This document shows positions 1 to 63,851 of a DNA stretch of 63,851 bases, piece after piece (position 1 is the first letter of the stretch; each line of letters opens with the position of its first letter). The notes under the pieces are model-generated. The model was not told the origin of the DNA and made no database searches. It worked only from the letters and a program-made list of their open reading frames with translations. The stretch comes from a virus (Duplodnaviria > Heunggongvirae > Uroviricota > Caudoviricetes). A program made the translations under genes and the position numbers. The stretch is taken from IMG/VR virus record IMGVR_UViG_3300028805_000039, positions 1-63,851 of that record; one strand, written 5' to 3'.

Positions 1-173
1 CACCGATAACAAAAACAATTCCTGAATATAAAGTAACAATAGATAAAAATGTTAGTCTTGTTGAATTTTATGATAAATATACAGTTTTAGAACAAGATGG
101 TTTGATTTTCACTATCATAGATAAAGATTGGGAAAATAAGGACTATAATGAGGTTTTAAATAATAATGAATAA
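1..173 (+). CDS. small membrane protein, paralog family (C-terminal fragment; 5' end outside window)
   Basis: Open frame ending at TAA 171-173. Its translation (...FYDKYTVLEQDGLIFTIIDKDWENKDYNEVLNNNE) resembles the C-terminus of the next two genes (FYEKYDVIKQDGMIFTIRDKDYKERDYE). Confidence 0.5.
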   Translation, partial: PITKTIPEYKVTIDKNVSLVEFYDKYTVLEQDGLIFTIIDKDWENKDYNEVLNNNE

Positions 174-552
174 TGGACTTATTTTATTAAATACACAACA
201 AGCATTTGAACATATTAAATTTGATTGGTATTTTGCTGGGAAACCTCTTTCTTGGGTAGCGGTTATCGCTACAGCTATACTTGTTATTATTGGAGTAATT
301 TTGATTATTTATGGAATACATAATTATGATGATGATGCTCTAGCATTTGGAGTTGTTTTTACTATAGTAGCTATTGGTATTATGATATTTACACTTATCC
401 ATGAAGTTAATAAAACATATCCACAATATCAAGTAACAATTACTGAAAAAACTAATATGAAAGAATTTTATGAAAAATATGATGTTATAAAACAAGACGG
501 TATGATATTTACTATTAGAGATAAAGACTATAAGGAGCGAGATTATGAATAA
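166..552 (+). CDS. small membrane protein (one TM helix), paralog 2 of a tandem family
   Basis: 128-aa ORF from the track with a hydrophobic TM segment. Its start overlaps the upstream stop and its stop overlaps the next start (ATGA). Confidence 0.6.
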   Translation: MNNGLILLNTQQAFEHIKFDWYFAGKPLSWVAVIATAILVIIGVILIIYGIHNYDDDALAFGVVFTIVAIGIMIFTLIHEVNKTYPQYQVTITEKTNMKEFYEKYDVIKQDGMIFTIRDKDYKERDYE

Positions 553-913
553 TATCCCAGGAATTAATATAATTAATCAAACCAGTGAAATGGTTACTGT
601 TTATGGAACTTCTTATCATTTTAAAGAGAGTATATTATATTTAGTAATTGTTTTAATTTTAGTTATAGGAGGTATTTTTCTACTTGAAAAAATACCTAAA
701 TTTGTTCTATTAATTTTACCAATAATAATATGTCTTGGTGGTTTTCTAACCGCCCAAGGTATTATGGCAGGTTTTCAAAAAGAAGAAAAAGAAATAATTA
801 CTTATACTGTTACTATGGATAAAACTACTCCATATATTGATTTATTGGACTATGAATTAATCGAAATAAAAGATAATAATACATATATCTTTAAAACAAA
901 AATAAATCCATAA
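545..913 (+). CDS. small membrane protein (two TM segments), paralog 3 of a tandem family
   Basis: 122-aa ORF. The C-terminus (YTVTMDKTTPYIDLLDYELIEIKDNNTYIF) resembles the C-terminus of the 166-552 product. Confidence 0.6.
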   Translation: MNNIPGINIINQTSEMVTVYGTSYHFKESILYLVIVLILVIGGIFLLEKIPKFVLLILPIIICLGGFLTAQGIMAGFQKEEKEIITYTVTMDKTTPYIDLLDYELIEIKDNNTYIFKTKINP

Positions 914-937
914 GATATAAAATCTTGTGGATTTTTT
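903..937 (+). terminator. rho-independent terminator (stem AATCCA/TGGATT followed by T6)
   Basis: Inverted repeat followed by a T-run directly after the stop at 913. Confidence 0.5.
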
Positions 938-938
938 A

Positions 939-967
939 TTTGAAAATTTTAAAAAAATATTATATAA
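939..967 (+). promoter_or_regulatory. sigma70-like promoter TTGAAA-N17-TATAAT with an A7 tract in the spacer
   Basis: Exact 17-bp spacing. The same architecture recurs at least 12 times in the window. Confidence 0.6.
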
Positions 968-1021
968 TATATATGTAAGATAAAGAAAGGAATGATTTCC
1001 TATGTGCAGGTGTTTTAATTG

Positions 1022-1879
1022 ATGGATTATGCTGCTAAAAAATATATTGATAATTATAGAGATTGGTTTGTAAATGAAGATAAGTGTGGCTGGAAAGATA
1101 ACTTTATTATTGATGAAATAAAACGAGATAAACGACCAGATAAATGGGAAATTTATGCATCAAATTTAACAGGCGAACCTATTTATGATAATAATGGTAA
1201 TTTAATTAAAAAATCTAATAAAAAAAATAAAAAGGAGAATAATAATATGAATATGGATTTTGGTTTTGGAAAGATGTTTAATGGTATGTTTGCTCCCGTT
1301 GCTCATGGTTATGTTAAAATGGGTATGAACGGTGAAGTGGCTATTCGAGTTGGTAATGATTATAAAACCTTTGATATTAAGAGGATGAAACTTGTCAATT
1401 GTGATAATTTTGCTTTTGATATGGATGGTATGTTTTGGGTTGTTCCTACCTTTAAGGTTGAGTGCGGCGACATTATCATGGTAAATGGCAAGCCTCGTTG
1501 TGTAATTGAAGTTAAGGATAAGTCTATTAGAACTTTTTCTTATGAAAATTCTACTATTGATGAAATCATTCCTGAGCATCACGTTTTTATGGGTAAGACT
1601 TATTGTTATGGCAAAATTTTCAGTCCTTTTATGAATATGGATAAATCTGATAATATGATGTCTAATATGATGCAGATGGCTATGATGAGCCAGATGTTTG
1701 GCGGCAATAATTCTAATAATAATGTATTTATGGGAATGAATCCTATGGCAATGATGTTTATGATGAATAATAATAATGGTGGCAATATGTTTAGTGATAT
1801 GTTCGCCGGAGCTTTTAATTTTGGAGAAGATGAAACCAAGACTGATAAACTTGGTACTGCTGTTAAGGAGGATAAGTAA
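1022..1879 (+). CDS. hypothetical protein with a Met/Asn-rich low-complexity C-terminal region
   Basis: ORF 1019-1879 with a probable ATG at 1022 and an internal strong RBS/ATG at 1247. The C-terminus is roughly 25% Met (MMSNMMQMAMMSQMF...MNPMAMMFMM). Confidence 0.6.
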   Translation: MDYAAKKYIDNYRDWFVNEDKCGWKDNFIIDEIKRDKRPDKWEIYASNLTGEPIYDNNGNLIKKSNKKNKKENNNMNMDFGFGKMFNGMFAPVAHGYVKMGMNGEVAIRVGNDYKTFDIKRMKLVNCDNFAFDMDGMFWVVPTFKVECGDIIMVNGKPRCVIEVKDKSIRTFSYENSTIDEIIPEHHVFMGKTYCYGKIFSPFMNMDKSDNMMSNMMQMAMMSQMFGGNNSNNNVFMGMNPMAMMFMMNNNNGGNMFSDMFAGAFNFGEDETKTDKLGTAVKEDK

Positions 1880-1881
1880 AG

Positions 1882-2763
1882 ATGGGTGGAGGCAGTTGGA
1901 CTAGTTCGGCATATGATACTTATACCAAAAGTACGCGAGGAATGAGTGCGGCAGAATATACAACTGCCCACCTTTCTACTCAGGAAGTTTTTAAAGTTAA
2001 TGAACTTTCTCCTGTTCTTAATCCTTATAATGTTGTTAGAGCTTGTCATGATAGTGATGAGCATCCTAATACTCTTCCGGTTATTTTAGCCCTTGATGTA
2101 ACTGGTTCAATGGGCTCTGCGGCTCGTACTGTTAACCAGAAGTTAAATGAAATTATGACTAAAATTTATGAAAATCCCAATATGCCTGATGTAGAATTCT
2201 GTGTAATGGGTATTGGTGATTTAAGTTATGATGATGCTCCTATTCAAATGTCACAATTTGAAAGCGATATTCGTATCGCGGAGCAGAATGACCAGATTTA
2301 CTTTGAAGCAGGTGGCGGTGCAAATCGTTATGAAAGCTATACTGCTGCTTGGTATATGGGCTCTCGCCATTGTGATTTACATTGTTGGAATCGTGGTAAG
2401 AAAGGAATCATTATCACTCTTGGTGATGAATTGCCTAATCCATATCTTCCAAAGGGCATGCTTAATAAAGTAACTGGTGACCACTTACAGGCAGACGTCG
2501 AAACCCCTGAACTTTATAATGAAGTAATTGAGAAATTTAATGTATATCATATTGCTGTTAATGATCATCATAGTTCTTATATATATTATAAAGAAGATGG
2601 CATTGATAAAAAATGGAGCAAATTACTTGGAGATCATTATAGTGTAGAAACTATTAATAGTCTTCCTTTGAGAATTACTCAAATTATTGAGGAAAATATT
2701 GAGGGCAATACAGAAAATACCTCTGGTATTGTTTTTGATGAAAATAATGCTGTAAAATGGTAA
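1882..2763 (+). CDS. von Willebrand factor type A (vWA) domain protein
   Basis: A MIDAS-like DxTGS motif (ILALDVTGSMG) and a downstream ITLGDELPN motif typical of vWA folds. Confidence 0.7.
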   Translation: MGGGSWTSSAYDTYTKSTRGMSAAEYTTAHLSTQEVFKVNELSPVLNPYNVVRACHDSDEHPNTLPVILALDVTGSMGSAARTVNQKLNEIMTKIYENPNMPDVEFCVMGIGDLSYDDAPIQMSQFESDIRIAEQNDQIYFEAGGGANRYESYTAAWYMGSRHCDLHCWNRGKKGIIITLGDELPNPYLPKGMLNKVTGDHLQADVETPELYNEVIEKFNVYHIAVNDHHSSYIYYKEDGIDKKWSKLLGDHYSVETINSLPLRITQIIEENIEGNTENTSGIVFDENNAVKW

Positions 2764-2772
2764 AAATAAAAA

Positions 2773-2808
2773 ATAGCGGATTTCCAAAATTTGGAAATCC
2801 GCTATTTT
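2773..2808. terminator. bidirectional rho-independent terminator (AATAGCGGATTTCCAAA/TTTGGAAATCCGCTATT)
   Basis: Perfect 15-bp inverted repeat between the convergent genes 1882-2763(+) and 2810-3070(-), flanked by T/A runs. Confidence 0.7.
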
Positions 2809-2809
2809 C

Positions 2810-3070
2810 TTAACCATAAACATATGGTCCCCAATCACCTGGCACCCAATATGGGTCAACTGTTGGGGTTGGAGTTTGAATCGGCATAGGGGCTGGCTGA
2901 GCCTAAAACAACAAAGGCGGCTATGTCGGTATTGGAGTTTCAATAATTACAGGAGTAAAAGTTGTCACAGGAGGATCAATAACTGGTTCTCTAATATATA
3001 TATACCAATAAGCAGCAGCTCCTACTAAAATCACAAGGATAAGAATCGCAATAACTATATTTTTAAACAT
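2810..3070 (-). CDS. small signal-anchored proline-rich protein, two in-frame TAG (Gln) codons
   Basis: ATG at 3070 preceded by an AAGGG RBS. The product reads MFKNIVIAILILVILVGAAAYWYIY...PIPTQPPLLFQAQPAPMPIQTPTPT...GDWGPYVYG and ends at TAA 2810-2812. Continuous only if TAG is read as sense. Confidence 0.5.
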
Positions 3071-3143
3071 TACATTCACACCCTTTCTAATTAAATTTAA
3101 AAGTAAATATAACTTTTTTAATCTTATTTACCCAATCTTTTAT

Positions 3144-3172
3144 TTGAAAATATTAAAAAAATATTATATAAT
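3144..3172 (+). promoter_or_regulatory. sigma70-like promoter TTGAAA-N17(A7)-TATAAT
   Basis: Same consensus as 939-967. Confidence 0.6.
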
Positions 3173-3207
3173 ATTTATAGAAAATAAAGAAAAAGGAATT
3201 AATATTT

Positions 3208-3393
3208 ATGGAATGGAATGAAAAAATTAAAGAAGGAATGAAATTAATTGCCGCAGGATGTTTTGAAGAAGGTGGATTTGCCACTTGTCGAATGAGTAAA
3301 TGTCCTTTTGGAGATTATTGTTGGATTATCAAAAGAGAAAAAGAAGAATATGATAATGACTTAATGGAGCCTTTGTATTGGGATGAAATTTAA
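3208..3393 (+). CDS. small Cys-containing hypothetical protein
   Basis: 61-aa ORF downstream of a promoter and RBS. Confidence 0.5.
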   Translation: MEWNEKIKEGMKLIAAGCFEEGGFATCRMSKCPFGDYCWIIKREKEEYDNDLMEPLYWDEI

Positions 3394-3408
3394 AGGAGTT
3401 GATAGAAT

Positions 3409-4578
3409 ATGAAGAAAGTAAAAATTGTTGTTGGTGCCAATTATGGAGATGAAAGCAAAGGGCTGGTTACTCATCAGTTTTGTAAAGATGCTATACACAC
3501 TTATGATAATACTATTGTAATTTTTCATAATGGTTCTGCCCAGCGTGGGCATACCGTAGATTATAATCCTGATTTCCGCCATGTTTATCATCATTTTGGA
3601 TGCGGAACCGCAGAAGGCATTCCTACTTATTTCGCTGATACCTTTTGGGTTCATCCTATGGAATATTATCGAGAATATGGAGAACTTCTTCGTCAAAATA
3701 TTCATCCACCTATTACTCAATGTAGTCCAAAAGCAAAAGTAGTTACTCCATTTGATATGATTGTAGACCACGCAACAGAGGCTTATATTGGATGGCAGAA
3801 TGGAGAACGCGAGCATGGCTCTTGCGGTTATGGCACTTGGTGTGCTACTGATAGAGAATTTTTTGGACATAAAATCTATACCATAGAAGATTATCTTAAA
3901 GCAGAAAATAACACTAAACTTGGAGTAATGCTTCGTCTTACTTTTTATGATTGTTTAACATTATTGCAGAATATTCGTAATGTTGATTTAGATAAAATTC
4001 CTGAATATGCTGTGTATTTTAAAGATGAAACTCGTATTGATAATACAATTAATCATTTTATTGATGATTTAAAATTCTTTATATCACATAATGAGTTTTT
4101 TTCATTCGATAGTGTTTATTATATTTTTGATAATTTGATTTTTGAAGGAGCACAAGGTCTTGGCCTTGATAAAGATTGCGGAAAAGAATGGCACACTACT
4201 TCTTCTACTGGTTTGACAAATCCTTATAACATGTTAAAAGATAAAGATAATTTTAAAGCAGAAGTATGTTATGTCTCTCGTGCTTATAATACCCGACATG
4301 GAATTGGAGACCTTGAAGAAGAAACAACTAAATCTTCTATTAATAAAGATATGGAAGATAAAACTAATATTCATAATGAATTTCAAGGTAGTCTTCGTTA
4401 TGGATATATTGATGATGCTGAACGCGGAAAAAGAATTTCAAAAGATTATTCTATTGTTGAAAAAGATAATAGATTTTTTAGGACTGATGCTCTTACTCAT
4501 TGTAATGAATTTCCAGAAGTAAATCCTAAATTATATAATTATGCTAGTTTTAATCCATATAGTGTATTGAAAGGATAA
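3409..4578 (+). CDS. adenylosuccinate synthetase family protein (PurA/PurZ-like)
   Basis: N-terminal VVGANYGDESKG (PurA P-loop GDEGKGK-like) and NGSAQRGHTV (PurA GHT His motif). The 389-aa length is shorter than bacterial PurA, as is typical of phage PurZ. Confidence 0.6.
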   Translation: MKKVKIVVGANYGDESKGLVTHQFCKDAIHTYDNTIVIFHNGSAQRGHTVDYNPDFRHVYHHFGCGTAEGIPTYFADTFWVHPMEYYREYGELLRQNIHPPITQCSPKAKVVTPFDMIVDHATEAYIGWQNGEREHGSCGYGTWCATDREFFGHKIYTIEDYLKAENNTKLGVMLRLTFYDCLTLLQNIRNVDLDKIPEYAVYFKDETRIDNTINHFIDDLKFFISHNEFFSFDSVYYIFDNLIFEGAQGLGLDKDCGKEWHTTSSTGLTNPYNMLKDKDNFKAEVCYVSRAYNTRHGIGDLEEETTKSSINKDMEDKTNIHNEFQGSLRYGYIDDAERGKRISKDYSIVEKDNRFFRTDALTHCNEFPEVNPKLYNYASFNPYSVLKG

Positions 4579-4583
4579 ATTAC

Positions 4584-5243
4584 ATGACTAATTTTGTTAT
4601 GACTCGTTTTGGTGATGTTCTTTTTGGTCTTATTATTATTTTTAGTCTTTATAAATTTGGAATGACAATTTATCATTTAACATCATTTTATAACCATACA
4701 CATGGGCAAGCATATTTTACTAATGTAGGAACTACATTAAATTTTGAAGATCTGCCAAGACTTACTTTTAAACAATTTTTAAGTTTTTATAATATTAATC
4801 CTGAAAAATGGTTTATTATGCAAGGCACAAAATGGAACCATCATCCCACTAGAATTTATCAAAGCAGTGGGCAGCCCATTTGTTTTAAAACTGTTTTTGA
4901 TTATGTAAAATATATTAAATGGATTAAAAAGCAAGCTAAAAACAAAAAAGAAAAAGCCCGTGCTGAAAAACTTCAATCTATTGTTGATGATGTAAAAAAA
5001 GATATTAATAAAATTAATAAAGATTATGAAAATGTCCTTACTGAAAGCACTAAAACTTATTTACAAGTTGCTACTCGCCTTAAAGATGATATGAAATATT
5101 ATGTAGATATTAATGAAGTTAGTAGTATAGATACATCAAAATTATATAAAGGGGAACCTATATGTATCATTAATAGTTTGACTGGTAAAAGAAAATATTA
5201 TATTTGGGATGGAGAAAACTTTATCTTTGTTAAAATTTTTTAA
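4584..5243 (+). CDS. hypothetical protein
   Basis: 219-aa ORF with a hydrophobic N-terminus. Confidence 0.5.
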   Translation: MTNFVMTRFGDVLFGLIIIFSLYKFGMTIYHLTSFYNHTHGQAYFTNVGTTLNFEDLPRLTFKQFLSFYNINPEKWFIMQGTKWNHHPTRIYQSSGQPICFKTVFDYVKYIKWIKKQAKNKKEKARAEKLQSIVDDVKKDINKINKDYENVLTESTKTYLQVATRLKDDMKYYVDINEVSSIDTSKLYKGEPICIINSLTGKRKYYIWDGENFIFVKIF

Positions 5244-5246
5244 AAG

Positions 5247-5276
5247 GAATGGATATTAACCATTCCTTTTTTTAAT
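5247..5276 (+). terminator. rho-independent terminator (GGAATGG...CCATTCC + T7)
   Basis: Hairpin followed by a T-run immediately after the stop. Confidence 0.6.
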
Positions 5277-5291
5277 AAAAAGATTTTTTAT

Positions 5292-5320
5292 TTGAAAATT
5301 TATAAAAAATATTGTATAAT
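5292..5320 (+). promoter_or_regulatory. sigma70-like promoter TTGAAA-N17-TGtTATAAT (extended -10)
   Basis: Consensus match with 17-bp spacing. Confidence 0.6.
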
Positions 5321-5353
5321 ATTTATAGAAAATAAATAAAGGAGTTTTTATTT

Positions 5354-5539
5354 ATGTGGTATGCTTATAAACTTAATGACCAACAGGAATGGGTTAAAAT
5401 GAAAACTTTTGACAAACTTGAAGATTATAAAGCCTATGTTGAAACACATCGAGTAACTAATTCAATGTGCTCGAATAATGAAATTGATTTGCGCGGAAAG
5501 GCTTATAGCGAACGATGGGACAAAGCAGTAATGAATTAA
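5354..5539 (+). CDS. hypothetical protein
   Basis: 61-aa ORF. Confidence 0.5.
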   Translation: MWYAYKLNDQQEWVKMKTFDKLEDYKAYVETHRVTNSMCSNNEIDLRGKAYSERWDKAVMN

Positions 5540-5700
5540 TTCAAATAGAAATTGACCATGTCTTAAATAGCCAAAATGCGAATGAACAATTAAGGATTTT
5601 CTAGAAAGTTTTCCCAAAGCGTGAAATAATTGGAGTATCTATGGTGCCTGCTGATCCAGTAGGTTGGTTTATGACAATAACTTATAAAGTATTATACTAA
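5515..5700 (+). CDS. possible small protein (one TAG codon), GC-richer island
   Basis: The frame is open from 5488 to TAA 5698-5700 if TAG is read as sense. ATG candidates are 5515 or 5641 (the latter has a GGAG RBS). Overlaps the preceding gene. Confidence 0.25.
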
Positions 5701-5713
5701 GGAGTTGATAAAG

Positions 5714-6466
5714 ATGGCAGTTTATGCTTGCGCTGATTTGCATGGTTGTTACTGGGCATGGGAACAGATTAAGAATATTTTACAGCCAAATGATACATTA
5801 TATTTTTTAGGCGACGCAGCAGATAGAGGTCCTGATGGTTGGACTATTATGAAAGAATTATTGAACAATAGTCAAGTAATTTATTTAATTGGTAATCATG
5901 AACGAATGTTTCTTAATAATTGGGGAAGTTATGATGGACATGACCTTGAAAATTATCATCATTTAGATGATCATATTTGGAATTGGTATTGTAATGGTGG
6001 AGAAATTACCGATTCTCAATTTATTCAAGATTCTATCTCTGGCGAAGAAAAGGTTAGTTATATTAGACAATTAAATGACTTACCTTTTATAACAGTTTAT
6101 CATAATGAATTTAATGAAGACGTAGTTCTTTGCCATGCCGGATGTGACTATCATGATATTGATAAATTAACAGAAGAAGCAGCTATTTGGGACAGAACTC
6201 ATTATATATTTAATAAATGGGATGGCCCCAATAATGTTTATATTATTCATGGGCATACTCCTATTCCTCTACTTATCCAAGAGCAAGAAAAGTTTAACAG
6301 ATGGCATAGCCTTGGATATAGTATTCCAAAAGCCGAAGCACTTGAAGGAGCTTATTGGTATGCTGGCGGGCATAAGTGTTGTATTGATTGTGGGGCAGTA
6401 TTTACAGATCAAACAGTATTATTAAATCTTGATACATGGGAAGAAATTATAATTAATAAGGAGTAA
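5714..6466 (+). CDS. calcineurin-like metallophosphoesterase (Ser/Thr phosphatase / ApaH-like)
   Basis: Motifs ADLHG, GDAADRG and GNHE. AGGAG lies 9 nt before ATG 5714. Confidence 0.7.
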   Translation: MAVYACADLHGCYWAWEQIKNILQPNDTLYFLGDAADRGPDGWTIMKELLNNSQVIYLIGNHERMFLNNWGSYDGHDLENYHHLDDHIWNWYCNGGEITDSQFIQDSISGEEKVSYIRQLNDLPFITVYHNEFNEDVVLCHAGCDYHDIDKLTEEAAIWDRTHYIFNKWDGPNNVYIIHGHTPIPLLIQEQEKFNRWHSLGYSIPKAEALEGAYWYAGGHKCCIDCGAVFTDQTVLLNLDTWEEIIINKE

Positions 6467-6471
6467 AAATT

Positions 6472-6657
6472 ATGTGGGATCTTGTTGAAGAAATGTTGAA
6501 AACTATTGCTATTATACTTGGAATTGTACTTCTGTTTTGTTTTCCAGCTATGTGGCTTTGGAATTGGTTAATGCCATATATTTTTAATTTACCAACGTTA
6601 ACATTTGGACAGATGGGTGGCCTTTTGCTTTTAGCTTATTTATTTTTCCATGAATAA
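6472..6657 (+). CDS. small membrane protein
   Basis: 61 aa with two hydrophobic segments. Confidence 0.45.
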   Translation: MWDLVEEMLKTIAIILGIVLLFCFPAMWLWNWLMPYIFNLPTLTFGQMGGLLLLAYLFFHE

Positions 6658-6671
6658 GGAGGAACTATATA

Positions 6672-6941
6672 ATGAAAACTAAAAGAATGGATAGACATAG
6701 TTTTTATTGTATGAATTGTGGAGAAAAAGTTTATGAATTAATGAGACCGGTCAGCCATCAATATGGAAAACATCATCGTAAAGCATTATATTGTCCTTGG
6801 TGCAAGTTAACTGTTAATACGATAGAATGTCGTAATGACAATGAAGTTTATGAGTTTAAAGAAGCCTTCGCCGCCGGAGAATATAAAGAAGAATTAAAAG
6901 AATCTATTGATTTTATTAAAAATAATTATATGGAGTTGTGA
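6672..6941 (+). CDS. zinc-ribbon protein
   Basis: CMNCG...CPWC Cys pairs. Confidence 0.5.
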   Translation: MKTKRMDRHSFYCMNCGEKVYELMRPVSHQYGKHHRKALYCPWCKLTVNTIECRNDNEVYEFKEAFAAGEYKEELKESIDFIKNNYMEL

Positions 6942-6945
6942 TACT

Positions 6946-7431
6946 ATGACTACTTTATACATTATGGTTGGAGCTCCTGGTAGTGGAAAAAGTTATTTTG
7001 CTAAGAAATATCTCTTTGCTGGTAAACCTCATATTGTATATATTTCTCGTGATGAAGTTAGATATTCAATGATTAATGAAAAAGACTCTTATTTTAGTAA
7101 AGAAGATGATGTTTTTGCTGAATTTGTAAGGCGTATTAAATATCATATTGCTATTGGAGCTGATGCGGTCATTGCTGATGCTACTCACTTAAATTGGAAT
7201 AGTCGTCGTAAATTGCTTAATGCTTTAAATATCCTTAATGAAACAAATAATAATTTGGCTATTATTCCAGTTGTATTAAAACCAAATATTAATATTGTTT
7301 TAGAAAGGAATAATACTAGAGAAGGACGAGCCAATGTCCCAGAAGATGTAGTAAAAAGAATGTGGAATAATCAGACTTCTCCTAAAACCGATCCTTTTAA
7401 CTATACTGCAATAATGGAGGTAATTACATGA
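6946..7431 (+). CDS. P-loop kinase (AAA/zeta-toxin-like nucleotide or polynucleotide kinase)
   Basis: Walker A motif GAPGSGKS. ATG 6946 lies inside the longer track ORF 6907-7431. Confidence 0.55.
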   Translation: MTTLYIMVGAPGSGKSYFAKKYLFAGKPHIVYISRDEVRYSMINEKDSYFSKEDDVFAEFVRRIKYHIAIGADAVIADATHLNWNSRRKLLNALNILNETNNNLAIIPVVLKPNINIVLERNNTREGRANVPEDVVKRMWNNQTSPKTDPFNYTAIMEVIT

Positions 7432-7646
7432 TAATTACTACATTACTTTATATTTTTGCTACTATTGGAGTATTAAATACAATTACTGCTATTATTTTTT
7501 TAATCTATTTAATAGTAGATATAAATAACTATAAAGAATGGGAATATATAGAAGGGTATGGATTTAAAAATATTTGGAAAAATGAACGAAATGGAAATGA
7601 AGAGGAAATATCTGGAAGTAATCAAAATAATAGTAGCAAATGCTAA
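7428..7646 (+). CDS. small membrane protein
   Basis: 72 aa with a hydrophobic N-terminus. ATGA start overlaps the upstream stop. Confidence 0.45.
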   Translation: MIITTLLYIFATIGVLNTITAIIFLIYLIVDINNYKEWEYIEGYGFKNIWKNERNGNEEEISGSNQNNSSKC

Positions 7647-7805
7647 ACCAGAATCTTATACATTAAACTAGTTGCGGTGTGTTAATCAAATTTTAATGTA
7701 TGGTGCTAATACAACTCACCTTAAAGGATCTAATAATAGTTTTGGAATGGATGAAGGTTGGAAGGTAGATTATTTTCCAACTTCTTTTGTAAAGGATGAT
7801 AATGA

Positions 7806-8378
7806 ATGAATAAAATTTGGCTTTCTAGCGACTATCATTTCCAGCATGATAGAGAATTTATTTATAAACCAAGAGGATTCAATAGTGTAGATGAAATGAA
7901 TAATACTATTATTACAAATCATAATAATATTGTTGATAATGATGATGATGTATATTTACTTGGTGATTTAATGTTAGGTGGTCCTGATAAAATGGATACA
8001 GGACTTGAAATGATTAGAGCATTAAATGGGCGGCTCCATTTAGTGCGAGGAAATCATGATACTAATAAAAGATGGGAAGTATATGCTACACTTCCTAATG
8101 TAATAGAACAGAAAAATGCTATTTATTTAGATTATCATAAATATCATTTTTATATGAGCCATTATCCTACAATTACTAGCAATCTTGAAAAAGAAAGTCT
8201 TCATCAATGTACTATTAATCTATATGGACATACTCATCAACATAATTCTAATTTTTATATGGATATTCCATATATCTATCATGTTGGGCTTGATTCTCAT
8301 CATAATTGTTTAATTAATTTAGATGATGCTATTTTAGATATGAAACAAAAGGTGCAGGAGTGTTTTGATGAACTTTGA
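7806..8378 (+). CDS. metallophosphoesterase (YfcE/MPP family)
   Basis: Motifs SDYHF, GDLMLGG, GNHD and GHTH. Confidence 0.7.
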   Translation: MNKIWLSSDYHFQHDREFIYKPRGFNSVDEMNNTIITNHNNIVDNDDDVYLLGDLMLGGPDKMDTGLEMIRALNGRLHLVRGNHDTNKRWEVYATLPNVIEQKNAIYLDYHKYHFYMSHYPTITSNLEKESLHQCTINLYGHTHQHNSNFYMDIPYIYHVGLDSHHNCLINLDDAILDMKQKVQECFDEL

Positions 8379-8715
8379 AAAATTTTTTGATTTAATGCGG
8401 GAATCACGTTGTGGCCTTTGTGCTGAAAAAGATAAAGGTTGTAAAGGGTTTGATATTGCTGGTAAATGTAAAGATTTTAAATTAAAGCCTTTTTCAGATA
8501 GAATGAATATATACTATAAAGCTTGTTTTTGTTGTGAAAATTATTTTAATTGTGATGAAAAAGATAATGACAGTTTCAAATGCCATAATTATAAAAAATA
8601 TATCCCTAGATGTGATAAATGTGTTTTTACAAAAGGTATTTGTGGTTATCATGACACGCATGGAGAGTGTATTTCTTATAAACGTGATCCCCCTGATGGT
8701 GGATACTATGGATAA
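8365..8715 (+). CDS. Cys-rich hypothetical protein
   Basis: 116 aa with about 20 Cys residues. Confidence 0.5.
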   Translation: MMNFEKFFDLMRESRCGLCAEKDKGCKGFDIAGKCKDFKLKPFSDRMNIYYKACFCCENYFNCDEKDNDSFKCHNYKKYIPRCDKCVFTKGICGYHDTHGECISYKRDPPDGGYYG

Positions 8716-8878
8716 AAACGGACGCTGAGGCGAAAGTCTCGGCGTCTTCGTGCTATATCAAACGCCCCGTACTGCCAAAAAAATCGCGTTAGGAAATTTT
8801 TTCCAGAAATGTCTATCTCCATTAATTTTATTATTTTAACTTTCATATTTTTATGAAAGAAAGGAGAGAAAAGACGCA

Positions 8879-9076
8879 ATGATTTTACATTATACTATCT
8901 TATGGTTTGTTATGATGATTGCTGGTATATTAATGTATGAGCAACCATTAATTACTAAGGTAAAAGGAAAAATGCTTAAAGCTTTATAGCAAATAGGATG
9001 GATGATTATGTTTATTGCTATGCTAGGTTTTATGCATGGCGTATTAAGTCTTATTAAACTTATCCCTCCATTATAA
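8879..9076 (+). CDS. small membrane protein (one TAG=Gln codon)
   Basis: ATG 8879 after a GGAGAG RBS. The product MILHYTILWFVMMIAGILMYEQPLITKVKGKMLKAL-Q-QIGWMIMFIAMLGF... ends at TAA 9074-9076. Confidence 0.45.
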
Positions 9077-9082
9077 AAGAAA

Positions 9083-9115
9083 AAAGTCAATGGATTATTC
9101 CATTGACTTTTTTCT
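9083..9115 (+). terminator. rho-independent terminator (AGTCAATGG...CCATTGACT + T-run)
   Basis: Perfect 9-bp stem followed by TTTTTTCTTTTTTT. Confidence 0.65.
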
Positions 9116-9137
9116 TTTTTTATTATATAATAATCAT
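9102..9137 (+). promoter_or_regulatory. sigma70-like promoter TTGACT-N17-TATAAT embedded in the terminator tail
   Basis: The descending terminator arm supplies the -35 element. Same cassette design as at 27399-27454 and 43990-44038. Confidence 0.5.
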
Positions 9138-9164
9138 ATATAAAATAAAAAAGGAGTTCTAAAT

Positions 9165-9590
9165 ATGATTATTGAAGATTGGAATAATGATTTAGGAATG
9201 GCTCAATGTATCATTGAAGATACTTCAACTAATGGGGTAACATTACGAGGATATGGAAAAGCAACTTGTCATGATGATGATAAATAGTGGAAAAGTGAGT
9301 TTACTGGAAAATATATCGCAATGACTCGTGCTCAAATTGATATTCTTCGTAAAAAACGTGATTATGAAATCAAACCAAGTATTATGGCATTAGAGCATGT
9401 TTTATCTACAATGAAACAAAGCAAGAAATATAACCCAAAATCTTATGAAGCAATACGTATTAAAAAAGAATTAAAACATTATCAAGAAGATTTACATATG
9501 ATACAAACTATCATTATTGATGAACAAGAAAATTTAAGACTTTATTTGGCCGGAAAAGACCAATTACATCATTAGGACGAAAATAAATAA
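9165..9590 (+). CDS. hypothetical protein (two TAG codons)
   Basis: AAGGAG RBS before the ATG. The frame runs from 9165 through track ORF 9321-9575 and ends at TAA 9588-9590. Confidence 0.5.
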
Positions 9591-9630
9591 AATAATTTAA
9601 AGAAATTGTATAAAATACATAAGAGAGGAA

Positions 9631-9879
9631 GTGGTTTTTATTCTCAAATATGTATTTTTAGGAATAAGTCTATATGTTCTAATCATTCCAATTTTAGAAT
9701 CATTATCTGCCTTAATTTGCCAAGGTATCGAAGTCCTTAAAGGAAAACTTGTTTATTAGCAAGCAATACTCCAATAGCAAGTTGATGAAATTAGAGCTAG
9801 ACCATCCTCAGGTTCTACTCATGCAATAGGTTTTACGATACCGGCAGAAAGTGAATATTATGAGGAGGAAGAAGAATGA
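9631..9879 (+). CDS. possible small membrane/acidic protein (GTG start, two TAG codons)
   Basis: An open frame whose TGA overlaps the ATG of the PhoH-like gene (ATGA coupling). The start codon is uncertain. Confidence 0.3.
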
Positions 9880-11102
9880 AATTTTATGATACTAGTTCCT
9901 TATTATTAAAAGCTGGAACGCTTTTTGATGAAAACGAAGAAAAATTCGCTATTTCGTCTATAACATTAAAAGAACTTGAAGAAATAAAAACTTCTTTTAA
10001 TAAAGATGCTAATATCAAATACGCTGCTCGTTAGCTGCTTCATCTTTTAGATGAACATGATGGAGAATATGAAATTAGTATTTATAAAGAATCAATGTTA
10101 CAAAAAATTATTGAAAATGATTTACCAATTACTAATGATATGAAAATATTGGCGTCAGCATTAAATTATGACATTTTTGTTACTAATGATTTAGCTTTAA
10201 AAAAAATAGCTCAAATCTTTTTTGATTCCAATAAAATTGAAAGTGTCGGAGAAGATTTTGATAATAATTATACAGGCTATCTTGAAGTTGTAATGGATAA
10301 CTCATAGATGGAAGATTTTTATTCTAACTTAAATAAAAATACTTTAAAAGCATTAATTAACCAATATATTATTATTAAAGACATAAATGGAACTATTGTA
10401 GATAAACGGGTATGGACTGGCGAAACATATAGAAATATTAGTTTTGAAAACTTTAATTCTAACGAATTAGGTCCTATTCGTCCTATGCCCGGAGATGCTT
10501 AGTAGTAGTTTGTGGCAGATAGTTTATGCCACAATAAGATAACGGTTATACGTGGCCCAGCTGGGTCTGGTAAATCACAATTATCTCTTGGCTGTTTATT
10601 CTGGCTATTAGAAAGACGTAAAATTGAGAAAATTATTATCTTTTGTAATACAGTTGCCGCAAAAGGGGCTGCTAGGCTAGGATTTTTACCTGGTACAAGA
10701 GAAGAAAAGTTATTGGATAGCCAGATAGGAAATTTCTTAATAAGTAAATTAGGAGATAGAATAGAAGTAGAAAGATTAATTGATGATAATAAATTATTGT
10801 TATTACCAATGGCAGATATTCGTGGTTATGATACAACGAGTATGAATGCAGGAATATATATAACAGAAGCTTAGAATTTAGATCGAGATTTAATGAAATT
10901 AGCACTTCAACGCATAGGAGAAGATTGTATCTGTATCATTGATGGAGATGAAAAAACTTAGGTAGATGATGTAGCTTTTGCTGGGGCAAACAATGGTATG
11001 CGTAGAATGTCAAAAGTATTTCGTGGACATGATGTTTATGGAGAAATTGAATTAAAGAAAATCTATCGTTCTAAAATAGCTGAAATTGCTGAAAATATTT
11101 AA
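9876..11102 (+). CDS. phoH: PIN domain - PhoH-like ATPase fusion (YlaK-like), six in-frame TAG codons
   Basis: Walker A GPAGSGKS, GFLPGTREEK, and motifs IYITEA-Q-N (PhoH DEAQN) and KT-Q-VD (PhoH TQID) where TAG sits exactly at conserved Gln positions. The N-terminus matches a PIN domain (ITLKELEEIK...ARQLLHLLDE). Confidence 0.8.
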
Positions 11103-11103
11103 G

Positions 11104-11132
11104 AGACTGATTTTTATCAGTCTCTTTTTTTA
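11104..11132 (+). terminator. rho-independent terminator (AGAGACTGA...TCAGTCTCT + T7)
   Basis: Perfect hairpin directly after TAA 11100-11102. Confidence 0.7.
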
Positions 11133-11156
11133 TAAGTCAAGAAAGGAGGAAAACAT

Positions 11157-11657
11157 ATGACAGTACAAGAACAATTATGGCAATATTTTATTAACAAAGG
11201 TTTTACTCCACAATCTATTGCTGGCATTATGGGTAATGTAGATGAAGAAAGTAAATTTTAGCCAAATGCTGTATAGAAAAATAATTTATATACAAATGCT
11301 TCATATACTAATATGGTAGATACTGGTATATATAGTAATTTTATTCATGATGATTTAGGATATGGTTTAGTTCAATGGACTTATGATGCTTTTAAACAAG
11401 ATTTATATAATAGATGTAAATCAGCAAATAAATCAATTGCTGATTTAAATTGTCAACTTGATTAGATGTATGCTCATTTATAGAGTGAAGGACTATTAAA
11501 TCAAATGAAAACTTTTACTTCTATAAAAGAAGCGACTATTTTTTATATGTTGAGATTTGAAAAACCATAGGATTAGAGTGATGATGCTCAAAACAAAAGA
11601 ATTGAAGCAGCTCAAAAATGGTTTAATATATTTAATAAAAATAAATAGTAGCAATAG
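11157..11657 (+). CDS. phage tail-lysozyme-like (PF18013-like) cell wall hydrolase domain protein
   Basis: AAAGGAGG RBS. Contains FTPQSIAGIMGNVDEES and GYGLVQWTY motifs and six internal TAG codons. The frame ends in TAG TAG CAA TAG and runs without TAA/TGA into the amidase gene, so the boundary is uncertain. Confidence 0.5.
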
Positions 11658-11669
11658 GGAGGTAAAAAA

Positions 11670-13604
11670 ATGAAATATTCTCAATCAAATCCTCCATTAG
11701 TATGTATGATGACAAATTCTACTTGTTATCAATCAACAAACTAGATGCAAGTTAAAGGAGTCCTCTGGCATAGTACTGGGGCAAATAATAAAACAATAAA
11801 AAGATATGTTCAACCAACTGAAGGTGATCCAAATTATGCTTACTTAATGAATTTAATTGGTAAAAATACTGGCGCAAATGATTGGAATCATATTTCCATG
11901 TAGGCTGGTTTAAATGCTTGGATAGGAACACTAGCTGATGGATCTGTTACTTCTGTTCAAACAATGCCTTGGGATTATAAGCCTTGGGGATGCGGTTCAG
12001 GTAGTAAAGGCAGCTGTAATAATGGTTGGATTCAATTTGAAATTTGTGAAGATAGTCTTGTTGATGGGACATATTTTTATAAAGTCTATCAAGAAGCATG
12101 TGAATTAACCGCTTATTTATGTAAATTATACAATATAAATCCTCTTGGAAATGTTCTTTTTAATGGCACAACTGTACCAACAATTTTATGCCATCAAGAC
12201 AGTTACCAATTAGGATTAGGAACAAATCATAGTGATGTATACCATTGGTTCAATAAATATGGCAAAACTATGGATAATGTTCGTAAAGATGTAGCAAATT
12301 TATTAGGAATTAATATTAATACTAATTCTCCAATTAACGATAATGTTTCCGTTATGATGTTAAAACGAGGAATGAAAGATAATCCTCAAATTAATTTATT
12401 ACAAGAAAAATTAATTGAACTTGGATATAATGTAGGACCAAAAGGAGCAGATGGAAACTTCGGCCAGGCTACTGAATTAGCAATTAAAACTTTTCAATAG
12501 AAAAATGGATTAACTCCTAATGGAGTATTTGGCGCAGAAACATTTTTAGCTATGAAAAAAGCATTAGAAATGAAAAATTCTATAGTAGCTCCATTAATCA
12601 ATAAAGAAGAAATTTATAGAGTCCGTAAAGCATGGAATCAACCAGGCACACAAGTTGGAGCCTATAAAAATTTAAACAATGCAAAAGAAACAGTTGATAA
12701 ATTACCTGCTGGATATCATGTATATGATAACAATGGTTCAGAAATTTACCCAATAGTTTCTTCTGCTATTACAAATAATAAAACTTCTAATAGTAGTGTT
12801 GCCGTAAATCTTCCAATAGCAAAAACTTACTCTGGTGTAAAACTAGCATCTTCTTCAAAAGATGAGAATGGTAGATATACTGGTGGATAGCGTGGGGACC
12901 AAACTGGAAGGGAAGTATATATTTTAGATTGGTATCGTAGTGGTTGGAATTATGTATTAAGACCAAAAACTCAAAGATTAGCTGAAAATATTGCTCGTGC
13001 TGCTGAGGCAGGGTGTGCTAATGACAATATCGGTTATAGTCAAGGGGCAAGAAATACATTATATATAGAAGCTCAAAAAGTAGGATTAGATTTATCAAAA
13101 ATAACAACTCCTTGTGATTGTGATTGTAGCTCATTTGTCAGTATTTGCTGTATTTGTGCTGGTTTATCTCCAAGTATTTTTTATGCTGATGGAAATATGA
13201 GAACTACTTATAATATGAAATAGGCATGTGAAGCAACCGGATAGTTTTTAGTATTATCCGGCAATCAATACATTGGTCAAAAAGATTATTTAAAACGTGG
13301 AGATATTTTACTTAATTCTAATTCTCATGTAACTATTGTCCTTTCCAATGGAGATTGTGTAGAAGATTTAACAAGTTAGTTTGAAACTTCAACAACTCAA
13401 CCTATTATTAGTGGAACTAGTTATACTGTTCAAATTACAGTACCATTTTTAAATATTCGATTAAATCCTAATCCTGATGGAAAAATAGTTGGACAAGTTA
13501 AATATAATCAAATATTTACTATCGTCCAAGAGGAAGGAGGATATGGTAAACTTAAATCTGGTGTTGGCTGGATAGATTTAAGATATACCAGAAAATTATC
13601 ATGA
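11670..13604 (+). CDS. multidomain endolysin: N-acetylmuramoyl-L-alanine amidase (Amidase_2/PGRP) + PG_binding_1 + hydrolase domain + SH3-like
   Basis: GGGAGG RBS with 7-nt spacing to ATG 11670. PG_binding_1 motif LGYNVGPKGADGNFGQATELAIKTFQ-Q-KNGLTPNGVFG with TAG at the conserved Gln. The C-terminus has an SH3-like fold. Eight in-frame TAG codons; ends at TGA 13602-13604. Confidence 0.75.
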
Positions 13605-13915
13605 AAGGAAAACATAATAAAAAATTAGAATTTTCAAAAACATTATTAATCCAAGAGTCAATATTAATTTGGATTCATACTATTTCAATGCTAGTCCTAG
13701 CTTATATTTGTGTTTTTCGTGGTTATTTTGCGGAATTACCTTGGCTTACCGCTATGGTAGCTTTGCCATGGGGAGCTTACGCAGTTAGCCAACGAGCATA
13801 TTATAAGAAATCAGAAGCTGAAAATACCGAAGGCGGTATTAAGTTTGAAACAGTAATGTCTGATTATAGAGAATAGACTGACCCTTATCTTTTTAATGAC
13901 TCTGCTGTTGGATAA
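13601..13915 (+). CDS. holin-like small membrane protein
   Basis: Starts at ATGA overlapping the endolysin stop. Two TM helices, one TAG codon, stop TAA 13913-13915. Confidence 0.45.
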
Positions 13916-13920
13916 TTTTT

Positions 13921-13966
13921 ATTGAAAAACCAAGATAATATAATTTTTTTATATTATCTTGGTTTA
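13921..13966 (+). terminator. rho-independent terminator (AAAACCAAGATAATAT...ATATTATCTTGGTTT)
   Basis: Long perfect inverted repeat followed by a T-rich tract. Confidence 0.65.
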
Positions 13967-13975
13967 TTTTTATAT

Positions 13976-14004
13976 TGACAATTATATTTTTTTATTATAT
14001 AATA
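13976..14004 (+). promoter_or_regulatory. sigma70-like promoter TTGACA-N16/17-TATAAT
   Basis: Consensus hexamers upstream of the RNase H gene. Confidence 0.55.
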
Positions 14005-14091
14005 TTTATATATAAATAGATAGTTTTTTATTTTATCTCATATATATGATACAATAAAAAAAACGAAATGTCAAGTTAAGTAGGTGTAACA

Positions 14092-14538
14092 ATGAGAATA
14101 TACTATACAGATGGTTCTGCCACAGGAAATGGTACTGAAAATTCTATTGGCGGTTTTGGAATCGTTGAAGTAGATGAAAATGATAATATCCTTTGGGAAT
14201 ACCAAGAAAATAATTTAAAATATGAAACAAATAATTCTATGGAATTAACTGCTATTTTGTATGCTTTAAATCATATAGAAGTTGAAGAAGCCTCTTTTAT
14301 GAAACCAATTATTTATAGTGATAGTGCTTATTGTGTAAATCTTATAAATGATTGGATGTATAGTTGGGAACGAAATGGGTGGAAACGTCCTAAAAATCAA
14401 GAGGTTAAAAATTTAAATCTTATTAAACAAATTTTTGAATTAGCTGATTTAGCAGAAATAAGAAAAATAAAAGGACATGCTAGCAATAAGTGGAATGAAT
14501 ATGCAGATAAATTAGCAACAGGAGTATATAAAATATAA
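14092..14538 (+). CDS. rnhA: ribonuclease H (RNase HI)
   Basis: YTDGS, TNNSMEL, YSDSAY and KIKGHASNKWNEYADKLA catalytic motifs. Confidence 0.8.
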   Translation: MRIYYTDGSATGNGTENSIGGFGIVEVDENDNILWEYQENNLKYETNNSMELTAILYALNHIEVEEASFMKPIIYSDSAYCVNLINDWMYSWERNGWKRPKNQEVKNLNLIKQIFELADLAEIRKIKGHASNKWNEYADKLATGVYKI

Positions 14539-14822
14539 TGAAAATTAATTTTTTACCAGTAAATATTTATATTAGTCGTAATGAAAGATTTTTTGCTAAA
14601 ATACAATGGTTTTTATATAAAAATTTTGATATGAAAAGAACTGTTCCTTGTGGGCAAACTAAAAAAAATAAATATTTATGGTGTGCCCAGCCAACTGATG
14701 AAGAACATTGCTATTATAGTAAAGAAGATAGAACAGAAGTTAGATGTAAATGTTGTAATCAATTAAAAATAATGAGCAATCAACCTATTGATTTAAAAAA
14801 AATTCATGAAGAAGGCTTTTAA
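14538..14822 (+). CDS. Cys-rich zinc-finger protein
   Basis: 94 aa with multiple CxxC motifs. Start overlaps the rnhA stop. Confidence 0.5.
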   Translation: MKINFLPVNIYISRNERFFAKIQWFLYKNFDMKRTVPCGQTKKNKYLWCAQPTDEEHCYYSKEDRTEVRCKCCNQLKIMSNQPIDLKKIHEEGF

Positions 14823-14823
14823 C

Positions 14824-14852
14824 TTGACTTTAATTAAAAAATATGATATAAT
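14824..14852 (+). promoter_or_regulatory. sigma70-like promoter TTGACT-N17-TATAAT
   Basis: Consensus match. Confidence 0.55.
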
Positions 14853-14885
14853 ATAGTATAAAAAAATTAAAATAGGAGAAATCTT

Positions 14886-15218
14886 ATGTTGAATGAATTA
14901 TTAAGACGATGTTGGACATGTCCAGTATGTGGGCGGATTCTATATCGTCCTTTAAAAGGTTATTGGTGTCCATTTTGTGGGCATAATTTATCTGCTGATG
15001 AATAGGAAGATAATTTAGATTTATCAACAAGAATTACTGCTCGTGATGAAAATGGAGTACCATATTATTGTGGAGAAAGAGGACTTAGACAAAGAACATA
15101 TGCTCATGATATGGACGTAAATATTATCGCAGAAATATTAGAAAAACTTTGTCAATATGAAGAAATTGAAGTTGAAAATGATAGAATAATTGATGAATTA
15201 ATAAATTAGGAGGATTAA
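14886..15218 (+). CDS. zinc-ribbon protein (two TAG codons)
   Basis: CWTCPVCG...CPFCGH motifs. Ends at TAA 15216-15218; the next gene starts at GTG 15219 with an AGGAGG RBS. Confidence 0.5.
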
Positions 15219-15941
15219 GTGAATAAAATAATAAATAATCTTCAACTTAAATATTATATTCATGATCCAAATAATATATTAAGTGAAGAAGAAATATTAA
15301 AATTTAAAAAAATATTTTTAAATAAAGATTTTAAAACTTTTACCGAATTACGAGAAAGTGAAAAATATGAGAAATGCGCTGGATTAGATAAAGACGATAA
15401 AAATGTCTATCACCTTTATCAAATTATGCCTTGGTTTGGTTATTTATATTATGAAGATAAATGTATTGGTAATATTGATTTAACTTCTGAGGATGGATTC
15501 AATCTTATTACTCATGTTTATTTGCATGCTCGTGAGCAAGTATATGAATTATTTACAAATGATAATATTAATCTTAATTGTGATATATAGTATGTGATTC
15601 ACAATTATAATGATCATATTGAAACAAAAGATTTAATTAAAGGCGTTGTTGCAATTAGAGATAAAGATTTTAATGCTTATCTTGAATTAATAAGTAAATA
15701 TCCAAATGTTTATGGTTATACAAAAGATGATTATGCATATATGGTAGAATATTTTCCTGATCATGCAAATATTTTATACAATAATAAATGTATTGGAGAA
15801 TTATTTATTGTCTCAGAAGAAAAAGATAAAGATGGCAATTATCATTTAATTAATAATAATGGTATGAATTTTATTACTTCATATAAAATAGATAATAGTG
15901 ATTATTGGTCAGATAAGGAAATTGTAAGATGGGAAATATAA
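15219..15941 (+). CDS. hypothetical protein with an internal tandem domain duplication (one TAG at the junction)
   Basis: The two halves share YxxYxxxNKCIG(N/E)(I/L) motifs. Track ORFs 15219-15590 and 15594-15941 are in frame and separated only by a TAG. Confidence 0.5.
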
Positions 15942-17842
15942 AAGATAAAACTTTATATACAGAAGAATCAATTGAATCATTATCTCCGCTTGAATTTACT
16001 CGTTTAAGACCAGGAGTATACGCAGGTGATACGACATATGCTACACAATTGGCTGTCGAAATTTTTTCTAATGCTGTTGATGAATTTCGTCTTGGACATG
16101 GAGATAAGATTGATGTAGATATTAAAGGGCCAAGAGTAAGAATACGAGATTATGGGCAAGGTTTTATTCCTAATAGTTTTCGTGATGATGGAAAAACAAT
16201 TCTTGAAGCAGCATTTAGTGTTTTAAATACTTCTGGTAAGTATCGTGAAGATGGTACTTATGAAGGTACTTCATTGGGTTCTTTTGGTATTGGTTCTAAA
16301 ATTACTACTTATCTTTCACATTGGTTAGAAGTATATACTTATAGAGATGGAGAATCAGAATTTTGTTCTTTCACAGAAGGCGTCTTTAATGAACGTAAAT
16401 CAGCTAAAGTAGATAGTTCTGTGCATGGAACTGATGTAACATGGGAACCTAGTGAAGAATTTTTTACACATCCAGAAGTAAATGTAAATGAATTAAAAAC
16501 TTTATTTAAGACAATAGCGGCTTTATGTCCTGGATTAACTATTAATTTAGATGATAATGGTAGTAAAACAACTTATTTCTCTAAAAACGGTATTAGTGAT
16601 TTAGTTGATGAAGCAGTTGAAGGAAAAGAATTAATTAAAAATCGTTTTGTTATGAATTATCAAAATGATAAAAATAAAATTGATATGGTTATGACATATA
16701 CATCTAACTATTCAATGAATTTAATTCCTTATGTTAATACAGGTTTAACAGCAAATGGACCACATATTTCACAGATTAAATCTCTTTTAACTCGTGAATT
16801 TAATAAATTTTTCCGTGATAAAAAATGGTTAAAGGAAAAAGAAGAAAATCTTTCTGGTGAAGATATACAAGAAGGACTTTATATTGTATTTAATATTACC
16901 GCTCCAAATGTAGCATATGATGCTCAGGTAAAGACAAGAGTCACTAAATTAGAAATGATTCCTTTCACTTCGGCAATCGCAGAAGAACTTCGTATCTGGT
17001 TCACAGCAAATGAAAAAGATATTAAAATGATTGCTGATAAAGCGTTAGGGGCAAGAAAAGCAAGATTAGCCGCACAAAAAGCAAGAGATAATGCTCGTGA
17101 AGGCCAAAAGAAAAAGGAAAAAGCTTTAAAATTTGATAGTAAATTAGCTGATTGTTATAGTAAAGATCGCAAAAAGTGCGAAATTTATATTACAGAGGGC
17201 GATAGTGCGAGTGGTAAATTAAAAGAAGCCAGAGACAATGAATTTCAAGCAATTATGCCAGTCCGAGGCAAAATTTTAAATACTCAAAAAGCAACCATTG
17301 ATAAAATACAGAAAAATGCTGAAATTATGTCAATGATTCAAGCTTTTGGTCTTGAAATTGATTTAAAAACAATGAAAGTGACATATCATCCAGATAAAAT
17401 TCGATATGGGAAAATTATTATTATGAGTGATGCTGATGTTGATGGTGCTCATATTAAAAATTTGTTTTATACTTTTATTTGGAATTTCTGCCCTCAATTA
17501 ATTCAAGATGGTTATATCTATGCTGGTGTCCCGCCACTTTATAAAGTTACAATGGCTAAAAAATATTATTATTTAAAGAATGATAATGCTTTAGAAGAAT
17601 TTCGTAAGAAAAATGCTGGTAAGAATTACATTGTAAATCGTATGAAAGGTTTGGGCGAAATGGATGCTGAAGAAGTTGAAGAAACTTTAATTAGCCCAGA
17701 AGGTAGAATTATTCGTCAAGTTACTGTAAATGATATTCCAACTACTAATAAATTATTTGATGATTTAATGGGCACAGCTGTAGTTCCACGTAAATTGTAT
17801 ATTAAAGAACATAGTAAAGAGGCTACTTATAATGCAGAATAA
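15929..17842 (+). CDS. type II DNA topoisomerase, ATPase/TOPRIM subunit (GyrB / T4 gp39-like)
   Basis: GHKL ATPase N-terminus, TOPRIM motifs (EGDSASG, IMSDADVDGAHI). No TAG codons. Confidence 0.8.
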   Translation: MGNIKDKTLYTEESIESLSPLEFTRLRPGVYAGDTTYATQLAVEIFSNAVDEFRLGHGDKIDVDIKGPRVRIRDYGQGFIPNSFRDDGKTILEAAFSVLNTSGKYREDGTYEGTSLGSFGIGSKITTYLSHWLEVYTYRDGESEFCSFTEGVFNERKSAKVDSSVHGTDVTWEPSEEFFTHPEVNVNELKTLFKTIAALCPGLTINLDDNGSKTTYFSKNGISDLVDEAVEGKELIKNRFVMNYQNDKNKIDMVMTYTSNYSMNLIPYVNTGLTANGPHISQIKSLLTREFNKFFRDKKWLKEKEENLSGEDIQEGLYIVFNITAPNVAYDAQVKTRVTKLEMIPFTSAIAEELRIWFTANEKDIKMIADKALGARKARLAAQKARDNAREGQKKKEKALKFDSKLADCYSKDRKKCEIYITEGDSASGKLKEARDNEFQAIMPVRGKILNTQKATIDKIQKNAEIMSMIQAFGLEIDLKTMKVTYHPDKIRYGKIIIMSDADVDGAHIKNLFYTFIWNFCPQLIQDGYIYAGVPPLYKVTMAKKYYYLKNDNALEEFRKKNAGKNYIVNRMKGLGEMDAEEVEETLISPEGRIIRQVTVNDIPTTNKLFDDLMGTAVVPRKLYIKEHSKEATYNAE

Positions 17843-18011
17843 TAATCCTTATGAATATGCTGAATTAAGAGAAGAAATTCATTATATTTTGAATGATTTT
17901 TTTAAATATGAATATGAACTTTTTAAAAATGGTGAATTTGATCATGAATTTTTAGAAGTATCTACAGATAATATTTTAAGATTAATTAGACGTCAAGGAG
18001 GACAAGTATAA
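17832..18011 (+). CDS. small hypothetical protein
   Basis: 59 aa. ATG overlaps the gyrB-like stop and its own stop overlaps the next ATG. Confidence 0.4.
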   Translation: MQNNNPYEYAELREEIHYILNDFFKYEYELFKNGEFDHEFLEVSTDNILRLIRRQGGQV

Positions 18012-20368
18012 TGATAAGTGATATACAATTTAATGATTTAACTCAAGAATTAGGTGTAAATTTTATTGAATATGCAGTTGCTGTTAATACTGATCGTGCT
18101 ATCCCTGACGCTAAAAGTGGTTTAAAACCAGTAGCAAGAAGAATCATTTATGATGCTTATGTAACTGGTTGTACTAATAATAAACCGCATGTAAAATGTG
18201 CGGCAATTGTTGGAGATACGATGGGCCGTTTCCATCCTCATGGCGACAGCTCAATTTATGGAGCTTTAATTAGGATGTCTCAACCATGGTCTTTACGTTA
18301 TCCATTAATAGATTTTCATGGTAATAATGGTAGCAGAGATGGCGATCCTCCAGCCCACTATCGTTATACAGAAGCAAGATTAGCAAAAATAACAGAAGAT
18401 GGCATGCTTGGTGGAATGAAAAAAAAGGTAGTTGATTTTATTCCTAACTATTCAGAATCAGAAGACGAACCAGCTACTTTACCATCCATTTTCCCAAATT
18501 TACTTTGTAATCCAAATACTGGTATTGGAGTAGCTATTGCTTGCAACTGGGCCCCGCATAATTTAAATGAAGTAGCACAAGCTATTAATGATTATATAGA
18601 TGGAAAAGAGCCAATGTTGCCTGGACCGGATTTTCCAACTGGTGGAATAATAATTAATAAAGATGATGTTCCTAATATTATGAGGACTGGCCGTGGCAGT
18701 GTAAAAGTCCGTGGAAAATATCATATGGAAGATAATAATATTATTTTTACAGAAGTGCCATATGGTGTTATTACAGAGCCTTTACTTGAATCTATTGGTG
18801 AATTATGTGATAGCGGAGAGATTCAAGGTATTACAAATATTCGTAATGAAAGTAATAGAAAAAAAGGTTATAGATTAGTTTTTGAATGTGCGAAAGATGC
18901 TAATATTTCTAAAATTATAATGTTACTTTTCCAAAAAACTGATTTACAATCTTCATTTTCTTATAATCAAGTCGCTTTAATAGATAAGACTCCTGTAGAA
19001 TTAAATCTTAAAGATTGTTGTAAGATTTATGTTGAGCATAATACAGAATGCATCCGTAAAGAATTAACATTTGATCTCCAGAAAGCGAAAGATAGATTAA
19101 ATATTGTAAATGGTCTATTAAAGGCATTAGAAGATATTGATAATATTATTACTTTAATCAAAGCATCTGAAAGTAGTGCTAAAGCTCGTGAAAAATTAAT
19201 TGAGAAATATAACTTTAATGAAGAACAAGCTAAAGCAATTACTGATATGAAACTTGGTAAATTAGCTGGATTAGAAAGAATAGAAATTGAGAATGAGCAA
19301 GTTGAATTAAAGGACACCATTGAGAAACTTAATGTTATTCTTAATGATTTAATTGGTGAGTTAAAAAGAAGATTATCTGATATTGTTAAAAAGTATGGTG
19401 ATTCTCGTCGTACTGAGTTAACTCAAATTAATGAATCTAAGAGTAAGGAAGAAAAAGAAATTGCTCTCATTCCACCAGAAAAATGTGTTGTTGTAATGAC
19501 TGAAAGTGGTAGCTTAAAGCGTATTCCAGCAACTTCATTTAAGGCACAACGTAGAGGCGGAAAAGGCGTTAAAACACAAGAAGATATAACATCTGCGGTT
19601 ATTCGTACTAATACAGTTGATAGTTTAATGATTTTTTCTAACAAAGGTAAAATGTACCGTTTAGTAGTAAATAATATTCCAGAAGGAACTAATACTTCAA
19701 AAGGAACTCCGGCAAGGGCTTTAGTTGAAATGGAAACTGGTGAAGATGTTGCTACTATTTATTCTATTTATCGTGATACAGATGCTAAATATGTTTTATT
19801 TGTCACTAAAAATGGTCTTGTTAAAAAGACAGCACTAAGTGAGTATGTTGGGACTAAAAAATCTAAAGGCATTGGTGCTATAAATATCAAAGAAGGCGAT
19901 GAATTAGCAGTGGTTACACTGGTTAAAGATGAACCTCTTCTTATTGTCAGCAAAAATGGTTATGTAATTAGATTTAATAGTGCTGAAATCAGTGCTACTG
20001 GTAGACTTACTGCTGGAGTTAAGGGTATCAATCTTGGAGAAGATGATTATGTAGTCGCTGCTTTGCCAATTCGTCATACTGAAGATGATTTAGCTGTATT
20101 TTCTAGTAAAGGCTATGGTAAAAAAGTTAAGTTAAATGATATCCCAACTCAAAAACGTGGCGGCAAAGGTATAATTATTTATAAGCCAAATGATATTTAT
20201 GGTAATGCTAGTTGTGGTCAATTGATTAGTGATGAAGATATGGTATTATTAATTGGCAATAAAAATTCTGTATGTCTGTCAGCAAAAGATATTCCAGAAA
20301 TGGGGAGAACGGCTTATGGAAATATAATGTTAAAAAATAACTTTATTTTAGATGTGAGTAAAGTATAA
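18011..20368 (+). CDS. type II DNA topoisomerase, DNA-cleavage subunit (GyrA / T4 gp52-like)
   Basis: 785 aa with GyrA-like N-terminal winged-helix region and catalytic Tyr context. No TAG codons. Confidence 0.8.
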   Translation: MISDIQFNDLTQELGVNFIEYAVAVNTDRAIPDAKSGLKPVARRIIYDAYVTGCTNNKPHVKCAAIVGDTMGRFHPHGDSSIYGALIRMSQPWSLRYPLIDFHGNNGSRDGDPPAHYRYTEARLAKITEDGMLGGMKKKVVDFIPNYSESEDEPATLPSIFPNLLCNPNTGIGVAIACNWAPHNLNEVAQAINDYIDGKEPMLPGPDFPTGGIIINKDDVPNIMRTGRGSVKVRGKYHMEDNNIIFTEVPYGVITEPLLESIGELCDSGEIQGITNIRNESNRKKGYRLVFECAKDANISKIIMLLFQKTDLQSSFSYNQVALIDKTPVELNLKDCCKIYVEHNTECIRKELTFDLQKAKDRLNIVNGLLKALEDIDNIITLIKASESSAKAREKLIEKYNFNEEQAKAITDMKLGKLAGLERIEIENEQVELKDTIEKLNVILNDLIGELKRRLSDIVKKYGDSRRTELTQINESKSKEEKEIALIPPEKCVVVMTESGSLKRIPATSFKAQRRGGKGVKTQEDITSAVIRTNTVDSLMIFSNKGKMYRLVVNNIPEGTNTSKGTPARALVEMETGEDVATIYSIYRDTDAKYVLFVTKNGLVKKTALSEYVGTKKSKGIGAINIKEGDELAVVTLVKDEPLLIVSKNGYVIRFNSAEISATGRLTAGVKGINLGEDDYVVAALPIRHTEDDLAVFSSKGYGKKVKLNDIPTQKRGGKGIIIYKPNDIYGNASCGQLISDEDMVLLIGNKNSVCLSAKDIPEMGRTAYGNIMLKNNFILDVSKV

Positions 20369-20406
20369 TGGAAATTAAAGAATTTAAATTAGTAGAAATG
20401 AGTTCC

Positions 20407-20432
20407 TATAGCCCTGATTAGGGCTATAGGAA
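20407..20432 (+). repeat. perfect 10-bp stem hairpin (CCTATAGCCC-TGATTA-GGGCTATAGG)
   Basis: GC-rich palindrome after the topoisomerase gene with no T-run following. Confidence 0.5.
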
Positions 20433-20500
20433 ATGGTATGAGTTTCAACCACAATACGATAATAAAACAGTTTATATTAATTTAGGAGAAATAAATAAAA

Positions 20501-20698
20501 ATGCTGGCAGAGCAGATAACACTTAATCATATTCAACATTATTATTGTCAAATAGAAGCTATTGATAGAATTTTAGAACAATATGATTTTACTTGGCATG
20601 ATTTATGGGCAGTATTAGAAAATGCTAAACCATTTTTTAATCATGGTGGTCATCTTTTAAATATTTATAATAATAAGGAATTAAATCAAAATGAATAA
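20501..20698 (+). CDS. hypothetical protein
   Basis: 65-aa ORF ending in TAA. Confidence 0.4.
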   Translation: MLAEQITLNHIQHYYCQIEAIDRILEQYDFTWHDLWAVLENAKPFFNHGGHLLNIYNNKELNQNE

Positions 20699-20708
20699 AC
20701 TTGATTAG

Positions 20709-22673
20709 ATGCGAGAATTAATTGATAAATTAAATTATTATATTAAAATGTATGATGAAGGAACTCCTGTAATTTCTGATAAAGAATATGATGATTTATA
20801 TTTTCAATTGGAAGAATTAGAAAATCAGTCTGGTATTTGTATGGCAAATTCTCCAACTTGTCATGTAGACTATTTTTCATTGAATAAATTAAAAAAAGTA
20901 AAACATTCTCATCCAATGTTATCATTGAATAAAACTAAATCTATTCAAGATATTTTAGATTTTAAAAATGATAAAGATGTTATTGCTATGTTGAAAATGG
21001 ATGGATTAACCTGTTCTCTTCGATATGAACAAGGAGTACTGGTTAGTGCTGAGACTCGTGGCAACGGCGAAATAGGAGAAGATATTACTCATAATATTAT
21101 TACAGTTAAATGTGTCCCAATAGAAATTCCATTTAAAAATACATTAGTTGTTGATGGAGAAGTTATTTGTACCTATAAAGATTTTGAACCATTTAGTGAT
21201 AAATTTGCCAATCCACGTAATTTTGCAGCTGGTAGTATTAGATTATTAAATAATGGAGAATGTGCTAACCGACATTTAACATTCATAGTTTGGGATGTTA
21301 TTCAAGGATTTGAAGATTGTAAAACATTAACTGAAAAATTATATAAAATTGATAGTTTAGGTTTTACTTTTGTCCCACATTTACATTGGTTTCCTGATAT
21401 GGAAGTTTCAGAGGGTAAATTTGATCATATTTCAAGACTTATTACTGATTGGGCTACAGGAGAAGATTTCCAATATCCATATGATGGATTAGTGTTTAAA
21501 TATAATGATTGTAATTATTATTCTTCTCTTGGAGAAACTGGTCATCATCCAAAAGGTGGATTAGCATTTAAGTTTTATGATGAAGAATATGAAACTAGAT
21601 TATTCAATATTGAATATACCATGGGTAAAACTGGAATTTTAACTCCAGTAGCAGAATTTGAACCAGTACATACTGATGATAGTACTATTGAGAAAGCTTC
21701 ACTTCATAATTTAAATATTATGAAATCACTTCTCGGCAATAATCCTTATCAAGGTCAGCATATTATTGTAGTTAAAATGAATCAAATTATCCCACAAATA
21801 GTTCGAGCAGATACAACTTTCCCACTTGTGCCAGTTGAATTTTTTAGATTGCCTCAAGTATGCCCAATTTGTGGAGAACCTACTATTATTAAAGATGATT
21901 TTCTTTATTGTAGTAATCCTAATTGTGAAGGTAAATTAATTAATAAATTAGATCATTTTGTAGGGAAAAAAGGTCTTGACATTAAAGGTTTGTCAAAGGC
22001 AACACTTCAAAAATTAATTAATTGGGAATGGGTTAATTCTATTTCTGATATTTTTGGATTATATCAATATCGTGATGAATGGTATAAAAAAGATGGTTTT
22101 GGAGTTAAATCTGTTGATAATATTCTTGAAGCTATAGAAAATAGTAAAGAATGCGAGCTATGGCAATTTATTTCTGCCCTTAGTATTCCATTAATTGGTA
22201 GTACATATGCCAAAGATATCGCTAGACATTGTGCTGGGTGGCTCCAGTTTATGGAATGTATTGGCCCTCATATGCTAAATAAAAATGGGTATAATTTCAC
22301 TCAATGGGATGGCTTTGGCCCAAATATGGATGCTTCATTACATAATTTTAATTACGATGAAGCAGATCAAATTGTAAATAAATATTTACATTTGAGGAAT
22401 ACTTTATTTACTATTCCAAAAGATGTTCAAATTATTAATTCTAATATAAATGGAATTAATTTCGTAATTACAGGAAAATTAAAAAAATATAAAAATCGTG
22501 ATGAATTAATTAATATTATTGAAAATAATGGTGGAAAAGTATTAAATTCTGTTACTAAAAATACTAATTATTTAATTAATAATGATATTAATAGTACATC
22601 ATCTAAAAATGTAAAAGCTAAAAGTCTTAGTATTCCGATTATTACAGAAGAACAATTTGACGCTTTACTTTGA
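20709..22673 (+). CDS. ligA: NAD-dependent DNA ligase (LigA) with C-terminal BRCT
   Basis: KMDGLTCSLRYE (KxDG adenylation motif), OB and Zn-finger regions, BRCT at the C-terminus. No TAG codons. Confidence 0.85.
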   Translation: MRELIDKLNYYIKMYDEGTPVISDKEYDDLYFQLEELENQSGICMANSPTCHVDYFSLNKLKKVKHSHPMLSLNKTKSIQDILDFKNDKDVIAMLKMDGLTCSLRYEQGVLVSAETRGNGEIGEDITHNIITVKCVPIEIPFKNTLVVDGEVICTYKDFEPFSDKFANPRNFAAGSIRLLNNGECANRHLTFIVWDVIQGFEDCKTLTEKLYKIDSLGFTFVPHLHWFPDMEVSEGKFDHISRLITDWATGEDFQYPYDGLVFKYNDCNYYSSLGETGHHPKGGLAFKFYDEEYETRLFNIEYTMGKTGILTPVAEFEPVHTDDSTIEKASLHNLNIMKSLLGNNPYQGQHIIVVKMNQIIPQIVRADTTFPLVPVEFFRLPQVCPICGEPTIIKDDFLYCSNPNCEGKLINKLDHFVGKKGLDIKGLSKATLQKLINWEWVNSISDIFGLYQYRDEWYKKDGFGVKSVDNILEAIENSKECELWQFISALSIPLIGSTYAKDIARHCAGWLQFMECIGPHMLNKNGYNFTQWDGFGPNMDASLHNFNYDEADQIVNKYLHLRNTLFTIPKDVQIINSNINGINFVITGKLKKYKNRDELINIIENNGGKVLNSVTKNTNYLINNDINSTSSKNVKAKSLSIPIITEEQFDALL

Positions 22674-22698
22674 CTTTTCAAAAAAAATTTATTATAAT
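22670..22698 (+). promoter_or_regulatory. sigma70-like promoter TTGACT-N17(A8)-TATAAT
   Basis: Consensus match. Confidence 0.55.
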
Positions 22699-22729
22699 AT
22701 ATTCGTAAATAAGGAAGAGAAAAATTTTT

Positions 22730-22924
22730 ATGAAAAAGAAAGAACTCAAAAACTTAGCTGAAAAGATTGCTAAATGTGAGTATGTAATAGAAAATAGTAA
22801 AGATGCGAGCGTAATAAACGCCGCACAAGAAGAAATTATGCGTCTTTCCAGTAAAGTTCATGATTTCTAGGATATAGATACCATAGATGAATTAGTCTAG
22901 AACCTATTGAAAAAAATGTCTTGA
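22730..22924 (+). CDS. small hypothetical protein (two TAG codons)
   Basis: AAGGAAGAG RBS, 64 aa, ends at TGA 22922-22924. Confidence 0.45.
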
Positions 22925-22949
22925 CAATAAAAAAATTTTTTCGTATAAT
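22921..22949 (+). promoter_or_regulatory. sigma70-like promoter TTGACA-N17-TATAAT
   Basis: Consensus match. Confidence 0.55.
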
Positions 22950-23002
22950 ATTTACAACAAAATAAAAAATATTTATTTAATTATTAAAGGAGATTATTTA
23001 TT

Positions 23003-23269
23003 ATGGCTATGAAAGAAAATTCTAAGAACGTACTTAATTATTTGAAGAGCATTAATGGTTAGAATGTAACCTCTGCTGATGTTGCTAGCGCACTTGGTCT
23101 TGAGAAGCGTCAAGTTGATGGTATCTTTACTAGTGCTATTTAGCGCAAGGCTCTTGGTATCCGTGTTCCTGCTGAAATCGAGCTTGAGGATGGCACTCAT
23201 AAGGCTGTGAAGTTTCTTCAGCTCACTCCTGCCGGCATGGATTTTGATCCAGACGCAGCTGAGGAATAA
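23003..23269 (+). CDS. small winged-helix-like DNA-binding protein (two TAG codons), GC-rich
   Basis: AAAGGAG RBS. The product is paralogous to the 24831-25196 product (VLNYLKS.../VLKYLQE...). Confidence 0.5.
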
Positions 23270-23285
23270 TTCTAATATAAGTTAA

Positions 23286-23320
23286 ACAAGGGGTAATAAA
23301 TATTTTACCCCTTTATTTTT
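23286..23320 (+). terminator. rho-independent terminator (AAGGGGTA...TACCCCTT + T-run)
   Basis: GC-rich hairpin followed by TTATTTTTTT. Confidence 0.65.
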
Positions 23321-23326
23321 TTAATA

Positions 23327-24478
23327 ATGATTTCTATTATTTTAAGTGGAATTATTTGTATTTTACTTGGTTTTCTAATACATTCATTTGTAAAAACTGT
23401 AAAAATAAAAGAGAAAAACCAAGAGATTGAAAGAGAAGAAAATTAGGCTTAGTTACGTATTAAAGATTTAGAGAAAGAATATATCCAAAAACAAGCTGAA
23501 TTAGATAAATAGTATAATGAAACTATAAATCAATATAAAGCCGATTATGAAAAACAAAATTTACGTTTAGAAGAAGCGGCAAATACTGCTTTATCTCAAA
23601 TAAATTCTGAAAAATAGGCTTGGGAGCAAGAAAAAACAAAAAAAATTTTAACTTGGTCTTAGCATGAATCTGATTTAAAATCAGAAGTATCTAGTTTGGA
23701 ACGTTAGATTATTGATAAAAAAAGATTTATTGATGATTTAGATGAATAGGCAAAAACTGCTGTAAAATTAGTTGAAGAACAAGTTATTGATAATATGACT
23801 AATACAGTAGAGTAGCAAAGTAAAGAATTATATTCAACTTATGAAAAATTAGAAAGTGAATTAAAAGTACATTATATTGATTTAGCTGATGAATTATATG
23901 AAAAATTCCAAGAACGTGATGAAAAATTAAGTAATTTAATTCTTACAAAACAAAATGAATTAAATGAATTACGATCAAAAGCAAAAGCTGCTATTGAAGC
24001 AAATAAACGAATGGAATTAGAAAAATAGCAAAAAGATTTTTATAGATTACAACTTTCTAACATAGATTTAGAAGAAATAAAACATATTAGATCTATTGAA
24101 CATTATTTAAGGAAAAAAGAACCTTTAAATAAAGTTATTTGGAAAGTATATTATGAAAAACCTTATACAGATTTAATCGGTCGTGTTATTGGATAGGGTA
24201 GAAAAACTGGTATTTATAAAATTACTAATATAGATAATGGGATGTGCTATATAGGATAGGCAATAGATATAGCAGAAAGATGGAAATAGCATATTAAACG
24301 TGGGGTAGGGGCAGATCCTCCTACATAGAATAAACTATATCCAGTTATGTTATCTATTGGAGTAGAAAATTTTACATTTGAAGTGATTGAAGAATGCGCT
24401 GGTAATTTATTAAATGAACGAGAGGATTACTGGCAAACATTTTATCAAGCAAAAGAATTTGGTTATAGTATAAAATGA
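23327..24478 (+). CDS. membrane-anchored coiled-coil protein with C-terminal GIY-YIG nuclease domain (13 TAG codons)
   Basis: N-terminal TM helix, about 250 aa of heptad-like sequence, and a C-terminal GIYKITNIDNGMCYIGQAIDIAERWKQH GIY-YIG signature. Continuous only with TAG=Gln. Confidence 0.55.
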
Positions 24479-24487
24479 GGATAAAAT

Positions 24488-24760
24488 ATGATTAGAATTA
24501 TTAATGATAGAGGTACTGGAAAAACTAGTTAGCTATTACTTCTAGCAAAAGAACATAATGCTACTTTTGTATGCAGCAATCCTCGGGCAATGGAATACAA
24601 AGCCAAACAATATGGGATTGATGGTATTGAATTTATTTCTTATGAAGAATTTAGTACAATTTTAACTCATAAAAAAGAATATGTTATAGATGAATTAGAG
24701 TATTTTGTAAAATCAGCTTTTGGAAATTCTTTAATTGCATATACCTTGAGTAAAGAATAA
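24488..24760 (+). CDS. small P-loop-like protein (one TAG)
   Basis: Contains RGTGKT-S-Q-L. 90 aa, ends at TAA. Confidence 0.4.
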
Positions 24761-24766
24761 AATAAT

Positions 24767-24794
24767 TGATTTTTATAAAAAAATATTGTATAAT
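24767..24794 (+). promoter_or_regulatory. sigma70-like promoter TTGATT-N16/17-TGtTATAAT
   Basis: Consensus match. Confidence 0.5.
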
Positions 24795-24830
24795 TATTAT
24801 AGAAAATAAGTAATTTGAAAGAGAGATTTT

Positions 24831-25196
24831 ATGAAACAAGAATTTCTAAATTTTATTGAAACTTTAATGAAAGCGAATCCTGACCTTACAAGTTCTCTTA
24901 TGACAGAGAATATTCAAGCATATCTTAATATCTTAAAAGATATTAAAGAAGAAAAAAGTGAACTTACTGATAATGGTAAGATTGTTTTAAAATATCTTCA
25001 AGAACATCAAGATATTAAAATTTGGAAAGCTAAAGATTTAGCTGAACAGATTGGAATTTCATCTCGTGGAGCTTCTGGAGTTATGAGAAAACTTGCAAAT
25101 GATGGTTTTTGTGAAAAATTAGGCCAAGACCCTGTTATTTATGCTTTAACAGAAAAAGGTAAAAATTATGTAATTATTGAAGGAGAAAATGAATAA
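24831..25196 (+). CDS. winged-helix DNA-binding protein (paralog of the 23003 gene)
   Basis: 121 aa with an HTH-like segment LAEQIGISSRGASGVMRKL. Confidence 0.5.
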   Translation: MKQEFLNFIETLMKANPDLTSSLMTENIQAYLNILKDIKEEKSELTDNGKIVLKYLQEHQDIKIWKAKDLAEQIGISSRGASGVMRKLANDGFCEKLGQDPVIYALTEKGKNYVIIEGENE

Positions 25197-25198
25197 AA

Positions 25199-26140
25199 AT
25201 GAAAAATACTATGAAAAATTCAACTCATATTGAGGGTCTTTTATATTAGCATGCGCTTACTTTGAAAACTAGTGGTGAAAATTCAAAAAATCCTGGAACA
25301 CAATTTATTAATGGAACTATTGATATTGCTACTGATGATGCAATGATTAATATTGTAACTATTCACTTTACTTATGTAACTGCAAAAACTAAAAATGGTT
25401 CTGATAATGCTACTTTTAATACTTTACAAAATATTATTAATGGTACTTATGGGAATGTTACTGAACATGGTGCAGATAAAGCTACAAAGCTTCGTATTGA
25501 CTCTGCAATTGGTTTGAATGAGTTTTTCTCTAATAGAAATGGAGCTGAAGAGCTTGTAAGTGTTAAACGTAATGAAGGTGGCTTTGTCCATGTAGTGTAG
25601 ACTCTTGCTGCTGATGAAACAACTCGTAATACTTTTGAATGTGATATGATTATCACTGGAGCAAAAAGAATTGAAGCTGATGAAGAGCGCAATAATCCTG
25701 AGCGTGTCATTGTTAAGGGATTTGTCTTTGATTTCCGCAAGGCACTTCTTCCTGTTGAATTTACTGCATTAACTAATGGAGCTATGGATTATTTTGAAGG
25801 ACTTGATGCTTCTCAAAAGGATCCTGTATTTACTAAGGTTTGGGGTCGTCAGGTATCTCAAATTACTATGGTGAAAACGGTAGAGGAATCTGCATTTGGT
25901 GGGCAGAAAGTTACTGAAACTCCTCGTGCAAATCGTGATTTTGTAATTACTGGAGCTTCTGTTGATCCTTATGTTTGGGATGATGAAGGAACCATTACTA
26001 AGAAAGAATTTGAGCAATGTCTTGCTGATCGTGAATTAGCTCTCGCTGATATTAAAAAGCGTCAAGATGATTATAATGCTTCTAAGGCTCAAACTCAGAC
26101 ACAAGCTCCAGCTGGTGGGGCTTCAGGATTTAACTTCTAA
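25199..26140 (+). CDS. putative single-strand DNA-binding/annealing-associated protein (three TAG codons), GC-rich codon usage
   Basis: 313 aa, sits directly upstream of the Sak4-like ATPase, and has a Gly-rich tail. Function is inferred from position only. Confidence 0.35.
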
Positions 26141-26159
26141 TTAATAGGAGGAAAGTCTT

Positions 26160-27158
26160 ATGGCAATTAATCTTTTAGGAATTTAGCCACATAAAGTTAG
26201 TAAAGATCTTTCTGGTTATATTACATTTATTTATGGGCCTCCAAAGGTAGGTAAAACTACCTTAGCGGCTCAAATGCCTGGTGCGTTACTCCTTGCTTTT
26301 GAAAAAGGTTATTCAGCTTTGCCAGGAGTAATGGCTTAGGATGTTACTACTTGGGGTGAAATGAAACAAGTATATAGAGAATTAAAAAAACCAGAAGTTC
26401 AAGAAAGGTTTAAAACTATTGTTGTTGATACTGTTGATATCGCTGCTGATCTTTGTCAAAAATATATTTGTAATTAGCTTGGTATTGATAATATGGGCGA
26501 CGGTGGCTGGGGAACTAATAGCTGGTCTAAATATAAGAAAGAATTTGAAGATGTATTCCGTGGACTTACTATGATGGGCTATGCTGTTGTTTTTATTAGT
26601 CATTCTAAAACTGGTGTAGATAAAGACCAAAATGGTAAGGAATATGGTTTTACAAAGCCTACAACTCAATCATCAGCACTTCAAATTATTGAAAATATGA
26701 CCGACCTTTATGCTTATGCTCGTTCTTATGTTGATATTAATGGGGAAGAAAAACGAGTTCTTACTTTGCGTTCGCCAGCTGGTTCTGGTATTTCTTGTGG
26801 ATGTCGTTTTAGATATATTGCTCCAGAAGTTGCTCTTAATTATGATGCTTTAACTAAAGCACTTACAGATGCAATTGAAGCAGAAGCAAAAGAGCATGGT
26901 GATCAATATATCACTACTGAAAGAGAAACTACTCCAGAAGTTAAAGAATATGATTTTGATGATCTTATGGCTAAGTTTGAAACTACTGTTGGAGCATTAA
27001 TGAATAAAAATCAAGCTTATTATGCACCTCGTATTACTCAAATTATTGAGAAATATCTTGGGAAAGGCAAAAAAATTGCTGGTGTAACTCGCGATCAAGC
27101 TGAACTTGTATATCTTATTGTTACTGAAATTCAAGAGGACCTAGTAGATAAAAACTAA
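26160..27158 (+). CDS. RecA-like recombination ATPase (Sak4-like)
   Basis: TAGGAGG RBS. Walker A motif IYGPPKVGKTTLA, Walker B motif IVVDTVD. Three TAG codons. Confidence 0.65.
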
Positions 27159-27391
27159 TGAATGTTATCTATCCTACTAAAATTCTTTTACCTGGTGAAA
27201 TAATTCCAGCTGGATATGGAAAATTAAGATGCCCAAGGTGTCATTATTAGGAAAATGAAGAAATTAATTATGATCCCAGTATGATTTATCAAATGATAGA
27301 ACGAAATAAAGTAAATAAAAAAATAGAATTATCATATTGGGTAGATTGTCCAACATGTCATTATGAAATCTTGCTAAAAAGAATTACTTAA
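27158..27391 (+). CDS. zinc-ribbon protein (one TAG)
   Basis: CPRC...CPTC pairs. 77 aa. Confidence 0.45.
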
Positions 27392-27398
27392 TAATAAG

Positions 27399-27436
27399 AA
27401 CCCTTTGGCATTTCTTGCCAAAGGGTTGATTTTTTT
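27399..27436 (+). terminator. rho-independent terminator (AACCCTTTGGC...GCCAAAGGGTT + T7)
   Basis: Perfect hairpin whose tail contains the -35 TTGATT of the next promoter. Confidence 0.7.
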
Positions 27437-27454
27437 AAAAAAATATGTTATAAT
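27426..27454 (+). promoter_or_regulatory. sigma70-like promoter TTGATT-N17(A7)-TATAAT
   Basis: Consensus match. Confidence 0.55.
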
Positions 27455-27486
27455 ATATTAAAAGAAAAATATAAAGAGGAATGCCA

Positions 27487-28173
27487 ATGGCGACAGTAAC
27501 TTGTAAATATTGTAATAAAAAATTTGATAGAGAAAAAGAATCATATGTACAAATACCATATGGTTAGAAAGCTTTTCGATATGGACATTCATAGTGTTAT
27601 TTAAATGCAGTAAATTCAGGCAAAGAGAAAAATCATTATGAAATATATGATCCAAAATAGTTTAAAAATTGTTTTTGGTGTTCTTAGGCTATTAGACCTA
27701 CTGATACGGATGTTATGGAATTACCAAATATGTTTGGACGATATGCTCATATTAAATGTGCAAAAGAACATCCTGCTGATGATAGAGAAAAATTTAAAGT
27801 TTATATAATTCAATTATATAAAATGAAAAATGATAAAAGTTGGCCAGGATATTTATAGAGAGCTGATAAGATAGCAAAAGATTATAATTTTACTTATTCT
27901 GGAATGACTAAAGCATTGGAATATTTTCATAAAATAAAAGGGAATGCAATTGATCCTACAAAAGAGCCCACTCCAGGAATTATTCCTTATGTTTATAATC
28001 AAGCTTATAATTATTATTATAATTTATGGTTAGCAGCAGAAGCTAATAAGAGTAAAAATCTTAATGATTATATTCCAAAAGATATAGTAGTTGTAATTAA
28101 ATCTCCACAAAAACAAGAGTATAAACGAAAATTATTTACATTTTTAGACGAGGAAGATGTCGATGCCAAGTAA
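27487..28173 (+). CDS. hypothetical protein with N-terminal zinc finger (five TAG codons)
   Basis: AAAGAGGA RBS. N-terminus TCKYCNKKF...CYLNA. Joins track ORF 27904-28173. Confidence 0.5.
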
Positions 28174-29707
28174 ATATACAGATACACCTAGTATAGTTTA
28201 GGTAATTGGTTGTGTTTATAAAACACCATAGTTATTAGATTATTCAGATAAATATTCTATTACAGATGAAGATTTTCCAGATTAGTTTCATAAAATAATT
28301 TTTGGGACAATTTATAAATTATATTAGTTAGGATCAGAAAAAATTACAATAAGCAATATTTTAGATTATTTAGCATCAAGGCCAAAAAGTGAAGCTATTT
28401 TTATTAAACAAAAAGGTGAAGAATGGCTTATTAAAGCAGAAGAAAATGCTTAGACAGCGTCATTTGATTATTATTATAATCGTATGAAAAAAATGACTTT
28501 ATTACGAGCTTTTGATAATGTTGGATTTGATGTTAGCGATATTTATGATCCAGATAATATTATTGATACTAAAAAACGTCAATAGCAAGAAGATTTATTA
28601 GATAATTCATCATTAGAATAGATCGCACAAAAAATTCAAGATAAAATTGATAGCATTAAAGCTACATACGTAAACGGTTCTTGGGGTGAAGCATTTCAAG
28701 CTGGTGAAGGAATTTTTGATTTATTAACAAGATTAAAAGAAAGTCCAGATGTTGGTGTACCGCTTTATGGACCATTAATTAATACTATAACTAGAGGAGC
28801 CAGACTTCGTAAATTTTATTTAAGAAGTGCTGCTACTGGTACAGGTAAAACTCGTAGTATGATTGCTGATGCATGTTATATTGGGTGTAATCGCATATAT
28901 GATGATATTTTTGGATGGATAAAAAATGGAGTTGCTGAGCCAACTTTATTTATTGCTACAGAACAAGATTTAGAAGAAGTTCAAACTATGATGTTAGCCT
29001 TTATTTCTAATGTAGATGAAGAACATATTATAAATCATACCTACGACGGAGATGAAGAAGAACGAGTTTTAGAAGCAGGGCAAATCATTTCAAATAGTCC
29101 AATTTATGTTGAAATTCTTCCAGATTTTTCCTTATAGGATGTTGAAGATAAGATAAAGAAAAATATTCGAGATCATGATATAAAATATGTATTTCATGAT
29201 TATATTCATACTAGTCTTAAAATTCTTGAAGAAATTAATAGACGAGCAGGTGGAATACGTTTAAGAGAAGATAATATTTTATTTATGTTATCAGCTAGAC
29301 TAAAAGATATCTGTAATAAATATGGTATTTTTATTATGTCTGCAACACAATTAAATGGCGCATATGTAGATAGTGATTCACCAGATCAAAATTTATTACG
29401 AGGATCAAAAGCTATCGCTGATAAAATTGACTGGGGTAGTATTTTATTAACTGTTACTAAAGAAGATATTGACAATTTACAACAAATATTAACAAATAAT
29501 ACTTTTGATAAACCAAATTTAAAATTATCTATTTATAAAAATAGACGTGGAAGATATAAAGATATTTACTTATGGTGTAAAGCAAACTTAGGCACATGTA
29601 GAATAAAACCTATGTTTGCTACTACATATAATTATGAAATAATATAGATTGATAATTTAAAAATTATGACAACAGAGCCGAGCGCTTTTGATAATGAAGG
29701 AGATTAA
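28163..29707 (+). CDS. dnaB: replicative DNA helicase (DnaB-like), 12 TAG codons
   Basis: DnaB-like N-terminus, Walker A RSAATGTGKT and a RecA-like core. Continuous over track ORFs 28859-29137 and 29285-29647 with TAG=Gln. Confidence 0.7.
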
Positions 29708-29709
29708 AT

Positions 29710-29928
29710 ATGTTTAAAATAACAAATATTGAAAATAAAAGCGGAACAGTGTGGTCAAAACCTTCTTATGGCGAAATTGAGTATGAAATGCCAAAAGAAT
29801 TAGCTAAACAAATTTTAGCTACACGAAAAGGAACAGATCAAAATATGCACCCACAGGAATTTCTTAAAAAGGTAGTTAATGAAGAGTTTGGCTTGAAAGG
29901 ATATTGTACTCATGTAATCACGATATGA
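29710..29928 (+). CDS. hypothetical protein
   Basis: 72-aa ORF. Confidence 0.4.
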   Translation: MFKITNIENKSGTVWSKPSYGEIEYEMPKELAKQILATRKGTDQNMHPQEFLKKVVNEEFGLKGYCTHVITI

Positions 29929-31022
29929 AAACTTATAATAAAAAAGAAGTCCGTGAGAAGCTCGGTATTGAACAAATACACGAGCTTCTTGTTGAATGGG
30001 GTGGAGAACCAGAATATTCTAGTTTTGGACTAATAGCAGCTACTATATGTCATAATCCACCAGGAGAAGGAAGTCGTAAATTATATTATTATAGTAATAC
30101 AGATTTATTCCAGTGTTATACTGGGTGCGGCAGTTTTGATATTTTTCAATTAGTAGTAAAAGTTGCTAAAATTCAATGGGATAAAGAATATGACTTAAAT
30201 GACGCCGTTCGATATATAGCTATTAGATTTGGATTAGCTGGAGAAGTAGAGTTAGAAGATGATGATAGTTTAATTGATTGGAAAACATTTAATAATTATG
30301 ATAGGATACAAAGTTTAGAGATTAAAGATTATCATACTATTTTAAAAGAATACGATGTAAATATTTTAAAAAATTTAAATTATAAAGTGGAATTAACTCC
30401 ATGGCTAAATGAAGGCATCACTAAAGAAAGCATGACGCGAGCAATAATTGGCTTCTTCCCACCAACAGCTCAAATAACAATTCCGCATTTTGACATTAAT
30501 AATAGATTTGTAGGATTGCGCGGACGTTTTTTATGCCAACCTGATATAGATGCTTATGGAAAATATCGCCCAATGATGATTAATAAAAAACAATATAACC
30601 ATCCTCTTGGTATGAATTTATATAATTTAAATAATTCACAAAAAAATATTAGATTAATAAAAAAAGCAATAGTATTTGAGGGAGAGAAAAGTTGTTTAAA
30701 ATATTCATCTTATTTTGGAATCGACAATGATATTTCAGTAGCTTGTTGTGGTTCTAATATATCTGCTTATCAAATTTAGTTATTATTAGATTGTGGAGTA
30801 GAAGAAATTATTATCGCTTTTGATAGACAATTTCAAGTGATTGATGATGAAGAATTTAAACACTTAACTGGAAATTTAACTAAAATTAATGAAAGATATA
30901 AAAATTATGTAGATATATCTTTTATTTTTGATAAGAAAATGATTACTGGATATAAAGATGCTCCAATTGATAAAGGACCGGAGGTTTTTATGGAGTTATT
31001 GAGAAAAAGAATAAAATTATAA
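29904..31022 (+). CDS. dnaG: DNA primase (DnaG-like zinc finger + TOPRIM), one TAG
   Basis: Zn finger CHNPPGEGSRKLYYYSNTDLFQCYTGCG and TOPRIM motifs (VFEGEKS, IIAFDRQ). Joins track ORF 30837-31022. Confidence 0.7.
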
Positions 31023-31252
31023 TTTGTCCTAATTGTGGTAATGAATGCTTTTATTTATATGATGAATGGGGCCGTACCCCATGGCATTTACATTGTGATA
31101 CATGTAAAATTAATATTGGTGGAGATAATTTTTAGTTCTGCGAAGTTCTATTAAAAGATTATCACCAACCTAATACGTATTTAGAATATTATAATAAAAA
31201 AATTCATTATTTATAGATTGATAAAAAAGAAATTCTCCCTTGGGAGGACTAA
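31019..31252 (+). CDS. zinc-ribbon protein with no canonical start codon (two TAG codons)
   Basis: Clear CPNCGNEC...CDTCK ribbon in the -1 frame relative to the primase 3' end. No ATG/GTG/TTG lies between the upstream stop and the ribbon; the A5 run at 31004-31008 is a possible slip site. Confidence 0.3.
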
Positions 31253-31253
31253 T

Positions 31254-31541
31254 ATGGTAGGAATAATTTTTTATAAAAATTAGGCAAATGGTAAATGGCA
31301 ATTTAAAAAAATAATTGAAAATTATAAACAACTGAATATAAAAGTAGTTAAAATAAAAACTGATGAAGTAGAATTTGAAAATGGAGATTTGTGGTACGCA
31401 ATTCCATTTTCTCTTAGTATAGTAGGTAGAAGATGTAATATAGCTTATGTTGAATGGAGTATAAGCAAGCAAGAGATTTATACTATAATTGAACCAATGC
31501 TAACTTTAAAACCATATACTGCTATACATATATTTTATTAA
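31254..31541 (+). CDS. hypothetical protein (one TAG)
   Basis: GGGAGG RBS, 95 aa. Confidence 0.5.
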
Positions 31542-31561
31542 AAAAGAAATGAAGTGACATT

Positions 31562-33277
31562 TTGGAGTATAAATTAATAGCAAAATAGAAAAATAATACA
31601 ACTTTATTAGAACAGATTTTATATAATAGAGGATTTACTGATAGAGATGACATATTACATTATTTATCAGTTGATGAAACTGATTTATTAAATCCATTAT
31701 TATTAGACAATATGAAAGAAGGAGCTGCACTTTTAGCTAAACATATTTCTATGAATAATGATGCTATTCTAATCATTGATGCTGATTGTGATGGTTATTG
31801 CTCAGGAGCAATTTTTCTGAATTATTTCAACAGATTATTTCCAGCTTGGGTACAGAATCATGTCTATTACAAGACTCATGAAGGAAAATAGCATGGATTA
31901 AATGATTAGGATATTAGTGAATATATAGAAAAAAATATTAAATTAGTTATTGTGCCTGATGCAGCAAGCAATGATATTGCTTAGCATTACCAATTATCTT
32001 CTCATGGTATTGATTGTTTAATTTTAGATCATCATGAAGCGGATCAAGGATATTCCCAATGGGCTACAGTTATTAATAATTAGCTATCAACTAATTATGA
32101 AAATAAATCCTTATGTGGAGCTGGAGTTGTTTATAAATTTATTTGTTATTTTGATACAATAATGGGAACTAATTATGCTATTGATTATGAAGATTTGACC
32201 GCCCTAGCAGAAATTGGAGATATGATGAGTTTAAAAACATATGAAACTCATTTTATCGTTAAAGATGGCTTGCAAAGAATTAAAAATCCATTTTTTGTTG
32301 AAATGATGAATAGACAAAAATTTCAATTTGAAGGTGGTATAACCCCTATTGGAATTGCGTTTTATATTGTTCCATACATAAATGCTATGACAAGATCTGG
32401 AACCATGGAAGAGAAAATTTTAATCTTTGAGGCGATGCTAGAATGGCGTAGTAATGAAATGATTCCTTCTACTAAAAGAGGATGTAAAGGGCAAATTGAA
32501 ACTCGTCATGAACAAGCTGGACGCACTTGCGTTAATGTAAAAAGTCGATAGAAACGATTGCAAGATGCTAGTTTAGAAAATATTGAAGCTCGTATTAATG
32601 ATGAAAATTTATTAAATAATAAAATTTTAATTGTTAGAGTTCCAGAAGAAGAAGTTGATAAAAATTTAGCAGGATTAATTGCAAATTAGCTTGCTTCTAA
32701 ATATGCACGACCTACTCTTATCTTACGTACTATTGAAGACGAAGAAGGAAATATTGTTTATTCTGGTTCTGGACGTAATTATGGAAAGTCTCGCTTAGAT
32801 GATTTTAGAGAATTTTGTAATAATACTCATTTAATAAATTTTGCTCAGGGACATGCTAGTGCTTTTGGAATTTCTATTAAAGATAAATATTTTGATCAAT
32901 TTGTAAAAAATACTAATGATAAATTGGCTAATTTTGATTTTTCTCCTTGTTATTTAGTCGATTTAGAGGTAACAGTAGATCAATTAAATGATAATGAAGT
33001 TTTTGCTATTGGTTCAAATGCTGATATTTGGGGACAGGAAATGGACGAACCTTTAATTGCTATTACTGGTATTCATATTAATAAAGATAGTATTCAATAT
33101 ATGGGATCTAATAAAGACACATTAAAATTAACATTCCCTGGAAGAAAAACTAGTATGATAAAATTTCATGTTAAAGAAGAGGATAAAATGTTATTAGATC
33201 CAGGAGAAGGAACATTAGAATTAGTAGCTATTGGCAAGTGCGCTTTAAATCATTATAATGGGAATGTAACTCCATAG
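31562..33277 (+). CDS. recJ: RecJ-like DHH/DHHA1 single-strand DNA exonuclease (11 TAG codons)
   Basis: DHH motifs (IIDADCDGYCSGAIF, LDHHEADQ) and DHHA1 (AQGHASAFG). TTG start is probable. Continuous over track ORFs 32162-32551 and 32924-33277 with TAG=Gln. Confidence 0.65.
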
Positions 33278-33404
33278 ATCTTATTAGAAGATTTTGAAAT
33301 AATAAGAAGGACACAATGGGATTTTTAAATCTCCTCGCGACGAAAACAACTGGCAAAACCGTATTCCAAAATTAAAAATTGTTTTGGAAATTTTTAGAGT
33401 AAAT

Positions 33405-33470
33405 AGCGGTTACCAAAATTTTCCAGTAAAATTAATAAGATGGAAAATTTTGGTAACCGCTATTTCTATT
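33405..33470. terminator. large hairpin (24-bp perfect stem AAATAGCGGTTACCAAAATTTTCC, 17-nt loop)
   Basis: Perfect long inverted repeat directly upstream of a TTGACA promoter. It shares the AATAGCGG core with the 2773 terminator. Confidence 0.6.
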
Positions 33471-33499
33471 TGACAATATTAAATTATTATGATAAAATA
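33471..33499 (+). promoter_or_regulatory. sigma70-like promoter TTGACA-N17-TAAAAT
   Basis: Consensus hexamers. Confidence 0.5.
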
Positions 33500-33620
33500 T
33501 ATATGAGAAAATAATAAGGTGATGAAAATATGGTAAATAATATAAAATTTGCTTTAACATTTGATGCTACAAAAACCATAAATTAGATTTTAGCAATATT
33601 AAGAGAGTTGAGAAAAAATA

Positions 33621-33947
33621 ATGATAAATAATGATTATAAAAAAGCAATAGAAATAACAGAACAATTATTAGATATGATACAAATAGATAATTGGCTTTT
33701 ACCTAGTTATCATGAAAAAGATATTCACGATATTATGTAGGATATTGAAGATAGTATAGAAATTATTAGAGATGTATATGAAATAAAAAATTTTATGGAT
33801 GAACATAATGATGTTTTTGAAGGAATAATTTTTAATTGGATGGGCGCCGATGAATTTTTACAATATTGTAAAAAACGTTACCCTCAAATTAAATGGCGTA
33901 CAGAAATTATTGAGCGAACTTATATTGTAAGCATAGGAGAGGACTGA
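33621..33947 (+). CDS. hypothetical protein (two TAG codons)
   Basis: 108 aa. ATG 33621; ends at TGA 33945-33947 just before the helicase ATG. Confidence 0.4.
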
Positions 33948-33949
33948 CA

Positions 33950-35236
33950 ATGGGTGATTTACTTACATTTTATTCTTCTGGAAATTCAATTACTCTTACA
34001 GCGAAACAAGAAGCAGCATTAAAATTAGCAGTTTCTCGATATGAGTTAGGAATGCCATATACTGTTATCGCTGGTTACGCAGGATCGGGAAAATCTACTC
34101 TTGTTAAATTTATTATTGCTGCTTTAAATATTCCTGATGAAAAAGTAGCTTATGTAGCTTATACAGGCAAAGCTGCTAATGTTCTTAAAAATAAAGGTTG
34201 TCCAAATGCAACTACTGCTCACAAATTACTTTATCATGCTCGTCAAACTAAAAGTGGAAATTATGTCTTTACTCCAAAATCTACTCTTGATGAACCATAT
34301 GAATTAATTGTTGTAGATGAAGTATCTATGCTACCGCAAGAATTATGGTATCAATTACTTTCTCATGGGGTATATGTATTAGCAATGGGTGATCCTGGAC
34401 AGTTATCTCCTCCATCTGGCGAAACTAATCCAGCATTAGAAAAACCACATATTTTCTTGGATGAAATTATGAGACAAGCTCAAGAAAGTGCAATTATTAG
34501 GCTTTCTATGGATATTAGAGAAGGAAAAGATTTTCGTAATTTTCCAACAGTTAGTGGAGAGGTTCGTATAATTCCTCATAAATGGCAATTTGAAGATGAA
34601 AATGAAACATTGCTTCAAGCAAGTCAAATTTTATGTGGTACTAACGCTCAACGATATGATCTCAATGATAGAGTCCGCAAGATGTTGGGTCGAGGGCCAA
34701 TGCCAGAACCAGAAGATAAAATTATTGGTTTAAAAAATCATTGGGATGACATTAGCAACCAAGGAAATGCATTAACAAACGGGGCTATTGGTTCTATTAC
34801 CCCGCATAAACATTTTATTCAAGAGTATCCTAAAATAGCAAAGTTTAAAGATTATCAAGATACTGATATATTATTTGCTGATTTTATTACAGATGATGGA
34901 GACACTTTCGTAAATTTACCTATGGATTATTTATGTCTTAGTAAAAATGTTCCAGCCCTTACCGGAGCGCAAGAATATTAGTTAGGTGGATATAATAGAG
35001 CAGTAGATAAAAGAATAGAAGAATATGGAAGATCCTCTACTCCTAGATTAATTATTCCATATGCTTTTAATTATGGATATGCTATTACAACTTGGAAGTC
35101 ACAAGGTAGTGAATATCCATATGTTTTAGCATATGATTGTGGCTGGTTATATAAGAAAGATAAAGAAGAATATATTAAATATCTTTATACAGCAGTAACA
35201 CGAGCAGAAAAAGCAGTAATTTTAGTAGGAGATTAA
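33950..35236 (+). CDS. SF1 DNA helicase (Dda/RecD-like), one TAG
   Basis: Walker A GYAGSGKST, Walker B VVDEVSML, motif VI TTWKSQGSEYPYV. Extends track ORF 33950-34981 to TAA 35234-35236. Confidence 0.75.
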
Positions 35237-35237
35237 A

Positions 35238-35417
35238 ATGGAAATTGATATAAATCAAGAAATATTAGATGAAGTAAATATATTATTACATAATGGATTA
35301 GTTTAGCTTTTAAATGATACTGGAATAAGTTTTCCGGCATTGGCATTTATAACACAAAGTATAGTATCTGCCGTTGATGAAGCACAAGAAAAACTTGACG
35401 AAGAAGAAAAAAAGTGA
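35238..35417 (+). CDS. small acidic hypothetical protein (one TAG)
   Basis: 59 aa, ends at TGA 35415-35417. Confidence 0.4.
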
Positions 35418-35455
35418 TATAATATAATAAATAAATAATAAAAGGAGTTTTTAGT

Positions 35456-38400
35456 TTGATAGATACATTTTTTGATGTTCATGCACATACAGAATATTCA
35501 AATATAAGATTAATTGACTGTATCAATCATCCAAAAGACTTAATCAATAGAGCGATTGAAGTAGGGCTTAGTGGATGCAGTATAACTGACCACGAAGCTC
35601 TATGTTCGCATATGATTGTTAATAAGTATGCTAAAGAGATAAAAGAAAAGTATCCTGACTTTACAATCGCATTGGGCAATGAAATTTATCTTACAGATAC
35701 GAGAAATAAAGGACAAAAATATTATCACTTTATCTTATTAGCAAAGGATAGATTAGGATATAAAGGTCTTTGTGAATTAAGCTCAACTGCTTGGTATAAT
35801 ATTTATGTAGATAGACGGCTTGAAAGAGTACCAACCTTAAAAAGTGAACTGAAAGAAATTATGCAAAAATATAAGGGTCATATAATAGCCACTACTGCTT
35901 GCATGGGTGGAGAATTATCTACAAATTTATATGGATTTGCAATAGCAAAACAAGAAAATGATACTGAATATATGAATTTATATTATAATAATGCTATTCA
36001 GTTTATTCAATTTTGTATAGATACTTTTGGAAAAAATGATTTTTATATTGAATGCGCCCCTAGTCCTAAACCAGACCAAGTAATAGTTAATAGAGAATTA
36101 TTAAAAATTGCTAAAGAAAATGATTTAAAAATGGTTATTGGTACAGATGCTCATTATCTTAAAAAAGAAGACAGATATGTTCATAAATCATATTTAAATT
36201 CAAAGCAAGAAGAGCGTGAGGTTGATGATTTTTATGAATATACTTATATGCAATCTCCAGAAGAAGTAAGAGAGCATTTAAGAATTTCAATGAGTGATCG
36301 AGATATTGATTGGATATTTGAAAATTCATTAGAAGTTAAAGAGAAAATAGATTTTTATAGTTTAGAAAAACATCAACATATTCCAGAGGTAAGAGTCAAA
36401 GGTTATAGTAAAGATTGCTGGAAATATATCCATATTGATTTAAATAAATATCCAATTTTAAAACAATTATTTATAAGTGATAATATTCAAGAACGATATT
36501 GGGTTAATGAATGTATTAATGCTTTAATTTTAAAAGGATTAATAGATGACGAAAGGTATTTGAATAGACTTGAAGAAGAGGCACGAGTAAAAAGAGTTAT
36601 TGGTGAAAAACTTCAAACATGCATGTTTGCTTATCCAAATACTTTATAGCATTATATTGATTTATTTTGGGAGTGTGGTAGCACTGTTGGTGCAGGCCGT
36701 GGTTCAGCGTGCTCGGGTTTAAATCATTATCTTTTAGGAGTTACATAGCTTGATCCTATTGAATGGAATTTACCATTTTGGCGTTATCTTAATGATGAAC
36801 GAGTAGAGCTTGGTGATATTGATATTGATCTTGCCCCAAGTAAATTACCTAAAATATTTGAAGCTATTAGAAAAGAACGTGGAGAATTAGGTATAGTACA
36901 AGTTTGTACTTTTGGTACAGAAGCAACTAAATCTGCAGTTTTAACCGCATGTCGTGGTTATAGGAGTGAAGAATATCCAGATGGAATAGATGTTGATGAT
37001 GCTCAATATATTTCATCATTAGTCCCACAAGAGCGAGGATTTTTATGGGATCTTCATGATATGATTGAAGGAAATCCTGATAAAGGTAGATTGCCGCAAA
37101 AACAGTTTATTAATACAGTAAATCAATATCCTGGTCTTTTAGACATTATGAAAGGTATTGAAGGACTAGTGTCTCGTCGAGGAATTCATGCTTCTGGTGT
37201 TATTTTATTTGATGAAGATATATTTAGTGAAGCAGCTATTATGCGAGCAAGAAATGGAAATTTAACGACTCAATGGGATTTACATGATCAAGAATCCGCT
37301 GGTAGTGTTAAGTATGACTTTCTTTTAACCGCAGTTCAAGATATTATTATTGAAACAATAGATTTACTTCAAGCAGATGAAGTAATAGATCCATCTTTGT
37401 CTTTAAGACAAGTATATAATAAATATTTACATCCAAACGTAATCCCTCAACATGATCCAAAAATGTGGGATGCTTTAGCAAAAGGTAGCGTGCTAGGAGT
37501 ATTCCAGTTTGAAGGTTCTGTTGGAGCACAAGCAGCTAAAAAAATTAAACCACAAAATCCATTGGAAATGGCTGATGCAAATGGATTAATGCGACTTATG
37601 GCAAGCGAACCAGGGGCAGAAATGCCACTTGATAAATATGTCCGTTATAAAAATGATATTAATCAGTGGTATATGGAAATGAATAGATGTGGATTAACAA
37701 AAGAAGAGCAAAAAGCAATTGAACCACATTTTAAATCTTCATATGGTGTCCCACCAAGTCAAGAGTAGTTAATGCGAATGTTAATGGATGAAAATATTTG
37801 CGGTTTTACATTAGCAGAAGCAAATGCGGCTCGTAAAATTGTCGGTAAAAAACAAATGTCTAAAATTCCTGGATTAAAAGAGAAAGTATTAACATCTGCA
37901 AAATCTCCAAAATTAGGTGCTTATATTTGGAAGTATGGGGCCGGCCCATAGATGGGTTATTCATTCTCGATTATTCATGCTTTGGCTTATTCATTTATTG
38001 GTATGCAAACCTTATATCTTGGAGTTTATTATCCAGTATATTGGAATACCGCATATCTGATCGTTAATAGTGGAGCATTAGGCGGCGATGAAGATGATGA
38101 TGGCGATAAACAAGATGGGACAGATTATAAAAAAATCGCAAAAGCAATTGGACAAATTAGAGCGGCTGGTATTCAAGTAAGTTTAGCAGATATTAATCGT
38201 TCTGAATTTGGATTTGTCCCAGATCCAGAAAATAATCAAATTCTTTTTGGAATGAAAGGTATGTTAAATGTTGGTGATGATATTATTGAAGAAATTATTT
38301 CACATCGACCTTATGTATCTCCAAGAGATTTTATTAATAAAGTAAAACCAAATAAACAAGTTATGATTTCTTTAATCAAAGGTGGCGCTTTTGATAATTT

Positions 38401-39352
38401 AATGGATCGAAAAGAATGTATGGCTTGGTATTTATGGGAAATATGTGATAAAAAGAAAAAAGTAAATCTTCAAAATATGGCTGGATTAATGAAATATAAA
38501 TTAATTCCAGAAGATACAGATGAAAAAATTATGGCTCGTAGAATTTATGAATTTAATAGATATTTAAAAGCAATTACAATTCCTGCCAATAAATTAAAGC
38601 CATATTTTGTTTTAAACGAACGAGCAATAAATTTTTTATTTGATATAGATAAAGAAGATTTAATTTGTCAAAATGGAAATTGGTATTGTATATTAAAAGC
38701 AGATTGGGAAAAAATTTATCAAAAGTATATGGACGTATTTCGTCAATGGATTTCAGAGCACCATGATGAAATATTAGATAGTTTTAATAAATTAATCTTT
38801 TTAGATGAATGGAATAAATATGCAAAAGGAACAATTTCAGCATGGGAAATGGAAGCATTATGTTTTTATTATCATGAACATGAATTAGCGCATATAGACA
38901 ATTATCGTTATGGCTTTGCAAATTTTTATGATTTACCTTCAGAGCCTGAAATTGATAGAAGTTTTACAAAAGCAGGAAAAACAATAAATTTATATAAATT
39001 GTATAAAATTTGTGGCACATGCATTGCTAAAAATAAAACAAAAAGCACTGTAACAATTTTAACAACAGATGGAGTTGTTGATGTAAAATTTAGAAAAGAA
39101 TATTTTGCTTTATTTGATAAATAGATTTCAGCAAAAGGTGATGACGGTAAAAAGCATATCGTAGAGCGCAGTTGGTTTAATCGCGGTTCAATGATTATTG
39201 TTCAAGGGATAAGAATGGAAGATATGTTTGTTGCAAAAAAATATGCTTCTTCTGGCGGTCATTAGCTATATAAAATTGATGAAGTAAATTATGATACAAT
39301 AAAAATTAGAACAACAAGAGCACAAGGAGATGAAGAAGAGGATAATGGATAA
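35456..39352 (+). CDS. dnaE: DNA polymerase III alpha subunit (DnaE-type, PHP domain), 1298 aa, 7 TAG codons
   Basis: N-terminal PHP motif FFDVHAHTEYS...ITDHEAL. One frame is continuous across track ORFs 35456-36649, 37061-37768 and 37952-39124, and on to TAA 39350-39352, when TAG is read as Gln. Confidence 0.75.
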
Positions 39353-39926
39353 TACATATACAATTATTGCGCTTATGGGAAAAGCTGGTTCTGGAAAAGA
39401 TACTATAATGCGGGCACTTTTAAAATAGCCCGCATTTAAAGATGCTGTCCCTATTATTAGTTGTACAACTCGTCCAATAAGAGATAATGAGAAAGACGGA
39501 ATAGATTATCATTTTTTAACAAAAGAATAGTTTACAAATAAAATTCTTTCTGGAGAAATGTTAGAAGCAACTGTCTTTAATGATTGGTGTTATGGGACTT
39601 CATTAGATAATCTTGCGCCAAATAAAGTAAATATTGGTGTATTTAATCCAGAAGGAGTAGGATTATTACGTGATAGATCTAATATTAATTTAAAATTAAT
39701 TTATATTGAAGCAAGAGATAAAGATAGATTAATGCGTTAGTTAAATCGAGAAAAAGATCCTGATATACATGAAATTATCCGTAGATATTCTGCTGATGAA
39801 ATGGATTTTTCGGAGGAAGAAATTCAATATCTTGAACCAGATTGTTTTATTACAAATAATGATGGTGGCAGTGTAAATTAGATTGCGGCAGCTATCGCTA
39901 GAGCATGGAGTAATGGTCAATTATAA
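39345..39926 (+). CDS. gmk: guanylate kinase-like nucleoside monophosphate kinase (five TAG codons)
   Basis: P-loop GKAGSGKDT and the GMP-kinase signature SCTTRPIRDNEKDGIDYHF. GAGG RBS; overlaps the dnaE stop. Confidence 0.7.
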
Positions 39927-40005
39927 TTAAAGAAATAAAAAGAAAAAGCTAAATATAGTGATAAACGAAAATTTTATACTATATTTAGTGGAGGAATATA
40001 TAGAT

Positions 40006-42276
40006 ATGGTTATTAAACGTGATAACTCAAAAGTAACTTTTGATGGCAAAAAAATTATAGACGCTATTAATAAGGCTTTCATTGATGTAGATGGTTAGAT
40101 ATATGAAAATGATACAGCAACTGATATTGCCATTGAAATAGGTAAGAAATATATTAATACTGATGTTGATGTTGAAACAATACAAAATGAAGTAGAAGAT
40201 TATTTAATGCGTTCAGAGCGTAAAGATGTAGCTCGTGCTTATATTCGTTATAGATATAAAAAAGAAGTAGCTAGAAAAGTCAAAGATGATTTTATTGCTC
40301 CTATCAAAGATAAACTTGAAGCAGCTAATGTATAGAATCAAAATGCTAATGTCGATGAACATTCATTCGGTGGCCGTATGGGCGAAGCTGCAAGTTATAT
40401 GACTAAAAAATATGCTCTTGACTATCTTATTTCTGATATGGCAAAATATAATCATTTAAATAATAGAATTTATATTCATGATTTGGATCATTATGCTCTT
40501 GGTGACCATAATTGTTTAAGTGTACCATTTGATGAATTACTTGCTAAAGGATTTAATACTCGTCAATCTGATGTACGTCCTGCTGGATCTGTAAATACAG
40601 CTTGCCAATTAGTAGCTGTTATTTTCCAACTTCAATCATTACAATAGTTTGGCGGAGTAAGTGCTACACATATTGACTGGACAATGGTTCCATATATTCG
40701 TAAAAGTTTTACTAAACATATTGAAGATGGATTAGTTTATATAGAACATTTATCTTAGTATAAATAGAAACGTTTTACTAAATGGTTAAAAAATGATCCA
40801 GAACATCCAGATGGAACTATTCACTTTGATGATATTGATTTTTAGAAGAAGCATCCAGAAGTATTTGAATATGCTATGGATATGACTGAAAAAGAAGTTC
40901 ATCAAGCAGTTGAAGGTCTTTATCATAATTTAAATACATTACAAAGTCGTTCTGGAAATCAATTGCCATTTACTTCTATTAATTATGGTACTTGTACTTT
41001 ACCAGAAGGAAGAATGTTTACTCGTGCTTTACTAGAAGTCAGTATTGAGGGACTTGGAAAATTACATAAAACTTCTATTTTTCCATGCGGTATTTTTTAG
41101 TGCATGAATGGCGTTAATCGTAAATATGGTGATCCAAATTATGATTTATATATTTTAGCATTAGAAAGTACTTCTAAACGTCTTTATCCAAATTATGCTA
41201 ATGTAGATTGGTCTGGTAATGCTGGGTATGATAAAAATGATCCGACTACATATTTTAGTACTATGGGTTGCCGCACCGTTAATGGGGCCGATATTAATGC
41301 AGAACCAGGAGTTAATCCACAACGCAAAGATGGCCGTGGTAATATTTGCCCAGTAACTATTATTATGCCGACCTTAGCTATGGAAGCTAAACAAACTTGG
41401 GGAATATATAATTATTCAGCTGAAACTACAATAAAAGATACAGTAGATATTTTTATGAAATTACTTGATAAAGCAATTTATGATGCCAGAGATATGCTTT
41501 TAGAACGTTTTGAATGGATATGTTCACAAGATCCGTCTAGTGCTAAGTTTATGTATGAAAATAATACCATGAGTGGTTATCATCCAAGAGAAGGAATTAT
41601 CAGTGCCCTTAAACATGGTACATTAGTTATTGGGCAACTTGGTTTAGCTGAAACTCTCCAAATTCTTATTGGAAAAGACCATACAACACCAGAAGGAATG
41701 GAATTAGCTAAGCGTATTGAACAATTATTTAAAGATAGATGCGCTCAATTTAAGCAAGAAGAACATTTAAATTTTGGCGTATATTATACTCCTGCTGAAA
41801 ATCTTTGTTATACAGCTCTTAAAAAATTCCGTGAAAAATATGGGATTATTAAAAATGTTAGTGATAAGGATTTCTTTACAAATTCTATTCATGTGCCTGT
41901 TTGGAAAAATATGAGCCCATTCGACAAAATTGATATTGAAAGTCAATTAACTGGATATAGTAATGCTGGATGCATTACATATGTAGAATTAGATGCTTCT
42001 GTTGTTCATAATATTGAAGCATTAGAATAGATTGTTAATTATGCTATGGATCATGATATTCCTTATTTCGCTATTAATGTTCCATCTGATACTTGTTTAG
42101 ATTGTGGTTTTTAGGGCGAAATAAATGATAAGTGCCCTATGTGTGGAAGTACTCATATTCAGCAATTACGTCGTGTGACTGGTTATTTAACTGGTAATTA
42201 TAAAACTGCTTTCAATCTTGGCAAACAAGATGAAGTCCATCATCGAGTAAAACATGTTGGAGAAATGACACAATGA
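40006..42276 (+). CDS. nrdD: anaerobic ribonucleoside-triphosphate reductase NrdD (class III) with ATP-cone, 10 TAG codons
   Basis: GGAGG RBS. N-terminal ATP-cone (VIKRDNSKVTFDGKKI), glycyl-radical motif RVTGYL near the C-terminus, and Zn ribbon CLDCGF...CPMCG. One frame over 40378..42030 with TAG=Gln. Confidence 0.8.
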
Positions 42277-42752
42277 GATATGCTGGGATTATAAAAAATG
42301 ACGTCGCTGCTGGAAAAGGTGTTTGCGTCACATTCTTTGTCCAAGGATGTGACGCACATTGCCCTGGATGCCATAATCCAGAAACTTGGGATTTTGATGG
42401 TGGATATGAATTTACACAAAACACAATTAATTCAATTATTAATGCTTTAAATGCGAATGGAGTTTAGCGTAATTTGTGCATTATGGGTGGAGAACCATTA
42501 CATGAACGTAATTAGTTTTTAGTACAGCTTTTAATACAAGAAGTTAAAAAAGTTTATCCTGATATAAAAATATATTTATGGACAGGATATATCTATGAGG
42601 ATTTAATTGAAAAACACGAAAAAATATTGTAGAATATATTATCGGAAATAGATGTATTAATTGATGGACCTTTTATCCAAGAGCAAAGAGATATTACTCT
42701 TGCTATGAGAGGTTCTAGAAATCAACGAATTATAAATTTAAAGGAAAAATAA
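42273..42752 (+). CDS. nrdG: anaerobic RNR activating enzyme NrdG (radical SAM), three TAG codons
   Basis: Cys cluster GCDAHCPGCHNPETW and a GGEPL motif. ATGA overlap with the nrdD stop. Confidence 0.7.
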
Positions 42753-42753
42753 A

Positions 42754-43128
42754 ATGGAAGAAAAATCATACGGACAAAGAGATATTCCAGATATTATTAT
42801 TAATTTTTAGGGATATAGTTATAATTTAAAATCTTATTATTAGAAATTTACTTGTATCCACAAAACAAATAAACGTAGTAAGTGGATTATAAAAGTGGCC
42901 GTTTTACCTGAATATTTAAGAGAATCTCTTTTTGAAAGATATGTAGATGTAACAATTAAAGAGATCCATAGGATGGTAGAGACTAATGAAGATATTGAAT
43001 ATACCTATAATTTATATAAACCTAAAATTAAAATAATAGAATATCAAGATTGCACTATTGATGAACCAGTATCTTATAAAATTGTTATTACTGGTCGTAT
43101 TTTAGAAAAAAAGGAGATACAAATATGA
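42754..43128 (+). CDS. hypothetical protein (two TAG codons)
   Basis: 124 aa; joins track ORF 42895-43128. Confidence 0.4.
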
Positions 43129-43466
43129 TTATTACACTTTGTGGAAGTACTAGATTTAAAAATGAGTATGAAGAAGTAGCAAAAAAATTAGCTCTTGACG
43201 GACATTGCGTATTAAGTGTTAATATGTATTCTCATGCAGATAATATTGAATTAACACAAGAACAAAAAATTTAGTTAGATAATGCTCATAAACAAAAAAT
43301 TAGTATTAGTGATGCTATTTTTGTTATTAATAAAGATGGTTATATTGGAGAAAGTACTTTTAGTGAAATTGATTGGGCTCAACGTATGAAAAAAGAGATT
43401 TATTTTCTTGAAGATATCAATCAAAAAGATGATGAAAATAAAACAGAAAAAGCTGAGGGTAACTAA
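43125..43466 (+). CDS. nucleoside 2-deoxyribosyltransferase-like protein (degenerate), one TAG
   Basis: MIITLCGSTRF...ISDAIFVINKDGYIGESTFSEIDWA resembles the NDT/Rcl Rossmann-like fold. Confidence 0.4.
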
Positions 43467-43469
43467 TTT

Positions 43470-43985
43470 ATGAATATATATTTAGCTGGACCAATTTTTT
43501 TCTATGGTGATTATTTAAGAAATATTGAATGGGCTAATAAAATTAGATAGGCATTTCCTGATGTCTATCTGTATAGTCCAGTAGAAAATACTGATATAAA
43601 TGGTGTAGAGGGCAAAAAAAAGTTTGCCGGCTCACAAGAAATTGCTAATGGAGATAATAGTCGTCTTGATATGACTGATGTATTGATTGCTTGTATTGAT
43701 GGTGATGTACTTCCTTCTGGCACTTGCGCTGAAATTGGTAAATTTCATGAAAAGGTTATGCGTGGCGATAATAAATATATTATTGGTATTTGCACTGATA
43801 CTCGTTAGTGCTATAATACTCATAGTGCTGAAAAAGATATGGGTGGAGCTGCTAGCTTGGGTGAGTAGCAATATAGCTATCAAAATCTTTATGTGACAGG
43901 TTTAATTAAACAAGCTGGAACATTAGTGTATAATATTGATGAAGTTATTGAAATTTTAAAAGAAATTCATAATAGATTTAATTAA
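43470..43985 (+). CDS. nucleoside 2-deoxyribosyltransferase family protein (four TAG codons)
   Basis: Hallmark N-terminus MNIYLAGPIFF and a downstream acidic catalytic region. Confidence 0.6.
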
Positions 43986-43989
43986 AAAG

Positions 43990-44020
43990 ATAGAGTAAGA
44001 ATATAATTCTTACTCTATTT
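43990..44020 (+). terminator. rho-independent terminator (AGAGTAAGAAT...ATTCTTACTCT + T-run) overlapping the next -35
   Basis: Perfect hairpin followed by ATTTGACTTTTTT. Confidence 0.65.
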
Positions 44021-44038
44021 GACTTTTTTAAAAAAATA
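44010..44038 (+). promoter_or_regulatory. sigma70-like promoter TTGACT-N17(A7)-TAAACT
   Basis: Same architecture as the other promoters, with a weaker -10. Confidence 0.45.
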
Positions 44039-44079
44039 TGATAAACTTAATGTAAATATGAGTTAAAGGAGTATTTTTT

Positions 44080-44271
44080 ATGTATAATATATTATATTAT
44101 GATTTAGAGTATTTTGATACTGATGAAGTAAAAGAAATAATAACTTTATTAAAAGAATAGTTACCAGAAACTATATCAAAAAAATTAATTGCTCTTCCAA
44201 AGGGAACAAAGCTAACAAACTATTATGAAGAACAAGATTTAGAATATTTAAAGCAAGGAGCACATTGGTGA
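44080..44271 (+). CDS. small hypothetical protein (one TAG)
   Basis: 63 aa; its TGA overlaps the permease ATG. Confidence 0.4.
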
Positions 44272-44272
44272 T

Positions 44273-45511
44273 ATGATTTATAATATTAATGATAAACTTC
44301 CATTTAATAAATTAATAATGTTCGCAATTTAGTTGGTCTTATCTGTCTTCGTAGCAACAGTTCTTATTGCGAATATTTGCGGTGTTGCCGTATCAGGCGC
44401 ATTAGTTGGTGCTGGTCTTTCAACTATTATTTATTTAATAATTACAAGATTTAAATCGCCAATGTTTGTATCAAGTTCAGGCGCTTTTGTCGCTCCAGTA
44501 ATGGCAGCTCTGGCGGCTGGCGGATATACAGCAGTAGCAATTGGTGGTTTAGTAACTTGTATTATTTATTCTATTTTTGGAATTATATTTACTAAAATTC
44601 CAGTAGAAAAGATTTACAAAGTATTTCCACCTGCATTAATTGGCGCAGTTACAGTTGTTATTGGAGTTAATCTTATGCCATTTATTCTTACATATGTTTA
44701 GGTAAATGGAGTTACAAATATGTGGGGTGTGAGTGCCGCATTGATTACTATGTTAGCGATTGCTCTTATTTCGCATTATGCTAAAGGTGTTTGGCAAATA
44801 CTTCCATTTTTACTTGGTACATTAATTGGTTATGTGTATGCAATTATTCTTACTATAACTGGTATATATAAAATTGTTGATTTTAGTGTTTTTACTAATT
44901 TAAAATTATTTAGCGTTCCAGACTTTGCATTTTTACATTGGACTTCCATAGATTGGACTGTAGTTCTTCCAGTGGTAATTATGTATATTGCTTTTACAAT
45001 TTCAGCAATGATGGAATGTTTAAGTGACCATGCAGCATTAGGAGGTATTATTGGTGTTGATTTATACAAAGAACCTGGGCTTGGAAGGCTCTTCATCGGT
45101 GAAGGATTTGCTAATATAGTCGGTACTTCAATTGGCGGACTAGGAATATGTTCTTACGGTGAAGGAGTAGCCTGTGTTGGATTTAGTAAAGTTGCCTCCA
45201 CGCTTGTCACCTGTACAGCTGCCATTATCCTTATCTTGCTTGGCTTCTTAGCCCCCATTCAAGCATTTATCGCTAGTATCCCAAGCTGTGTATTTGCCGG
45301 AGCCGCAATAATTCTTTATGGGTTTATTGCATGTTCAGGAATTAAAATGTTACAAAAAACTGATTTAAACATTCAAAAGAATTTAGTAATTGTTTCTACT
45401 GTATTATCTCTTGGTATTAGTGGATTGGTCGTTGGTGGAACTACTATAAGTTTAAGTGCTACAGGTCTTGCTTTAGTAGTTGGAATTATTTTAAATTTAA
45501 TTTTAAAATAA
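44273..45511 (+). CDS. nucleobase:cation symporter (NCS2 xanthine/uracil permease family), two TAG codons
   Basis: 412-aa polytopic membrane protein with NCS2-like motifs (SSSGAFVAPV..., GEGFANIVGTSIGG). The N-terminal third is AT-rich with TAGs; the C-terminal half is conspicuously GC-richer and TAG-free. Confidence 0.65.
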
Positions 45512-45534
45512 ATTTTTAAGAAAGGAGTTAAAAA

Positions 45535-48198
45535 ATGGCAACTAGAAATGATTATAATAATCCGGAATATAATTTAATATCTTTAAAGGCTGGGAATGTT
45601 ACTCATCCAAAGTATTCATCAATTGTCGCGGTAGTTAATAATGATGGTAGTATTACATTAAATTTTACTATTGAAGGTATAATTATGGAAGATAATACTA
45701 TTACTAGTGGAATGCATGATTATAATGATGGACCAGGTATTAATTTAGATATTCCTTTAGAGAAACCTCTTTATTTAATTCCAGGGCAATATAAATATTC
45801 AATTGATATTATATCTGATAATTTTGAAATTGTTCCTGGGACAACAATTCCAATAACATATGTATTAACTAATGATATTGATTCTCCTTCAGAATTGCCT
45901 TCTATTACAACAAGTAGCGCAACAACTGAAATTAATTATCCCAATCCTTCATCACAAATCACAGGATATATTGAACCTGGTGGTAGTAATGAAGATTACC
46001 ATTATCCAAATAGTGAGAAACTTAAAAAACCATATTATATTTATACGAAATTATCCTTAAAACTAGGTTCGGCTGGAACAGCATCTTACATAGCGATTAG
46101 CAATAATAAAAAATATGATGATACAGTTTTTTCTAATTTTACTTTTAAGCCCATCTTTAATTGTTTATCTTGTACAGGAGAAGATTTACCAATTGAAGCA
46201 TACGAAGATGTATCTGGCTCTTATACTTTGCCTCAATCTGATATTATTACTTAGAATGAATCATATATTACAACTCAAGAAATGGGAATAATGACAAATA
46301 AATTAGAATCATTTTTAGATAATAATTCTCCTGGTGGTTTTGTACAAACAAGTATTAATATTAGTTCAGATGATTTAAGTACAAGAATTAATACTATTTT
46401 ACAAAATAAGAATTTTTTATCAGTAAATTCTCGAATTAATTATTCTTAGATTGATAATGCTCCTGTTTTTGCTGATATTGCTTTAAGTGGTGAGTATAAA
46501 GATTTAAAACATAGCCCAGACTTAGCGTCTGTAGCAATAACTGGCAATTATAATGATTTAAATAATAAACCAATTATTTCTGGGAATAATGGAGGAAATA
46601 ATGGAGGAAATAATCAACGTCAAATATATTACAATGAATTAGTTGGCGCCCCTACTTTAGCTACCGTGGCAAAAACAGGCAGTTATAATGACTTAATAGA
46701 TAAACCTAATTCTTTCGCAACGGTTGCTTTTTCTGGAAATTTTAATGATTTAGACTTTGTTCCAAATTTTGTAGAACGAGAAAATTTAAGTAATGCGGCT
46801 TTTTCAGGTGATTACAATGATTTATTAAATGCTCCTGAAGGTGTTGATTCAGATGATATTATTCATCATTTTGATATTAGTAATACTGATTGCTAGCCTT
46901 TAAAATATTTGGCCAATAATTTAATAGATACTACTACTGTTTTATCATAGCAAAATAATGCTAATTATACTATTGAATTATTTTTAATAGATTTAATGAA
47001 TACTTATTTTGACACTCCAGAAATAGATCCTAATGATGAAACTGAAATAAATTTAAATCATTATCAATCATCAGTGGTAATAAAAGTAACTACATTTTTA
47101 GGAGATATGATATTAACTGGTATTCATTAGCAAGATTCATCTTTTGTATTTACGTTTACACCATTAGATATGAATACTTATCTTTTAACTACAAAAACTA
47201 ATGAGCATATTACTGGTAATGATGTATAGGCTGAAACAATTTTAAATGAATTAACTCCAAATTATTTTTACCCAGTATTAATTTTTGTCCCTGCGAAACA
47301 TGAATTATGGATCAAAAGAATGACCTTGATTTTATAGGAATAGTTAAAGACAGTTGCTGTTACTGGTTCTTATAATGATTTAATAGATACTCCTCAATTA
47401 AAAAAAGTTGCTACTACTGGAGCTTATATAGATTTAGAGGGAGTTCCAGCATTAAAAACAGTAGCTACTTCAGGTTCATATACAGATTTAATAAATCGTC
47501 CTACTTTAGCTGAAGTTGCTACTTCAGGTTCATATAATGACTTAATAAATCGTCCTACTTTAGCTGAAGTTGCTACTACAGGTTCATATAATAGTTTAGC
47601 AGATATTCCAACTTTATCAGCAGTTGCGTTATCTGGCTCATATAATAGTTTAGAAGATCGTCCCAATTTAGCTGATGTAGCTTTAACTGGCTCATATTTA
47701 AATTTAACTAATAGACCAGATTTTGCTACAGTTGCTTTTACTGGCTCTTACAATAATTTATTAGATAAACCTGTTATTGCTCAATCTAATGATATTATTA
47801 AAATTTTTAATGTTGGGAATTTTAGTTCTAATTTATTAAAAACTTTTTCACCAGGGGAAGTTAATACCACAGGAAGAATATCTAATGATGTAGATGCAAG
47901 TACTATTAACAATTGGTTAGAAGATATTATAAATGCTTATAAATACAATAATGTTTTCAATTTAAATATTATAAAAATAACAAATAATAAACAACAATTA
48001 ATTTTAACTTATATTGAAGAAAATAATGATATTTATATTTTTCATTTTACCCCTATTAGTGAAAATAATTTACAATAGTTAATTAATGATAATATACCTC
48101 TTACAGAAAATAATATTACTTTTTCAAATTATTTTGTTTATTTTATTTATGATAAAAGTCGAGATAAATTATTTATTTACAATAAAAATATAACTTAA
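45535..48198 (+). CDS. tail fiber protein with tandem (A/S)xTGSYNDLxxxP repeats, 888 aa, 10 TAG codons
   Basis: One continuous frame from ATG 45535 to TAA 48196-48198 when TAG=Gln. Two blocks of 15-residue repeats (xVAxTGSYNDLIxKPxL). Confidence 0.65.
47350..47790 (+). repeat. tandem 45-nt coding repeats (SYNDL fiber repeats), including a near-identical duplication at about 47491-47585
   Basis: The unit cgtcctactttagctgaagttgctacttcaggttcatataatgac... repeats with few substitutions. Confidence 0.6.
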
Positions 48199-48224
48199 AT
48201 TTTTAATTGAATGGAGTTTAATAA

Positions 48225-49364
48225 ATGTTCACTGAAATTGATTATAAACCAGAATATGCCTTATTAAGTAATGGAATTATTAATGTAACAGATGATTGTA
48301 ATTTATAGTGTAAATATTGTTTTGTAGAATAGCATCCTCATTATATGACATTAGATACAGCTAAAGCTATAGCTGATTTTCTGTATAAAAATGCTGAAAA
48401 GAAAAAAGAATTAGGAATAATGCCAAAAAATAAAAAATGTGATTATTATTTTTTTGGTGGAGAACCTATGTTATAGTATGAGCAAATTATAAAACCTATG
48501 ATTGAATATTGTGAAACTATTTATCCAAATCAATTTAAATATGGAATTACTACTAATGGCACTTTATTAACAAAAGAAGTTATAGATTTTTTTAAAAAGT
48601 ATAAATTTGGAGTTATGATTTCTATGGATGGGATTAAAGAGTCTCAGGATTTTACTCGTCCTTGTAGAGATAAAAAATTAAGTAGTTATGATTTATTAAT
48701 TAAAAATATCCCATATTTATTAGAGCAATTACCAAATACAGTTACTAGAGGAACAGTATATCGTGAAAGTGCTCAATATTTATTAGAAAATTATAAATTT
48801 GCTGAATCGTTAGGATTTAAAAATTGGGCATTCTTAGCAGATCATAGGCACCCTTGGACACAAGAGCAAATGAATATTTTAGAAGAACAAATTAATGAAA
48901 TTTATCGTTATAGATTAAATTAGTTGATTGAAGGTAAATTACCAATGCATTCTTGGCGACATTCTTTTTGGATGCGAAGTACTATCAATTTATTAGATCC
49001 TGAAAGCACAGCTTTTAATATTGAAGAAAATAATTCAATTTTACGATGTGGTTTAGGCACAACGCTAGGAGCTATAGGATATGATGGAGCTATTTATGGA
49101 TGCCAAGAGCAATGTTCAAAAGAAAATAAAAATATTTTTTATATTGGAAATATTTTTAATGGTGGAATTGATATAGAAAAACATAAAGCATTATTAAATT
49201 TATATTTGCAAGCATAGGATGGACCTAAAGATCATTATGAAAAATGTGTTACTTGTCCATTACGAAAAGCATGTGCAGTTAATACTTTAGTTTGTCCATC
49301 TAGCACTTTTGATTTATATAATAATTTTGAAACAATAGATGATTTTAATTGTTTTTTAAGATAG
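48225..49364 (+). CDS. radical SAM / SPASM-domain maturase (anSME / ranthipeptide-maturase-like), six TAG codons
   Basis: GGAG RBS. CNLQCKYCF (CxxxCxxC with TAG=Q) and C-terminal SPASM Cys clusters (CGLGTTLGAIGYDGAIYGC...CVTCPLRKAC). In-frame TAG at 49362-49364; if read through the frame ends at TAA 49470-49472. Confidence 0.7.
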
Positions 49365-49479
49365 ATATATTTTAAAAATTCTTTATTATATTTAAATATC
49401 TTTATGCAATGTAAACATTTTAAAATTATTGAAGATTTCTTAAAATCAGAAATAGAAGGAATAAGGGGGTAATGTTATA

Positions 49480-50223
49480 ATGAGTGATTCCGCATGCGTA
49501 ACTGCTCAAAATTTTTGCCAAACTTGTTAGACAGGAGCTGAGACTGTAGGATATACTTTAACAAAAGGATTGCCTGATACTTAGGATTATATTACTAGTG
49601 AATTAGGACCAGCTATTAGAGCAGCATTATAGAAATTACATGATTATGGAAAAAAAGGAAGCAGAGAGTGGCCTTCACAAAATGAAATTAATTCTATTCC
49701 AAATATAAATAAAAGTGCTGGACAAAAAATTACTGCTGAAGAATATAATAAAATATTAAAAATTATTTCTGTTACTCCAATTACTGTTAGTGAAACAACT
49801 TAGACTGTTCATGTGCCTGGAGAATTAGAATAGTATAGTTGTTATAATTTATGTCCAGATATTTTCTCAGCTTTACCAGATTGGACAGCAAATGTAGTAT
49901 TAACAGAGGAAATGCTTTGGGGTAAGGATTATACTTACACTACTAAAAAACAAAAAAAATCAGAACCTCAATATCAAGTAGATACAGGAGATGTAGTAAG
50001 TATTAATGTTATTAAACAATTCTTACGAGATTATCAAATAGATTATAATAGATGTAATGACTGTAATACTTCTAATAATTGTGCTCAATGTCATTGCGAT
50101 TGTCATCGTTCTTCATGTGATACTAGTAGTAGTAGTGGTTGTAGTGAATGTTGTATGTACGGAGGAAGTAATGCTGGAGCTGGATGCCATACTCATAGCA
50201 GTTGTAGCGATTATAGTTGGTAA
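49480..50223 (+). CDS. 248-aa protein with Cys/Ser/Thr/Gly-rich C-terminal core (candidate RiPP precursor-like substrate), five TAG codons
   Basis: The C-terminal 55 residues are CNDCNTSNNCAQCHCDCHRSSCDTSSSSGCSECCMYGGSNAGAGCHTHSSCSDYSW (13 Cys). Sits immediately downstream of the rSAM gene. Confidence 0.55.
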
Positions 50224-50230
50224 TTATATA

Positions 50231-50268
50231 AAAAATGGTAGATTATTTTTTAATCTACCATTTTTTTT
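50231..50268 (+). terminator. rho-independent terminator (TGGTAGATT...AATCTACCA + T8)
   Basis: Perfect hairpin after TAA 50221-50223. Confidence 0.7.
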
Positions 50269-50744
50269 ATATAATTTTTATAAGTATTATTTTTATTTAA
50301 ATTAATTAAAAATATTTTTTTAAAAATTATTATTTTATTTAAACTTTTTATTTTTATATTTATATTAAAAATATTCTAAAATATCTTTTTAATTTCATTA
50401 TTATCATATTTGTCCTAAGATAACAAAATTAATAATAATATATCTTTTTTAATATTTTTATGCTGCTTTTTATAATAACAATTAATAAAATGATAACTAT
50501 TATTATTTAAAAAAGTATTAAAATAATAATTAGGTTTTATACCATTTAATCCTTTAAAAAACAAAACTAAACAATCACTTTCTTTATTATAAAAGCTAAA
50601 TAAATCTGGTATATAATATAAATAATCAAAAATTAAATTATAAAATTCTATATTCTAATTAATTTGATCTTTATAATTAAAAAATAAATTTTTTAAATAA
50701 TTAAAATTATTATTAACTAAATATTGCTAAGTACTATAAATAAA

Positions 50745-52025
50745 ATCATATAAAAATATTAAACATTTTGTTTTTAAAGATTTATTATTATTTTTTATAA
50801 ACTAATAATGCATATGAGGAAAAATATTATAATTATCTAAAAATACATGAACGGCAAATAAATTATTACATTGTGAACTATTATAATAATAAAAATTTAA
50901 TTTTAAATTATTATTTAATTCAATATAATAATTTAATAAATCTTTATCAGTAATTATCTATTTATTTAAAAATATTTTTTGATTATAATTATCATATTTA
51001 ATAGTATTAAAAAACTACTATTCATTATAACATTCTCTTAAATTTAAATTACTAAAATGCTAATATTGATAATATAGCGGATCTGATAAATTCTTAAAAG
51101 GTATAGCAAGGTTTGTTTTTTTTGTTTGACTTAATATTCCCTAATAGATTTCAGTAAAACATCGTTCTAAAGCTATCTCAAATATAGGAAAAGAACCTAA
51201 AATTAATGAATAATTATAATTTTTCTAATCTATTAATAATAAACCAATAACAGGAATAGAATATAAATATGAATAGTCAAAAATTTTAAAATTATATCCT
51301 AATGTATATAATTTATTTCCTTTATCTTTTAATGTTTCTGGTAATTTTAATTTATCAAAATTTAATTCTGGAGTAGGTTGATTAATATTCTCATAAACTT
51401 TATTCCAAACCATATGCTCATAAACTTCTGAAATACCCTATACTAATGCTTCTTCTAAAGTATTCCCCGCAGCCATTCCATCACTACCAGTAACAGCCTA
51501 TACTATTTCTGGCATTAAATATTGTTTTTCATTATTATTACCTATTTTAATAAAAGGTACTCCAATAAATTTATTGAAAGCTAATTGATATACTTTTTCT
51601 AAATTATTATTATCATCATTCATTAAATCAAATTTATATTTAATCCTCGAAGATAGCTATGTTGCTTCATAAAATGTTAATTCTTTTTCATCGGGACAAA
51701 AATAATAACCATATTTTTTATACCGTTCTTTTTTTATATCTTGATAACTCATAGTAGCATACATTTCATTTCCAGCATTACAAAAACGTTCATATAATTC
51801 TGCATATGCCGAAGCTTTAGAAAATTGTTCTGTTATACCTTTTCCATTTGATGATAATAATAAAAAATCTTTATAATATAATTGCAAAGATATCCACCAA
51901 GTACCAATTTCAGTCTATGTATTATTTTTTTCTTCAATTCTTAAACCTTTATTATAAAAAAACTATTGAATTAATTTAATTGTATCTATAGGTTTTCTAT
52001 TTTTATATTTATCATTATAATTCAA
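50745..52025 (-). CDS. YcaO-domain protein (cyclodehydratase / thioamidation family), TTG start, about 20 TAG codons
   Basis: Minus-strand frame continuous from TTG 52025 (AGGTGG RBS 6 nt upstream) to TGA 50745-50747 when TAG=Gln. Contains both YcaO hallmark motifs, SNGKGITEQFSKASAYAELYERF and SDGMAAGNTLEEALVQGISEVYEHM. The C-terminal third is extremely AT-rich and low-complexity. Confidence 0.6.
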
Positions 52026-52047
52026 TTATAACCACCTACCTAAAAAT

Positions 52048-52076
52048 AGGATAACATATTTTTTTAAAATAGTCAA
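52048..52076 (-). promoter_or_regulatory. sigma70-like promoter (minus strand) TTGACT-N17(A7)-TATCCT upstream of the YcaO gene
   Basis: The reverse complement matches the window-wide promoter architecture. Confidence 0.45.
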
Positions 52077-52087
52077 ATAAAATAATA

Positions 52088-52130
52088 AAAAGCTCATATG
52101 ACGATAATTGTCATATGAGCTTTTTATTAT
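52088..52130. terminator. bidirectional terminator (AAAAAGCTCATATGAC...GTCATATGAGCTTTTT)
   Basis: Perfect 16-bp stem flanked by A-run and T-run at the end of the minus-strand tail module. Confidence 0.7.
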
Positions 52131-52294
52131 TTTATTTTAATCCAAATTCTATTATTAACTTCAATATTATCAGAACCCCAATTTTTATAATTTGGAATTT
52201 CACTAACAATACCAATAATACAATCAGGATACATACAAATTTCTTCTCTAGTCATAATATCAACTGTACCATTCGGAGCAGAACAAACTGCCAT
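52127..52294 (-). CDS. possible small Cys-containing protein at the end of the tail module
   Basis: ATG 52294 in the same frame as the upstream fiber gene, 24 codons after its TAA. Ends in TAA TAA. No clear RBS. Confidence 0.3.
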   Translation of the reverse strand: MAVCSAPNGTVDIMTREEICMYPDCIIGIVSEIPNYKNWGSDNIEVNNRIWIKIK

Positions 52295-52366
52295 ACCAGC
52301 GTGATAATTGTCTCGATCCTAATAAGGATATACTAATACTCGTCCTGCGACAGCCAATGGAGTCTA

Positions 52367-55252
52367 ATTATCTTCCGTATACCCCATAGAATGTCCAAAA
52401 GTATCAGATATAACTTGAGCTCCTGGCTATAAACGCTAAGAAGCACACTATAAAGATCCATTATCACAATCTATTACTACTCGACCAGGTTCTAAATCAA
52501 TTGTTTTTCTATATTCAGCATAATCATTATATACTGCATTAAAAACTTTATTTGCTCTTAAATTTTTACCAAAATAACCATTTCCAGCACATCTAAAAGT
52601 ACTAGTATTATCATCTTTTGGAATAAATGCGGTATGTGTGGTTCCAGTCTAAGATAAAATTAAACTTCCGGTTAATTCATTACTCCAAGAAGGAGTACTT
52701 CCTCCTCGCCAAAATTGTTCAGTTGTTCCATTAGAACGTGGAATATTTGCTGTAATATCAGCGCCTTGAATTTTTAAAGTTTCAAAATCACCATTAAAAG
52801 CAAAAATATTTAACCATTGCTAGCCAGGAGAACCTAAATTATATTTTTTAGTTTGACCTGGAAGTATATCTCCATCCATCTATAATTTTTCTATTATTAC
52901 ATCAGCAAATCTACAAGTGCTATTTAAATTTACTGGCCCATCAACAGTTAATTCTCCACCAACAGTTAATGCCCCATCAACAGTTAATGCCCCATCAATT
53001 TTAACATCTTTTTTCATTAATACGCCTTTACCAGCTATTAAACGTCCGTCTATAAATGTGTTTCCTTTAAGAGTTGCTTGATTGCGTAAAATAGTTTCGC
53101 CTGTGACATCTAAACCAGCTGTAGCGTATATATTTCTAGCTTTAAAATCTACGTAAGTATTATCGCTGGGAATATTACGAGCTTCAAGAACATTATCATT
53201 ATTCCTTAACCCAATAGAATTATCTCCATTAATTAAAGCTAATTGATAAGTACCAAAACGAACTGTATTATTATCATTAGAAATATTCCAAGTTCGTAAT
53301 AACTTATTTCCATTTCCACCATCATACCACAAACCCGCTGTATCAACAGGATTATAAGTATTAATAGATACTTCATTAGTATCTACTGGAAAACCTCTTA
53401 TGCCTAAATAAGTAGCTGAAACTATAGCTCCTCCACTAGCATAAATATTACCATTATTAGTTACAATATTTCCAGAAGCTAAAATATTACCAAGCATATT
53501 TATGCTACCACCTGTAGTAACATTTCCTTTTTTAGTTGCTTGAGTACGAATATAAATATCCTAATTTGAAATATGACCTTCGCCACCGCTAAAGCCTTTA
53601 ATAGGAACTTCATATATCATTTCATTAAGACTAATTCTAAAAGTTCCAGAAGCCTAATGATAATTTTCCTATGTTGTAATTAAATTAGTCTATGAATTGC
53701 GGACACTTTTTAATACAGCAGAATCAAAATTACCTACACTAAAATCTTCGTTATTTCCAAATTCTGTTTTATCCCATTTTATATTAGTGCCTAATTTTAC
53801 ATATTTATAACCATATAAAATTCTATCTCCGGCCTAATTAAGAATTTGTTCTTCTAAATTAGCAATGCGCTATTTCGTCCAACCAATTTGATCTTGTAAA
53901 CGAATAATTTGAGATTGAAAACTATCAGTTCCTTCAACTAATTTACTTTTTAAACGAATTAAATTCTAAGCAATTATATCAGTAATAGTAATTGCAATTT
54001 GCTCCATATTATCATGGAAAGAAGCTAACATTGCTGAATAATTTGGACGTGTCTAATTTCGCCAAATCCAAGTATCGTCATCTACTATTTCATTTAAAAT
54101 ATTTGCTATTCTTTCCAAACCACTTGAATTAAAATTAAATAATTCGCTTTGGCGAGTTAAACGAATTTGTTCAATTTGCTCTTCTGTTAAGGTCTACCCC
54201 TAAAAAGTGTTAATATATTCTGCCTATAAACTATCTAAAAAACTTAAATAATTATAACTTCTAATAAAATCCTAAAATTCTGTAATAAAATTACGTTGTT
54301 CTTCGGTAAAAACATAATTAGTAATTCCATTGTCATTTTCGAAGGCACTATTTTTAATACGCTCTAATTCCAGTAAAATATTAAGTTTTTTACTAGCATC
54401 TAATGTAGTATATCTAAAAGTAATATATTTAAAACTCTTCCCATCTGGTATATTAGTTTCTAATTTAATATCCTAATATTTTAAAGGAATATTTCTAATA
54501 TCTAAAATTGTACTAGTTTTTGTGACACTTTCTTCATTTATTACTAGAACAAAAACATCCTAATTATTAGATAAAGCTATACTAGCTTCAGTATCATTTA
54601 AAGGTGACGATTTATTAATATTCCCATTAATATCTTTTAAATAATAATTTATATCTTTTCTAAGAACAGTATTTTTATCAATTTTTTCATATCTTAAACT
54701 AATTTGTTCATTATAATCAATTAAGTCATCTAATTTATAATTTGGATTTAATAATTTTCCATCAAATTTTGCATTATAATATCTACTAAAAGGGAAATTT
54801 AACAAAGATAAACCAGCAACTAAATAAGCATTTTTACTTTTTAAAAAAGTATCCATTTTCTACTCTAGTTGAGCAATTTGTTCTTCTTTCTCTTTTTGTG
54901 CTTTTTTGTTTTCTTCAAAAGCTTTTTTATATTTTTCATAAGTATAAATTAATTCATTTAATTCAATCTATAACTATGTTAATTCTCTCTAGCGCTAATC
55001 AATTTCTTCTTTAACATTTTTTGCAAAGATAATATTACCTTTTAAAGTACGTTCATCACCATAAGTGATTTTTAAACAAGGAGTATAATCAGTATAATCA
55101 GGCCAAATTTTATCTTTATGGAGAATATCAATATCTTTTTCATCAACATAATCAATATCAATAATTGGATAATTTTTAATATGAGTTAAAAGATTTTGAA
55201 ATGCTTCTTTCTTTAGCACTATATTATCTTCATAACGCTTATCATATAACAT
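52367..55252 (-). CDS. tail fiber / tail spike-like protein, 961 aa, about 40 TAG codons
   Basis: Minus-strand frame continuous from ATG 55252 (AAAGGAG upstream; in-frame TGA just upstream at 55274-55276) through track ORFs 54995-55252, 54560-54856 and 52880-53497 to TAA 52367-52369. Has a coiled-coil segment and beta-repeats (DGALTVDGALTVGGELTVDG). Confidence 0.6.
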
Positions 55253-55383
55253 AAAAAAATCAAAACTCCTTTCTCACTAAATATAAAAATCTTTCTATAT
55301 TAGAATAAAAAAAGAATAAAAATAATTATTCATAATAGGCCAAAAAAATAAAGTGAGTAATAATAAAATTACTCACTTTATTT

Positions 55384-56073
55384 TTAAACATCTAACCAAT
55401 AAACATTAAATTTTTTGTTAAAATCATAAATTTCTTGAATTTTTGACCAAATTCCCACCCCAGTTATCTTCATTTTTGGCTATCCATTTTCATCAATAAC
55501 TGGATTCCCATAAGAATCTAAAATTGGTTCTAATTGTCCATCAGTTAAAATTTCATTTACGGTGAACTAATTATATTTATGGTTAGCACCATTTTTATTA
55601 GCCCATCCAACAGATACCTTTGATTTACAAACTAAAGTATTTAATTCATATAATACTTCACCAGATGCTCTATCAATTTTAAAAAATTTAAAAGAGAATT
55701 GAATTGAGCCTCCATACTTAGTGACAGGACTTTGAATATTCCAACCAAAAATAATCTTTCCAGGATAACTTAATAAATCATAAGCTGGAATAATATACAT
55801 ATACTCTTCATGTTTAGCATTTTTAAACTGAACGGCTCCAATACAGGTTGATAAATCAATATTTTTATAATATCTATCCATAATAAAAAATAATGATTCA
55901 GCCTAATGGTCAGCCTCCACTCCTAAAAAAGGTGGAGGCTCTATAACTCTTGTTTCTAAATCAACTTTATATACTGGTTCTTCCGCCGGTATTCTAATTA
56001 ATATGCTAGGAGGATTATATGAATTAGCCAATGACGCTAAATATTCTTTGTATTCTGCACTACCTGTAATCAT
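55384..56073 (-). CDS. tail/baseplate-associated hypothetical protein, 229 aa, four TAG codons
   Basis: ATG 56073 preceded by TAGGAGGG with an in-frame TAA upstream. Continuous to TAA 55384-55386 and contains track ORF 55567-55881. Confidence 0.55.
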
Positions 56074-56098
56074 ATTATTTCCCTCCTAAAATTATATA

Positions 56099-58915
56099 TT
56101 AGTGAGTAGTAATACCAAAAACATCAGTATAACTGATATGGCAAGTTCCATGATAAAAAGTAGTTACTTTAATACGGTAATATCCAGGGTCATTATTAAT
56201 TTCAAATGTTAGATTACCATTTGTATCCATAACAATTTCACGCAAATCTTCTTCTCCGTAAAACTCATAAGGAACTTGAGTACCAGGAACATGACCATCA
56301 CTATCAGGGATACGAGGAATTACAATATCATTAACAATATCGTATTCAACCTCTTCTACATAATATTTAGTAACAATATCTTCTACTTTGTATTTAGTAT
56401 TATCGATATTTGTATTATTAACGATATTAAAAGTATAACGAGGATGAATTCGATTAATTTCTAAATTCACTAAAACTTTCTATCCATCAACGACAGGTCG
56501 ATCACCATCAACTAAAACTTCTTGATAACCAGCTGTAGGACGATCTTCATCATCACGATCCCAAATAGCACCAGCTATAGTTAATTTTCTATTTTCTGGA
56601 GCAACAAATGAAGTCGTAATAGTTTGAGCCTATTCAGTATCAGAGATACTATATGTTCCATTTCGACGATTAATAATACGAGCTAAATAAGTTCCTTCTC
56701 CTTCTTCTGGAGTGAAAACAAATTTACCATCGACTGGTAAACGATTAAAGGTATAAGGACCTTTTTCAATGTCATCTTTAGTAATTTGAGCTACTTTTCC
56801 TTCAGAATCAGTTTTTATTAATTCAGCTGCAAAAGCTCCTTGGCTATCTTCAATATGCTCAGAAGGAATAGTAACTGTAGCAATTAAAGTTGGCATTTGA
56901 GTATCATCTAAATAAACAAATTCAGGACCATCATAATCTTCTTGTCTAATAATTGTCCCACCATCTGCATCAAACTCATATTCTGATCCAACTTCTAAAC
57001 TAACTTCTGGCTATACAGCAGGAGGGATTGTTAAAACTGAACTTTCTACAACAGCACTATTTCTAGCAGCACTAGTGAAAATATAAAGTTCTTTCCCTTG
57101 TCCAGCAGCAATTGAAGCTAATTCATTGCTAACAGGATTTAATTTATCAATATTACCATTTTCATCTTTCAAGTAATAATTTGTATTAACTTTTAAATTA
57201 CTTGTATCTAATACTTTTTCATAATGATCTCCAACACTGATTCTTGCTTGTGCAGCAACTTGATAATTGCCAGCTGCCAATGCACGATAAGAAGAGCCAC
57301 GAATAGCAAATCTAGGTTTATCACCATCGTTAGTTACAACAGAATTAATATTATCAGTGTTAGCTGATGGGTCAATTCCATCATAATAAATACTAAATTG
57401 AGTATCTTTATAGCCATCTTTTGTTAAAATAATTGTCCTTGGTACAACCTAAAGACTATTAGCTTTTGCCCAAAAGATTATATGCCCGGCTGGTAAACCA
57501 GCTGATGAAGCTTCAATAACATCATTAGCATCTAATGGATAACCATTCCAAGTAACTCCAACAATTGTTTCAAGACCTGTATCAATATCAAGAGCAACCC
57601 ATTTTGCTTCTCCCTGATCGGGATCGGTAGATGCAAAAGTATTTAATTCATCAAGGCTAACCATTTTAACGATATTGCCATGTACATCAACAATAATATT
57701 ATCTTGATTTTCTTGACTTTGTTCTGTTTTTTCTGTATCATTAAAATCTACTGTATTAGTTAATTTTGTTATTCTTAAAGGTAAATAAGAAATAGAATCA
57801 TCTTGTTTATATTCATCTAATTTTGCCTTAGCTTCAGCCCACGTTAATACATGTTCAGTATTAATTTGTCCAGATTCATCTTTAAAGTAATAATGTTCTC
57901 CATTATCTTCTGCCGGTAATTGGACTTCAATATAATCACTAGATAAATTAACTGTATTAAAGTCACGTCCCATTGCTACATTACTATTTAATGGACTTTC
58001 TGTCCATTTATAAGTTACGTCAGCAGTAGCTGGATTTACAATAGCATAAGCAGTTAATAAAGCTCCTTGTTCATATATATTACGTAAATCTTCTTCTGGC
58101 GCAAAATAAGCAACTTTTTCTAATCCCGTATAATTTCCATTTTCATCTTTATCGCCAGATTTCCAAACAGGAGTTCCAACAGGAGAAATAGTATTATCTT
58201 GATAGACACTATTTGTGAAACGATTTAAATAATTATCAATTTCATCATGAATAATAGAAGGATTAGTTAAAGTTAAAGTATCATTAATAACAACAGATGC
58301 TGTTAAAGTATTGAAACTATAATCAATAACATTACTATTAGTAGTATAAAAAGTAACAGAAAAAGTAAGGACCCCACGTCCTTTAGTCATATTTTTATCA
58401 ATAATAAAACCAAAAGTAACTTTTTCTGGATTTAAGTCTGCATTTGGCGCGAAGGCTGGAACAGCTTGTGGTTCATCAAATATAGGAGTTTTTGCCCCTA
58501 TAGGAGTAAAATTCCAGTTAATAGCAACATTAGTATTCAATAAATCCTAACTATCAAAATATCTGTCTATATTTAAAACAATCATTTCAGCATTATGATC
58601 GCCATAAACGCCAATGCCATTTTTCTTTACCCCAGCTGGAACAGAAATAGTACGAGTATTTGCGTCAATTTCAAAAATTTCTTCATCAGCAGGCATAAGA
58701 AGTAAATAGCCACCACGAATACCAGTAATGTTTCCTTCAGAATCCTAACGTTGATTAACTAATAAAGGAATAATATCAGAAGTAAGATTGTTAAAATAAT
58801 CTTCTAAAGAATGAATTCTTAAAGGATTACCTGCTGTTTCTAAAGCTTGATTTATTAATTCAAAAACTGGTGCATAATAAAGTCCAGAATTTTCAGCAGT
58901 TAATTTTGTAATCAT
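56099..58915 (-). CDS. large tail/baseplate structural protein, 938 aa, about 17 TAG codons
   Basis: Minus-strand frame continuous from ATG 58915 (in-frame TAA at 58976-58978 upstream) through track ORFs 57449-58540, 57011-57280, 56630-56896 and 56099-56470 to TAA 56099-56101. Shares a YYLKDxNGNIxK...ASIA motif with the 52367-55252 protein. Confidence 0.6.
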
Positions 58916-58950
58916 AGACTTTTTTCTTCCTTTCTCATATATTTTTAAAG

Positions 58951-58981
58951 TAATAAGAGAGATTTTTTCTCTCTCTTATTA
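58951..58981. repeat. intergenic hairpin (AATAAGAGAG-ATTTTTT-CTCTCTTATT)
   Basis: Perfect inverted repeat between two minus-strand structural genes. Confidence 0.45.
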
Positions 58982-59011
58982 CTTTTATAAAAACTTATAA
59001 TTCAATCAATT

Positions 59012-59215
59012 TTATTTGGCCGGAATTTCTTGCCAATTTGCAACTTCATCTTCAGGAACTTTAATAGAATATACCTATTTTGTCCCATCAGTTAAAACTT
59101 TCCCAGGATCAGCATATAAAGCTATAATACGAACATAATATATATCTTCTAAATGCACTGGAGATTCAATAACTCCATTTGTCCCAAGATATTTATAAAA
59201 AATTTCTTTAGTCAT
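59012..59215 (-). CDS. small hypothetical virion-module protein (one TAG)
   Basis: ATG 59215 with a GGAGGATGG RBS; 67 aa; ends at TAA 59012-59014. Confidence 0.45.
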
Positions 59216-59235
59216 TATTTGCCATCCTCCTTTAT

Positions 59236-62200
59236 TTAATGATGAACAATTGTAAAACGTAATAGAGCTCTACCAGTTGGTCTACACTTCTCGCTTAAAA
59301 TATCTTCTAAATCTGCATCAGCCATTCCGTGATGATCATGATAAGTAATCATAATAGGATCTCTATATGTATCATTAAATCCACCATTCTAACTACTTTC
59401 ATTTAAAATACCATATGTAATATTTGTCCAATCAGCACAATTTAAGGTTGTATTAGAAACACTACCAAATGTAATTCCACCTGGAATAGCGCATCTAGCA
59501 AAAGCACCTTGAGCAATTGATATTATATTTGGTAAATTAATACTCTTTTGTCCTAAGACATGAGCACCTTTCGTTGTATGTGATATAGTTCCCATTGATA
59601 AGAATGCATCAGCTTCAATATTTGTAATATTAGCAAAAAATTTATTCATATCATCCTAAGTAATTCCATTAAATAAATTACGAGTTTGATAAAAACTACG
59701 ATAGAAGACTTTTGTGCCAGCATTTGGTAATTCAAAATATTTTAATTTATCCCAATAAGCGCAAGCATAGCGTCCAACGCCCTCTAAAGTACTTCCATTT
59801 TCCCAGAAAATATGAGTAATTTCAGTAGGACGATTAGTTGCTCGTTCAGAGACTTCTGAAGCTTCATTAAAATAATTAATGATAGTGCCATTTACTTCTT
59901 TTGGAAGTGTGATTTTACCTTTTAATTTATAAGCTGCTGGGGCAAGATTCAATACATTATAAGCTTTACCTCCAGTAGAGAAACGTGTTATTGTATAATA
60001 CTAAGAGTCTCTTAAAACATTATCATATACACTTTCTTCTTCAAAAATGGCGTAATAAGTTAAATTTGATTCTACTCGTTTAATGCTTAAATCTTTTATA
60101 TCTCCATTTGGTTCTTGTGCCCATCCTTTAAAGGCATAAGTCTAAGTTAATGGCAAGGCTGAATCATCTTTATATGGAATGCCATCTGGCTAATTTACTA
60201 TATCTCCATATGGAGTTTGAATTACAATTGGTTCATTATCAATATAAAAAGTAATATCAAAAGGATGAGGTACATATTTAGCAAATAAAGTAATAGTAGT
60301 TTGTTCTGGTGAAAAACTAATATTATCCCAAGTCTCGGTAGTTGTATAATCATTAGTAGATTCATTGTAAATTAAAACAACTTCAGTATTTATATTAACT
60401 AAAGGATCTTCTAAGCACCAGCCTACAAAATCATAATTATTTCTAACAAATAATTCATTTGTAATACTATTAGGATGAGTAATATTTGAACCATATCGAA
60501 TTAAATCAATTTCTTCATCTCTGCCGTCATATCTATAAATATATTTTACAATATTTGATTCTCGAATATATTTAGCATATAATTTTAAATTCGGGAAGAA
60601 TGCTTGAATTTCTTTAATTCCAAGTCCAGTTTCTTCATTAGTTTCATCTATTAAATGTTCTTCATCATTACTAATATACATAACACCGCTTATATTAGGT
60701 TTAGTAATATCTTCAGTATCTTTTGTATTTCTATAATGGTTGTCTGAAACAGATGTTGCATTTTTACAATCTATAATAATTAATTTTAATAAATCAAGAT
60801 TAGAAATTAAAGATTCTTTTTCCTACATCTAAGGAGAATTATCATATACAAATAATTTATTATTTAATTTTAATAAATCCCATTTATCTTGAGAATGATT
60901 TGTATATTCAATAAAATTATTATGATCTGTTAACTCATAAAATGTTTTATTTTCATCATATTCAGTATCTGATTCGATGTTTGAATATGGACTCCAATTA
61001 ACATTATCATAATTAATAGCTAAGAAACTATTTGGTCTAAACTTTTCTCTAATATCAACAGCATTATCTAACAGTATATATGAATCATAACCTAAATTAA
61101 CGTCTGTTAAATTTAAAGTAGCAACTTTTGAAATACGTTTAGAAAGCTCAATTTCAGGGATACTGCCAACAGCTATAGATTTATCCCAATCTGTAAGATT
61201 TTCAATATATAAACCTTTATAAGTATCCAATGGTTTATAGCTATATCCATCTATATTATTCTCTTCCATAATAACTGGATAAGATGTTAAGATATTATTT
61301 AAATTTTTAGCATGGACAATATTTACAGAAGTTACAGACTAAGGCAAATGGACTGTATCTAAAGGAGAACCATCAGCAAAAATAACAGAAGGAATAGCTG
61401 TATTTAGAGCTCTAAATTCTCTTAATTTTTCTGAACCAGAAACATCTTGTCCTTCTGATAATGCTACGAGTCCAGTTAATACAATCTTCTATAGCAAACC
61501 TTTCTTATTTGTACCAGTAGCTCTATCATTTAAATCAAAAGTACCAGATTCTTTTCCGATAATACCATTTTTATAGCCTGGGGCATCACTTCCAATTAAT
61601 AACTAAGTTAATCGTTTACCTGTGTTAAGCTTAAAGTGAGATGGATATTTAAGACTCAAATCTCCTAAATCAGAAATATAATCTCCACCAGGAATATATG
61701 TTAATTGCTCATTATAAGGATGAATAGATTTATACCCATTTAAAACAGATGGTGTAGTATGAGTTGTAACAGCATTAATTCCATCAAATTTTATAGTAGG
61801 TGTTAAAGGATCTTCATCATAAAAAACAGTAACATATTGCGCTAAAAATGGAGTAATTTCAAATTCTGGAACAGCATCATAAAACTTTTTAGGATAATGA
61901 ACTCTTTCATATCCAGCTACATCATTCGCTACTTTAGTTTTATCTAAATATGTATCTGAAGTAGAAATATCATTAGCATTAGCACGAATCATAATTTCTG
62001 TTTTATAACCAGAAGATGTTGAATCATAAGCTCCTGCTAACCACCAAGAATCAAGATAATTTAATCTATTACGAATAAATAATTCTCTTGATAATTTTCT
62101 ATCTCCCTAACAAGTATAAACATATGAAGCATCTGTTGTTTTCTATTGTCCATTTTCATAAGACTATACATAAAATCCATATCGACGATCAGTTCCGTTA

Positions 62201-63851
62201 TACCAATTTCCTGTCTATTTACCAGGAGCAATATACTTATACCATTCATCAAGACCTAAAGCAATAACCGGACGAACACCACGCATAGCATAAGAATTGG
62301 AGAATACAGATGGGTCACATAAATAAGCTCCTTCAATTGTTGTTTCAGTTAAACGAGAAGATTTACGTAAAGCTCTATATTTTTCTTCAATTTCTTTACG
62401 GAATCCAGCAAAGAAATTAGTCCAAAGAACACTATTAGCAGTAGAAAATGTTCCGTCAATTGATGCATCAGTATCATAATCCCATAATACAGCACCAATA
62501 TTATTTAAACCTAACTATGTATCAATATCATAGAAAATTGGGAACCAGATATAATCTCCGCCAAGACGTTTTGGCCCCCAGGTAGCAATCATCATATTTT
62601 TCCCACGAGAGTCATAGCATAATAATAACTCTGTTAAAATAAAATAAATTAAACAATACTCTAAATCTAAATGAGATGAAAACTCTTTAACAAATTTCTT
62701 TAAACGATAACCAGCACAATCAGTGGTATAAGTAATTAAAGTATCGTCTTTTGAACGAACTGTACCGGTATAATTGTTAGGAGCGAGAGCCTTTGTCATT
62801 ATATTTTCGCCATCTTTTTCATAAACATAAAATTTATTGGCATCTTCTAAAACTACATCAGAAACTTTTACTAATAAGTTACCTTCAATATCGACATAAT
62901 AGGCTACATCAACACCGTCTTCATGAACTGTTTCTACCATATAATAAATAGTATTATCAAAAGTTTGAGGCTCAGCCAATGGGATACCAGTATCTGTAGA
63001 TGGCACAGCAGTCGTATCAGTTGAATCTAACCAATTAAATAATACTTCTAAATTACTAAATTTTTCTCTTACATATTCATTTTTCTTTTGATTAGTAGAT
63101 AAATCTCGTACACTTCCATCGGCCATTTTGATGGCTGTAGTATCATTATATCCTAATTCAGCAGCTGAAGTAACTCCTGTAGCATATTCAAACTGATCAG
63201 CTTCATTATTATATCTTACTTCAAAATGCTTTGCAACTTCTAAACCGCCTTCGGCTGTTGTAGTCGCAAAACCAGTTGTTCTTTCAGTAACGCCAGGATA
63301 TTTAAAAGATGTCCAAGTGCCTTGATTATCCCTTAATTCCCAGCACTCAGCTACATCGGCTATACTTTTTTCTCCATCTACATAAGGATGTATAGTATCT
63401 AATTCAAAACCATAAAATTCATTAGAACTTTTATCTAAGTTTAAATTATAGCGACCTATATATTCATAAGCTAAAAATTCTTGATCTTCATTTAACTATT
63501 TATCAGCTGGTGTAGAGTGTTTATGGAATACTAAGCATGGGAAACCATATACAGATGTTCTATATCCTCTGCCATCATTATCAAATCCAGGATATTGAGA
63601 TAATGGATGATAATTATACATACTATTACCAACAAGATTGGCAAAACCAGTATTGTATGTGCCAGAAGATTCCATATAGTCAATTTTCCATGTAAATTTA
63701 TTAGTACAACAAACTTCATTATCCATATACCACTTTTTAAAAGCGCATCTATTTAAAGCTGCATCTCGTTCCTCTTGAGATGCATTTGTTCCATCTGGAT
63801 TTTTCCCAGTCAACCAAGTATTATAATCATCTTTATATGGGCCATTAGTAT
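59236..63851 (-). CDS. very large structural protein (more than 1538 aa, N-terminus outside window), about 27 TAG codons
   Basis: One minus-strand frame joins track ORFs 63496-63813, 62515-63126, 61603-61992, 60829-61269, 60190-60681, 59656-59952 and 59389-59649. Each is separated only by TAG. The frame runs to TAA 59236-59238 and is still open at the window end. Confidence 0.6.

What the first reader, a model, noticed from the sequence alone, without database searches (positions are those of the whole stretch)
1..22673. TAG codons are distributed in blocks: TAG-free early (1-8715) and topoisomerase/ligase (14092-22673) modules versus TAG-laden remainder
All complete ORFs in 1-8715 and in the RNase H / topoisomerase II / ligase block (about 8.6 kb, roughly 2860 codons) contain zero TAG. 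Neighbouring replication genes (dnaB 12, dnaE 7, recJ 11, nrdD 10) and all tail genes are rich in TAG. This fits a temporal programme in which TAG-free genes are translated before the suppressor system is established. It also marks which genes can function in an unmodified host.
Basis: seen in the sequence. Interest (0 to 1): 0.6.

Follow-up and report, generated by a model that had tools for sequence, protein, structure and literature searches.

The report
Stop-codon-free gene blocks in recoded phage
This is part of a roughly 150-kb phage that reads the TAG stop codon as glutamine in most genes but keeps its early genes and its gyrase and ligase genes almost free of TAG, a block-wise two-code layout already described for other gut phages.

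Summary
The pattern is real. With TAG read through, ORF coverage rises from 60% to 91%, and TAG aligns with Gln in PhoH and NrdD motifs and in family alignments.

- **TAG-free sets.** Twelve genes in 1-8715 (2313 codons) and RNase H, an unnamed 94-aa ORF, GyrB, GyrA and LigA (2318 codons) have no in-frame TAG. The rest has 13 per 1000 codons (P about 1e-11 and 4e-9 with overdispersion allowed).
- **Exceptions.** Block B also holds two small ORFs with three TAGs. LigA probably has a TAG at codon 6, directly before a second ATG.
- **Between the blocks.** The genes there are PhoH and a lysis cassette, whose endolysin carries 16 TAGs. They are not replication genes.
- **Boundaries.** Block edges coincide with terminator and sigma-A-like promoter pairs. 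Block A alone uses a near-identical promoter class and extends about 16 kb upstream to a strand-switch junction.
- **Relatives.** In 12 TAG-recoded relatives, TAG makes up 0 of 195 Gln-type codons in GyrA, against 11-38% in four neighbouring genes. Synteny and codon usage exclude recent transfer.

Best reading: genes that must be translated before, or without, an amber suppressor. Timing is untested, and no suppressor tRNA lies in the window. Borges et al. and the Mgcod study already describe this. Interest is modest.

The parts
1..8715 (+). Block A, the window part of an early block of about 25 kb that is essentially free of TAG. It holds 12 ORFs of at least 72 aa (2313 codons, 0 TAG) plus small ORFs. 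Annotated products: a PurA/PurZ-family protein (3409-4578), an AAA_33 kinase-like protein (6946-7431) and two metallophosphatases (5714-6466 and 7806-8378).
   Evidence: Upstream extension in L001 and L055.
940..968 (+). Class-1 early promoter: TTGAAA, a conserved 17-nt spacer ATTTTAAAAAAATATTA, then TATAAT. It follows the terminator at 904-934.
3144..3172 (+). Class-1 early promoter, upstream of 3208-5243.
5292..5320 (+). Class-1 early promoter, upstream of 5354-8715. It follows the hairpin with T-run at 5244-5273.
9075..9131 (+). Boundary between block A and the TAG-rich unit: terminator-like hairpin 9075-9118 overlapping a class-2 promoter at 9103-9131 (TTGACT, 17 nt, TATAAT).
9165..13915 (+). 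TAG-rich unit between the two TAG-free blocks. Genes: an unknown 141-aa protein (2 TAG), PIN-PhoH (9876-11102, 7 TAG), the terminator at 11101-11126, a five-domain endolysin (11157-13604, 16 TAG, the first at codon 35), and a small protein with two hydrophobic segments, a holin candidate (13601-13915, 1 TAG).
   Evidence: The lysis cassette sits at the same syntenic position in relatives.
13927..14003 (+). Boundary between the lysis unit and block B: terminator-like hairpin 13927-13965, then a perfect-consensus promoter at 13975-14003 (TTGACA, 17 nt, TATAAT).
14092..14822 (+). RNase H (148 aa) and a 94-aa ORF, both TAG-free.
14824..14852 (+). Class-2 promoter with an extended -10 element (TTGACT, 17 nt, TGATATAAT), upstream of the Zn-ribbon ORF and the gyrase and ligase genes.
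14886..15941 (+). Exceptions inside block B. The Zn-ribbon ORF 14886-15218 has TAG at codons 40 and 108. The ORF 15219-15941 has one TAG at 15588-15590; it may instead be two ORFs under the standard code. This second ORF appears absent from the closest relative.
15929..17842 (+). GyrB-type topoisomerase subunit, 637 codons, 0 TAG.
18011..20368 (+). GyrA-type topoisomerase subunit with a C-terminal beta-propeller domain, 785 codons, 0 TAG. It also has 0 TAG in all 48 related loci (36,160 codons).
20691..22673 (+). NAD-dependent DNA ligase LigA. It is TAG-free from the ATG at 20709. The probable ancestral start at 20691 adds MNKLD-TAG directly before that ATG.
22670..22949 (+). Boundary between block B and the TAG-containing genes: class-2 promoters at 22670-22698 and 22921-22949, flanking a 64-aa ORF with 2 TAG.
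23003..50223 (+). TAG-containing units on the plus strand. With TAG counts: a GIY-YIG protein (13), AAA_24 (3), DnaB (9), primase (1), RecJ (8), an SF1 helicase (1), DnaE (6), Gmk (4), NrdD (9), NrdG (3), a permease (2), a repeat-rich 887-aa protein (9) and a radical-SAM protein (6). The HTH gene 24831-25196 and the ORF 29710-29928 are TAG-free.
50250..63726 (-). Five large TAG-rich genes on the minus strand (3 to 27 TAG each), presumed to be virion or tail genes. No family match confirmed a function.

Best explanation
The window comes from a phage of about 150 kb that probably infects a Firmicute and uses genetic code 15 (TAG = Gln) for most of its genes. A defined subset of genes is kept dual-coded, meaning they have no in-frame TAG and no TAG terminator, so they give the same protein whether or not TAG is suppressed. 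The subset is an early block of about 25 kb (its last 8.7 kb is in the window), the gyrase subunits, and to a lesser degree the ligase, RNase H and an HTH regulator.

The proposed sequence of events is as follows.
1. After injection, host sigma-A RNA polymerase transcribes units carrying consensus-like promoters.
2. Host RF1 still terminates at TAG, so only the TAG-free ORFs give full-length protein.
3. A phage amber-suppressor tRNA of the tRNA-Gln type accumulates. The TAG-bearing genes then become translatable: most replication genes, the lysis cassette that sits among the early units, and the virion genes.

The gating acts gene by gene within transcription units, not region by region.

**Shown:** the TAG = Gln recoding, the non-random TAG-free sets, the coincidence of block edges with terminator and promoter pairs, the separate promoter class of block A, and the conservation of TAG avoidance in relatives.

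**Inferred:** the order of translation, the role of RF1, the host's code, and the presence of a suppressor tRNA in this particular genome.
For: - **Recoding.** ORF coverage is 60% under the standard code and 91% with TAG read through.
- **TAG reads as Gln.** TAG aligns with the invariant Gln of the PhoH motifs DEAQN and TQVD, and with Gln at NrdD position 214 in two of three solved structures. At the window's TAG positions, relatives have Gln in 37% of cases (CAA 206, CAG 151, TAG 53), followed by Glu, Asp and Lys.
- **Non-randomness.**
- **Block edges.** They fall at 9075-9131, 13927-14003 and 22670-22698, each a terminator and promoter pair.
- **Promoters.** Twelve TTGAnn-17-TAnAAT sites all lie on the plus strand, eleven of them in intergenic DNA and one overlapping the LigA stop codon, against 3.4 expected on both strands. 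Nine near-identical class-1 promoters occur only in the TAG-free early block. That block begins at a divergent junction in L055.
- **No TAG terminators.** None of 40 early genes ends in TAG.
- **Conserved avoidance.** TAG as a share of Gln-type codons in 12 recoded relatives is 0 of 195 in GyrA, 2 of 143 in GyrB, 5 of 152 in LigA and 1 of 32 in the HTH gene. It is 24 of 81 in PhoH, 108 of 282 in the GIY-YIG protein, 26 of 161 in AAA_24 and 19 of 166 in DnaB.
- **Control for conservation.** At positions that are Gln in both the window and L033, TAG takes 0 of 53 in block B and 37 of 105 elsewhere (Fisher 4e-8).
- **Gene-level pattern.** Inserted or small ORFs inside the block carry TAG while gyrB and gyrA do not.
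- **Light recoding.** In L028, a lightly recoded relative, most of the few TAGs in 20 kb are in the endolysin and one other gene; three small ORFs carry one each.
- **Suppressor in a relative.** L083 carries a tRNA(CUA) with a tRNA-Gln-like acceptor end and its own TTGACT-17-TGATAAAAT promoter.
- **Literature.** The same model is published for other recoded phages.
Against: - There are no expression or proteomic data for this phage.
- No suppressor tRNA was found in the window, the 10 kb upstream of it on the source contig (L001), or the roughly 28 kb of the close relative's contig that was fetched (L055 and L088).
- Promoter class does not separate block B from its TAG-rich neighbours.
- The core replication proteins DnaB, primase and DnaE carry TAG. 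Why gyrase and ligase in particular should be needed earlier is not explained.
- LigA has 3 TAG in the closest relative, and RNase H has 1-3 TAG in three relatives.
- TAG density falls with protein conservation (Spearman -0.50, p = 0.025). Part of the contrast could therefore be passive.
Confidence: 0.62

Rival explanations
1. Passive effect of purifying selection. TAG arises mostly at fast-evolving positions, so slowly evolving proteins such as gyrase simply gain few TAG codons, with no selection linked to timing.
For: Block B proteins are the most conserved between the window and L033 (83-95% identity, against 45-86% for the neighbours). TAG density correlates negatively with identity (Spearman -0.50, p = 0.025). 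Many TAG positions are variable: 20 go from TAG to a non-Gln codon and 31 go the other way.
Against: At positions that are Gln in both genomes, TAG takes 35% outside block B and 0 of 53 inside it. GyrA has 37 CAG codons across the recoded relatives, each one transition from TAG, yet no TAG. NrdD, DnaE and PhoH are well conserved and carry 9, 6 and 7 TAG. Block A is poorly conserved and is still TAG-free.
Confidence: 0.1
2. The TAG-free genes serve a non-lytic state such as lysogeny, a plasmid-like carrier state or pseudolysogeny, in which the suppressor is off. Under this reading the code partitions life-cycle arms and not early versus late times in a lytic infection.
For: Borges et al. describe recoded prophages in which integrase and lysogeny genes avoid the recoded stop codon. 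The TAG-free set includes DNA-maintenance enzymes (gyrase, ligase, RNase H) and an HTH regulator.
Against: The window shows no integrase, partition or repressor module. Block A has the layout of a lytic early region, with tandem strong promoters and many small ORFs. The rest of the genome was not available.
Confidence: 0.1
3. The TAG-free blocks were acquired recently from standard-code bacteria or phages and have not yet accumulated TAG.
For: GyrB, GyrA and LigA are bacterial-type enzymes. Block A has slightly unusual codon usage (distance 0.54 against a null 95th percentile of 0.49) and a higher CAG share.
Against: The order PhoH, lysis genes, RNase H, GyrB, GyrA, LigA through to DnaB and primase is conserved in recoded and standard-code relatives at 53-94% GyrA identity. 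Codon usage in block B cannot be told apart from the rest (0.33 against a null of 0.36 +/- 0.07). The best matches to GenBank phages are only about 40% identical.
Confidence: 0.04
4. Avoidance driven by efficiency. Suppression is incomplete, so genes that need reliable full-length product avoid TAG regardless of timing.
For: The TAG-free genes in block B are long enzymes, which would lose much product if each TAG were only partly suppressed (inference).
Against: The longest and presumably most highly expressed late proteins are the richest in TAG (27 TAG in 1041 codons and 16 in 1496). DnaE (about 1300 aa) and NrdD also carry TAG.
Confidence: 0.06

Closest known systems
Alternatively coded (stop-codon-recoded) gut phages of Borges et al. 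(bioRxiv 10.1101/2021.08.26.457843): the Lak, Garnet, Amethyst, Agate, Jade, Sapphire, Topaz and crAss-like clades
   Same: In-frame recoded stop codons occur in only part of the genes. Structural and lysis genes are heavily recoded, early genes are compatible with the standard code, and replication genes are variably recoded. The authors' model is a switch from the standard code to the alternative code during infection. They also propose that lysis genes are kept silent by in-frame stops.
   Different: In this window the TAG-free and TAG-rich sets alternate four times on one strand. The lysis cassette lies between two TAG-free sets and behind a host-type promoter. Among the replication genes, gyrase specifically stays exempt across the family. 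I did not test membership of any named clade.
Dual-coded blocks described with the Mgcod tool (bioRxiv 10.1101/2022.06.29.495998)
   Same: [quoted passage not shown]
   Different: Mgcod reports that the code switch usually follows a switch of coding strand, and that the Sup-CTA tRNA sits at the 5' end of the code-15 strand. Here only the start of the early block, seen in L055, coincides with a strand switch. The three switches inside the window lie on one strand at boundaries between transcription units. No Sup-CTA tRNA is nearby.
TAG-recoded crAss-like phages, with code 15 confirmed by metaproteomics (Peters et al., PMC9523058)
   Same: TAG is reassigned to Gln in phages that infect hosts using the standard code (abstract seen).
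   Different: The lineage is unrelated. The window's DnaE is about 40% identical to those of Enterococcus phages and SPbeta-like Bacillus phages. I saw no crAss-type genes.
phAss-1 and the proposed genus Phassvirus (PMC10607447)
   Same: A large phage genome (136 kb) with TAG in only a subset of ORFs (41) and with suppressor tRNA genes.
   Different: No sequence relationship appeared. A megablast search of the window gave no match, and phAss-1 was not among the top listed protein matches.

Membership tests
Code-15 (TAG = Gln) recoded phage | Reading TAG through restores long ORFs and a normal coding density. | tested here: met
   ORFs of at least 100 aa cover 60% of the window under the standard code and 91% with TAG as sense. 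Reading TGA through gives only 64%.
Code-15 (TAG = Gln) recoded phage | In-frame TAG aligns with glutamine in homologues. | tested here: met
   The PhoH motifs DEAQN and TQVD, and NrdD position 214, which is Gln in two of three solved structures. Relatives have Gln at 37% of the window's TAG positions, the commonest residue by far.
Code-15 (TAG = Gln) recoded phage | The phage encodes a suppressor tRNA with anticodon CUA. | tested here: inconclusive
   None in the window, L001, L055 or L088. One is present in the related contig L083, with a tRNA-Gln-like acceptor end and its own promoter. About 60 kb of the 152-kb source contig could not be read.
Code-15 (TAG = Gln) recoded phage | TAG is not used as a terminator. 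| tested here: met
   All curated genes end in TAA or TGA. None of the TAG-free genes has TAG as its first stop.
Block-wise dual coding (Mgcod; Borges et al.) | A contiguous set of genes without the recoded codon, enriched in early functions, with structural and lysis genes recoded. | tested here: met
Block-wise dual coding (Mgcod; Borges et al.) | The code switch coincides with a switch of coding strand. | tested here: not met
   The three switches in the window (near 9.1, 14.0 and 22.7 kb) are all on the plus strand. Only the upstream start of the early block, seen in L055, lies at a strand switch. This is a common feature of such phages but not a strict one.
Block-wise dual coding (Mgcod; Borges et al.) | The host uses the standard genetic code. 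| not testable with these tools
   The host is unknown. Sigma-A-like promoters and DnaE similarity to phages of Firmicutes are only hints.
Temporal (early versus late) translational gating by code switch | TAG-free genes are translated before TAG-containing genes during infection. | not testable with these tools
   This needs time-course RNA-seq, ribosome profiling or proteomics on an isolate.
Horizontally acquired island | Atypical codon usage, and absence from or a different position in relatives. | tested here: not met
   Codon usage in block B matches the rest of the genome. Synteny is conserved across relatives.

The most novel reading that the evidence does not exclude
TAG content, not promoter class, would set the order of expression among units transcribed by host RNA polymerase. 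Within a single operon, TAG-free ORFs (gyrase, ligase) would be made at once, and co-transcribed TAG-bearing ORFs only after the suppressor appears. A lysis cassette placed among early units behind a consensus-like sigma-A promoter would be kept silent solely by its 17 in-frame TAGs. Some ORFs might yield a short form early and a long form late. Candidates are the Zn-ribbon ORF, which has a TAG right after the ribbon, and LigA, with its TAG-ATG junction. The family-wide exemption of gyrase would mark supercoiling or repair of the incoming DNA as the first task that depends on a phage-made enzyme.
Probability: 0.25. Interest if true: 0.55.

Novelty: new member of a known kind. Interest (0 to 1): 0.3.

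Why it matters
The finding adds a previously undescribed family of phages of 130-180 kb to the recoded phages. The contigs come from metagenomes. The family holds TAG-recoded members, members that use the standard code in the regions I could see, and members that appear TGA-recoded.

It offers a clear case in which code blocks can be mapped to single transcription units and single genes. The conserved exemption of gyrase, and the heavily recoded lysis cassette embedded in the early region, are specific and testable predictions for the published code-switch model.

In practice, annotation of these contigs needs code 15. Standard gene callers would fragment about a third of the coding sequence.

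Tried and rejected
- **Megablast of 1-24000 against GenBank phages:** no match.
- **Exact-protein look-ups:** GyrA is not on record.
- **Search for the suppressor tRNA:**
  - ARAGORN on the window and about 70 loci.
  - Rfam on the window, L001, L006 and L083.
  - A scan of the viral collection with the anticodon stem-loop of the L083 suppressor. It returned four contigs, three of them unrelated to this phage.
- **Total sigma-70-like matches:** not above shuffled expectation in this AT-rich DNA. Only the best matches, judged by position and orientation, are informative.
- **PHROG search:** no family for four of the five large minus-strand proteins; the fifth was not submitted. The label 'tail genes' is therefore unconfirmed.
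- **N-terminal skew of TAG positions:** weak (mean relative position 0.455, KS p = 0.01), so I do not rely on it.
- **Rejected explanations:** chance, composition (off-frame TAG is present at near-normal density) and recent horizontal transfer of block B.

Full report
**1. What the sequence is**

The window has 29% G+C and no tRNA gene. ORFs of at least 100 aa cover 60% of it under the standard code and 91% when TAG is read through. Reading TGA through gives 64%. TAG is therefore a sense codon.

TAG stands for glutamine:
- In PhoH, two TAGs fall on the invariant Gln of DEAQN and TQVD.
- In NrdD, one TAG falls on a position that is Gln in two of three solved structures.
- At the window's TAG positions, related phages most often have Gln: CAA 206, CAG 151 and TAG 53 out of about 1100 aligned codons, followed by Glu, Asp and Lys.

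The window is 99.9% identical to part of a 151,968-bp metagenome contig (ENA ERZ27256871, k141_563452). It has no close relative among GenBank phages. Its DnaE is about 40% identical to those of Enterococcus phages and SPbeta-like Bacillus phages.

**2. Gene content**

| Region | Strand | Content |
|---|---|---|
| 166-8715 | + | Small and mostly unknown ORFs, a PurA/PurZ-family protein, a kinase-like protein, two metallophosphatases |
| 9165-13915 | + | Unknown 141-aa protein, PIN-PhoH, five-domain 815-aa endolysin, small protein with two hydrophobic segments |
| 14092-22673 | + | RNase H, 94-aa ORF, Zn-ribbon ORF, 240-aa ORF, GyrB, GyrA, 65-aa ORF, NAD-dependent LigA |
| 23003-50223 | + | GIY-YIG protein, HTH protein, AAA_24, DnaB, primase, RecJ, SF1 helicase, DnaE, Gmk, NrdD, NrdG, deoxyribosyltransferase, permease, repeat-rich 887-aa protein, radical-SAM protein, Cys-rich protein |
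| 50250-63726 | - | Five large proteins with no family match |

**3. The observation**

In a curated set of 54 genes (19,072 codons, 192 in-frame TAG), the 12 genes of block A (2313 codons) have no TAG. RNase H, the 94-aa ORF, GyrB, GyrA and LigA (2318 codons) also have none. The remaining 35 genes have 13.3 TAG per 1000 codons.

- Poisson P is about 4e-14 for each block.
- With overdispersion fitted (negative binomial, k = 5.6), P is 1e-11 for block A and 4e-9 for block B. A permutation test on the run of 12 consecutive TAG-free genes gives p = 2e-5.
- Off-frame TAG is about as frequent in the blocks as elsewhere, and CAA+CAG density is the same everywhere (22-27 per 1000). The effect is specific to in-frame TAG.

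- Block B contains two small ORFs with three TAGs.
- LigA orthologues start six codons earlier (MNKLDEM...). In the window that codon 6 is TAG, followed directly by the ATG at 20709.
- Two doubtful small ORFs in block A would each hold one TAG.
- DnaB, DnaE, RecJ and NrdD have 9, 6, 8 and 9 TAG.
- The genes between the blocks are PhoH and a lysis cassette, not replication genes.

**4. Transcription units**

Twelve sites of the form TTGAnn, 17 nt, TAnAAT all lie on the plus strand. Eleven are in intergenic DNA and one overlaps the LigA stop codon. Only 3.4 such sites would be expected on both strands together. Hairpins with T-runs precede several of them.

The three changes of code state fall exactly on such pairs:
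- 9075-9131, between block A and the lysis unit.
- 13927-14003, between the lysis unit and block B, with a perfect TTGACA/TATAAT promoter.
- 22670-22698, between block B and the rest.

The promoters fall into two kinds:
- **Class 1:** TTGAAA, an almost invariant spacer ATTTTAAAAAAATATTA, TATAAT, then a conserved downstream stretch. It occurs at 940, 3144 and 5292 and six more times upstream in L001 and L055, always in the TAG-free early block. Weaker TTGATT variants stand at 24766 and 27426.
- **Class 2:** TTGACn with a variable spacer. It precedes both TAG-free units (13975, 14824) and TAG-rich units (9103, 22670, 22921, 33470, 35395).

Promoter class therefore separates block A but not block B.

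**5. Extent of the early block**

On the source contig (L001), the 10 kb upstream of the window hold 25 small genes with 5 TAG in 2941 codons. Three of those five lie at codon 3 or 6 and probably precede the true start.

In the close relative L055, the plus-strand TAG-free genes begin at a class-1 promoter directly beside minus-strand, TAG-bearing genes. The block is thus about 25 kb long and starts at a divergent junction. None of its 40 genes ends in TAG. They avoid TAG in both of its possible meanings, which is what the Mgcod authors call dual coding.

**6. Relatives**

A search with GyrA found 49 loci in IMG/VR. Some lie on contigs of 130-183 kb, and GyrA identity ranges from 32 to 99%. 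Twelve loci are clearly TAG-recoded around gyrA. Others use the standard code locally. Some relatives found with the tail gene look TGA-recoded.

Gene order is conserved: PhoH, lysis genes, RNase H, GyrB, GyrA, LigA, and on through DnaB to primase. Codon usage in block B cannot be distinguished from the rest. Recent transfer is excluded.

TAG as a share of Gln-type codons across the 12 recoded relatives:

| Gene | TAG / Gln-type codons |
|---|---|
| GyrA | 0 / 195 (37 are CAG) |
| GyrB | 2 / 143 |
| LigA | 5 / 152 |
| HTH gene | 1 / 32 |
| PhoH | 24 / 81 |
| GIY-YIG protein | 108 / 282 |
| AAA_24 | 26 / 161 |
| DnaB | 19 / 166 |

Across all 48 loci with a GyrA match, GyrA has 0 TAG in 36,160 codons.

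TAG positions turn over quickly. Only 20 of 57 window TAGs are also TAG in L033. Lack of time therefore cannot explain the absence in gyrase.

Block B proteins are more conserved than their neighbours, and TAG density falls with conservation (Spearman -0.50). Yet at positions that are Gln in both genomes, TAG takes 0 of 53 in block B and 37 of 105 elsewhere (Fisher 4e-8).

Avoidance is specific to genes:
- In L013, TAG-bearing ORFs sit between RNase H, GyrB and GyrA.
- In L006, an insertion in gyrA carries a LAGLIDADG ORF with a TAG.
- In the window, the Zn-ribbon ORF upstream of gyrB has two TAGs.
- In the lightly recoded L028, most of the few TAGs in 20 kb are in the endolysin and one other gene; three small ORFs carry one each. 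This fits the published view that lysis genes are recoded first.

**7. Suppressor**

I found no tRNA in the window, in the 10 kb upstream of it on the source contig, or in the fetched stretches of the L055 contig. I could not reach the rest of the source contig.

A relative, L083, which is the contig that also holds L012, has a tRNA with anticodon CUA at the head of a tRNA array. Its acceptor end resembles that of tRNA-Gln (my reading of the sequence). It has its own TTGACT-17-TGATAAAAT promoter. It lies about 7 kb upstream of the lysis cassette.

**8. Interpretation**

The best reading is the published code-switch model. Dual-coded genes are translated by the unmodified host machinery. TAG-bearing genes wait for the suppressor.

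What this window adds is resolution:
- Code states alternate four times on one strand, at boundaries between transcription units.
- The early block has its own promoter class.
- The lysis cassette sits among units driven by host-type promoters and carries 17 TAGs.
- Gyrase is the one replication function that stays exempt across the family.

The timing itself, the host's code and the suppressor of this genome remain inferred. The rivals are passive conservation, a non-lytic state, transfer and efficiency. Each is weighed in its own section, and none fits as well.

**9. Verdict**

The interpretation matches an established model, and comparative evidence partly supports it. This is a new member of a known kind and of modest interest.

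Noticed in passing
window 3409-4578: An adenylosuccinate-synthetase homologue in the early block. It matches PHROG 1211, labelled '2-aminooxy adenylosuccinate synthetase' (a PurZ-type label), at E = 5e-36. It scores only 20.6 bits against the NCBIfam PurZ model, whose cut-off is 300. The N-terminal motif reads GDESKG. Together with phosphatases, a kinase-like protein, Gmk and a deoxyribosyltransferase elsewhere in the window, it hints at modified nucleotide metabolism, possibly a 2-aminoadenine genome.
   Followed up: partly
L006 about 905-1830 (equivalent to window about 18240, inside gyrA): A contig 96-97% identical to the window has an insertion of about 910 nt in gyrA, right after the conserved HPHG. 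The insertion encodes a LAGLIDADG-type ORF that contains one in-frame TAG. L018 and L041 also show longer gyrA matches. Rfam gave no group I intron match at the gathering threshold.
   Followed up: partly
L072, L075 (also L059-L061, L064, L065): Some relatives look TGA-recoded and not TAG-recoded. ORF coverage is 0.93-1.0 with TGA read through, against 0.65-0.82 under the standard code. The wider family seems to hold TAG-recoded, TGA-recoded and standard-code members.
   Followed up: no
window 940, 3144, 5292; L001 3736, 6372; L055 2570, 5630, 12412, 14982: Nine early promoters share about 55 nt almost base for base. The shared stretch includes the 17-nt spacer and about 25 nt downstream of the -10 element. 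That is unusual for sigma-70-type promoters. It suggests either a bound factor or recent spread of a promoter cassette.
   Followed up: partly
window 11157-13604: An 815-aa endolysin that combines five Pfam domains: Phage_lysozyme2, Amidase_2, PG_binding_1, ELLD and SH3_3. It has 16 in-frame TAGs. No promoter lies between it and the terminator-like hairpin at 11101-11126.
   Followed up: no
window 20691-20711: The LigA start region reads ATG AAT AAA CTT GAT TAG ATG. Orthologues have Glu where the window has TAG. A stop followed directly by a start could allow reinitiation under the standard code, and a protein six residues longer under code 15.
   Followed up: partly
window 14886-15218: The Zn-ribbon ORF has a TAG at codon 40, immediately after the CxxC...CxxC ribbon, and another at codon 108 of 110. 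A 39-aa form and a 110-aa form are both conceivable.
   Followed up: no
window 50250-51764 (- strand): A 504-codon ORF at only 16.8% G+C with 14 TAGs. It encodes a protein rich in Asn, Tyr and Lys, with no family match.
   Followed up: no
window 48225-50223: A radical-SAM protein (415 aa) is followed by a 247-aa protein with a very Cys-rich C-terminus. The pairing resembles a maturase and its substrate.
   Followed up: no
L001 1-10000 (upstream of the window): The early block also encodes an RNA ligase, a Thg1-like protein (a family of enzymes that add nucleotides to the 5' end of tRNA), and Band_7, YAcAr and metallophosphatase proteins. These could bear on tRNA repair or maturation.
   Followed up: no
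window 44273-45511: A xanthine/uracil permease family gene (Pfam E = 7e-50) encoded by the phage, with 2 TAGs.
   Followed up: no

What the first reader, a model, noticed from the sequence alone, without database searches (positions are those of the whole stretch)
939..44038. Rigid promoter architecture TTGAYW-N17-TATAAT with an A6-8 tract at fixed spacer positions, repeatedly fused to upstream terminators
At least 12 plus-strand sites share the same layout (939, 3144, 5292, 9102, 13976, 14824, 22670, 22921, 24767, 27426, 33471 and 44010), and one lies on the minus strand (52048-52076). Each has a near-consensus -35, an exactly 17-bp spacer containing AAAAAAATAT, and TATAAT, often with an extended -10 TG. 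In several cases (903-967, 5247-5320, 9083-9137, 27399-27454, 43990-44038) the rho-independent terminator of the upstream gene ends in ...TTGAYTTTTTT, so the terminator T-run is simultaneously the -35 and spacer of the next promoter. This is a compact insulating terminator-promoter cassette.
Basis: seen in the sequence. Interest (0 to 1): 0.5.

Follow-up and report, generated by a model that had tools for sequence, protein, structure and literature searches.

The report
Host-type phage promoters fused to terminators
About fifteen near-identical bacterial-type promoters, half of them placed just after or overlapping the previous gene's terminator, divide this uncultured gut Clostridia phage genome into short transcription units; this is a clean example of a known kind of signal, not a new mechanism.

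Summary
The sites are real and far beyond chance: 10 exact matches to TTGAHW-N12-TNT-NN-TATAAT against 0.15 expected. Some details were overstated. Only 8 of the 13 claimed sites carry A6-7+TAT, 3 lack TATAAT, and several coordinates are off by 1 to 9 nt. I added sites at 35395(+) and 14074(-).

The window is part of an uncultured phage that reads TAG as a sense codon. It carries replication and nucleotide-metabolism genes.

In 810 kb of related phage loci, matching on the two hexamers alone gives 158 sites with a 17-bp spacer on the gene strand. Other spacings give 0-4, and the opposite strand gives 4. In those unselected spacers T-17 is 94%, T-15 is 96% and G-14 is 76%, which matches the Firmicutes "TRTG/-16" extended -10. 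The spacers also have a T-rich then A-rich middle, an ATATAT discriminator and a purine 7 nt after the -10.

The same 29-mer lies in a chromosomal intergenic region of Ruminococcus flavefaciens FD-1. The best reading is strong promoters for the host's primary sigma factor.

Eight window sites follow a terminator hairpin, and three overlap it. In public sequences the hairpin end piles up exactly at the -35.

This is a new member of a known kind, of modest interest.

The parts
940..968 (+). Promoter TTGAAA-N17-TATAAT, spacer ATTTTAAAAAAATATTA; in front of genes 1019-2763, which have no in-frame TAG
904..934 (+). Terminator hairpin of gene 545-913; the stem ends 5 nt before the -35 at 940
3144..3172 (+). 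Promoter TTGAAA-N17-TATAAT with A7TAT; 29-nt leader to a small ORF at 3208, then an adenylosuccinate-synthetase-like gene
5292..5320 (+). Promoter TTGAAA-N17-TATAAT with A6TAT; 27-nt leader to the ORF at 5354
5242..5270 (+). Terminator hairpin after gene 4584-5243; ends 21 nt before the -35 at 5292, so it is adjacent rather than fused
9103..9131 (+). Promoter TTGACT-N17-TATAAT, T-tract variant (spacer TTTTTCTTTTTTTATTA); 27-nt leader to gene 9165
9075..9118 (+). Terminator hairpin whose 3' arm contains the -35 TTGACT and whose T-run is the promoter spacer; a true overlap
13975..14003 (+). Promoter TTGACA-N17-TATAAT (12 of 12 hexamer matches), T-tract variant; in front of the RNase H gene at 14092
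13927..13965 (+). Terminator hairpin ending 9 nt before the -35 at 13975; it is followed by a T-run on both strands
14046..14074 (-). Convergent promoter TTGACA-N17-TATCAT (T8 tract) facing the 13975 promoter; no ORF follows it, so it would give a short antisense RNA ending at hairpin 13965-13927
14824..14852 (+). Promoter TTGACT-N17-TATAAT with A6TATG, starting 1 nt after the stop codon of gene 14538-14822; serves the gyrB-gyrA-ligase unit
22670..22698 (+). Promoter TTGACT-N17-TATAAT with an A8 run; the ligase stop codon TGA lies inside the -35
22921..22949 (+). Promoter TTGACA-N17-TATAAT (12 of 12), with the A7 run displaced 3 nt upstream; in front of gene 23003
24766..24794 (+). Promoter TTGATT-N17-TATAAT with A7TAT; 30-nt leader to a small HTH regulator-like gene at 24831
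27426..27454 (+). Promoter TTGATT-N17-TATAAT, spacer T7A7TATGT; in front of the DnaB-primase-RecJ unit
27399..27427 (+). Terminator hairpin CCCTTTGGCA/TGCCAAAGGG abutting the -35 (gap 0); its U-tract is TTGATTTTTTT
33470..33498 (+). Promoter TTGACA-N17-TAAAAT with TATG but no A-run; in front of a small ORF and an SF1 helicase gene
33401..33465 (+). Long terminator hairpin (-37 kcal/mol for the folded window) ending 4 nt before the -35 at 33470
35395..35423 (+). Promoter TTGACG-N17-TATAAT with A7 and GTG (TG at -15/-14); 26-nt leader to the PolIII-alpha gene at 35456.
44019..44047 (+). Promoter-like site TTGACT-N17-TAAACT (weak -10) with T6A7TATG; in front of a small ORF, a permease gene and a repeat-rich protein gene
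43988..44020 (+). Terminator hairpin ending about 2 nt before or into the -35 at 44019
52048..52076 (-). Promoter-like site TTGACT-N17-TATCCT (weak -10) with A7TATG; in front of the YcaO-domain gene 52025-50250
52087..52125 (-). Terminator hairpin after gene 55252-52127; ends 10 nt before the -35 at 52076
42607..42635 (+). Weak candidate TTGAAA-N17-TAGAAT with A6TATTG inside the nrdG coding sequence; membership uncertain

Best explanation
These are strong promoters of the bacterial primary-sigma type (sigma70/sigmaA), which the phage most likely uses to recruit its host's RNA polymerase. The host is probably a Clostridia species such as a Ruminococcus or Oscillospiraceae relative.

The full motif is about 46 nt:
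- -35 TTGAYW
- a spacer of exactly 17 bp, made of a T-rich stretch, then an A-rich (sometimes T) homopolymer run ending at -18, then T-17 W-16 T-15 G/T-14, which is the Firmicutes 'TRTG / -16 region' extended -10
- -10 TATAAT
- an ATATAT discriminator
- a purine start 7 nt after the -10
- an A-rich leader, usually 25-30 nt, ending in a strong Shine-Dalgarno sequence.

Inferred mechanism: sigma region 4 reads the -35, and regions 3.0 and 2.4 read TRTG and the -10. The homopolymer spacer gives the DNA geometry that sets the two elements at the optimal 17 bp.

About half of the sites sit directly after the previous gene's intrinsic terminator. In three cases the U-tract-encoding T-run is also the -35 and the T-rich spacer. 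Each unit therefore ends and the next begins within about 100 nt.

Shown: sequence conservation, spacing, strand bias, position relative to genes, and presence of the motif in a host-type chromosome. Inferred: which polymerase is used, the actual start sites, termination efficiency, and the role of the A-tract.
For: Enrichment and separation from background in the window:
- 10 exact matches against 0.15 expected.
- PWM scores of 22.6-32 bits against at most 16.1 in shuffles.
- 14 + strand matches at N17 against 0-3 at any other spacing.

Related phage loci found through GyrA:
- A PWM score of 18 or more marks 225 sites, all but 3 on the gene strand.
- Hexamers alone give 158 unique N17 sites on the gene strand, against 0, 2, 4 and 1 for N15, N16, N18 and N19, and 4 on the opposite strand.

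Positions not used for selection, in those relatives and in wider public hits:
- T-17 94%, T-15 96%, G-14 76%.
- A 56-75% at spacer positions 6-11.
- T 63-76% just after the -35.
- ATATAT discriminator.
- Purine 90-93% at the position 7 nt after the -10.

Published work agrees:
- TRTG is described as the Firmicutes form of the extended -10.
- Natural spacers are described as T-tract, low-signal region, AT-tract, then the extended -10 (Ex) region (PMC12641261).
- AT-rich spacers raise promoter activity, and sigma70 senses position -18 (PMC2613000; PMC3130263).

Host link:
- The same 29-mer pattern hits mainly Clostridia MAGs.
- In the cultured Ruminococcus flavefaciens FD-1 it lies in a chromosomal intergenic region between cellular genes, including Cthe_2159, a MIF-like gene and a Cel124-dockerin gene.
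- Other hits on contigs filed under bacteria precede tRNA-like sequences.

Gene context:
- Leaders are 25-30 nt to SD+ATG at 10 of 14 sites.
- No sigma factor or RNA polymerase was detected in the 40-odd window proteins scanned.

Terminators:
- 8 adjacent hairpins in the window.
- In public sites the hairpin 3' ends pile up at the -35: 20% against 5.4% at random positions, and 35 of 50 fall within -2 to +1.
Against: - There is no transcript data, so starts and stops are predictions.
- The host is unknown, and MAG bin labels are unreliable. Several hits sit on 150-195 kb contigs that look like mis-binned phage.
- The window is only part of a genome probably twice this size (inferred from related contigs of up to 183 kb), so a phage sigma factor or polymerase modifier elsewhere cannot be excluded.
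- Sites 44019 and 52076 have poor -10 hexamers and may need an activator.
- In this window G-14 is present at only 6 of 15 sites.
- The A-run is a softer preference in relatives: 43% have A5 or longer. Other phage-like contigs use the same frame with a different, C-rich spacer. The A-tract may therefore partly reflect lineage history rather than polymerase preference.
- The 12-kb block of large genes on the - strand (52127-63813) has no member of the family.
Confidence: 0.8

Rival explanations
1. The sites are promoters, but they are read by a phage-encoded sigma factor or by host polymerase modified by a phage protein. The lineage-specific spacer (T-run, A-run, TAT) would be the discriminating contact.
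For: - Spacer and discriminator are conserved well beyond the two hexamers.
- Other phage-like contigs keep the same frame but carry a different conserved spacer, TTGACAAAnCCCCACAnnnTGTGGTATAAT. One contig (L219) carries both types, as if they were promoter classes.
- Only part of the genome is in the window.
Against: - The hexamers plus TRTG equal the primary-sigma consensus of Firmicutes (PMC12641261).
- The identical 29-mer form occurs in a Ruminococcus flavefaciens chromosome next to cellular genes, and in front of tRNA-like sequences on contigs filed under bacteria.
- No sigma or RNA polymerase domain was found in the window proteins scanned.
Confidence: 0.07
2. The sites are host-polymerase promoters, and in addition the fixed homopolymer run in the spacer is an operator for a DNA-binding protein that times expression. 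A candidate is the small HTH protein encoded at 24831-25196, or a host nucleoid protein that prefers A-tracts.
For: - The A-run or T-run ends at the same spacer position (-18) at 9 of 15 sites.
- HTH regulator-like genes lie directly behind two of the promoters. One has a PHROG 'transcriptional regulator' hit at E = 2e-5.
- Sites 44019 and 52076 keep the spacer but have poor -10 hexamers.
Against: - A and T runs substitute for each other at the same position, which suggests a structural rather than a base-specific reading.
- The run is only a 56-75% preference in relatives.
- The general T-tract then AT-tract layout is seen in ordinary bacterial spacers and raises activity without any extra factor (PMC12641261).
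- There is no inverted or direct repeat typical of operators beyond TnAn.
Confidence: 0.1
3. The similarity comes from duplication of one cassette (a repeat or a mobile insert) rather than from selection for promoter function.
For: - Sites 3144, 5292 and 24766 share about 55-60 nt, including the leader ATWTTATAGAAAATAA.
- Identical 29-mers, some with similar leaders, recur several times within single public contigs such as L221 and L286.
Against: - Similarity stops at the -35 on the upstream side (information about 0 bits).
- Conservation follows exactly the positions polymerase contacts.
- Sites are always co-oriented with genes and at a fixed distance from SD+ATG.
- The N17 and strand bias persist in relatives whose GyrA is only 33-60% identical.
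Confidence: 0.03

Closest known systems
Firmicutes sigmaA promoters with the '-16 region' / TRTGn extended -10 (Voskuil & Chambliss; summarised in PMC12641261 and listed in the references of PMC2613000)
   Same: - TTGACA-like -35, 17-bp spacer, T-17 R-16 T-15 G-14 n TATAAT, and a purine start about 7 nt downstream.
- T-17 and T-15 are near-invariant here: all window sites except 35395, which has A at -17, and 94-96% of relatives.
   Different: - In this window G-14 is often T (TATT at 7 of 15 sites).
- Position -16 is A or T rather than strictly a purine.
- Spacing is far more rigid than in bacterial compilations: 158 sites at 17 bp against 6 at 16 or 18 bp, whereas 44-50% of E. coli promoters have 17 bp (PMC2613000).
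Four-region organisation of bacterial promoter spacers: T-rich tract, low-signal region, AT-tract, then the extended -10 (Ex) region (PMC12641261)
   Same: The order T-run, then A-run, then TWTG matches the phage consensus TTGAYTTTTwwAAAAAwTWTGn.
   Different: The tracts here are long pure homopolymers (T5-7, A6-8) with a fixed end at -18, and there is no GC-enriched middle region. This looks like an idealised, high-information version of the general layout.
Strong early promoters of lytic phages read by unmodified host polymerase (T5 PN25/P26, T7 A1-A3, SPO1 early genes; my own knowledge, plus the abstract of PMC13401047 for SPO1 and sigmaA)
   Same: - Many near-consensus promoters with 17-bp AT-rich spacers.
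- Sequence conserved beyond the hexamers, both in the spacer and downstream.
- All co-oriented with early or replication gene blocks.
   Different: - The phage here is uncultured and reads TAG as a sense codon.
- The same promoter type precedes both TAG-free and TAG-rich genes.
- No conserved A/T-rich UP-like block lies upstream of the -35.
Adjacent intrinsic terminator and promoter units, and re-initiation by polymerase that stays on the DNA after termination (PMC6978380)
   Same: A hairpin plus U-tract immediately precedes a same-sense promoter. That paper states that re-initiation should depend on terminator-promoter distance.
   Different: Here the distance is 0-10 nt, or the elements overlap, as a recurrent design. 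Whether polymerase hand-over occurs is untested.
TAG-recoded (code 15) gut phages predicted to infect Eubacteriales, such as phAss-1 at 136 kb (PMC10607447)
   Same: - Large uncultured phage with in-frame TAG in many replication and structural genes.
- Clostridia host inferred.
   Different: - No nucleotide match to any GenBank phage, and the best GyrA match is about 40% identical.
- The parts of that paper I read (abstract, genome-analysis and host-prediction sections) say nothing about promoters.

Membership tests
sigma70/sigmaA -35/-10 promoter | -35 hexamer close to TTGACA | tested here: met
   TTGA is invariant and position 5 is C, T or A. Four to six of six positions match at all 15 sites.
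sigma70/sigmaA -35/-10 promoter | -10 hexamer close to TATAAT | tested here: met
   TATAAT is exact at 11 of 15 sites. The other four are TAAAAT, TATCAT, TAAACT and TATCCT.
sigma70/sigmaA -35/-10 promoter | Spacer of 17 +/- 1 bp | tested here: met
   Exactly 17 bp at all sites. N17 is strongly preferred in the window (14 against 0-3) and in relatives (158 against 0-4).
sigma70/sigmaA -35/-10 promoter | Located upstream of genes and co-oriented with them | tested here: met
   Fourteen of 15 sites precede an SD+start on the same strand, with leaders of 16-82 nt and mostly 25-30 nt. In relatives 222 of 225 sites lie on the gene strand.
sigma70/sigmaA -35/-10 promoter | Transcription starts at a purine about 7 nt downstream of the -10 | not testable with these tools
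   The sequence is consistent with this: Y-R at -1/+1, and a purine in 90-93% of unselected related sites. No RNA data are available.
sigma70/sigmaA -35/-10 promoter | Recognised by the host primary-sigma holoenzyme | not testable with these tools
   Indirect only. The identical architecture occurs in the Ruminococcus flavefaciens FD-1 chromosome, and no sigma or RNA polymerase gene was found in the window.
Extended -10 / TRTGn (-16 region) promoter | T-17, R-16, T-15, G-14 immediately upstream of the -10 | tested here: inconclusive
   - Window: T-17 at 14 of 15 sites (35395 has A), T-15 at all 15, A at -16 in most, and G-14 at only 6 of 15.
- Relatives: T-17 94%, T-15 96%, G-14 76%, strict TRTG 43%.
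UP-element-containing promoter | Conserved A/T-rich block at -40 to -60 | tested here: not met
   There is no positional information upstream of the -35 in the window sites or in 252 public sites.
Intrinsic (rho-independent) terminator | GC-containing stem-loop followed by a T-run, at the 3' end of a gene | tested here: met
   Eight hairpins sit directly upstream of promoters, each just after a stop codon. Terminator-like sites number 12-15 per 20 kb against 6-7 in shuffles.
Intrinsic (rho-independent) terminator | Actual transcript release at the U-tract | not testable with these tools
   Needs 3'-end mapping or in vitro termination assays.

The most novel reading that the evidence does not exclude
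The zero-gap or overlapping terminator-promoter junction is not just compact packing. It is selected so that polymerase which has just released its RNA at the U-tract is already sitting on the next -35 and spacer, and re-initiates without leaving the DNA. This would be a hand-over device that keeps host polymerase on the phage genome. The junction recurs across a large clade of uncultured 130-200 kb Clostridia phages, with the hairpin 3' end placed within about 2 nt of the -35. A related point: the same promoter type drives TAG-free and TAG-rich genes, so timing would be left to the genetic-code switch rather than to promoter classes.
Probability: 0.12. Interest if true: 0.6.

Novelty: new member of a known kind. 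Interest (0 to 1): 0.27.

Why it matters
- It gives a usable promoter model for a large, uncultured clade of gut and rumen phages. The model has 46 nt, a strict 17-bp spacing, a TRTG-type extended -10, an ATATAT discriminator and a 25-30 nt leader.
- The model helps define transcription units and points to a Firmicutes/Clostridia host.
- The same promoter type precedes genes with and without in-frame TAG. That is relevant to the idea that stop-codon recoding, rather than promoter switching, times late protein production.
- The fused terminator-promoter cassettes are compact natural insulator parts that could be tried in Clostridia synthetic biology.
- None of this changes current understanding of bacterial transcription.

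Tried and rejected
- Megablast of 50 kb of the window against GenBank phages found no match. A GyrA protein search gave only relatives of about 40% identity, so no cultured relative exists to borrow transcript data from.
- tRNA and Rfam scans of the window found nothing.
- The generic sigma70 consensus scan is uninformative in this 29% GC DNA: 127-152 sites found against 131-143 expected. Only the extended architecture stands out.
- PWM scanning of relatives is circular for the spacer, so I replaced it with a hexamer-only selection and with flanks that were not used for selection.
- My first hairpin criterion, folding up to +12, produced artefactual stem ends at +10 and +11. I redid it with a GC-pair requirement and a window ending at the -35.
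- I considered a crAss-like phage with a virion polymerase, prompted by the large ORFs on the - strand and the TAG recoding. I dropped the idea because the promoters are TTGACA/TATAAT type rather than Bacteroidetes type, and the large proteins have no PHROG match.
- I checked for a UP element and found none.
- Chance in AT-rich DNA is rejected.
- I ran no further search on host assignment, because the pattern scan and the R. flavefaciens locus already addressed it.

Full report
**What the window is.** The window is 63,851 bp at 29% GC.
- It has no tRNA genes and no Rfam matches.
- Reading TAG as a sense codon raises the DNA in ORFs of 100 aa or more from 42.9 kb to 67.5 kb. It also joins fragments into long genes.
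- Genes between 166 and 8715, and gyrB/gyrA, have essentially no in-frame TAG. Most others have 1-27.
- Pfam identifies these products: an adenylosuccinate-synthetase-like protein, PhoH, a multidomain endolysin, RNase H, GIY-YIG, AAA_24, a Toprim (primase-like) protein, an SF1 helicase, guanylate kinase, NrdD and NrdG, a deoxyribosyltransferase, a xanthine/uracil permease, a radical-SAM protein and a YcaO protein.
- From reading the translated sequences, without a database test, I also recognise GyrB, GyrA, an NAD-dependent ligase, DnaB, RecJ and PolIII-alpha.
- No GenBank phage matches at the DNA level. The best GyrA match is about 40% identical.
- IMG/VR holds many relatives on contigs of up to 183 kb.
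- The window is therefore part of a large, uncultured, TAG-recoded phage of an anaerobe. It is comparable in type to the recoded gut phages predicted to infect Eubacteriales (PMC10607447).

- All 13 claimed sites are present, with small coordinate corrections. '44010' is really 44019.
- The exact pattern TTGAHW-N12-TNT-NN-TATAAT occurs 10 times against 0.15 expected.
- AAAAAATATKNTA occurs 9 times against 0.72 expected.
- A PWM from the sites scores them at 22.6-32 bits. The rest of the window reaches at most 14.4, and Markov shuffles reach at most 16.1.
- Leaving each site out in turn keeps 12 of 13 at 17 bits or more.
- With relaxed hexamers the + strand has 14 matches at a 17-bp spacing and 0-3 at any spacing from 14 to 20.
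- A low-stringency sigma70 scan shows no enrichment in this AT-rich DNA. The signal lies in the extended architecture.
- I found two more sites: 35395(+) before the PolIII-alpha gene, and 14074(-). There is also a weak candidate at 42607.
A6-7+TAT is present at 8 of its 13 sites. Sites 9103 and 13975 (and 14074) carry a T7-8 run at the same place. Three sites lack TATAAT. TG at -15/-14 occurs at 6 of 15 sites.

**Anatomy.** Aligning the sites shows invariant TTGA, a T at the second spacer position, T at -17 and -15, and a homopolymer run ending at -18 in 9 of 15 sites.
- Downstream the sequence reads ATWTAT-R, followed by an A-rich leader.
- Leaders to SD+ATG are 25-30 nt at 10 of 14 sites.
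- Nothing is conserved upstream of the -35.
- Sites are packed tightly against genes. The -35 at 14824 starts 1 nt after a stop codon. The ligase stop codon TGA lies inside the -35 at 22670.

**Comparative test.** GyrA retrieved 49 related loci.
- The PWM finds 225 sites in them at 18 bits or more, all but 3 on the gene strand.
- That test is circular for the spacer, so I selected sites by hexamers alone in 810 kb of relatives.
  - N17 on the gene strand gives 158 unique sites.
  - N15, N16, N18 and N19 give 0, 2, 4 and 1.
  - The opposite strand at N17 gives 4.
- In these unselected spacers T-17 is 94%, T-15 is 96%, G-14 is 76%, A is 56-75% at spacer positions 6-11, and T is 63-76% next to the -35.
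- The base 7 nt after the -10 is a purine in 93%.
- The same holds for flanks of 252 unique sites found in public viral and bacterial collections with the 29-mer pattern.
  - The discriminator reads ATATAT.
  - A purine occupies the predicted +1 in 90%.
  - AA occupies +3 and +4.
  - An A-rich leader follows.
- Clearly TAG-recoded relatives carry the sites, and so do relatives that are already well covered by ORFs under the standard code.

**What it is.** T-17, R-16, T-15, G-14, n, TATAAT is the '-16 region' or TRTGn extended -10 typical of Firmicutes primary-sigma promoters (PMC12641261; references in PMC2613000).
- The order T-tract, AT-tract, extended -10 is the general spacer organisation reported across bacteria. 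It was shown to raise promoter strength (PMC12641261).
- AT-rich spacers and position -18 are known to matter to sigma70 (PMC2613000; PMC3130263).

**Host link.** The 29-mer pattern hits mainly Clostridia MAGs from animal guts. Many hits lie on 150-195 kb contigs that are probably mis-binned phage.
- It also occurs in the cultured Ruminococcus flavefaciens FD-1, in a 47% GC chromosomal region.
  - There it lies between cellular genes: DUF711, APH, Cthe_2159, a MIF-like gene and a Cel124-dockerin gene.
  - It is upstream of the last two.
- On other contigs filed under bacteria it precedes tRNA-like sequences.
- No sigma or polymerase domain appears among the window proteins scanned.
- The best explanation is that these are strong promoters for the host's sigmaA holoenzyme (confidence 0.8).
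- The 17-bp rigidity is greater than in bacterial compilations, where 44-50% of promoters have 17 bp. That is expected for promoters selected for maximal strength.

**Terminator fusion.** Eight sites have a hairpin just upstream.

| Hairpin | Strand | Position relative to the -35 |
|---|---|---|
| 904-934 | + | gap 5 nt |
| 5242-5270 | + | gap 21 nt |
| 9075-9118 | + | contains the -35 and part of the spacer |
| 13927-13965 | + | gap 9 nt |
| 27399-27427 | + | gap 0 |
| 33401-33465 | + | gap 4 nt |
| 43988-44020 | + | gap about 2 nt |
| 52125-52087 | - | gap 10 nt |

- In 247 public sites, 20% have a GC-containing hairpin ending within -14 to +5 of the -35.
  - Thirty-five of those 50 end between 2 nt upstream of the -35 and its second T.
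  - Random positions give 5.4%.
- An earlier, noisier criterion gave 28% against 4%.
- The fused cassette is thus a recurrent, position-specific design in which TTGAYTTTTT serves as the U-tract.
- In this window it applies strictly to three sites and loosely to eight.
- Six promoters (3144, 14824, 22670, 22921, 24766, 35395) have no terminator upstream, so read-through from the preceding unit is likely there.

**Rivals.**
- A phage sigma factor or a modified polymerase remains possible.
  - The genome is incomplete.
  - Other phage-like contigs use the same frame with a distinct C-rich spacer, and L219 carries both types.
  - The chromosomal Ruminococcus example and the consensus identity argue against it.
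- A regulator binding the homopolymer run is possible as an added layer.
  - Small HTH genes follow two promoters.
  - Sites 44019 and 52076 keep the spacer but have weak -10 hexamers.
  - A-runs and T-runs are interchangeable, which suggests a structural role.
- Pure duplication is unlikely. Similarity ends at the -35 and tracks the positions polymerase contacts.
- Chance is excluded.

**Limits.**
- There is no RNA evidence, so starts, termination and polymerase identity are inferred.
- The block of large genes on the - strand (52127-63813) has terminators but no family member. Another route of transcription must serve it.

**Verdict.** The promoter and terminator-promoter interpretation is supported.
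- It is a new member of a known kind: Firmicutes-type extended -10 promoters in a phage.
- The most novel reading still open is that the zero-gap junction promotes polymerase hand-over after termination (compare PMC6978380). I give that about 0.12.

Noticed in passing
window 9165-63813 (contrast 166-8715 and 15929-20368): In-frame TAG codons occur in most genes, up to 27 per gene. Reading TAG as sense raises ORF coverage from 42.9 to 67.5 kb. The leftmost 9 kb and gyrB/gyrA are TAG-free. The same promoter type precedes both TAG-free and TAG-rich units. No suppressor tRNA lies in the window.
   Followed up: partly
window 13975-14003 (+) and 14046-14074 (-): Two near-consensus promoters face each other about 100 bp apart, upstream of the RNase H gene, with predicted starts near 14010 and 14039. 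The - strand promoter has no ORF. It would give a short antisense RNA that covers the + strand promoter and ends at the bidirectional hairpin 13927-13965. The pair is conserved in relatives L028 and L005.
   Followed up: partly
window 48225-52025: A radical-SAM protein (48225-49472), a 247-aa protein with a Cys-rich C-terminus (49480-50223) and a convergent YcaO-domain protein (50250-52025, - strand, in 19% GC DNA) sit together. This may be a peptide-modification (RiPP-like) cluster in a phage.
   Followed up: no
window 44273-45511: A xanthine/uracil permease family membrane protein (Pfam E = 7e-50) is encoded in the phage, directly behind the 44019 promoter-like site.
   Followed up: no
window 8716-8815: An unusually GC-rich stretch for this genome follows gene 8365-8715. 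It contains the hairpin GACGCTGAGGCGAAAGTCTCGGCGTC. There is no Rfam match at gathering threshold.
   Followed up: no
L001, L013, L036 (GyrA match regions): The GyrA match spans about 3.25 kb instead of 2.35 kb in three relatives. This suggests an intron, intein or homing-endonuclease insertion in gyrA.
   Followed up: no
L219, L281 (contigs filed under bacterial MAGs, phage-like): A second promoter family, TTGACAAAnCCCCACAnnnTGTGGTATAAT, uses the same 17-bp frame. It is repeated many times per contig, and in L219 it occurs alongside the A-tract type. These may be two temporal classes.
   Followed up: no
L186, L210, L238, L246, L247 (rabbit-gut Clostridia MAG contigs): The identical promoter TTGAAATTTATAAAAAAATATGTTATAAT is followed by a conserved palindrome, TTGAAATTGAAAGTGAAAATCATTTTCAATTTCA, and then a gene starting MDRNNYNTKQRDEIVEFF. 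This looks like an operator-controlled cellular promoter of the same architecture.
   Followed up: no
window 52127-63813 (- strand): Three very large proteins (1041, 938 and 1525 aa) lie in this block. The two that were scanned (1041 and 938 aa) have no PHROG match, and the 1525-aa one was not scanned. No promoter of this family lies upstream of any of them. Terminator hairpins at 55340-55375 and 58955-58975 are not followed by a recognisable -35/-10.
   Followed up: partly

What the first reader, a model, noticed from the sequence alone, without database searches (positions are those of the whole stretch)
3409..4578. PurA/PurZ-like adenylosuccinate synthetase in the early region: possible 2-aminoadenine (Z) genome or purine pathway takeover
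A 389-aa PurA-family protein (VVGANYGDESKG P-loop, GHT His motif) in a phage is the defining marker of PurZ-type Z-base biosynthesis. PurZ makes the precursor of dZMP from dGMP and Asp. The window also encodes a guanylate-kinase-like NMP kinase (39345-39926), two nucleoside 2-deoxyribosyltransferases, a nucleobase permease, NrdD/NrdG, two metallophosphoesterases and a P-loop kinase next to purA. No HD-domain DatZ or MazG-like MazZ homolog is visible in this window, so this remains a hypothesis.
Basis: partly seen in the sequence, partly recalled or inferred. Interest (0 to 1): 0.6.

Follow-up and report, generated by a model that had tools for sequence, protein, structure and literature searches.

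The report
Phage PurA-like enzyme paired with vWA protein
The gene is real and belongs to the adenylosuccinate-synthetase superfamily, but it is not the PurZ enzyme that makes 2-aminoadenine DNA; it belongs to a large, uncharacterised phage lineage that almost always sits next to a von Willebrand-A (vWA) protein gene and probably has a different, still unknown substrate.

Summary
The ORF at 3409-4578 (+, 389 aa) is real and has the adenylosuccinate-synthetase fold. It fails every testable PurZ criterion. It keeps the catalytic Asp that all phage PurZ/PurZ0 replace by Ser. It scores 20.6 bits on NCBI's PurZ model (cut-off 300; true PurZ/PurZ0 score 350-397; E. coli PurA 127). The window has no DatZ, MazZ, DutZ/DmtZ or DpoZ homolog, and its polymerase is Pol III alpha. 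It is not a canonical PurA either: 40-53 bits against cut-offs near 400, only 3 of 8 IMP contacts kept, the aspartate loop shortened, and the guanine-specifying Asp333 replaced by Asn. It belongs to a third lineage (at least 1861 clusters at 50% identity) with its own invariant active-site residues. This lineage is coupled to a vWA/MIDAS-fold gene, g4 (1882-2763). The two genes are adjacent in 77 of 78 testable metagenomic loci and in Vibrio, Rhizobium and Mycobacterium phages. They occur in 221 and 222 of 50,697 phage records, with the same genus counts. I found no paper describing this pairing. The most likely function is a PurA-type, probably ATP-driven ligase with non-canonical substrates that works with the vWA partner. 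The substrate is unknown. The window itself is a TAG-recoded gut phage.

The parts
3409..4578 (+). PurA-superfamily enzyme (g7, 389 aa), a member of the vWA-linked third lineage. The catalytic residues D14, K17, H48 and Q249 (E. coli D13, K16, H41, Q224) are kept. Clade-specific residues are N41, Q45, R46, C139, H297, Q326, R330, H364, N366 and E367.
1882..2763 (+). Conserved partner g4 (293 aa): vWA/MIDAS-fold protein, PHROG 2971 'unknown function'. It has an invariant D72-V-T-G-S-M77 motif and G181-D182-E183. It lies immediately upstream of the PurA-like gene in nearly all relatives.
1022..1879 (+). g3 (285 aa), with no family match and a Met/Asn/Gly/Phe-rich C-terminal tail. A homolog lies directly upstream of g4 in about 64 of 80 MAG loci and in all 6 gut-phage contexts. 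Only sub-threshold similarity was found to the genes in the matching position in Rhizobium and Vibrio phages.
3208..3393 (+). g6, a small Cys-rich ORF (61 aa) between g4 and the PurA-like gene. It is conserved only in the closest relative (L013, 74% identity). Whether it belongs to the module is uncertain.
940..968 (+). Promoter-like site TTGAAA-17-TATAAT (11 of 12) upstream of g3. Sites with the same hexamers lie at 3144-3172 and 5292-5320.
   Evidence: consensus match only; the total number of sites is not above shuffled sequence
2768..2810 (.). A 20-bp perfect palindromic hairpin with a T-run, directly after the g4 stop codon. It may be a terminator separating the g3-g4 unit from the g6-PurA-like unit.
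3144..3172 (+). Promoter-like site TTGAAA-17-TATAAT (11 of 12) upstream of g6 and the PurA-like gene.

Best explanation
The ORF encodes a member of an uncharacterised, phage-borne third lineage of the adenylosuccinate-synthetase superfamily. It is neither PurA nor PurZ/PurZ0. It forms a conserved gene module with a vWA/MIDAS-fold protein (g4) and, in gut phages, with g3. Shown: the fold; retention of the residues that in PurA deprotonate N1 and phosphorylate O6 of a 6-oxopurine nucleotide (Asp13, Lys16, His41, Gln224); a clade-wide, invariant remodelling of the 5'-phosphate, ribose and amino-acid pockets; and near-obligate adjacency to the vWA gene. Inferred: the enzyme still carries out PurA-type chemistry, that is, NTP-dependent phosphorylation of a ring carbonyl followed by displacement by an amine. 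The donor is probably ATP rather than GTP, because Asn366 replaces the guanine-specifying Asp333, as in the ATP-using PurZ of phiVC8. The base probably lacks a 2-amino group, because the Asp is kept. The nucleotide and/or amine substrate is not bound the way PurA binds IMP and L-aspartate. The vWA partner probably recruits, presents or regulates a substrate or target through its metal-ion site. The module sits in the TAG-free, early-type block of a TAG-recoded phage, among RNA-repair-type genes, which fits a host-takeover or counter-defence role better than bulk dATP supply. It does not indicate a 2-aminoadenine genome.
Against: No biochemical data exist for any member, so the substrate inferences rest on alignments to distant homologs (16-19% identity) and on an AlphaFold model whose coordinates I could not inspect. 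A conservative N38Q change and backbone contacts at position 273 could still permit IMP binding. One Arg (R330) and a Ser/Thr at position 328 could still bind aspartate. The published S14D mutation of PurZ abolishes selectivity rather than activity (preprint), so Asp alone does not prove that dGMP is excluded. About 11 of 87 and 39 of 137 clade members keep Asp at the donor position, so ATP use is not clade-wide. Gene adjacency does not prove physical or functional interaction, and a possible terminator lies between g4 and the PurA-like gene here. One locus (L017) has g4 without the enzyme.
Confidence: 0.55

Rival explanations
1. It is a divergent but genuine adenylosuccinate synthetase (IMP or dIMP + L-Asp + NTP gives adenylosuccinate). 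It would be carried as an auxiliary metabolic gene to raise adenine-nucleotide supply for an AT-rich (about 71% A+T) genome, with host PurB finishing the reaction.
For: The catalytic Asp13, Lys16, His41 and Gln224 are invariant. The best HMM and profile matches are to PurA, not PurZ, and E. coli PurA finds the ORF at 1.7e-6. The window encodes much nucleotide metabolism: NrdD/G, a guanylate-kinase-like kinase, an NDT and a nucleobase permease. No phage PurB is needed if the host supplies it.
Against: The protein falls about 350 bits short of every PurA equivalog cut-off. Five of 8 IMP contacts are changed, the aspartate/2'-OH loop is shortened, and these changes are invariant across the clade, so they are not drift. 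The near-obligate pairing with a vWA protein is unexplained. The gene lies in the early block, 35 kb from the nucleotide-metabolism cluster at 39-45 kb. The same module occurs in phages of Mycobacterium, whose genomes I recall as G+C-rich (not measured here), so A+T demand is not a general driver.
Confidence: 0.25
2. It works like PurZ (dGMP + Asp gives the dZMP precursor), and the phage has a 2-aminoadenine genome, with the accessory enzymes elsewhere in the genome or replaced by non-homologous ones.
For: PHROG 1211 and RefSeq label relatives '2-aminooxy adenylosuccinate synthetase'. The Asn at the donor position and the loss of the Arg303 2'-OH contact resemble PurZ. Only about 64 kb of a probably 150-190 kb genome is visible. 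An NDT-family gene is present, and DmtZ of PurZ0 phages is NDT-family.
Against: Asp, not Ser, sits at the defining position in every clade member. The curated PurZ HMM gives 20.6 bits against 300. There is no detectable similarity to PurZ beyond the P-loop, and the protein falls outside the PurZ/PurZ0 group in a distance tree. No DatZ, MazZ, DutZ, DmtZ or DpoZ homolog is in the window, and Wayne DutZ-DmtZ finds nothing. DatZ homologs are absent from the Mycobacterium and Rhizobium phages that carry the module. The polymerase is Pol III alpha. The published tree leaves the roughly 330 non-PurZ phage homologs outside the PurZ group.
Confidence: 0.03
3. The protein no longer acts as a metabolic ligase. 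Instead it is a nucleotide-dependent switch or chaperone partner of the vWA protein, by analogy with P-loop NTPase plus vWA pairs such as MoxR/NorQ-NorD or the BchI-BchD chelatase.
For: The vWA partner's structural neighbours include NorD and the Mg-chelatase D subunit, which work with P-loop ATPases. The AdSS fold is a P-loop NTPase derivative (weak Get3 and Soj hits). The substrate pockets are remodelled.
Against: Asp13, His41 and Gln224 serve base activation rather than NTP hydrolysis in PurA, yet they are invariant across 144-149 cluster representatives. Several clade-specific residues line the former IMP pocket and are just as invariant, which suggests a defined small-molecule site.
Confidence: 0.08

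Closest known systems
Adenylosuccinate synthetase PurA (EC 6.3.4.4; Pfam PF00709; TIGR00184)
   Same: Same fold (TM 0.60-0.68 to bacterial, plant and mammalian PurA). Same P-loop GDExKG, with the catalytic Asp13, Lys16, His41 and Gln224 kept. The family profile aligns to E. coli PurA over 293 columns at 96.9% probability.
   Different: Scores 40-53 bits against equivalog cut-offs of 395-402. IMP 5'-phosphate and ribose contacts are changed (N38Q, T129C, V273H, R303 lost, R143 not conserved). The aspartate loop is four residues shorter. K331H and D333N are seen in the guanine pocket. The C-terminal domain is about 65 residues shorter. The gene is coupled to a vWA gene.
PurZ / PurZ0 (N6-succino-2-amino-2'-deoxyadenylate synthase of Z-genome phages; NCBIfam NF038379; PDB 6FM1, 7ODX, 7VF6)
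   Same: Phage-encoded members of the same superfamily, with a compact C-terminal region. Asn at the donor-base position, as in phiVC8 PurZ N297. Loss of the PurA Arg303 contact to the 2'-OH.
   Different: Asp instead of the universal Ser at the catalytic position. 20.6 bits against a 300-bit cut-off. Similarity is restricted to the P-loop. 12-14% identity and TM 0.45-0.64. No Z-cluster partners. A different polymerase type. Different phage groups carry it.
'PurA-like adenylosuccinate synthetase' of cluster C (Bixzunavirus) mycobacteriophages, Rhizobium Kleczkowskaviridae phages and roughly 190-kb Vibrio phages (PHROG 1211)
   Same: Same lineage: shared signature residues (Q45, C139 in most, H297, Q326) and the same upstream vWA gene.
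   Different: 27-32% identity to the window protein. The Rhizobium and Mycobacterium versions keep Asp at the donor position and are longer (416-442 aa). None has been characterised, and RefSeq copies carry a PurZ-type name that this analysis does not support.
vWA/MIDAS domain proteins that partner P-loop NTPases (NorD, BchD/ChlD, BatB) - for the partner g4
   Different: No sequence-level family match (Pfam, NCBIfam and PDB all empty; PHROG 2971 is 'unknown'). It has an extra conserved N-terminal segment of about 60 residues. Its partner is an AdSS-fold enzyme rather than an AAA+ ATPase.

Membership tests
PurZ / PurZ0 | Catalytic Asp13 (E. coli PurA numbering) replaced by Ser; 100% of 147 phage PurZ/PurZ0 in PMC12884076 | tested here: not met
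   The query has D14. Asp is found in 84/84 and 144/144 clade members, and Ser in all 5 PurZ/PurZ0 references.
PurZ / PurZ0 | Score at or above the curated cut-off (300 bits) of NCBIfam NF038379 amino_Aden_PurZ | tested here: not met
   Query 20.6 bits. Controls: phiVC8 397.2, S-2L 349.8, Wayne PurZ0 366.7, E. coli PurA 126.7.
PurZ / PurZ0 | Groups with PurZ/PurZ0 to the exclusion of PurA | tested here: not met
   hhalign to phiVC8 PurZ covers only 26 columns at 33.5% probability, against 293 columns at 96.9% to E. coli PurA. In the NJ tree the query falls in a separate group (crude, one PurA outgroup, no bootstraps). tblastn hit sets: the query finds Mycobacterium and Rhizobium phages, which are absent from PurZ's listed genus counts; the Vibrio overlap was not checked.
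PurZ / PurZ0 | Co-encoded dATP-exclusion and dGMP-supply enzymes (DatZ, MazZ/DUF550, or DutZ/DmtZ/DUF5664) | tested here: not met
   No hit in the window better than E about 0.6 (chance level) for DatZ (2 versions), MazZ, Wayne DutZ-DmtZ or Frizzle Dut-like proteins. DatZ is absent from the Mycobacterium and Rhizobium carriers. Caveat: the window is only part of the genome.
PurZ / PurZ0 | Z-selective polymerase (PolA-type DpoZ) or the PrimPol of S-2L | tested here: not met
   The polymerase in the window is family C, Pol III alpha (PF07733 3e-41, plus PHP, finger and HHH domains). There is no DpoZ similarity.
PurZ / PurZ0 | 2-aminoadenine replaces adenine in virion DNA | not testable with these tools
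   Needs nucleoside LC-MS or PacBio kinetics on virion DNA.
Canonical PurA (adenylosuccinate synthetase, EC 6.3.4.4) | Score at or above the equivalog cut-offs (TIGR00184 395.55; NF002223 402) | tested here: not met
   Query 40.3 and 52.9 bits; E. coli PurA 697 and 688.
Canonical PurA (adenylosuccinate synthetase, EC 6.3.4.4) | Catalytic residues Asp13, Lys16, His41 and Gln224 | tested here: met
   D14, K17, H48 and Q249 are invariant in the clade.
Canonical PurA (adenylosuccinate synthetase, EC 6.3.4.4) | IMP-contacting residues Asn38, Gly127, Thr129, Arg143*, Thr239, Val273 and Arg303 (H. pylori equivalents in PMC11571797) | tested here: not met
   Only Gly127 and Thr239 (plus Asp13) are kept. 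Seen instead: N38Q, T129C, V273H, R303 lost, R143 variable.
Canonical PurA (adenylosuccinate synthetase, EC 6.3.4.4) | Guanine-specific (T/S)KxD motif (Lys331, Asp333) | tested here: not met
   The query reads T363-H364-C365-N366. In the clade His is found in 84/87, and the last position is Asn in 76 and Asp in 11. In the 150 representatives it is Asn in 95 and Asp in 39.
Canonical PurA (adenylosuccinate synthetase, EC 6.3.4.4) | Aspartate/2'-OH loop A-T-T-G-R-R-R-R (residues 299-306) | tested here: not met
   The loop is four residues shorter (F-Q-G-S-L-R-Y-G) with a single conserved Arg.
Canonical PurA (adenylosuccinate synthetase, EC 6.3.4.4) | IMP + L-Asp + GTP gives adenylosuccinate in vitro, or complementation of a purA mutant | not testable with these tools
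   Needs an enzyme assay or genetic complementation.
vWA-linked PurA-like lineage (grouping proposed here; PHROG 1211 next to PHROG 2971) | A vWA-fold gene immediately upstream on the same strand | tested here: met
   g4 at 1882-2763 is 645 bp upstream of the ORF. The same arrangement is seen in 9 of 9 and in 77 of 78 testable loci, and the coordinates are adjacent in Mycobacterium, Rhizobium and Vibrio phage records.
vWA-linked PurA-like lineage (grouping proposed here; PHROG 1211 next to PHROG 2971) | Signature residues Asn(Q34), Gln(N38), Cys(T129), His(V273), Gln(G298) and His(K331), together with a retained Asp13 | tested here: met
   The query has N41, Q45, C139, H297, Q326, H364 and D14. 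Clade frequencies are 134-149 of about 147.
vWA / MIDAS domain (for partner g4) | Rossmann-like vWA fold | tested here: met
vWA / MIDAS domain (for partner g4) | Functional metal-ion-dependent adhesion site (DxSxS...T...D) | tested here: inconclusive
   D72-V-T-G-S76 and G181-D182-E183 are invariant and lie in the expected order. Their geometry and metal binding could not be inspected.

The most novel reading that the evidence does not exclude
The vWA-linked PurA-like enzymes catalyse a new reaction: ATP- or GTP-driven activation of a purine (or other ring) carbonyl, followed by attack of an amine other than free L-aspartate. That amine might be a metabolite, a peptide, or a protein side chain presented by the vWA partner (g3 is a candidate in gut phages). 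The product would be a previously unknown nucleotide or base modification, or an inactivated host nucleotide signal, used early in infection by large phages of at least four bacterial phyla.
Probability: 0.3. Interest if true: 0.8.

Novelty: new variant of a known kind. Interest (0 to 1): 0.55.

Why it matters
First, this corrects an annotation that is spreading. RefSeq copies of cluster C mycobacteriophage and Rhizobium phage records, and PHROG 1211, call this lineage '2-aminooxy adenylosuccinate synthetase', which invites false predictions of Z-genomes. A PF00709 hit in a phage does not by itself predict 2-aminoadenine DNA, and a single residue (Asp versus Ser at position 13) plus the curated PurZ HMM separates the cases. 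Second, it defines a large family (at least 1861 clusters at 50% identity) found in phages of Actinomycetota, Pseudomonadota and, by MAG binning, Bacillota (some bins are labelled Bacteroidota). The family keeps PurA's catalytic core but has its own invariant substrate pocket and a near-obligate vWA partner. That makes it a well-defined candidate for new nucleotide chemistry or counter-defence. Cultured carriers exist (Bxz1-type mycobacteriophages, Vibrio phage Va1/phiKT1024, Rhizobium phage RHph_Y65), so it can be tested directly.

Tried and rejected
- Megablast of window 1-25000 against 50,697 phage records found no match, so there is no close annotated relative.
- The tRNA scan and the Rfam gathering-threshold scan of the whole window found nothing, so no suppressor tRNA or structured RNA was seen.
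- A sequence search of the PDB with the g4 family profile found nothing, even at E <= 10. Pfam and NCBIfam were also empty for g4, and Pfam and PHROGs were empty for g3.
- The g3 profile gave only sub-threshold hits (E 0.45 and 1.2) to the genes in the matching position in Rhizobium and Vibrio phages. This is suggestive but not accepted.
- Literature searches for the vWA plus PurA-like pairing, for Bxz1 PurA function, for the PurZ0 donor-specificity paper and for the E. coli Val273/Thr300/Arg303 mutagenesis paper returned nothing usable. My recollections that Val273, Thr300 and Arg303 are L-aspartate determinants, and that D333N switches E. coli PurA towards XTP, are therefore unverified and are not used as evidence.
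- I considered and rejected read-through of the ORF into g8: the stop is TAA and g8 is in another frame.
- I considered a dedicated lyase: no PurB-like gene lies in the window or in 1.17 Mb of related loci, or in carrier phage genomes.
- I considered g56/g57 as DmtZ: no similarity to the Wayne DutZ-DmtZ protein.
- The promoter scan as a whole is not above shuffled expectation.
Full report
OBSERVATION. The quoted motifs are present: VVGANYGDESKG at residues 7-18 and G-H-T at 47-49. The window turned out to use TAG as a sense codon. Reading TAG as sense raises the coverage by long ORFs from 38.9 to 57.2 kb, and the longest ORF from 793 to 1538 aa. The PurA-like ORF has no in-frame TAG and ends in TAA, so its boundaries are not affected. 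It lies in an almost TAG-free block (g1-g17, 1-8.7 kb), whereas the replication and structural genes carry up to 27 in-frame TAGs. Superfamily membership is clear. Pfam PF00709 scores 75 bits (E 5.9e-21), although only profile positions 1-293 of 416 are matched. An AlphaFold model built on 54 family members (pLDDT 88, pTM 0.89) matches only adenylosuccinate-synthetase-fold structures with confidence.

IS IT PurZ? Published work gives explicit criteria. In a tree of 767 sequences, PurZ and PurZ0 form one group with 100% bootstrap support. All 147 phage members have Ser in place of the catalytic Asp13 of E. coli PurA. Only 147 of 481 phage PF00709 proteins belong to that group (PMC12884076). [quoted passage not shown] I fetched authentic PurZ (phiVC8, S-2L, Acinetobacter DMU1), PurZ0 (Arthrobacter Wayne, Gordonia Frizzle) and E. 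coli PurA and aligned them with the query and its relatives. PurZ reads G-S-T-G-K-G and PurZ0 reads G-S-E-A-K-G. The query reads G-D-E-S-K-G. Asp is kept in 84/84 relatives from fetched loci and in 144/144 representatives of 50%-identity clusters.

NCBI's curated PurZ model NF038379 (cut-off 300 bits) scores phiVC8 at 397, S-2L at 350, Wayne PurZ0 at 367 and E. coli PurA at 127. The query scores 20.6. The family profile aligns to phiVC8 PurZ only over the 26-residue P-loop, at 33.5% probability. With tblastn, PurZ does not find the ORF even at E <= 10. The partners that define a Z-cluster are absent from the window: two DatZ, MazZ, Wayne DutZ-DmtZ, the Frizzle Dut-like proteins and two DpoZ give no hit better than E about 0.6, which is chance level. 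The polymerase is Pol III alpha, family C. DatZ homologs occur in 94 phage records, and Mycobacterium and Rhizobium phages do not appear in the organism counts, although those groups make up 212 of the carriers of this gene. The Z-genome reading is therefore rejected as far as sequence can test it. Only chemistry on virion DNA could reopen it.

IS IT PurA? It is not a canonical PurA either. It scores 40.3 and 52.9 bits against equivalog cut-offs of 395.55 and 402, where E. coli PurA scores 697 and 688. It is nearer to PurA than to PurZ: hhalign gives 96.9% probability over 293 columns, and Foldseek gives TM 0.60-0.68 and 16-19% identity to PurA against 0.45-0.64 and 12-14% to PurZ/PurZ0. The catalytic Asp13, Lys16, His41 and Gln224 are invariant. 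The substrate pockets are remodelled. A crystal structure of H. pylori AdSS lists the IMP hydrogen bonds: Asp12; Asn37, Thr121, Thr230 and Arg135* (5'-phosphate); Gly119, the Val264 backbone and Arg294 (ribose) (PMC11571797). These correspond to E. coli D13, N38, T129, T239, R143*, G127, V273 and R303. In this lineage only D13, G127 and T239 remain. N38 becomes Gln (143/144), T129 becomes Cys (134/147), V273 becomes His (149/149), R143 is not conserved, and R303 is lost because the A-T-T-G-R-R-R-R loop is four residues shorter and keeps one Arg.

In the nucleotide-donor pocket, E. coli T-K-L-D (Lys331, Asp333) reads T-H-C-N in the query. The improved alignment places query N366 opposite phiVC8 N297 and S-2L Q308. 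Those residues are described as incompatible with guanine's 2-amino group in the ATP/dATP-using PurZ enzymes (PMC8342488). Across the lineage this position is Asn in 76 and Asp in 11 of 87 sequences, and Asn in 95 and Asp in 39 of the representatives. Both donor types probably exist, and the query is of the presumed ATP type. The fact that the changed residues are themselves invariant argues for a conserved, different specificity rather than decay.

THE CONSERVED PARTNER. The nearest phage relatives are not Z-phages. They are a human gut phage (MT835469, 36% identity), Vibrio phages of about 190 kb (32%), Rhizobium phages of about 207 kb (31%) and 202 cluster C mycobacteriophages (27%). In five metagenomic contexts of closer relatives and in those four phage loci, the gene just upstream is homologous to window g4 (1882-2763, 293 aa). 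BLASTP gives 56-87% identity in gut phages, 36% (2e-50) in Vibrio phiKT1024, 31% (1e-35) in LinStu gp258 and 31.5% (1e-34) in RHph_Y65 gp018. A scan of 185,579 species genomes with the g4 family returned 80 loci. Almost all come from gut or rumen MAG bins of Lachnospiraceae, Ruminococcus, Oscillospiraceae and Clostridia. In 77 of them the PurA-like gene follows g4 on the same strand after 53-617 bp. Two of the three exceptions are contig ends, and one (L017) is genuine.

HOW IT PROBABLY WORKS. Shown: the fold, the retained catalytic tetrad, the invariant but non-canonical pocket, and the coupling to a vWA gene. Inferred: the enzyme still phosphorylates a ring carbonyl and lets an amine displace the phosphate. 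The donor is ATP in the query (Asn366). The base lacks a 2-amino group (Asp kept). The ribose/5'-phosphate moiety and the amine are not those of PurA, or are bound differently. The vWA protein, a fold that binds carboxylates of partner molecules through its metal site and often works with P-loop NTPases, recruits or presents a substrate or target.

The context gives weak hints. The module sits in the early-type block with a NinI-like phosphatase, a polynucleotide-kinase-like P-loop kinase and a second phosphoesterase. Relatives have Thg1-like, RNA-ligase, NADAR, RNase T and TROVE genes within a few kb. The window's nucleotide-metabolism cluster (NrdD/G, guanylate-kinase-like, NDT, permease) is 35 kb away. 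No phage PurB accompanies the module. The three best sigma-70-like sites in the region (TTGAAA-17-TATAAT) precede g3, g6/PurA-like and g9, and a 20-bp hairpin follows g4. The overall site count is not above shuffled sequence, so this is only suggestive of two adjacent early transcription units.

I put about 0.55 on an active ligase with non-canonical substrates working with the vWA partner. I put 0.25 on a divergent but ordinary adenylosuccinate synthetase, 0.08 on a non-catalytic NTPase or vWA-machine role, and 0.03 on PurZ-like function.

LIMITS. All substrate inferences rest on alignments at 12-19% identity and on a model whose coordinates I could not inspect. The distance tree has one PurA outgroup and no bootstraps. 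The window covers perhaps a third of the genome. Adjacency is not interaction. The matching genus counts do not by themselves prove that the records are the same, although every locus I inspected shows adjacency.

VERDICT. The PurZ/Z-genome interpretation is not supported, and the 'ordinary PurA' fallback is weakened. What is there is a new variant of a known enzyme kind: a widespread, uncharacterised, vWA-coupled lineage of the adenylosuccinate-synthetase superfamily, currently mis-named in PHROGs and RefSeq.

Noticed in passing
whole window; per-gene counts for g1-g68: The phage reads TAG as a sense codon. With TAG as sense, long-ORF coverage rises from 38.9 to 57.2 kb. Genes in 1-8.7 kb are almost TAG-free, replication genes carry 1-16 in-frame TAGs and the minus-strand structural genes up to 27. 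No suppressor tRNA, and no tRNA at all, is in the window.
   Followed up: partly
window 48225-51764: A RiPP-like trio: a radical-SAM protein (48225-49472, PF04055 3.8e-14), a Cys-rich 247-aa ORF (49480-50223) and, on the opposite strand, a YcaO cyclodehydratase-family protein (50250-51764, PF02624 2.3e-22), inside a phage genome.
   Followed up: no
window 5714-8378; also L013, L016, L011, L005, L007: A set of RNA-repair-type genes lies around the module: a NinI-like/Metallophos phosphatase (5714-6466), an AAA_33 polynucleotide-kinase-like kinase (6946-7431) and a phosphoesterase (7806-8378). Relatives add Thg1-like, RNA ligase, NADAR, RNase T and TROVE (Ro60-like) genes.
   Followed up: partly
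L029 (Mediterraneibacter hominis NSJ-55, contig NZ_JACOPF010000001.1, 859956-872711): The g3-g4-PurA-like trio lies inside a 1.96-Mb contig of a cultured Lachnospiraceae isolate (locus G+C 35%). This could be a prophage and is a host clue for this phage group. Most other loci are binned with Lachnospiraceae, Ruminococcus or Oscillospiraceae MAGs.
   Followed up: partly
phage records (e.g. NC_028869, NC_023714, NC_070967 versus KT281790, JN412592, MN988525): RefSeq copies of the same phage genomes rename 'PurA-like adenylosuccinate synthetase' to '2-aminooxy adenylosuccinate synthetase', which is the PHROG 1211 label. This PurZ-type name is not supported for this lineage.
   Followed up: yes
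window 35456-39352: The replicative polymerase is a Pol III alpha (family C) enzyme with PHP, NTPase, finger and HHH domains and 6 in-frame TAG codons. Under the standard code it appears as three separate ORFs.
   Followed up: partly
window 1022-1879 (g3), C-terminal about 80 residues: g3 ends in a Met/Asn/Gly/Phe-rich low-complexity tail (e.g. MMSNMMQMAMMSQMFGGNNSNNN...), which is unusual for a phage early protein. Homolog lengths range from 87 to 640 aa (median 203).
   Followed up: no
L014 9212-9928; phage record NC_054721 (H154): HNH endonuclease genes are found inserted at or next to the vWA/PurA-like junction in some relatives, which suggests the module is a target of homing elements.
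   Followed up: no
L017 6001-10500: This is the only testable locus where a g3-g4 pair is not followed by a PurA-like gene. Small ORFs and a 540-aa ORF follow instead.
   Followed up: partly
Only the neighbouring gene (43470-43985) is a confirmed NDT, and neither resembles DmtZ of PurZ0 phages.
   Followed up: partly

What the first reader, a model, noticed from the sequence alone, without database searches (positions are those of the whole stretch)
8879..63851. Genome-wide reassignment of TAG (amber) to glutamine (code 15)
Dozens of essential genes are split only by in-frame TAG. Reading TAG as Gln restores single long frames and places Gln exactly at conserved Gln positions. The PhoH-like protein has IYITEA-TAG-N (PhoH DEAQN) and KT-TAG-VD (PhoH TQID). 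The PG_binding_1 domain has TF-Q-TAG-KNGL (conserved FQxxxGL). The NrdG CxxxCxxC context and the radical-SAM CNL-TAG-CKYC are also restored. Genes terminate with TAA or TGA. This matters for any annotation: standard code-11 calling would give about 150 fragments instead of about 60 genes.
Basis: partly seen in the sequence, partly recalled or inferred. Interest (0 to 1): 0.85.

Follow-up and report, generated by a model that had tools for sequence, protein, structure and literature searches.

The report
Phage that reads TAG as glutamine
This is part of a roughly 152-kb uncultured gut or rumen phage that reads the TAG stop codon as glutamine in most of its genes; this trick is already documented in other phages, so it matters mainly for annotating the sequence correctly.

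Summary

- **ORF structure.** Reading through TAG raises ORF coverage from 80% to 96%. It cuts ORFs of at least 60 aa from 116 to 68. Reading through TGA does nothing.
- **Extent.** 36 of 43 genes from 8879 onward carry in-frame TAG, 192 in all. Pfam domains such as NrdD, PhoH and DnaE run across them unbroken.
- **Amino acid.** In 34 standard-code relatives, the 48 alignable TAG sites align to Gln 40% of the time. True CAA/CAG codons do so 44.5% of the time, and the Gln background is 3.3%. Gln beats every other residue by at least 25 nats, and 8 of 9 conserved columns are Gln.
- **Independent homologs.** Solved PhoH (3B85), SPbeta YorL, an Enterococcus phage polymerase and cellular NrdDs agree.
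- **Correction: the recoding is modular, not uniform.** Window 1-8878 (plus about 9 kb upstream) and 14080-22700 (RNase H, gyrase, ligase) are almost TAG-free and keep CAG. The lysis, replication and structural modules use TAG for 27-45% of Gln.
- **Mechanism not found.** No suppressor tRNA, RF2 or GlnRS was found in the window or its accessible flanks, so the decoding machinery is inferred.

The phenomenon is well documented, and public gene calls on this contig's relatives already use TAG→Gln. This is a new member of a known kind.

The parts
1..8878 (+). TAG-poor module. It holds small hypothetical genes, adenylosuccinate synthetase, two metallophosphoesterases and an AAA_33 kinase. It is compatible with the standard code.
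   Evidence: 2 TAG in 2568 codons. CAG is retained (20 CAG against 39 CAA). The 9.4 kb upstream on the source contig looks the same: 4 TAG in 2943 codons.
8879..9076 (+). Small hydrophobic ORF of 65 codons with one in-frame TAG. It is the first recoded gene and opens the lysis module. It looks holin-like, but that was judged by eye from the sequence and not tested.
   Evidence: Read directly from the sequence. It is preceded by an AGGAG ribosome-binding site and followed by a terminator hairpin at 9075-9118.
9876..11102 (+). PIN-PhoH ATPase with 7 TAG. These include a TAG-TAG-TAG run at 10500-10508 and the two motif TAGs at 10872-10874 and 10959-10961.
   Evidence: Pfam PIN_4 plus PhoH. 3B85 has Q at both motif positions, DEAQN and TQVD.
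11157..13604 (+). Multidomain endolysin (lysozyme2, amidase_2, PG_binding_1, ELLD, SH3_3) with 16 TAG.
   Evidence: Five Pfam domains are recovered only when TAG is read through. The PG_binding_1 TAG at 12498-12500 aligns to K, K, A, K and E, not to a conserved Q.
14092..22673 (+). It holds RNase H, GyrB (0 TAG in 637 codons), GyrA (0 in 785) and NAD-dependent ligase (1 in 660).
   Evidence: 4 TAG in 2670 codons. A terminator at 13927-13965 and a perfect TTGACA-17-TATAAT at 13975-14003 sit just upstream.
23327..24478 (+). GIY-YIG endonuclease with a long N-terminal region that Pfam does not match. It has 13 TAG in 383 codons.
   Evidence: Pfam GIY-YIG. TAG makes up 46% of its Gln-class codons.
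28157..29707 (+). DnaB-type helicase with 9 TAG.
   Evidence: Pfam DnaB and DnaB_C.
31712..33328 (+). RecJ-like DHH exonuclease with 7 TAG.
   Evidence: Pfam DHH and RecJ_OB. Sites 124, 280 and 522 are Q in 9/11, 12/12 and 12/13 standard-code relatives.
35612..39352 (+). DnaE-type polymerase (PHP, pol3_alpha, finger, HHH_6) with 6 TAG.
   Evidence: Pfam annotation. Sites 379, 780 and 1171 are Q in SPbeta YorL and Enterococcus phage VRE9_3, and in 16/19, 15/20 and 17/18 standard-code relatives.
40006..42276 (+). Anaerobic ribonucleotide reductase NrdD with 9 TAG.
   Evidence: The NRDD profile is covered 2-562 of 562 in one stretch. Sites 214 and 365 are Q in 34/34 standard-code viral loci and in 15/15 and 16/16 MAG contigs.
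42273..42752 (+). NrdG activase with 3 TAG. None of them lies in the CxxxCxxC motif.
   Evidence: Fer4_12 covered 2-137 of 137. The sequence was inspected.
48225..49472 (+). Radical-SAM enzyme with 6 TAG. One lies inside its cluster motif, CNL-TAG-CKYC, at 48306-48308.
   Evidence: Pfam Radical_SAM.
50250..51764 (-). YcaO-domain protein with 14 TAG in 504 codons.
   Evidence: Pfam YcaO. TAG makes up 56% of its Gln-class codons.
52127..55252 (-). Large protein with no Pfam match, probably structural. It is the most heavily recoded gene: 27 TAG in 1041 codons.
56099..58915 (-). Large protein with no Pfam match, probably structural. It has 6 TAG.
59236..63849 (-). C-terminal 1537 codons of a roughly 2400-aa protein, probably a tail or host-recognition protein. 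The gene runs off the window end. It has 16 TAG.
   Evidence: Homologs are 2300-2550 aa long and many carry LRR_5. There is a weak List_Bact_rpt hit.

Best explanation
The window is about 42% of an uncultured tailed phage of roughly 152 kb and 29% GC. By polymerase similarity it is distantly SPbeta-like or Enterococcus-phage-like, and it probably infects a Gram-positive gut or rumen bacterium.

**Shown.** In most of its genes TAG is a sense codon for glutamine, and TAA and TGA remain the only stops (translation table 15).

**Shown.** The recoding is modular. Two blocks are written almost without TAG, so an unmodified host ribosome can translate them:
- window 1-8878 plus at least 9 kb upstream
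- 14080-22700, holding RNase H, gyrase and ligase

The lysis cassette, most replication and nucleotide-metabolism genes and the structural genes use TAG for 27-45% of their Gln-class codons (TAG, CAA, CAG). These genes have almost lost CAG.

**Inferred, not shown.** A phage-encoded amber suppressor tRNA with anticodon CUA, charged by the host glutaminyl-tRNA synthetase, is made during infection from a part of the genome outside the window. Until then, TAG-containing messages are terminated by host RF1. That would delay lysis and virion proteins relative to the TAG-free module. This is the timing model of Borges et al.
For: **ORF structure.**
- Reading through TAG raises ORF coverage from 80% to 96%. 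Reading through TGA does not.
- Full-length Pfam domains run across TAGs.

**Identity of the amino acid.**
- In 34 standard-code relatives, Q occupies 40% of cells at 48 TAG sites. True Gln codons give 44.5% and the background is 3.3%.
- Q is the best residue by at least 25 nats, and 8 of 9 conserved columns are Q.
- Window TAG, CAA and CAG sites behave alike against standard-code relatives: Q fraction 0.40, 0.46 and 0.36.
- Q appears at the motif or conserved TAG sites in PDB 3B85 PhoH, SPbeta YorL and VRE9_3 and cellular NrdDs.

**Relatives.**
- TAG-recoded relatives share TAG at 9.3% of the window's TAG sites, against 1.7% at its CAA sites.
- A syntenic relative, L001, has 0 in-frame TAA or TGA but 66 in-frame TAG across 17 called genes, and the database protein has Q at each TAG.

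**Modularity.**
- TAG per 1000 codons is 0.8 and 1.5 in the two poor blocks, against 18.1, 11.2 and 15.5 in the others.
- CAG is 34% and 14% of CAA+CAG in the poor blocks, against 4-7% elsewhere.
- Module boundaries coincide with terminator hairpins followed by near-perfect sigma-70 promoters at 9075-9131, 13927-14003 and 22670-22949.

**Precedent.**
- Code 15 has been confirmed by mass spectrometry in crAss-like phages (PMC9523058).
- Modular recoding, and clades that mix codes 11, 15 and 4, are described in bioRxiv 10.1101/2021.08.26.457843.
- This lineage shows the same mix: 34 standard, 28 TAG-sense and 8 TGA-sense loci.
Against: - No tRNA of any kind is in the window. ARAGORN found none, with introns allowed or with a relaxed threshold. 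Rfam found none at E up to 1.
- None is in the 9.4 kb upstream of the window on the source contig.
- None is in about 25 kb upstream in a close relative whose Thg1-like protein is 92% identical.
- None is in 10 kb beyond the window end in more distant relatives.
- No release factor or aminoacyl-tRNA synthetase domain is in the window.
- So the decoding machinery is not demonstrated. About 63 kb of the 152-kb contig could not be read.
- There is no protein-level evidence.
- Replication genes (DnaB, RecJ, DnaE) also carry TAG, so a simple split into early standard-code genes and late recoded genes does not fit cleanly.
- TAG-rich modules also have sigma-70-like promoters.
Confidence: 0.9

Rival explanations
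1. TAG is a sense codon for a residue other than glutamine: Lys, Glu, Tyr, Trp, Ser, Leu or pyrrolysine.
For: - Some variable TAG columns align mostly to E, T, K, L or Y.
- A distant relative, L094, carries a 90-nt tRNA with a CUA anticodon and a long variable arm. That shape is typical of Ser, Leu and Tyr tRNAs.
Against: - Per-site log-likelihood puts K 25 nats and E 30 nats below Q. Every other residue ranks lower.
- 8 of 9 conserved columns are Q and none is Y, W, S or L.
- CAA plus CAG make up 237 of 593 aligned codons in standard-code relatives. The next most frequent residues are E (50), T (47) and K (42), with Y at 24.
- E and K are the usual substitutes for Q.
- L094's Thg1-like protein is only 57% identical to this phage's, and its fetched stretch looks standard-code.
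Confidence: 0.03
2. The host itself uses code 15. The phage simply matches its host, so it needs no suppressor.
For: No suppressor tRNA, RF2 or GlnRS was found in about 89 kb of this genome or its close relative.
Against: - About 27 kb of the phage is nearly TAG-free while the rest uses TAG for 27-45% of Gln. That is hard to explain if TAG were an ordinary host codon.
- Close relatives use the standard code or TGA recoding.
- The 16 MAG contigs carrying the most similar cellular NrdD gain little or nothing from TAG read-through. Most change by 0.02 or less in ORF coverage, the largest gain is 0.036 and one loses 0.11.
- To my knowledge no bacterium with TAG = Gln is known.
- Borges et al. detected suppressors in only 40% of TAG-recoded phages even with complete genomes.
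Confidence: 0.04
3. TAG still terminates. The fragments are real split genes, pseudogenes of a decaying element, or assembly or sequencing errors.
For: Under code 11 the fragments are individually open frames.
Against: - Only TAG interrupts. There is not one in-frame TAA, TGA or frameshift across 19,231 codons and full-length domain matches.
- The interruptions align to Gln.
- The same pattern occurs in many independent assemblies from other samples.
- Three independent assemblies carry one identical 122-aa protein from the start of the window. The 152-kb contig matches the first 10.9 kb of the window with 13 mismatches.
Confidence: 0.01

Closest known systems
TAG→Gln (code 15) recoded phages. 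Sources: Ivanova et al. 2014 (from memory); crAss-like phages with mass-spectrometry proof, Peters et al. 2022, PMC9523058; phAss-1 or 'Phassvirus', Babkin et al. 2023, PMC10607447.
   Same: - In-frame TAG in conserved phage genes aligns to Gln in standard-code homologs.
- TAA and TGA are kept as stops.
- Only some of the genes are recoded.
- The genome has low GC.
   Different: - It is a different lineage. It has a DnaE-type polymerase 38-40% identical to those of SPbeta and Enterococcus phages. There is no nucleotide match in GenBank phages.
- phAss-1 has three tRNA-Sup(CTA) genes. None was found in the part of this genome I could read.
'Agate' clade and the code-switch timing model of Borges et al. 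(bioRxiv 10.1101/2021.08.26.457843; published in 2022).
   Same: - Genome size is in the 127-154 kb class.
- Relatives come from animal gut samples.
- Close relatives mix codes 11, 15 and 4.
- Recoded lysis and structural modules are scattered among standard-code modules.
- A homing-type endonuclease is heavily recoded here (g35, 13 TAG in 383 codons).
   Different: - Membership was not tested.
- In the Agate genome figured in that paper the replication genes are in the standard code. Here DnaB, RecJ, DnaE and NrdD carry TAG.
- The Agate lineage that paper analysed for codon preference is TGA-recoded.
SPbeta-like and large Enterococcus phages (SPBc2 NC_001884; VRE9_3 PP680569).
   Same: - YorL-type DnaE polymerase.
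- Genome of about 130-150 kb.
- Gram-positive type endolysin domains.
   Different: - Polymerase identity is only 38-40%.
- Those phages use the standard code. This one does not.

Membership tests
Code 15 (TAG→Gln) recoded phage | Conserved genes are interrupted by in-frame TAG only, and reading through restores full-length frames and domains. | tested here: met
   ORF coverage rises from 80% to 96% and ORFs fall from 116 to 68. Single full-length Pfam matches run across TAGs.
Code 15 (TAG→Gln) recoded phage | TAG positions align to Gln in homologs from standard-code organisms. | tested here: met
   Q fills 40% of cells, against 3.3% background and 44.5% at true Gln codons. Q is best by at least 25 nats and 8 of 9 conserved columns are Q. 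PDB 3B85, SPbeta and VRE9_3 and cellular NrdDs agree.
Code 15 (TAG→Gln) recoded phage | TAA and TGA are retained as stops. | tested here: met
   All 68 frames end in TAA (54) or TGA (14). TGA read-through gains nothing (81% against 80%).
Code 15 (TAG→Gln) recoded phage | The phage encodes a suppressor tRNA with anticodon CUA. This is common but not universal: it was detected in 40% of such genomes. | tested here: inconclusive
   None was found in the window, in the 9.4 kb upstream, or in about 25 kb upstream of a close relative. About 63 kb of the 152-kb source contig could not be read.
Code 15 (TAG→Gln) recoded phage | Gln is incorporated at TAG in the protein. | not testable with these tools
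   This needs proteomics.
Code-switch timing model (Borges et al.) | A standard-code-compatible module coexists with recoded lysis and structural modules. | tested here: met
   TAG per 1000 codons is 0.8 (1-8878) and 1.5 (14080-22700), against 18.1 (lysis), 11.2 and 15.5 (structural). The upstream 9.4 kb has 1.4 per 1000.
Code-switch timing model (Borges et al.) | TAG-free genes are expressed before the suppressor, and recoded genes after it. | not testable with these tools
   There are no expression data. Sigma-70-like promoters precede both kinds of module.
Agate clade (Borges et al.) | Placement inside the clade on a large-terminase phylogeny. | not tested
   No terminase gene lies in the window and no reference sequences were available. 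Only circumstantial similarities exist: genome size, the mix of codes among relatives, and animal gut origin.

The most novel reading that the evidence does not exclude
The phage might make TAG readable as Gln without a canonical tRNA(CUA) gene of its own. It could do this by altering a host tRNA-Gln or RF1, or by using a non-canonical RNA. No tRNA, release factor or synthetase was found in about 89 kb of this genome or its close relative. The TAG-free module just upstream of the window encodes a Thg1-like tRNA 3'-5' nucleotidyltransferase.

A second, smaller possibility concerns the tandem TAG runs in the lysis genes: TAG-TAG-TAG in PhoH and TAG-TAG-CAA-TAG in the endolysin linker. They might act as a deliberate translational lock on lysis.
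Probability: 0.08. Interest if true: 0.65.

Novelty: new member of a known kind. Interest (0 to 1): 0.3.

Why it matters
**Practical.** Any code-11 annotation of this contig would shatter 36 genes into up to 233 pieces. It would miss the endolysin, polymerase, NrdD and structural genes. Table 15 must be used.

**Biological.** This adds a Gram-positive-type, DnaE-encoding phage lineage of about 150 kb to the phages that read TAG as Gln. [quoted passage not shown] It also gives a clean example of modular recoding, with CAG nearly lost wherever TAG is used. It does not open a new question. The phenomenon, its distribution and the timing hypothesis are already published, and public gene calls already treat these contigs as code 15.

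Tried and rejected
- **Naive tally against the best protein-database hits.** It gave Q in 120/120 at two sites, but I rejected it as partly circular. The database translates TAG as Q on recoded relatives. I repeated the test at DNA level, restricted to standard-code loci.
- **PDB NrdD structures.** They are too distant. Only site 214 is informative, with Q in 2 of 3.
- **Megablast of 20 kb against GenBank phages.** No match.
- **Suppressor tRNA hunt.** All of the following found no tRNA(CUA) in this phage or its close relatives:
  - ARAGORN on the window, with standard, intron and relaxed settings
  - Rfam at E up to 1
  - the source-contig upstream flank
  - 172 related loci
  - walking upstream in a close relative
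- **Walking by exact DNA pattern.** It returned only a 3.6-kb stretch.
- **Homolog search with g68.** The best hit was only 68% identical, so the window's downstream flank on its own contig stayed unread.
- **Test of whether TAG sites derive preferentially from CAG.** Odds ratio 1.3, p = 0.08. Not claimed.
- **Check of what TGA means in TGA-recoded relatives.** Trp is the plurality residue, so this is ordinary code 4.

Full report
**What is there.** The window is 63,851 bp at 29% GC. It matches a 151,968-bp ENA metagenome contig, ERZ27256871 k141_563452, with 13 mismatches over the 10,913 bp that I could compare. By that mapping the window corresponds to about record positions 48,517-112,367 on the reverse strand. 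Megablast of about 20 kb against GenBank phages found nothing.

By protein, the DnaE-type polymerase is 38-40% identical to those of Enterococcus phages (VRE9, EF1) and SPbeta-like Bacillus phages. The endolysin has amidase_2, PG_binding_1 and SH3_3 domains. The most similar cellular NrdDs are mostly in Erysipelotrichaceae, Bacilli and Bacteroidaceae/Prevotella MAGs, some from rumen samples. A Gram-positive gut or rumen host is likely, but this is an inference.

**Checking the observation.** I compared non-overlapping stop-to-stop ORFs of at least 60 aa.

| Reading | ORFs | Coverage | Median length |
|---|---|---|---|
| Code 11 | 116 | 80% | 100 aa |
| TAG as sense | 68 | 96% | 163 aa |
| TGA as sense | 116 | 81% | 104.5 aa |

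- After dropping nine probably spurious small ORFs, 59 genes (19,231 codons) hold 192 in-frame TAG.
- 36 of the 43 genes that start at or after 8879 have at least one TAG.
- All frames end in TAA (54) or TGA (14).
- With TAG masked as X, Pfam finds single uninterrupted domains across the TAGs. Examples:
  - NRDD 2-562 of 562
  - PIN plus PhoH
  - a five-domain endolysin
  - DnaB and RecJ
  - DnaE (four domains)
  - NrdG (Fer4_12 2-137 of 137)
  - radical SAM, YcaO and guanylate kinase

**Which amino acid.** A first tally against the 120 best database homologs of NrdD looked decisive: Q in 120/120 at two sites. But the close hits come from related phages whose genes were already called with TAG as Q. 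Locus L001 has 9 TAG in its NrdD gene, each a Q in the database protein, and 66 TAG but no TAA or TGA inside 17 called genes. That evidence is partly circular.

I therefore fetched 79 NrdD neighbourhoods from IMG/VR. I classified each by its own DNA, giving 34 standard-code, 28 TAG-sense and 8 TGA-sense loci. I then aligned all window proteins, with TAG as X, to them using tblastn.

Using the standard-code loci only, 48 window TAG sites are covered.
- The aligned residue is Gln in 237 of 593 cells (40%).
- Genuine CAA/CAG codons in the same alignments are matched by Gln 44.5% of the time. The Gln background is 3.3%.
- I scored each candidate amino acid with substitution frequencies learned from the non-TAG columns of the same alignments, weighting each site equally. 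Q wins by 25 nats over K and 30 over E. Every other residue ranks lower still.
- Of nine columns that are at least 70% conserved, eight are Q.
- Codon level: CAA 155, CAG 82, then GAA 43 and AAA 32.
- Window TAG, CAA and CAG sites behave alike against standard-code relatives: Q fraction 0.40, 0.46 and 0.36.

Independent standard-code homologs agree.
- The solved PhoH-like protein 3B85 has Q at both motif TAGs, DEAQN and TQVD.
- SPbeta YorL and the Enterococcus phage VRE9_3 polymerase both have Q at DnaE sites 379, 780 and 1171.
- Cellular NrdDs have Q in 15/15 and 16/16 at sites 214 and 365.

So TAG = Gln stands.

- The PG_binding_1 TAG lies one residue after the conserved Q. Five solved structures have K, K, A, K and E there. 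It is compatible with Gln but not diagnostic.
- The TAG in CNL-TAG-CKYC is at a variable x position.
- The NrdG motif (CDAHCPGC) has no TAG. Its three TAGs lie downstream.
- The recoding is not uniform.

**Modularity.** The table gives TAG density and Gln codon use by block. The last column is TAG as a share of all Gln-class codons (TAG, CAA, CAG).

| Block | Content | TAG per 1000 codons | CAG as % of CAA+CAG | TAG as % of Gln-class codons |
|---|---|---|---|---|
| 1-8878 | small hypothetical and metabolic genes | 0.8 | 34% | 3% |
| 8879-14079 | small hydrophobic ORF, PIN-PhoH, endolysin, another hydrophobic protein | 18.1 | 4% | 33% |
| 14080-22700 | RNase H, GyrB, GyrA, NAD ligase | 1.5 | 14% | 6% |
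| 22701-50240 | replication, nucleotide metabolism, others | 11.2 | 7% | 27% |
| 50241-63851 | minus-strand large, probably structural genes | 15.5 | 5% | 45% |

- The 9.4 kb upstream of the window is also TAG-poor, with 4 TAG in 2943 codons.
- Further upstream in a close relative, a TAG-rich module resumes. The TAG-poor block is therefore about 18-20 kb long.
- Block boundaries coincide with terminator hairpins followed by near-consensus sigma-70 promoters:
  - 9075-9118, then 9103-9131
  - 13927-13965, then a perfect TTGACA-17-TATAAT at 13975-14003
  - 22670-22698 and a perfect match at 22921-22949
- The overall count of promoter-like sites is no higher than in shuffled sequence, so only their placement is suggestive.

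**Mechanism.** The meaning of TAG and its modular use are shown. How it is decoded is inferred. No tRNA was found in any of these places:
- the window, by ARAGORN with standard, intron-tolerant and relaxed settings, and by Rfam at E up to 1
- the upstream 9.4 kb of the source contig
- about 25 kb upstream in a close relative
- 10 kb beyond the window end in more distant relatives

No release-factor or synthetase domain is in the window. About 63 kb of the source contig could not be read with the tools as restricted.

A TAG-recoded relative, L085, has tRNA arrays on both sides of its Thg1-like gene, and they run off the fetched stretch. Borges et al. detected TAG suppressors in only 40% of TAG-recoded genomes. 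The most likely situation is a phage tRNA(CUA) elsewhere in the genome.

The timing model says TAG-free genes are translated first and TAG-containing lysis and virion genes only after the suppressor appears. It fits the TAG-free modules and the very heavy recoding of the lysis block. That block includes a TAG-TAG-TAG run in PhoH (10500-10508) and TAG-TAG-CAA-TAG in the endolysin linker (11646-11657). The model is weakened because DnaB, RecJ, DnaE and NrdD are also recoded.

**Comparison and novelty.**
- TAG→Gln recoding in phages is established. It has been confirmed by mass spectrometry in crAss-like phages (PMC9523058).
- It has been surveyed across gut phages, with clades that mix codes 11, 15 and 4 and with modular use (bioRxiv 10.1101/2021.08.26.457843).
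- It has been described in a 136-kb gut phage with three suppressor tRNAs (PMC10607447).
- This lineage shows the same mix of codes among close relatives. TGA aligns best to Trp in the TGA-sense relatives.
- It resembles the 'Agate' clade in genome size, habitat and mix of codes, but membership was not tested.
- Public gene calls already use code 15 on these contigs.

The finding is correct and matters for annotation. It is a new member of a known kind.

Noticed in passing
L010 14968-15064 (-), L047 18064-18160 (-), L054 17095-17191 (-), L070 195-291 (+): Four related loci carry a 97-nt tRNA with a UCA anticodon, an 8-bp acceptor stem and a long variable arm. ARAGORN calls it tRNA-Sec. L010, L047 and L054 are TGA-recoded by ORF coverage; L070's stretch shows no clear recoding. 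In the TGA-recoded relatives, TGA columns align best to Trp. A selenocysteine-shaped tRNA acting as an opal suppressor would be unusual.
   Followed up: partly
L094 312-401 (+): A distant relative, whose Thg1-like protein is 57% identical, carries a 90-nt tRNA with a CUA anticodon and a long variable arm. That shape is typical of Ser, Leu and Tyr tRNAs. The fetched stretch of this locus looks standard-code.
   Followed up: partly
window 48225-51764: This may be a phage-borne RiPP (ribosomally made, modified peptide) cluster. It has a radical-SAM enzyme (48225-49472, +), a 247-aa protein with a Cys/Ser/Thr-rich C-terminus (49480-50223, +) and a YcaO protein (50250-51764, -). Relative L001 also has YcaO plus two Fer4_12 (radical-SAM-type) genes.
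   Followed up: no
window 10500-10508 and 11646-11657: Tandem amber runs lie in the lysis module. TAG-TAG-TAG sits between the PIN and PhoH domains, and TAG-TAG-CAA-TAG sits in the endolysin linker. They encode poly-Gln linkers. They would also be very strong termination barriers without a suppressor. Whether this clustering exceeds chance was not tested.
   Followed up: no
window 13927-14003, 22670-22949 and 9075-9131: Terminator hairpins are followed immediately by perfect or 11-of-12 sigma-70 consensus promoters. They fall exactly at the borders between TAG-poor and TAG-rich modules.
   Followed up: partly
L081 3800-4591 (about 5-6 kb upstream of window position 1): A Thg1-like tRNA-His guanylyltransferase gene lies in the TAG-free module. 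Its homologs are very common in related phages: more than 599 IMG/VR matches. In L085 it is flanked by tRNA arrays.
   Followed up: partly
window 3409-4578, 39330-39926, 43470-43985 and 44273-45511: The phage carries several auxiliary nucleotide-metabolism genes: adenylosuccinate synthetase, guanylate kinase, nucleoside 2-deoxyribosyltransferase and a xanthine/uracil-family permease.
   Followed up: no
L044, L057, L058, L061, L063, L065, L066, L069-L072, L074, L076, L077, L187-L189 (NrdD match lengths): In many relatives the NrdD match spans about 3.0-3.35 kb instead of about 2.2 kb. This suggests an intron or intein inserted in nrdD. The window's nrdD is uninterrupted.
   Followed up: no
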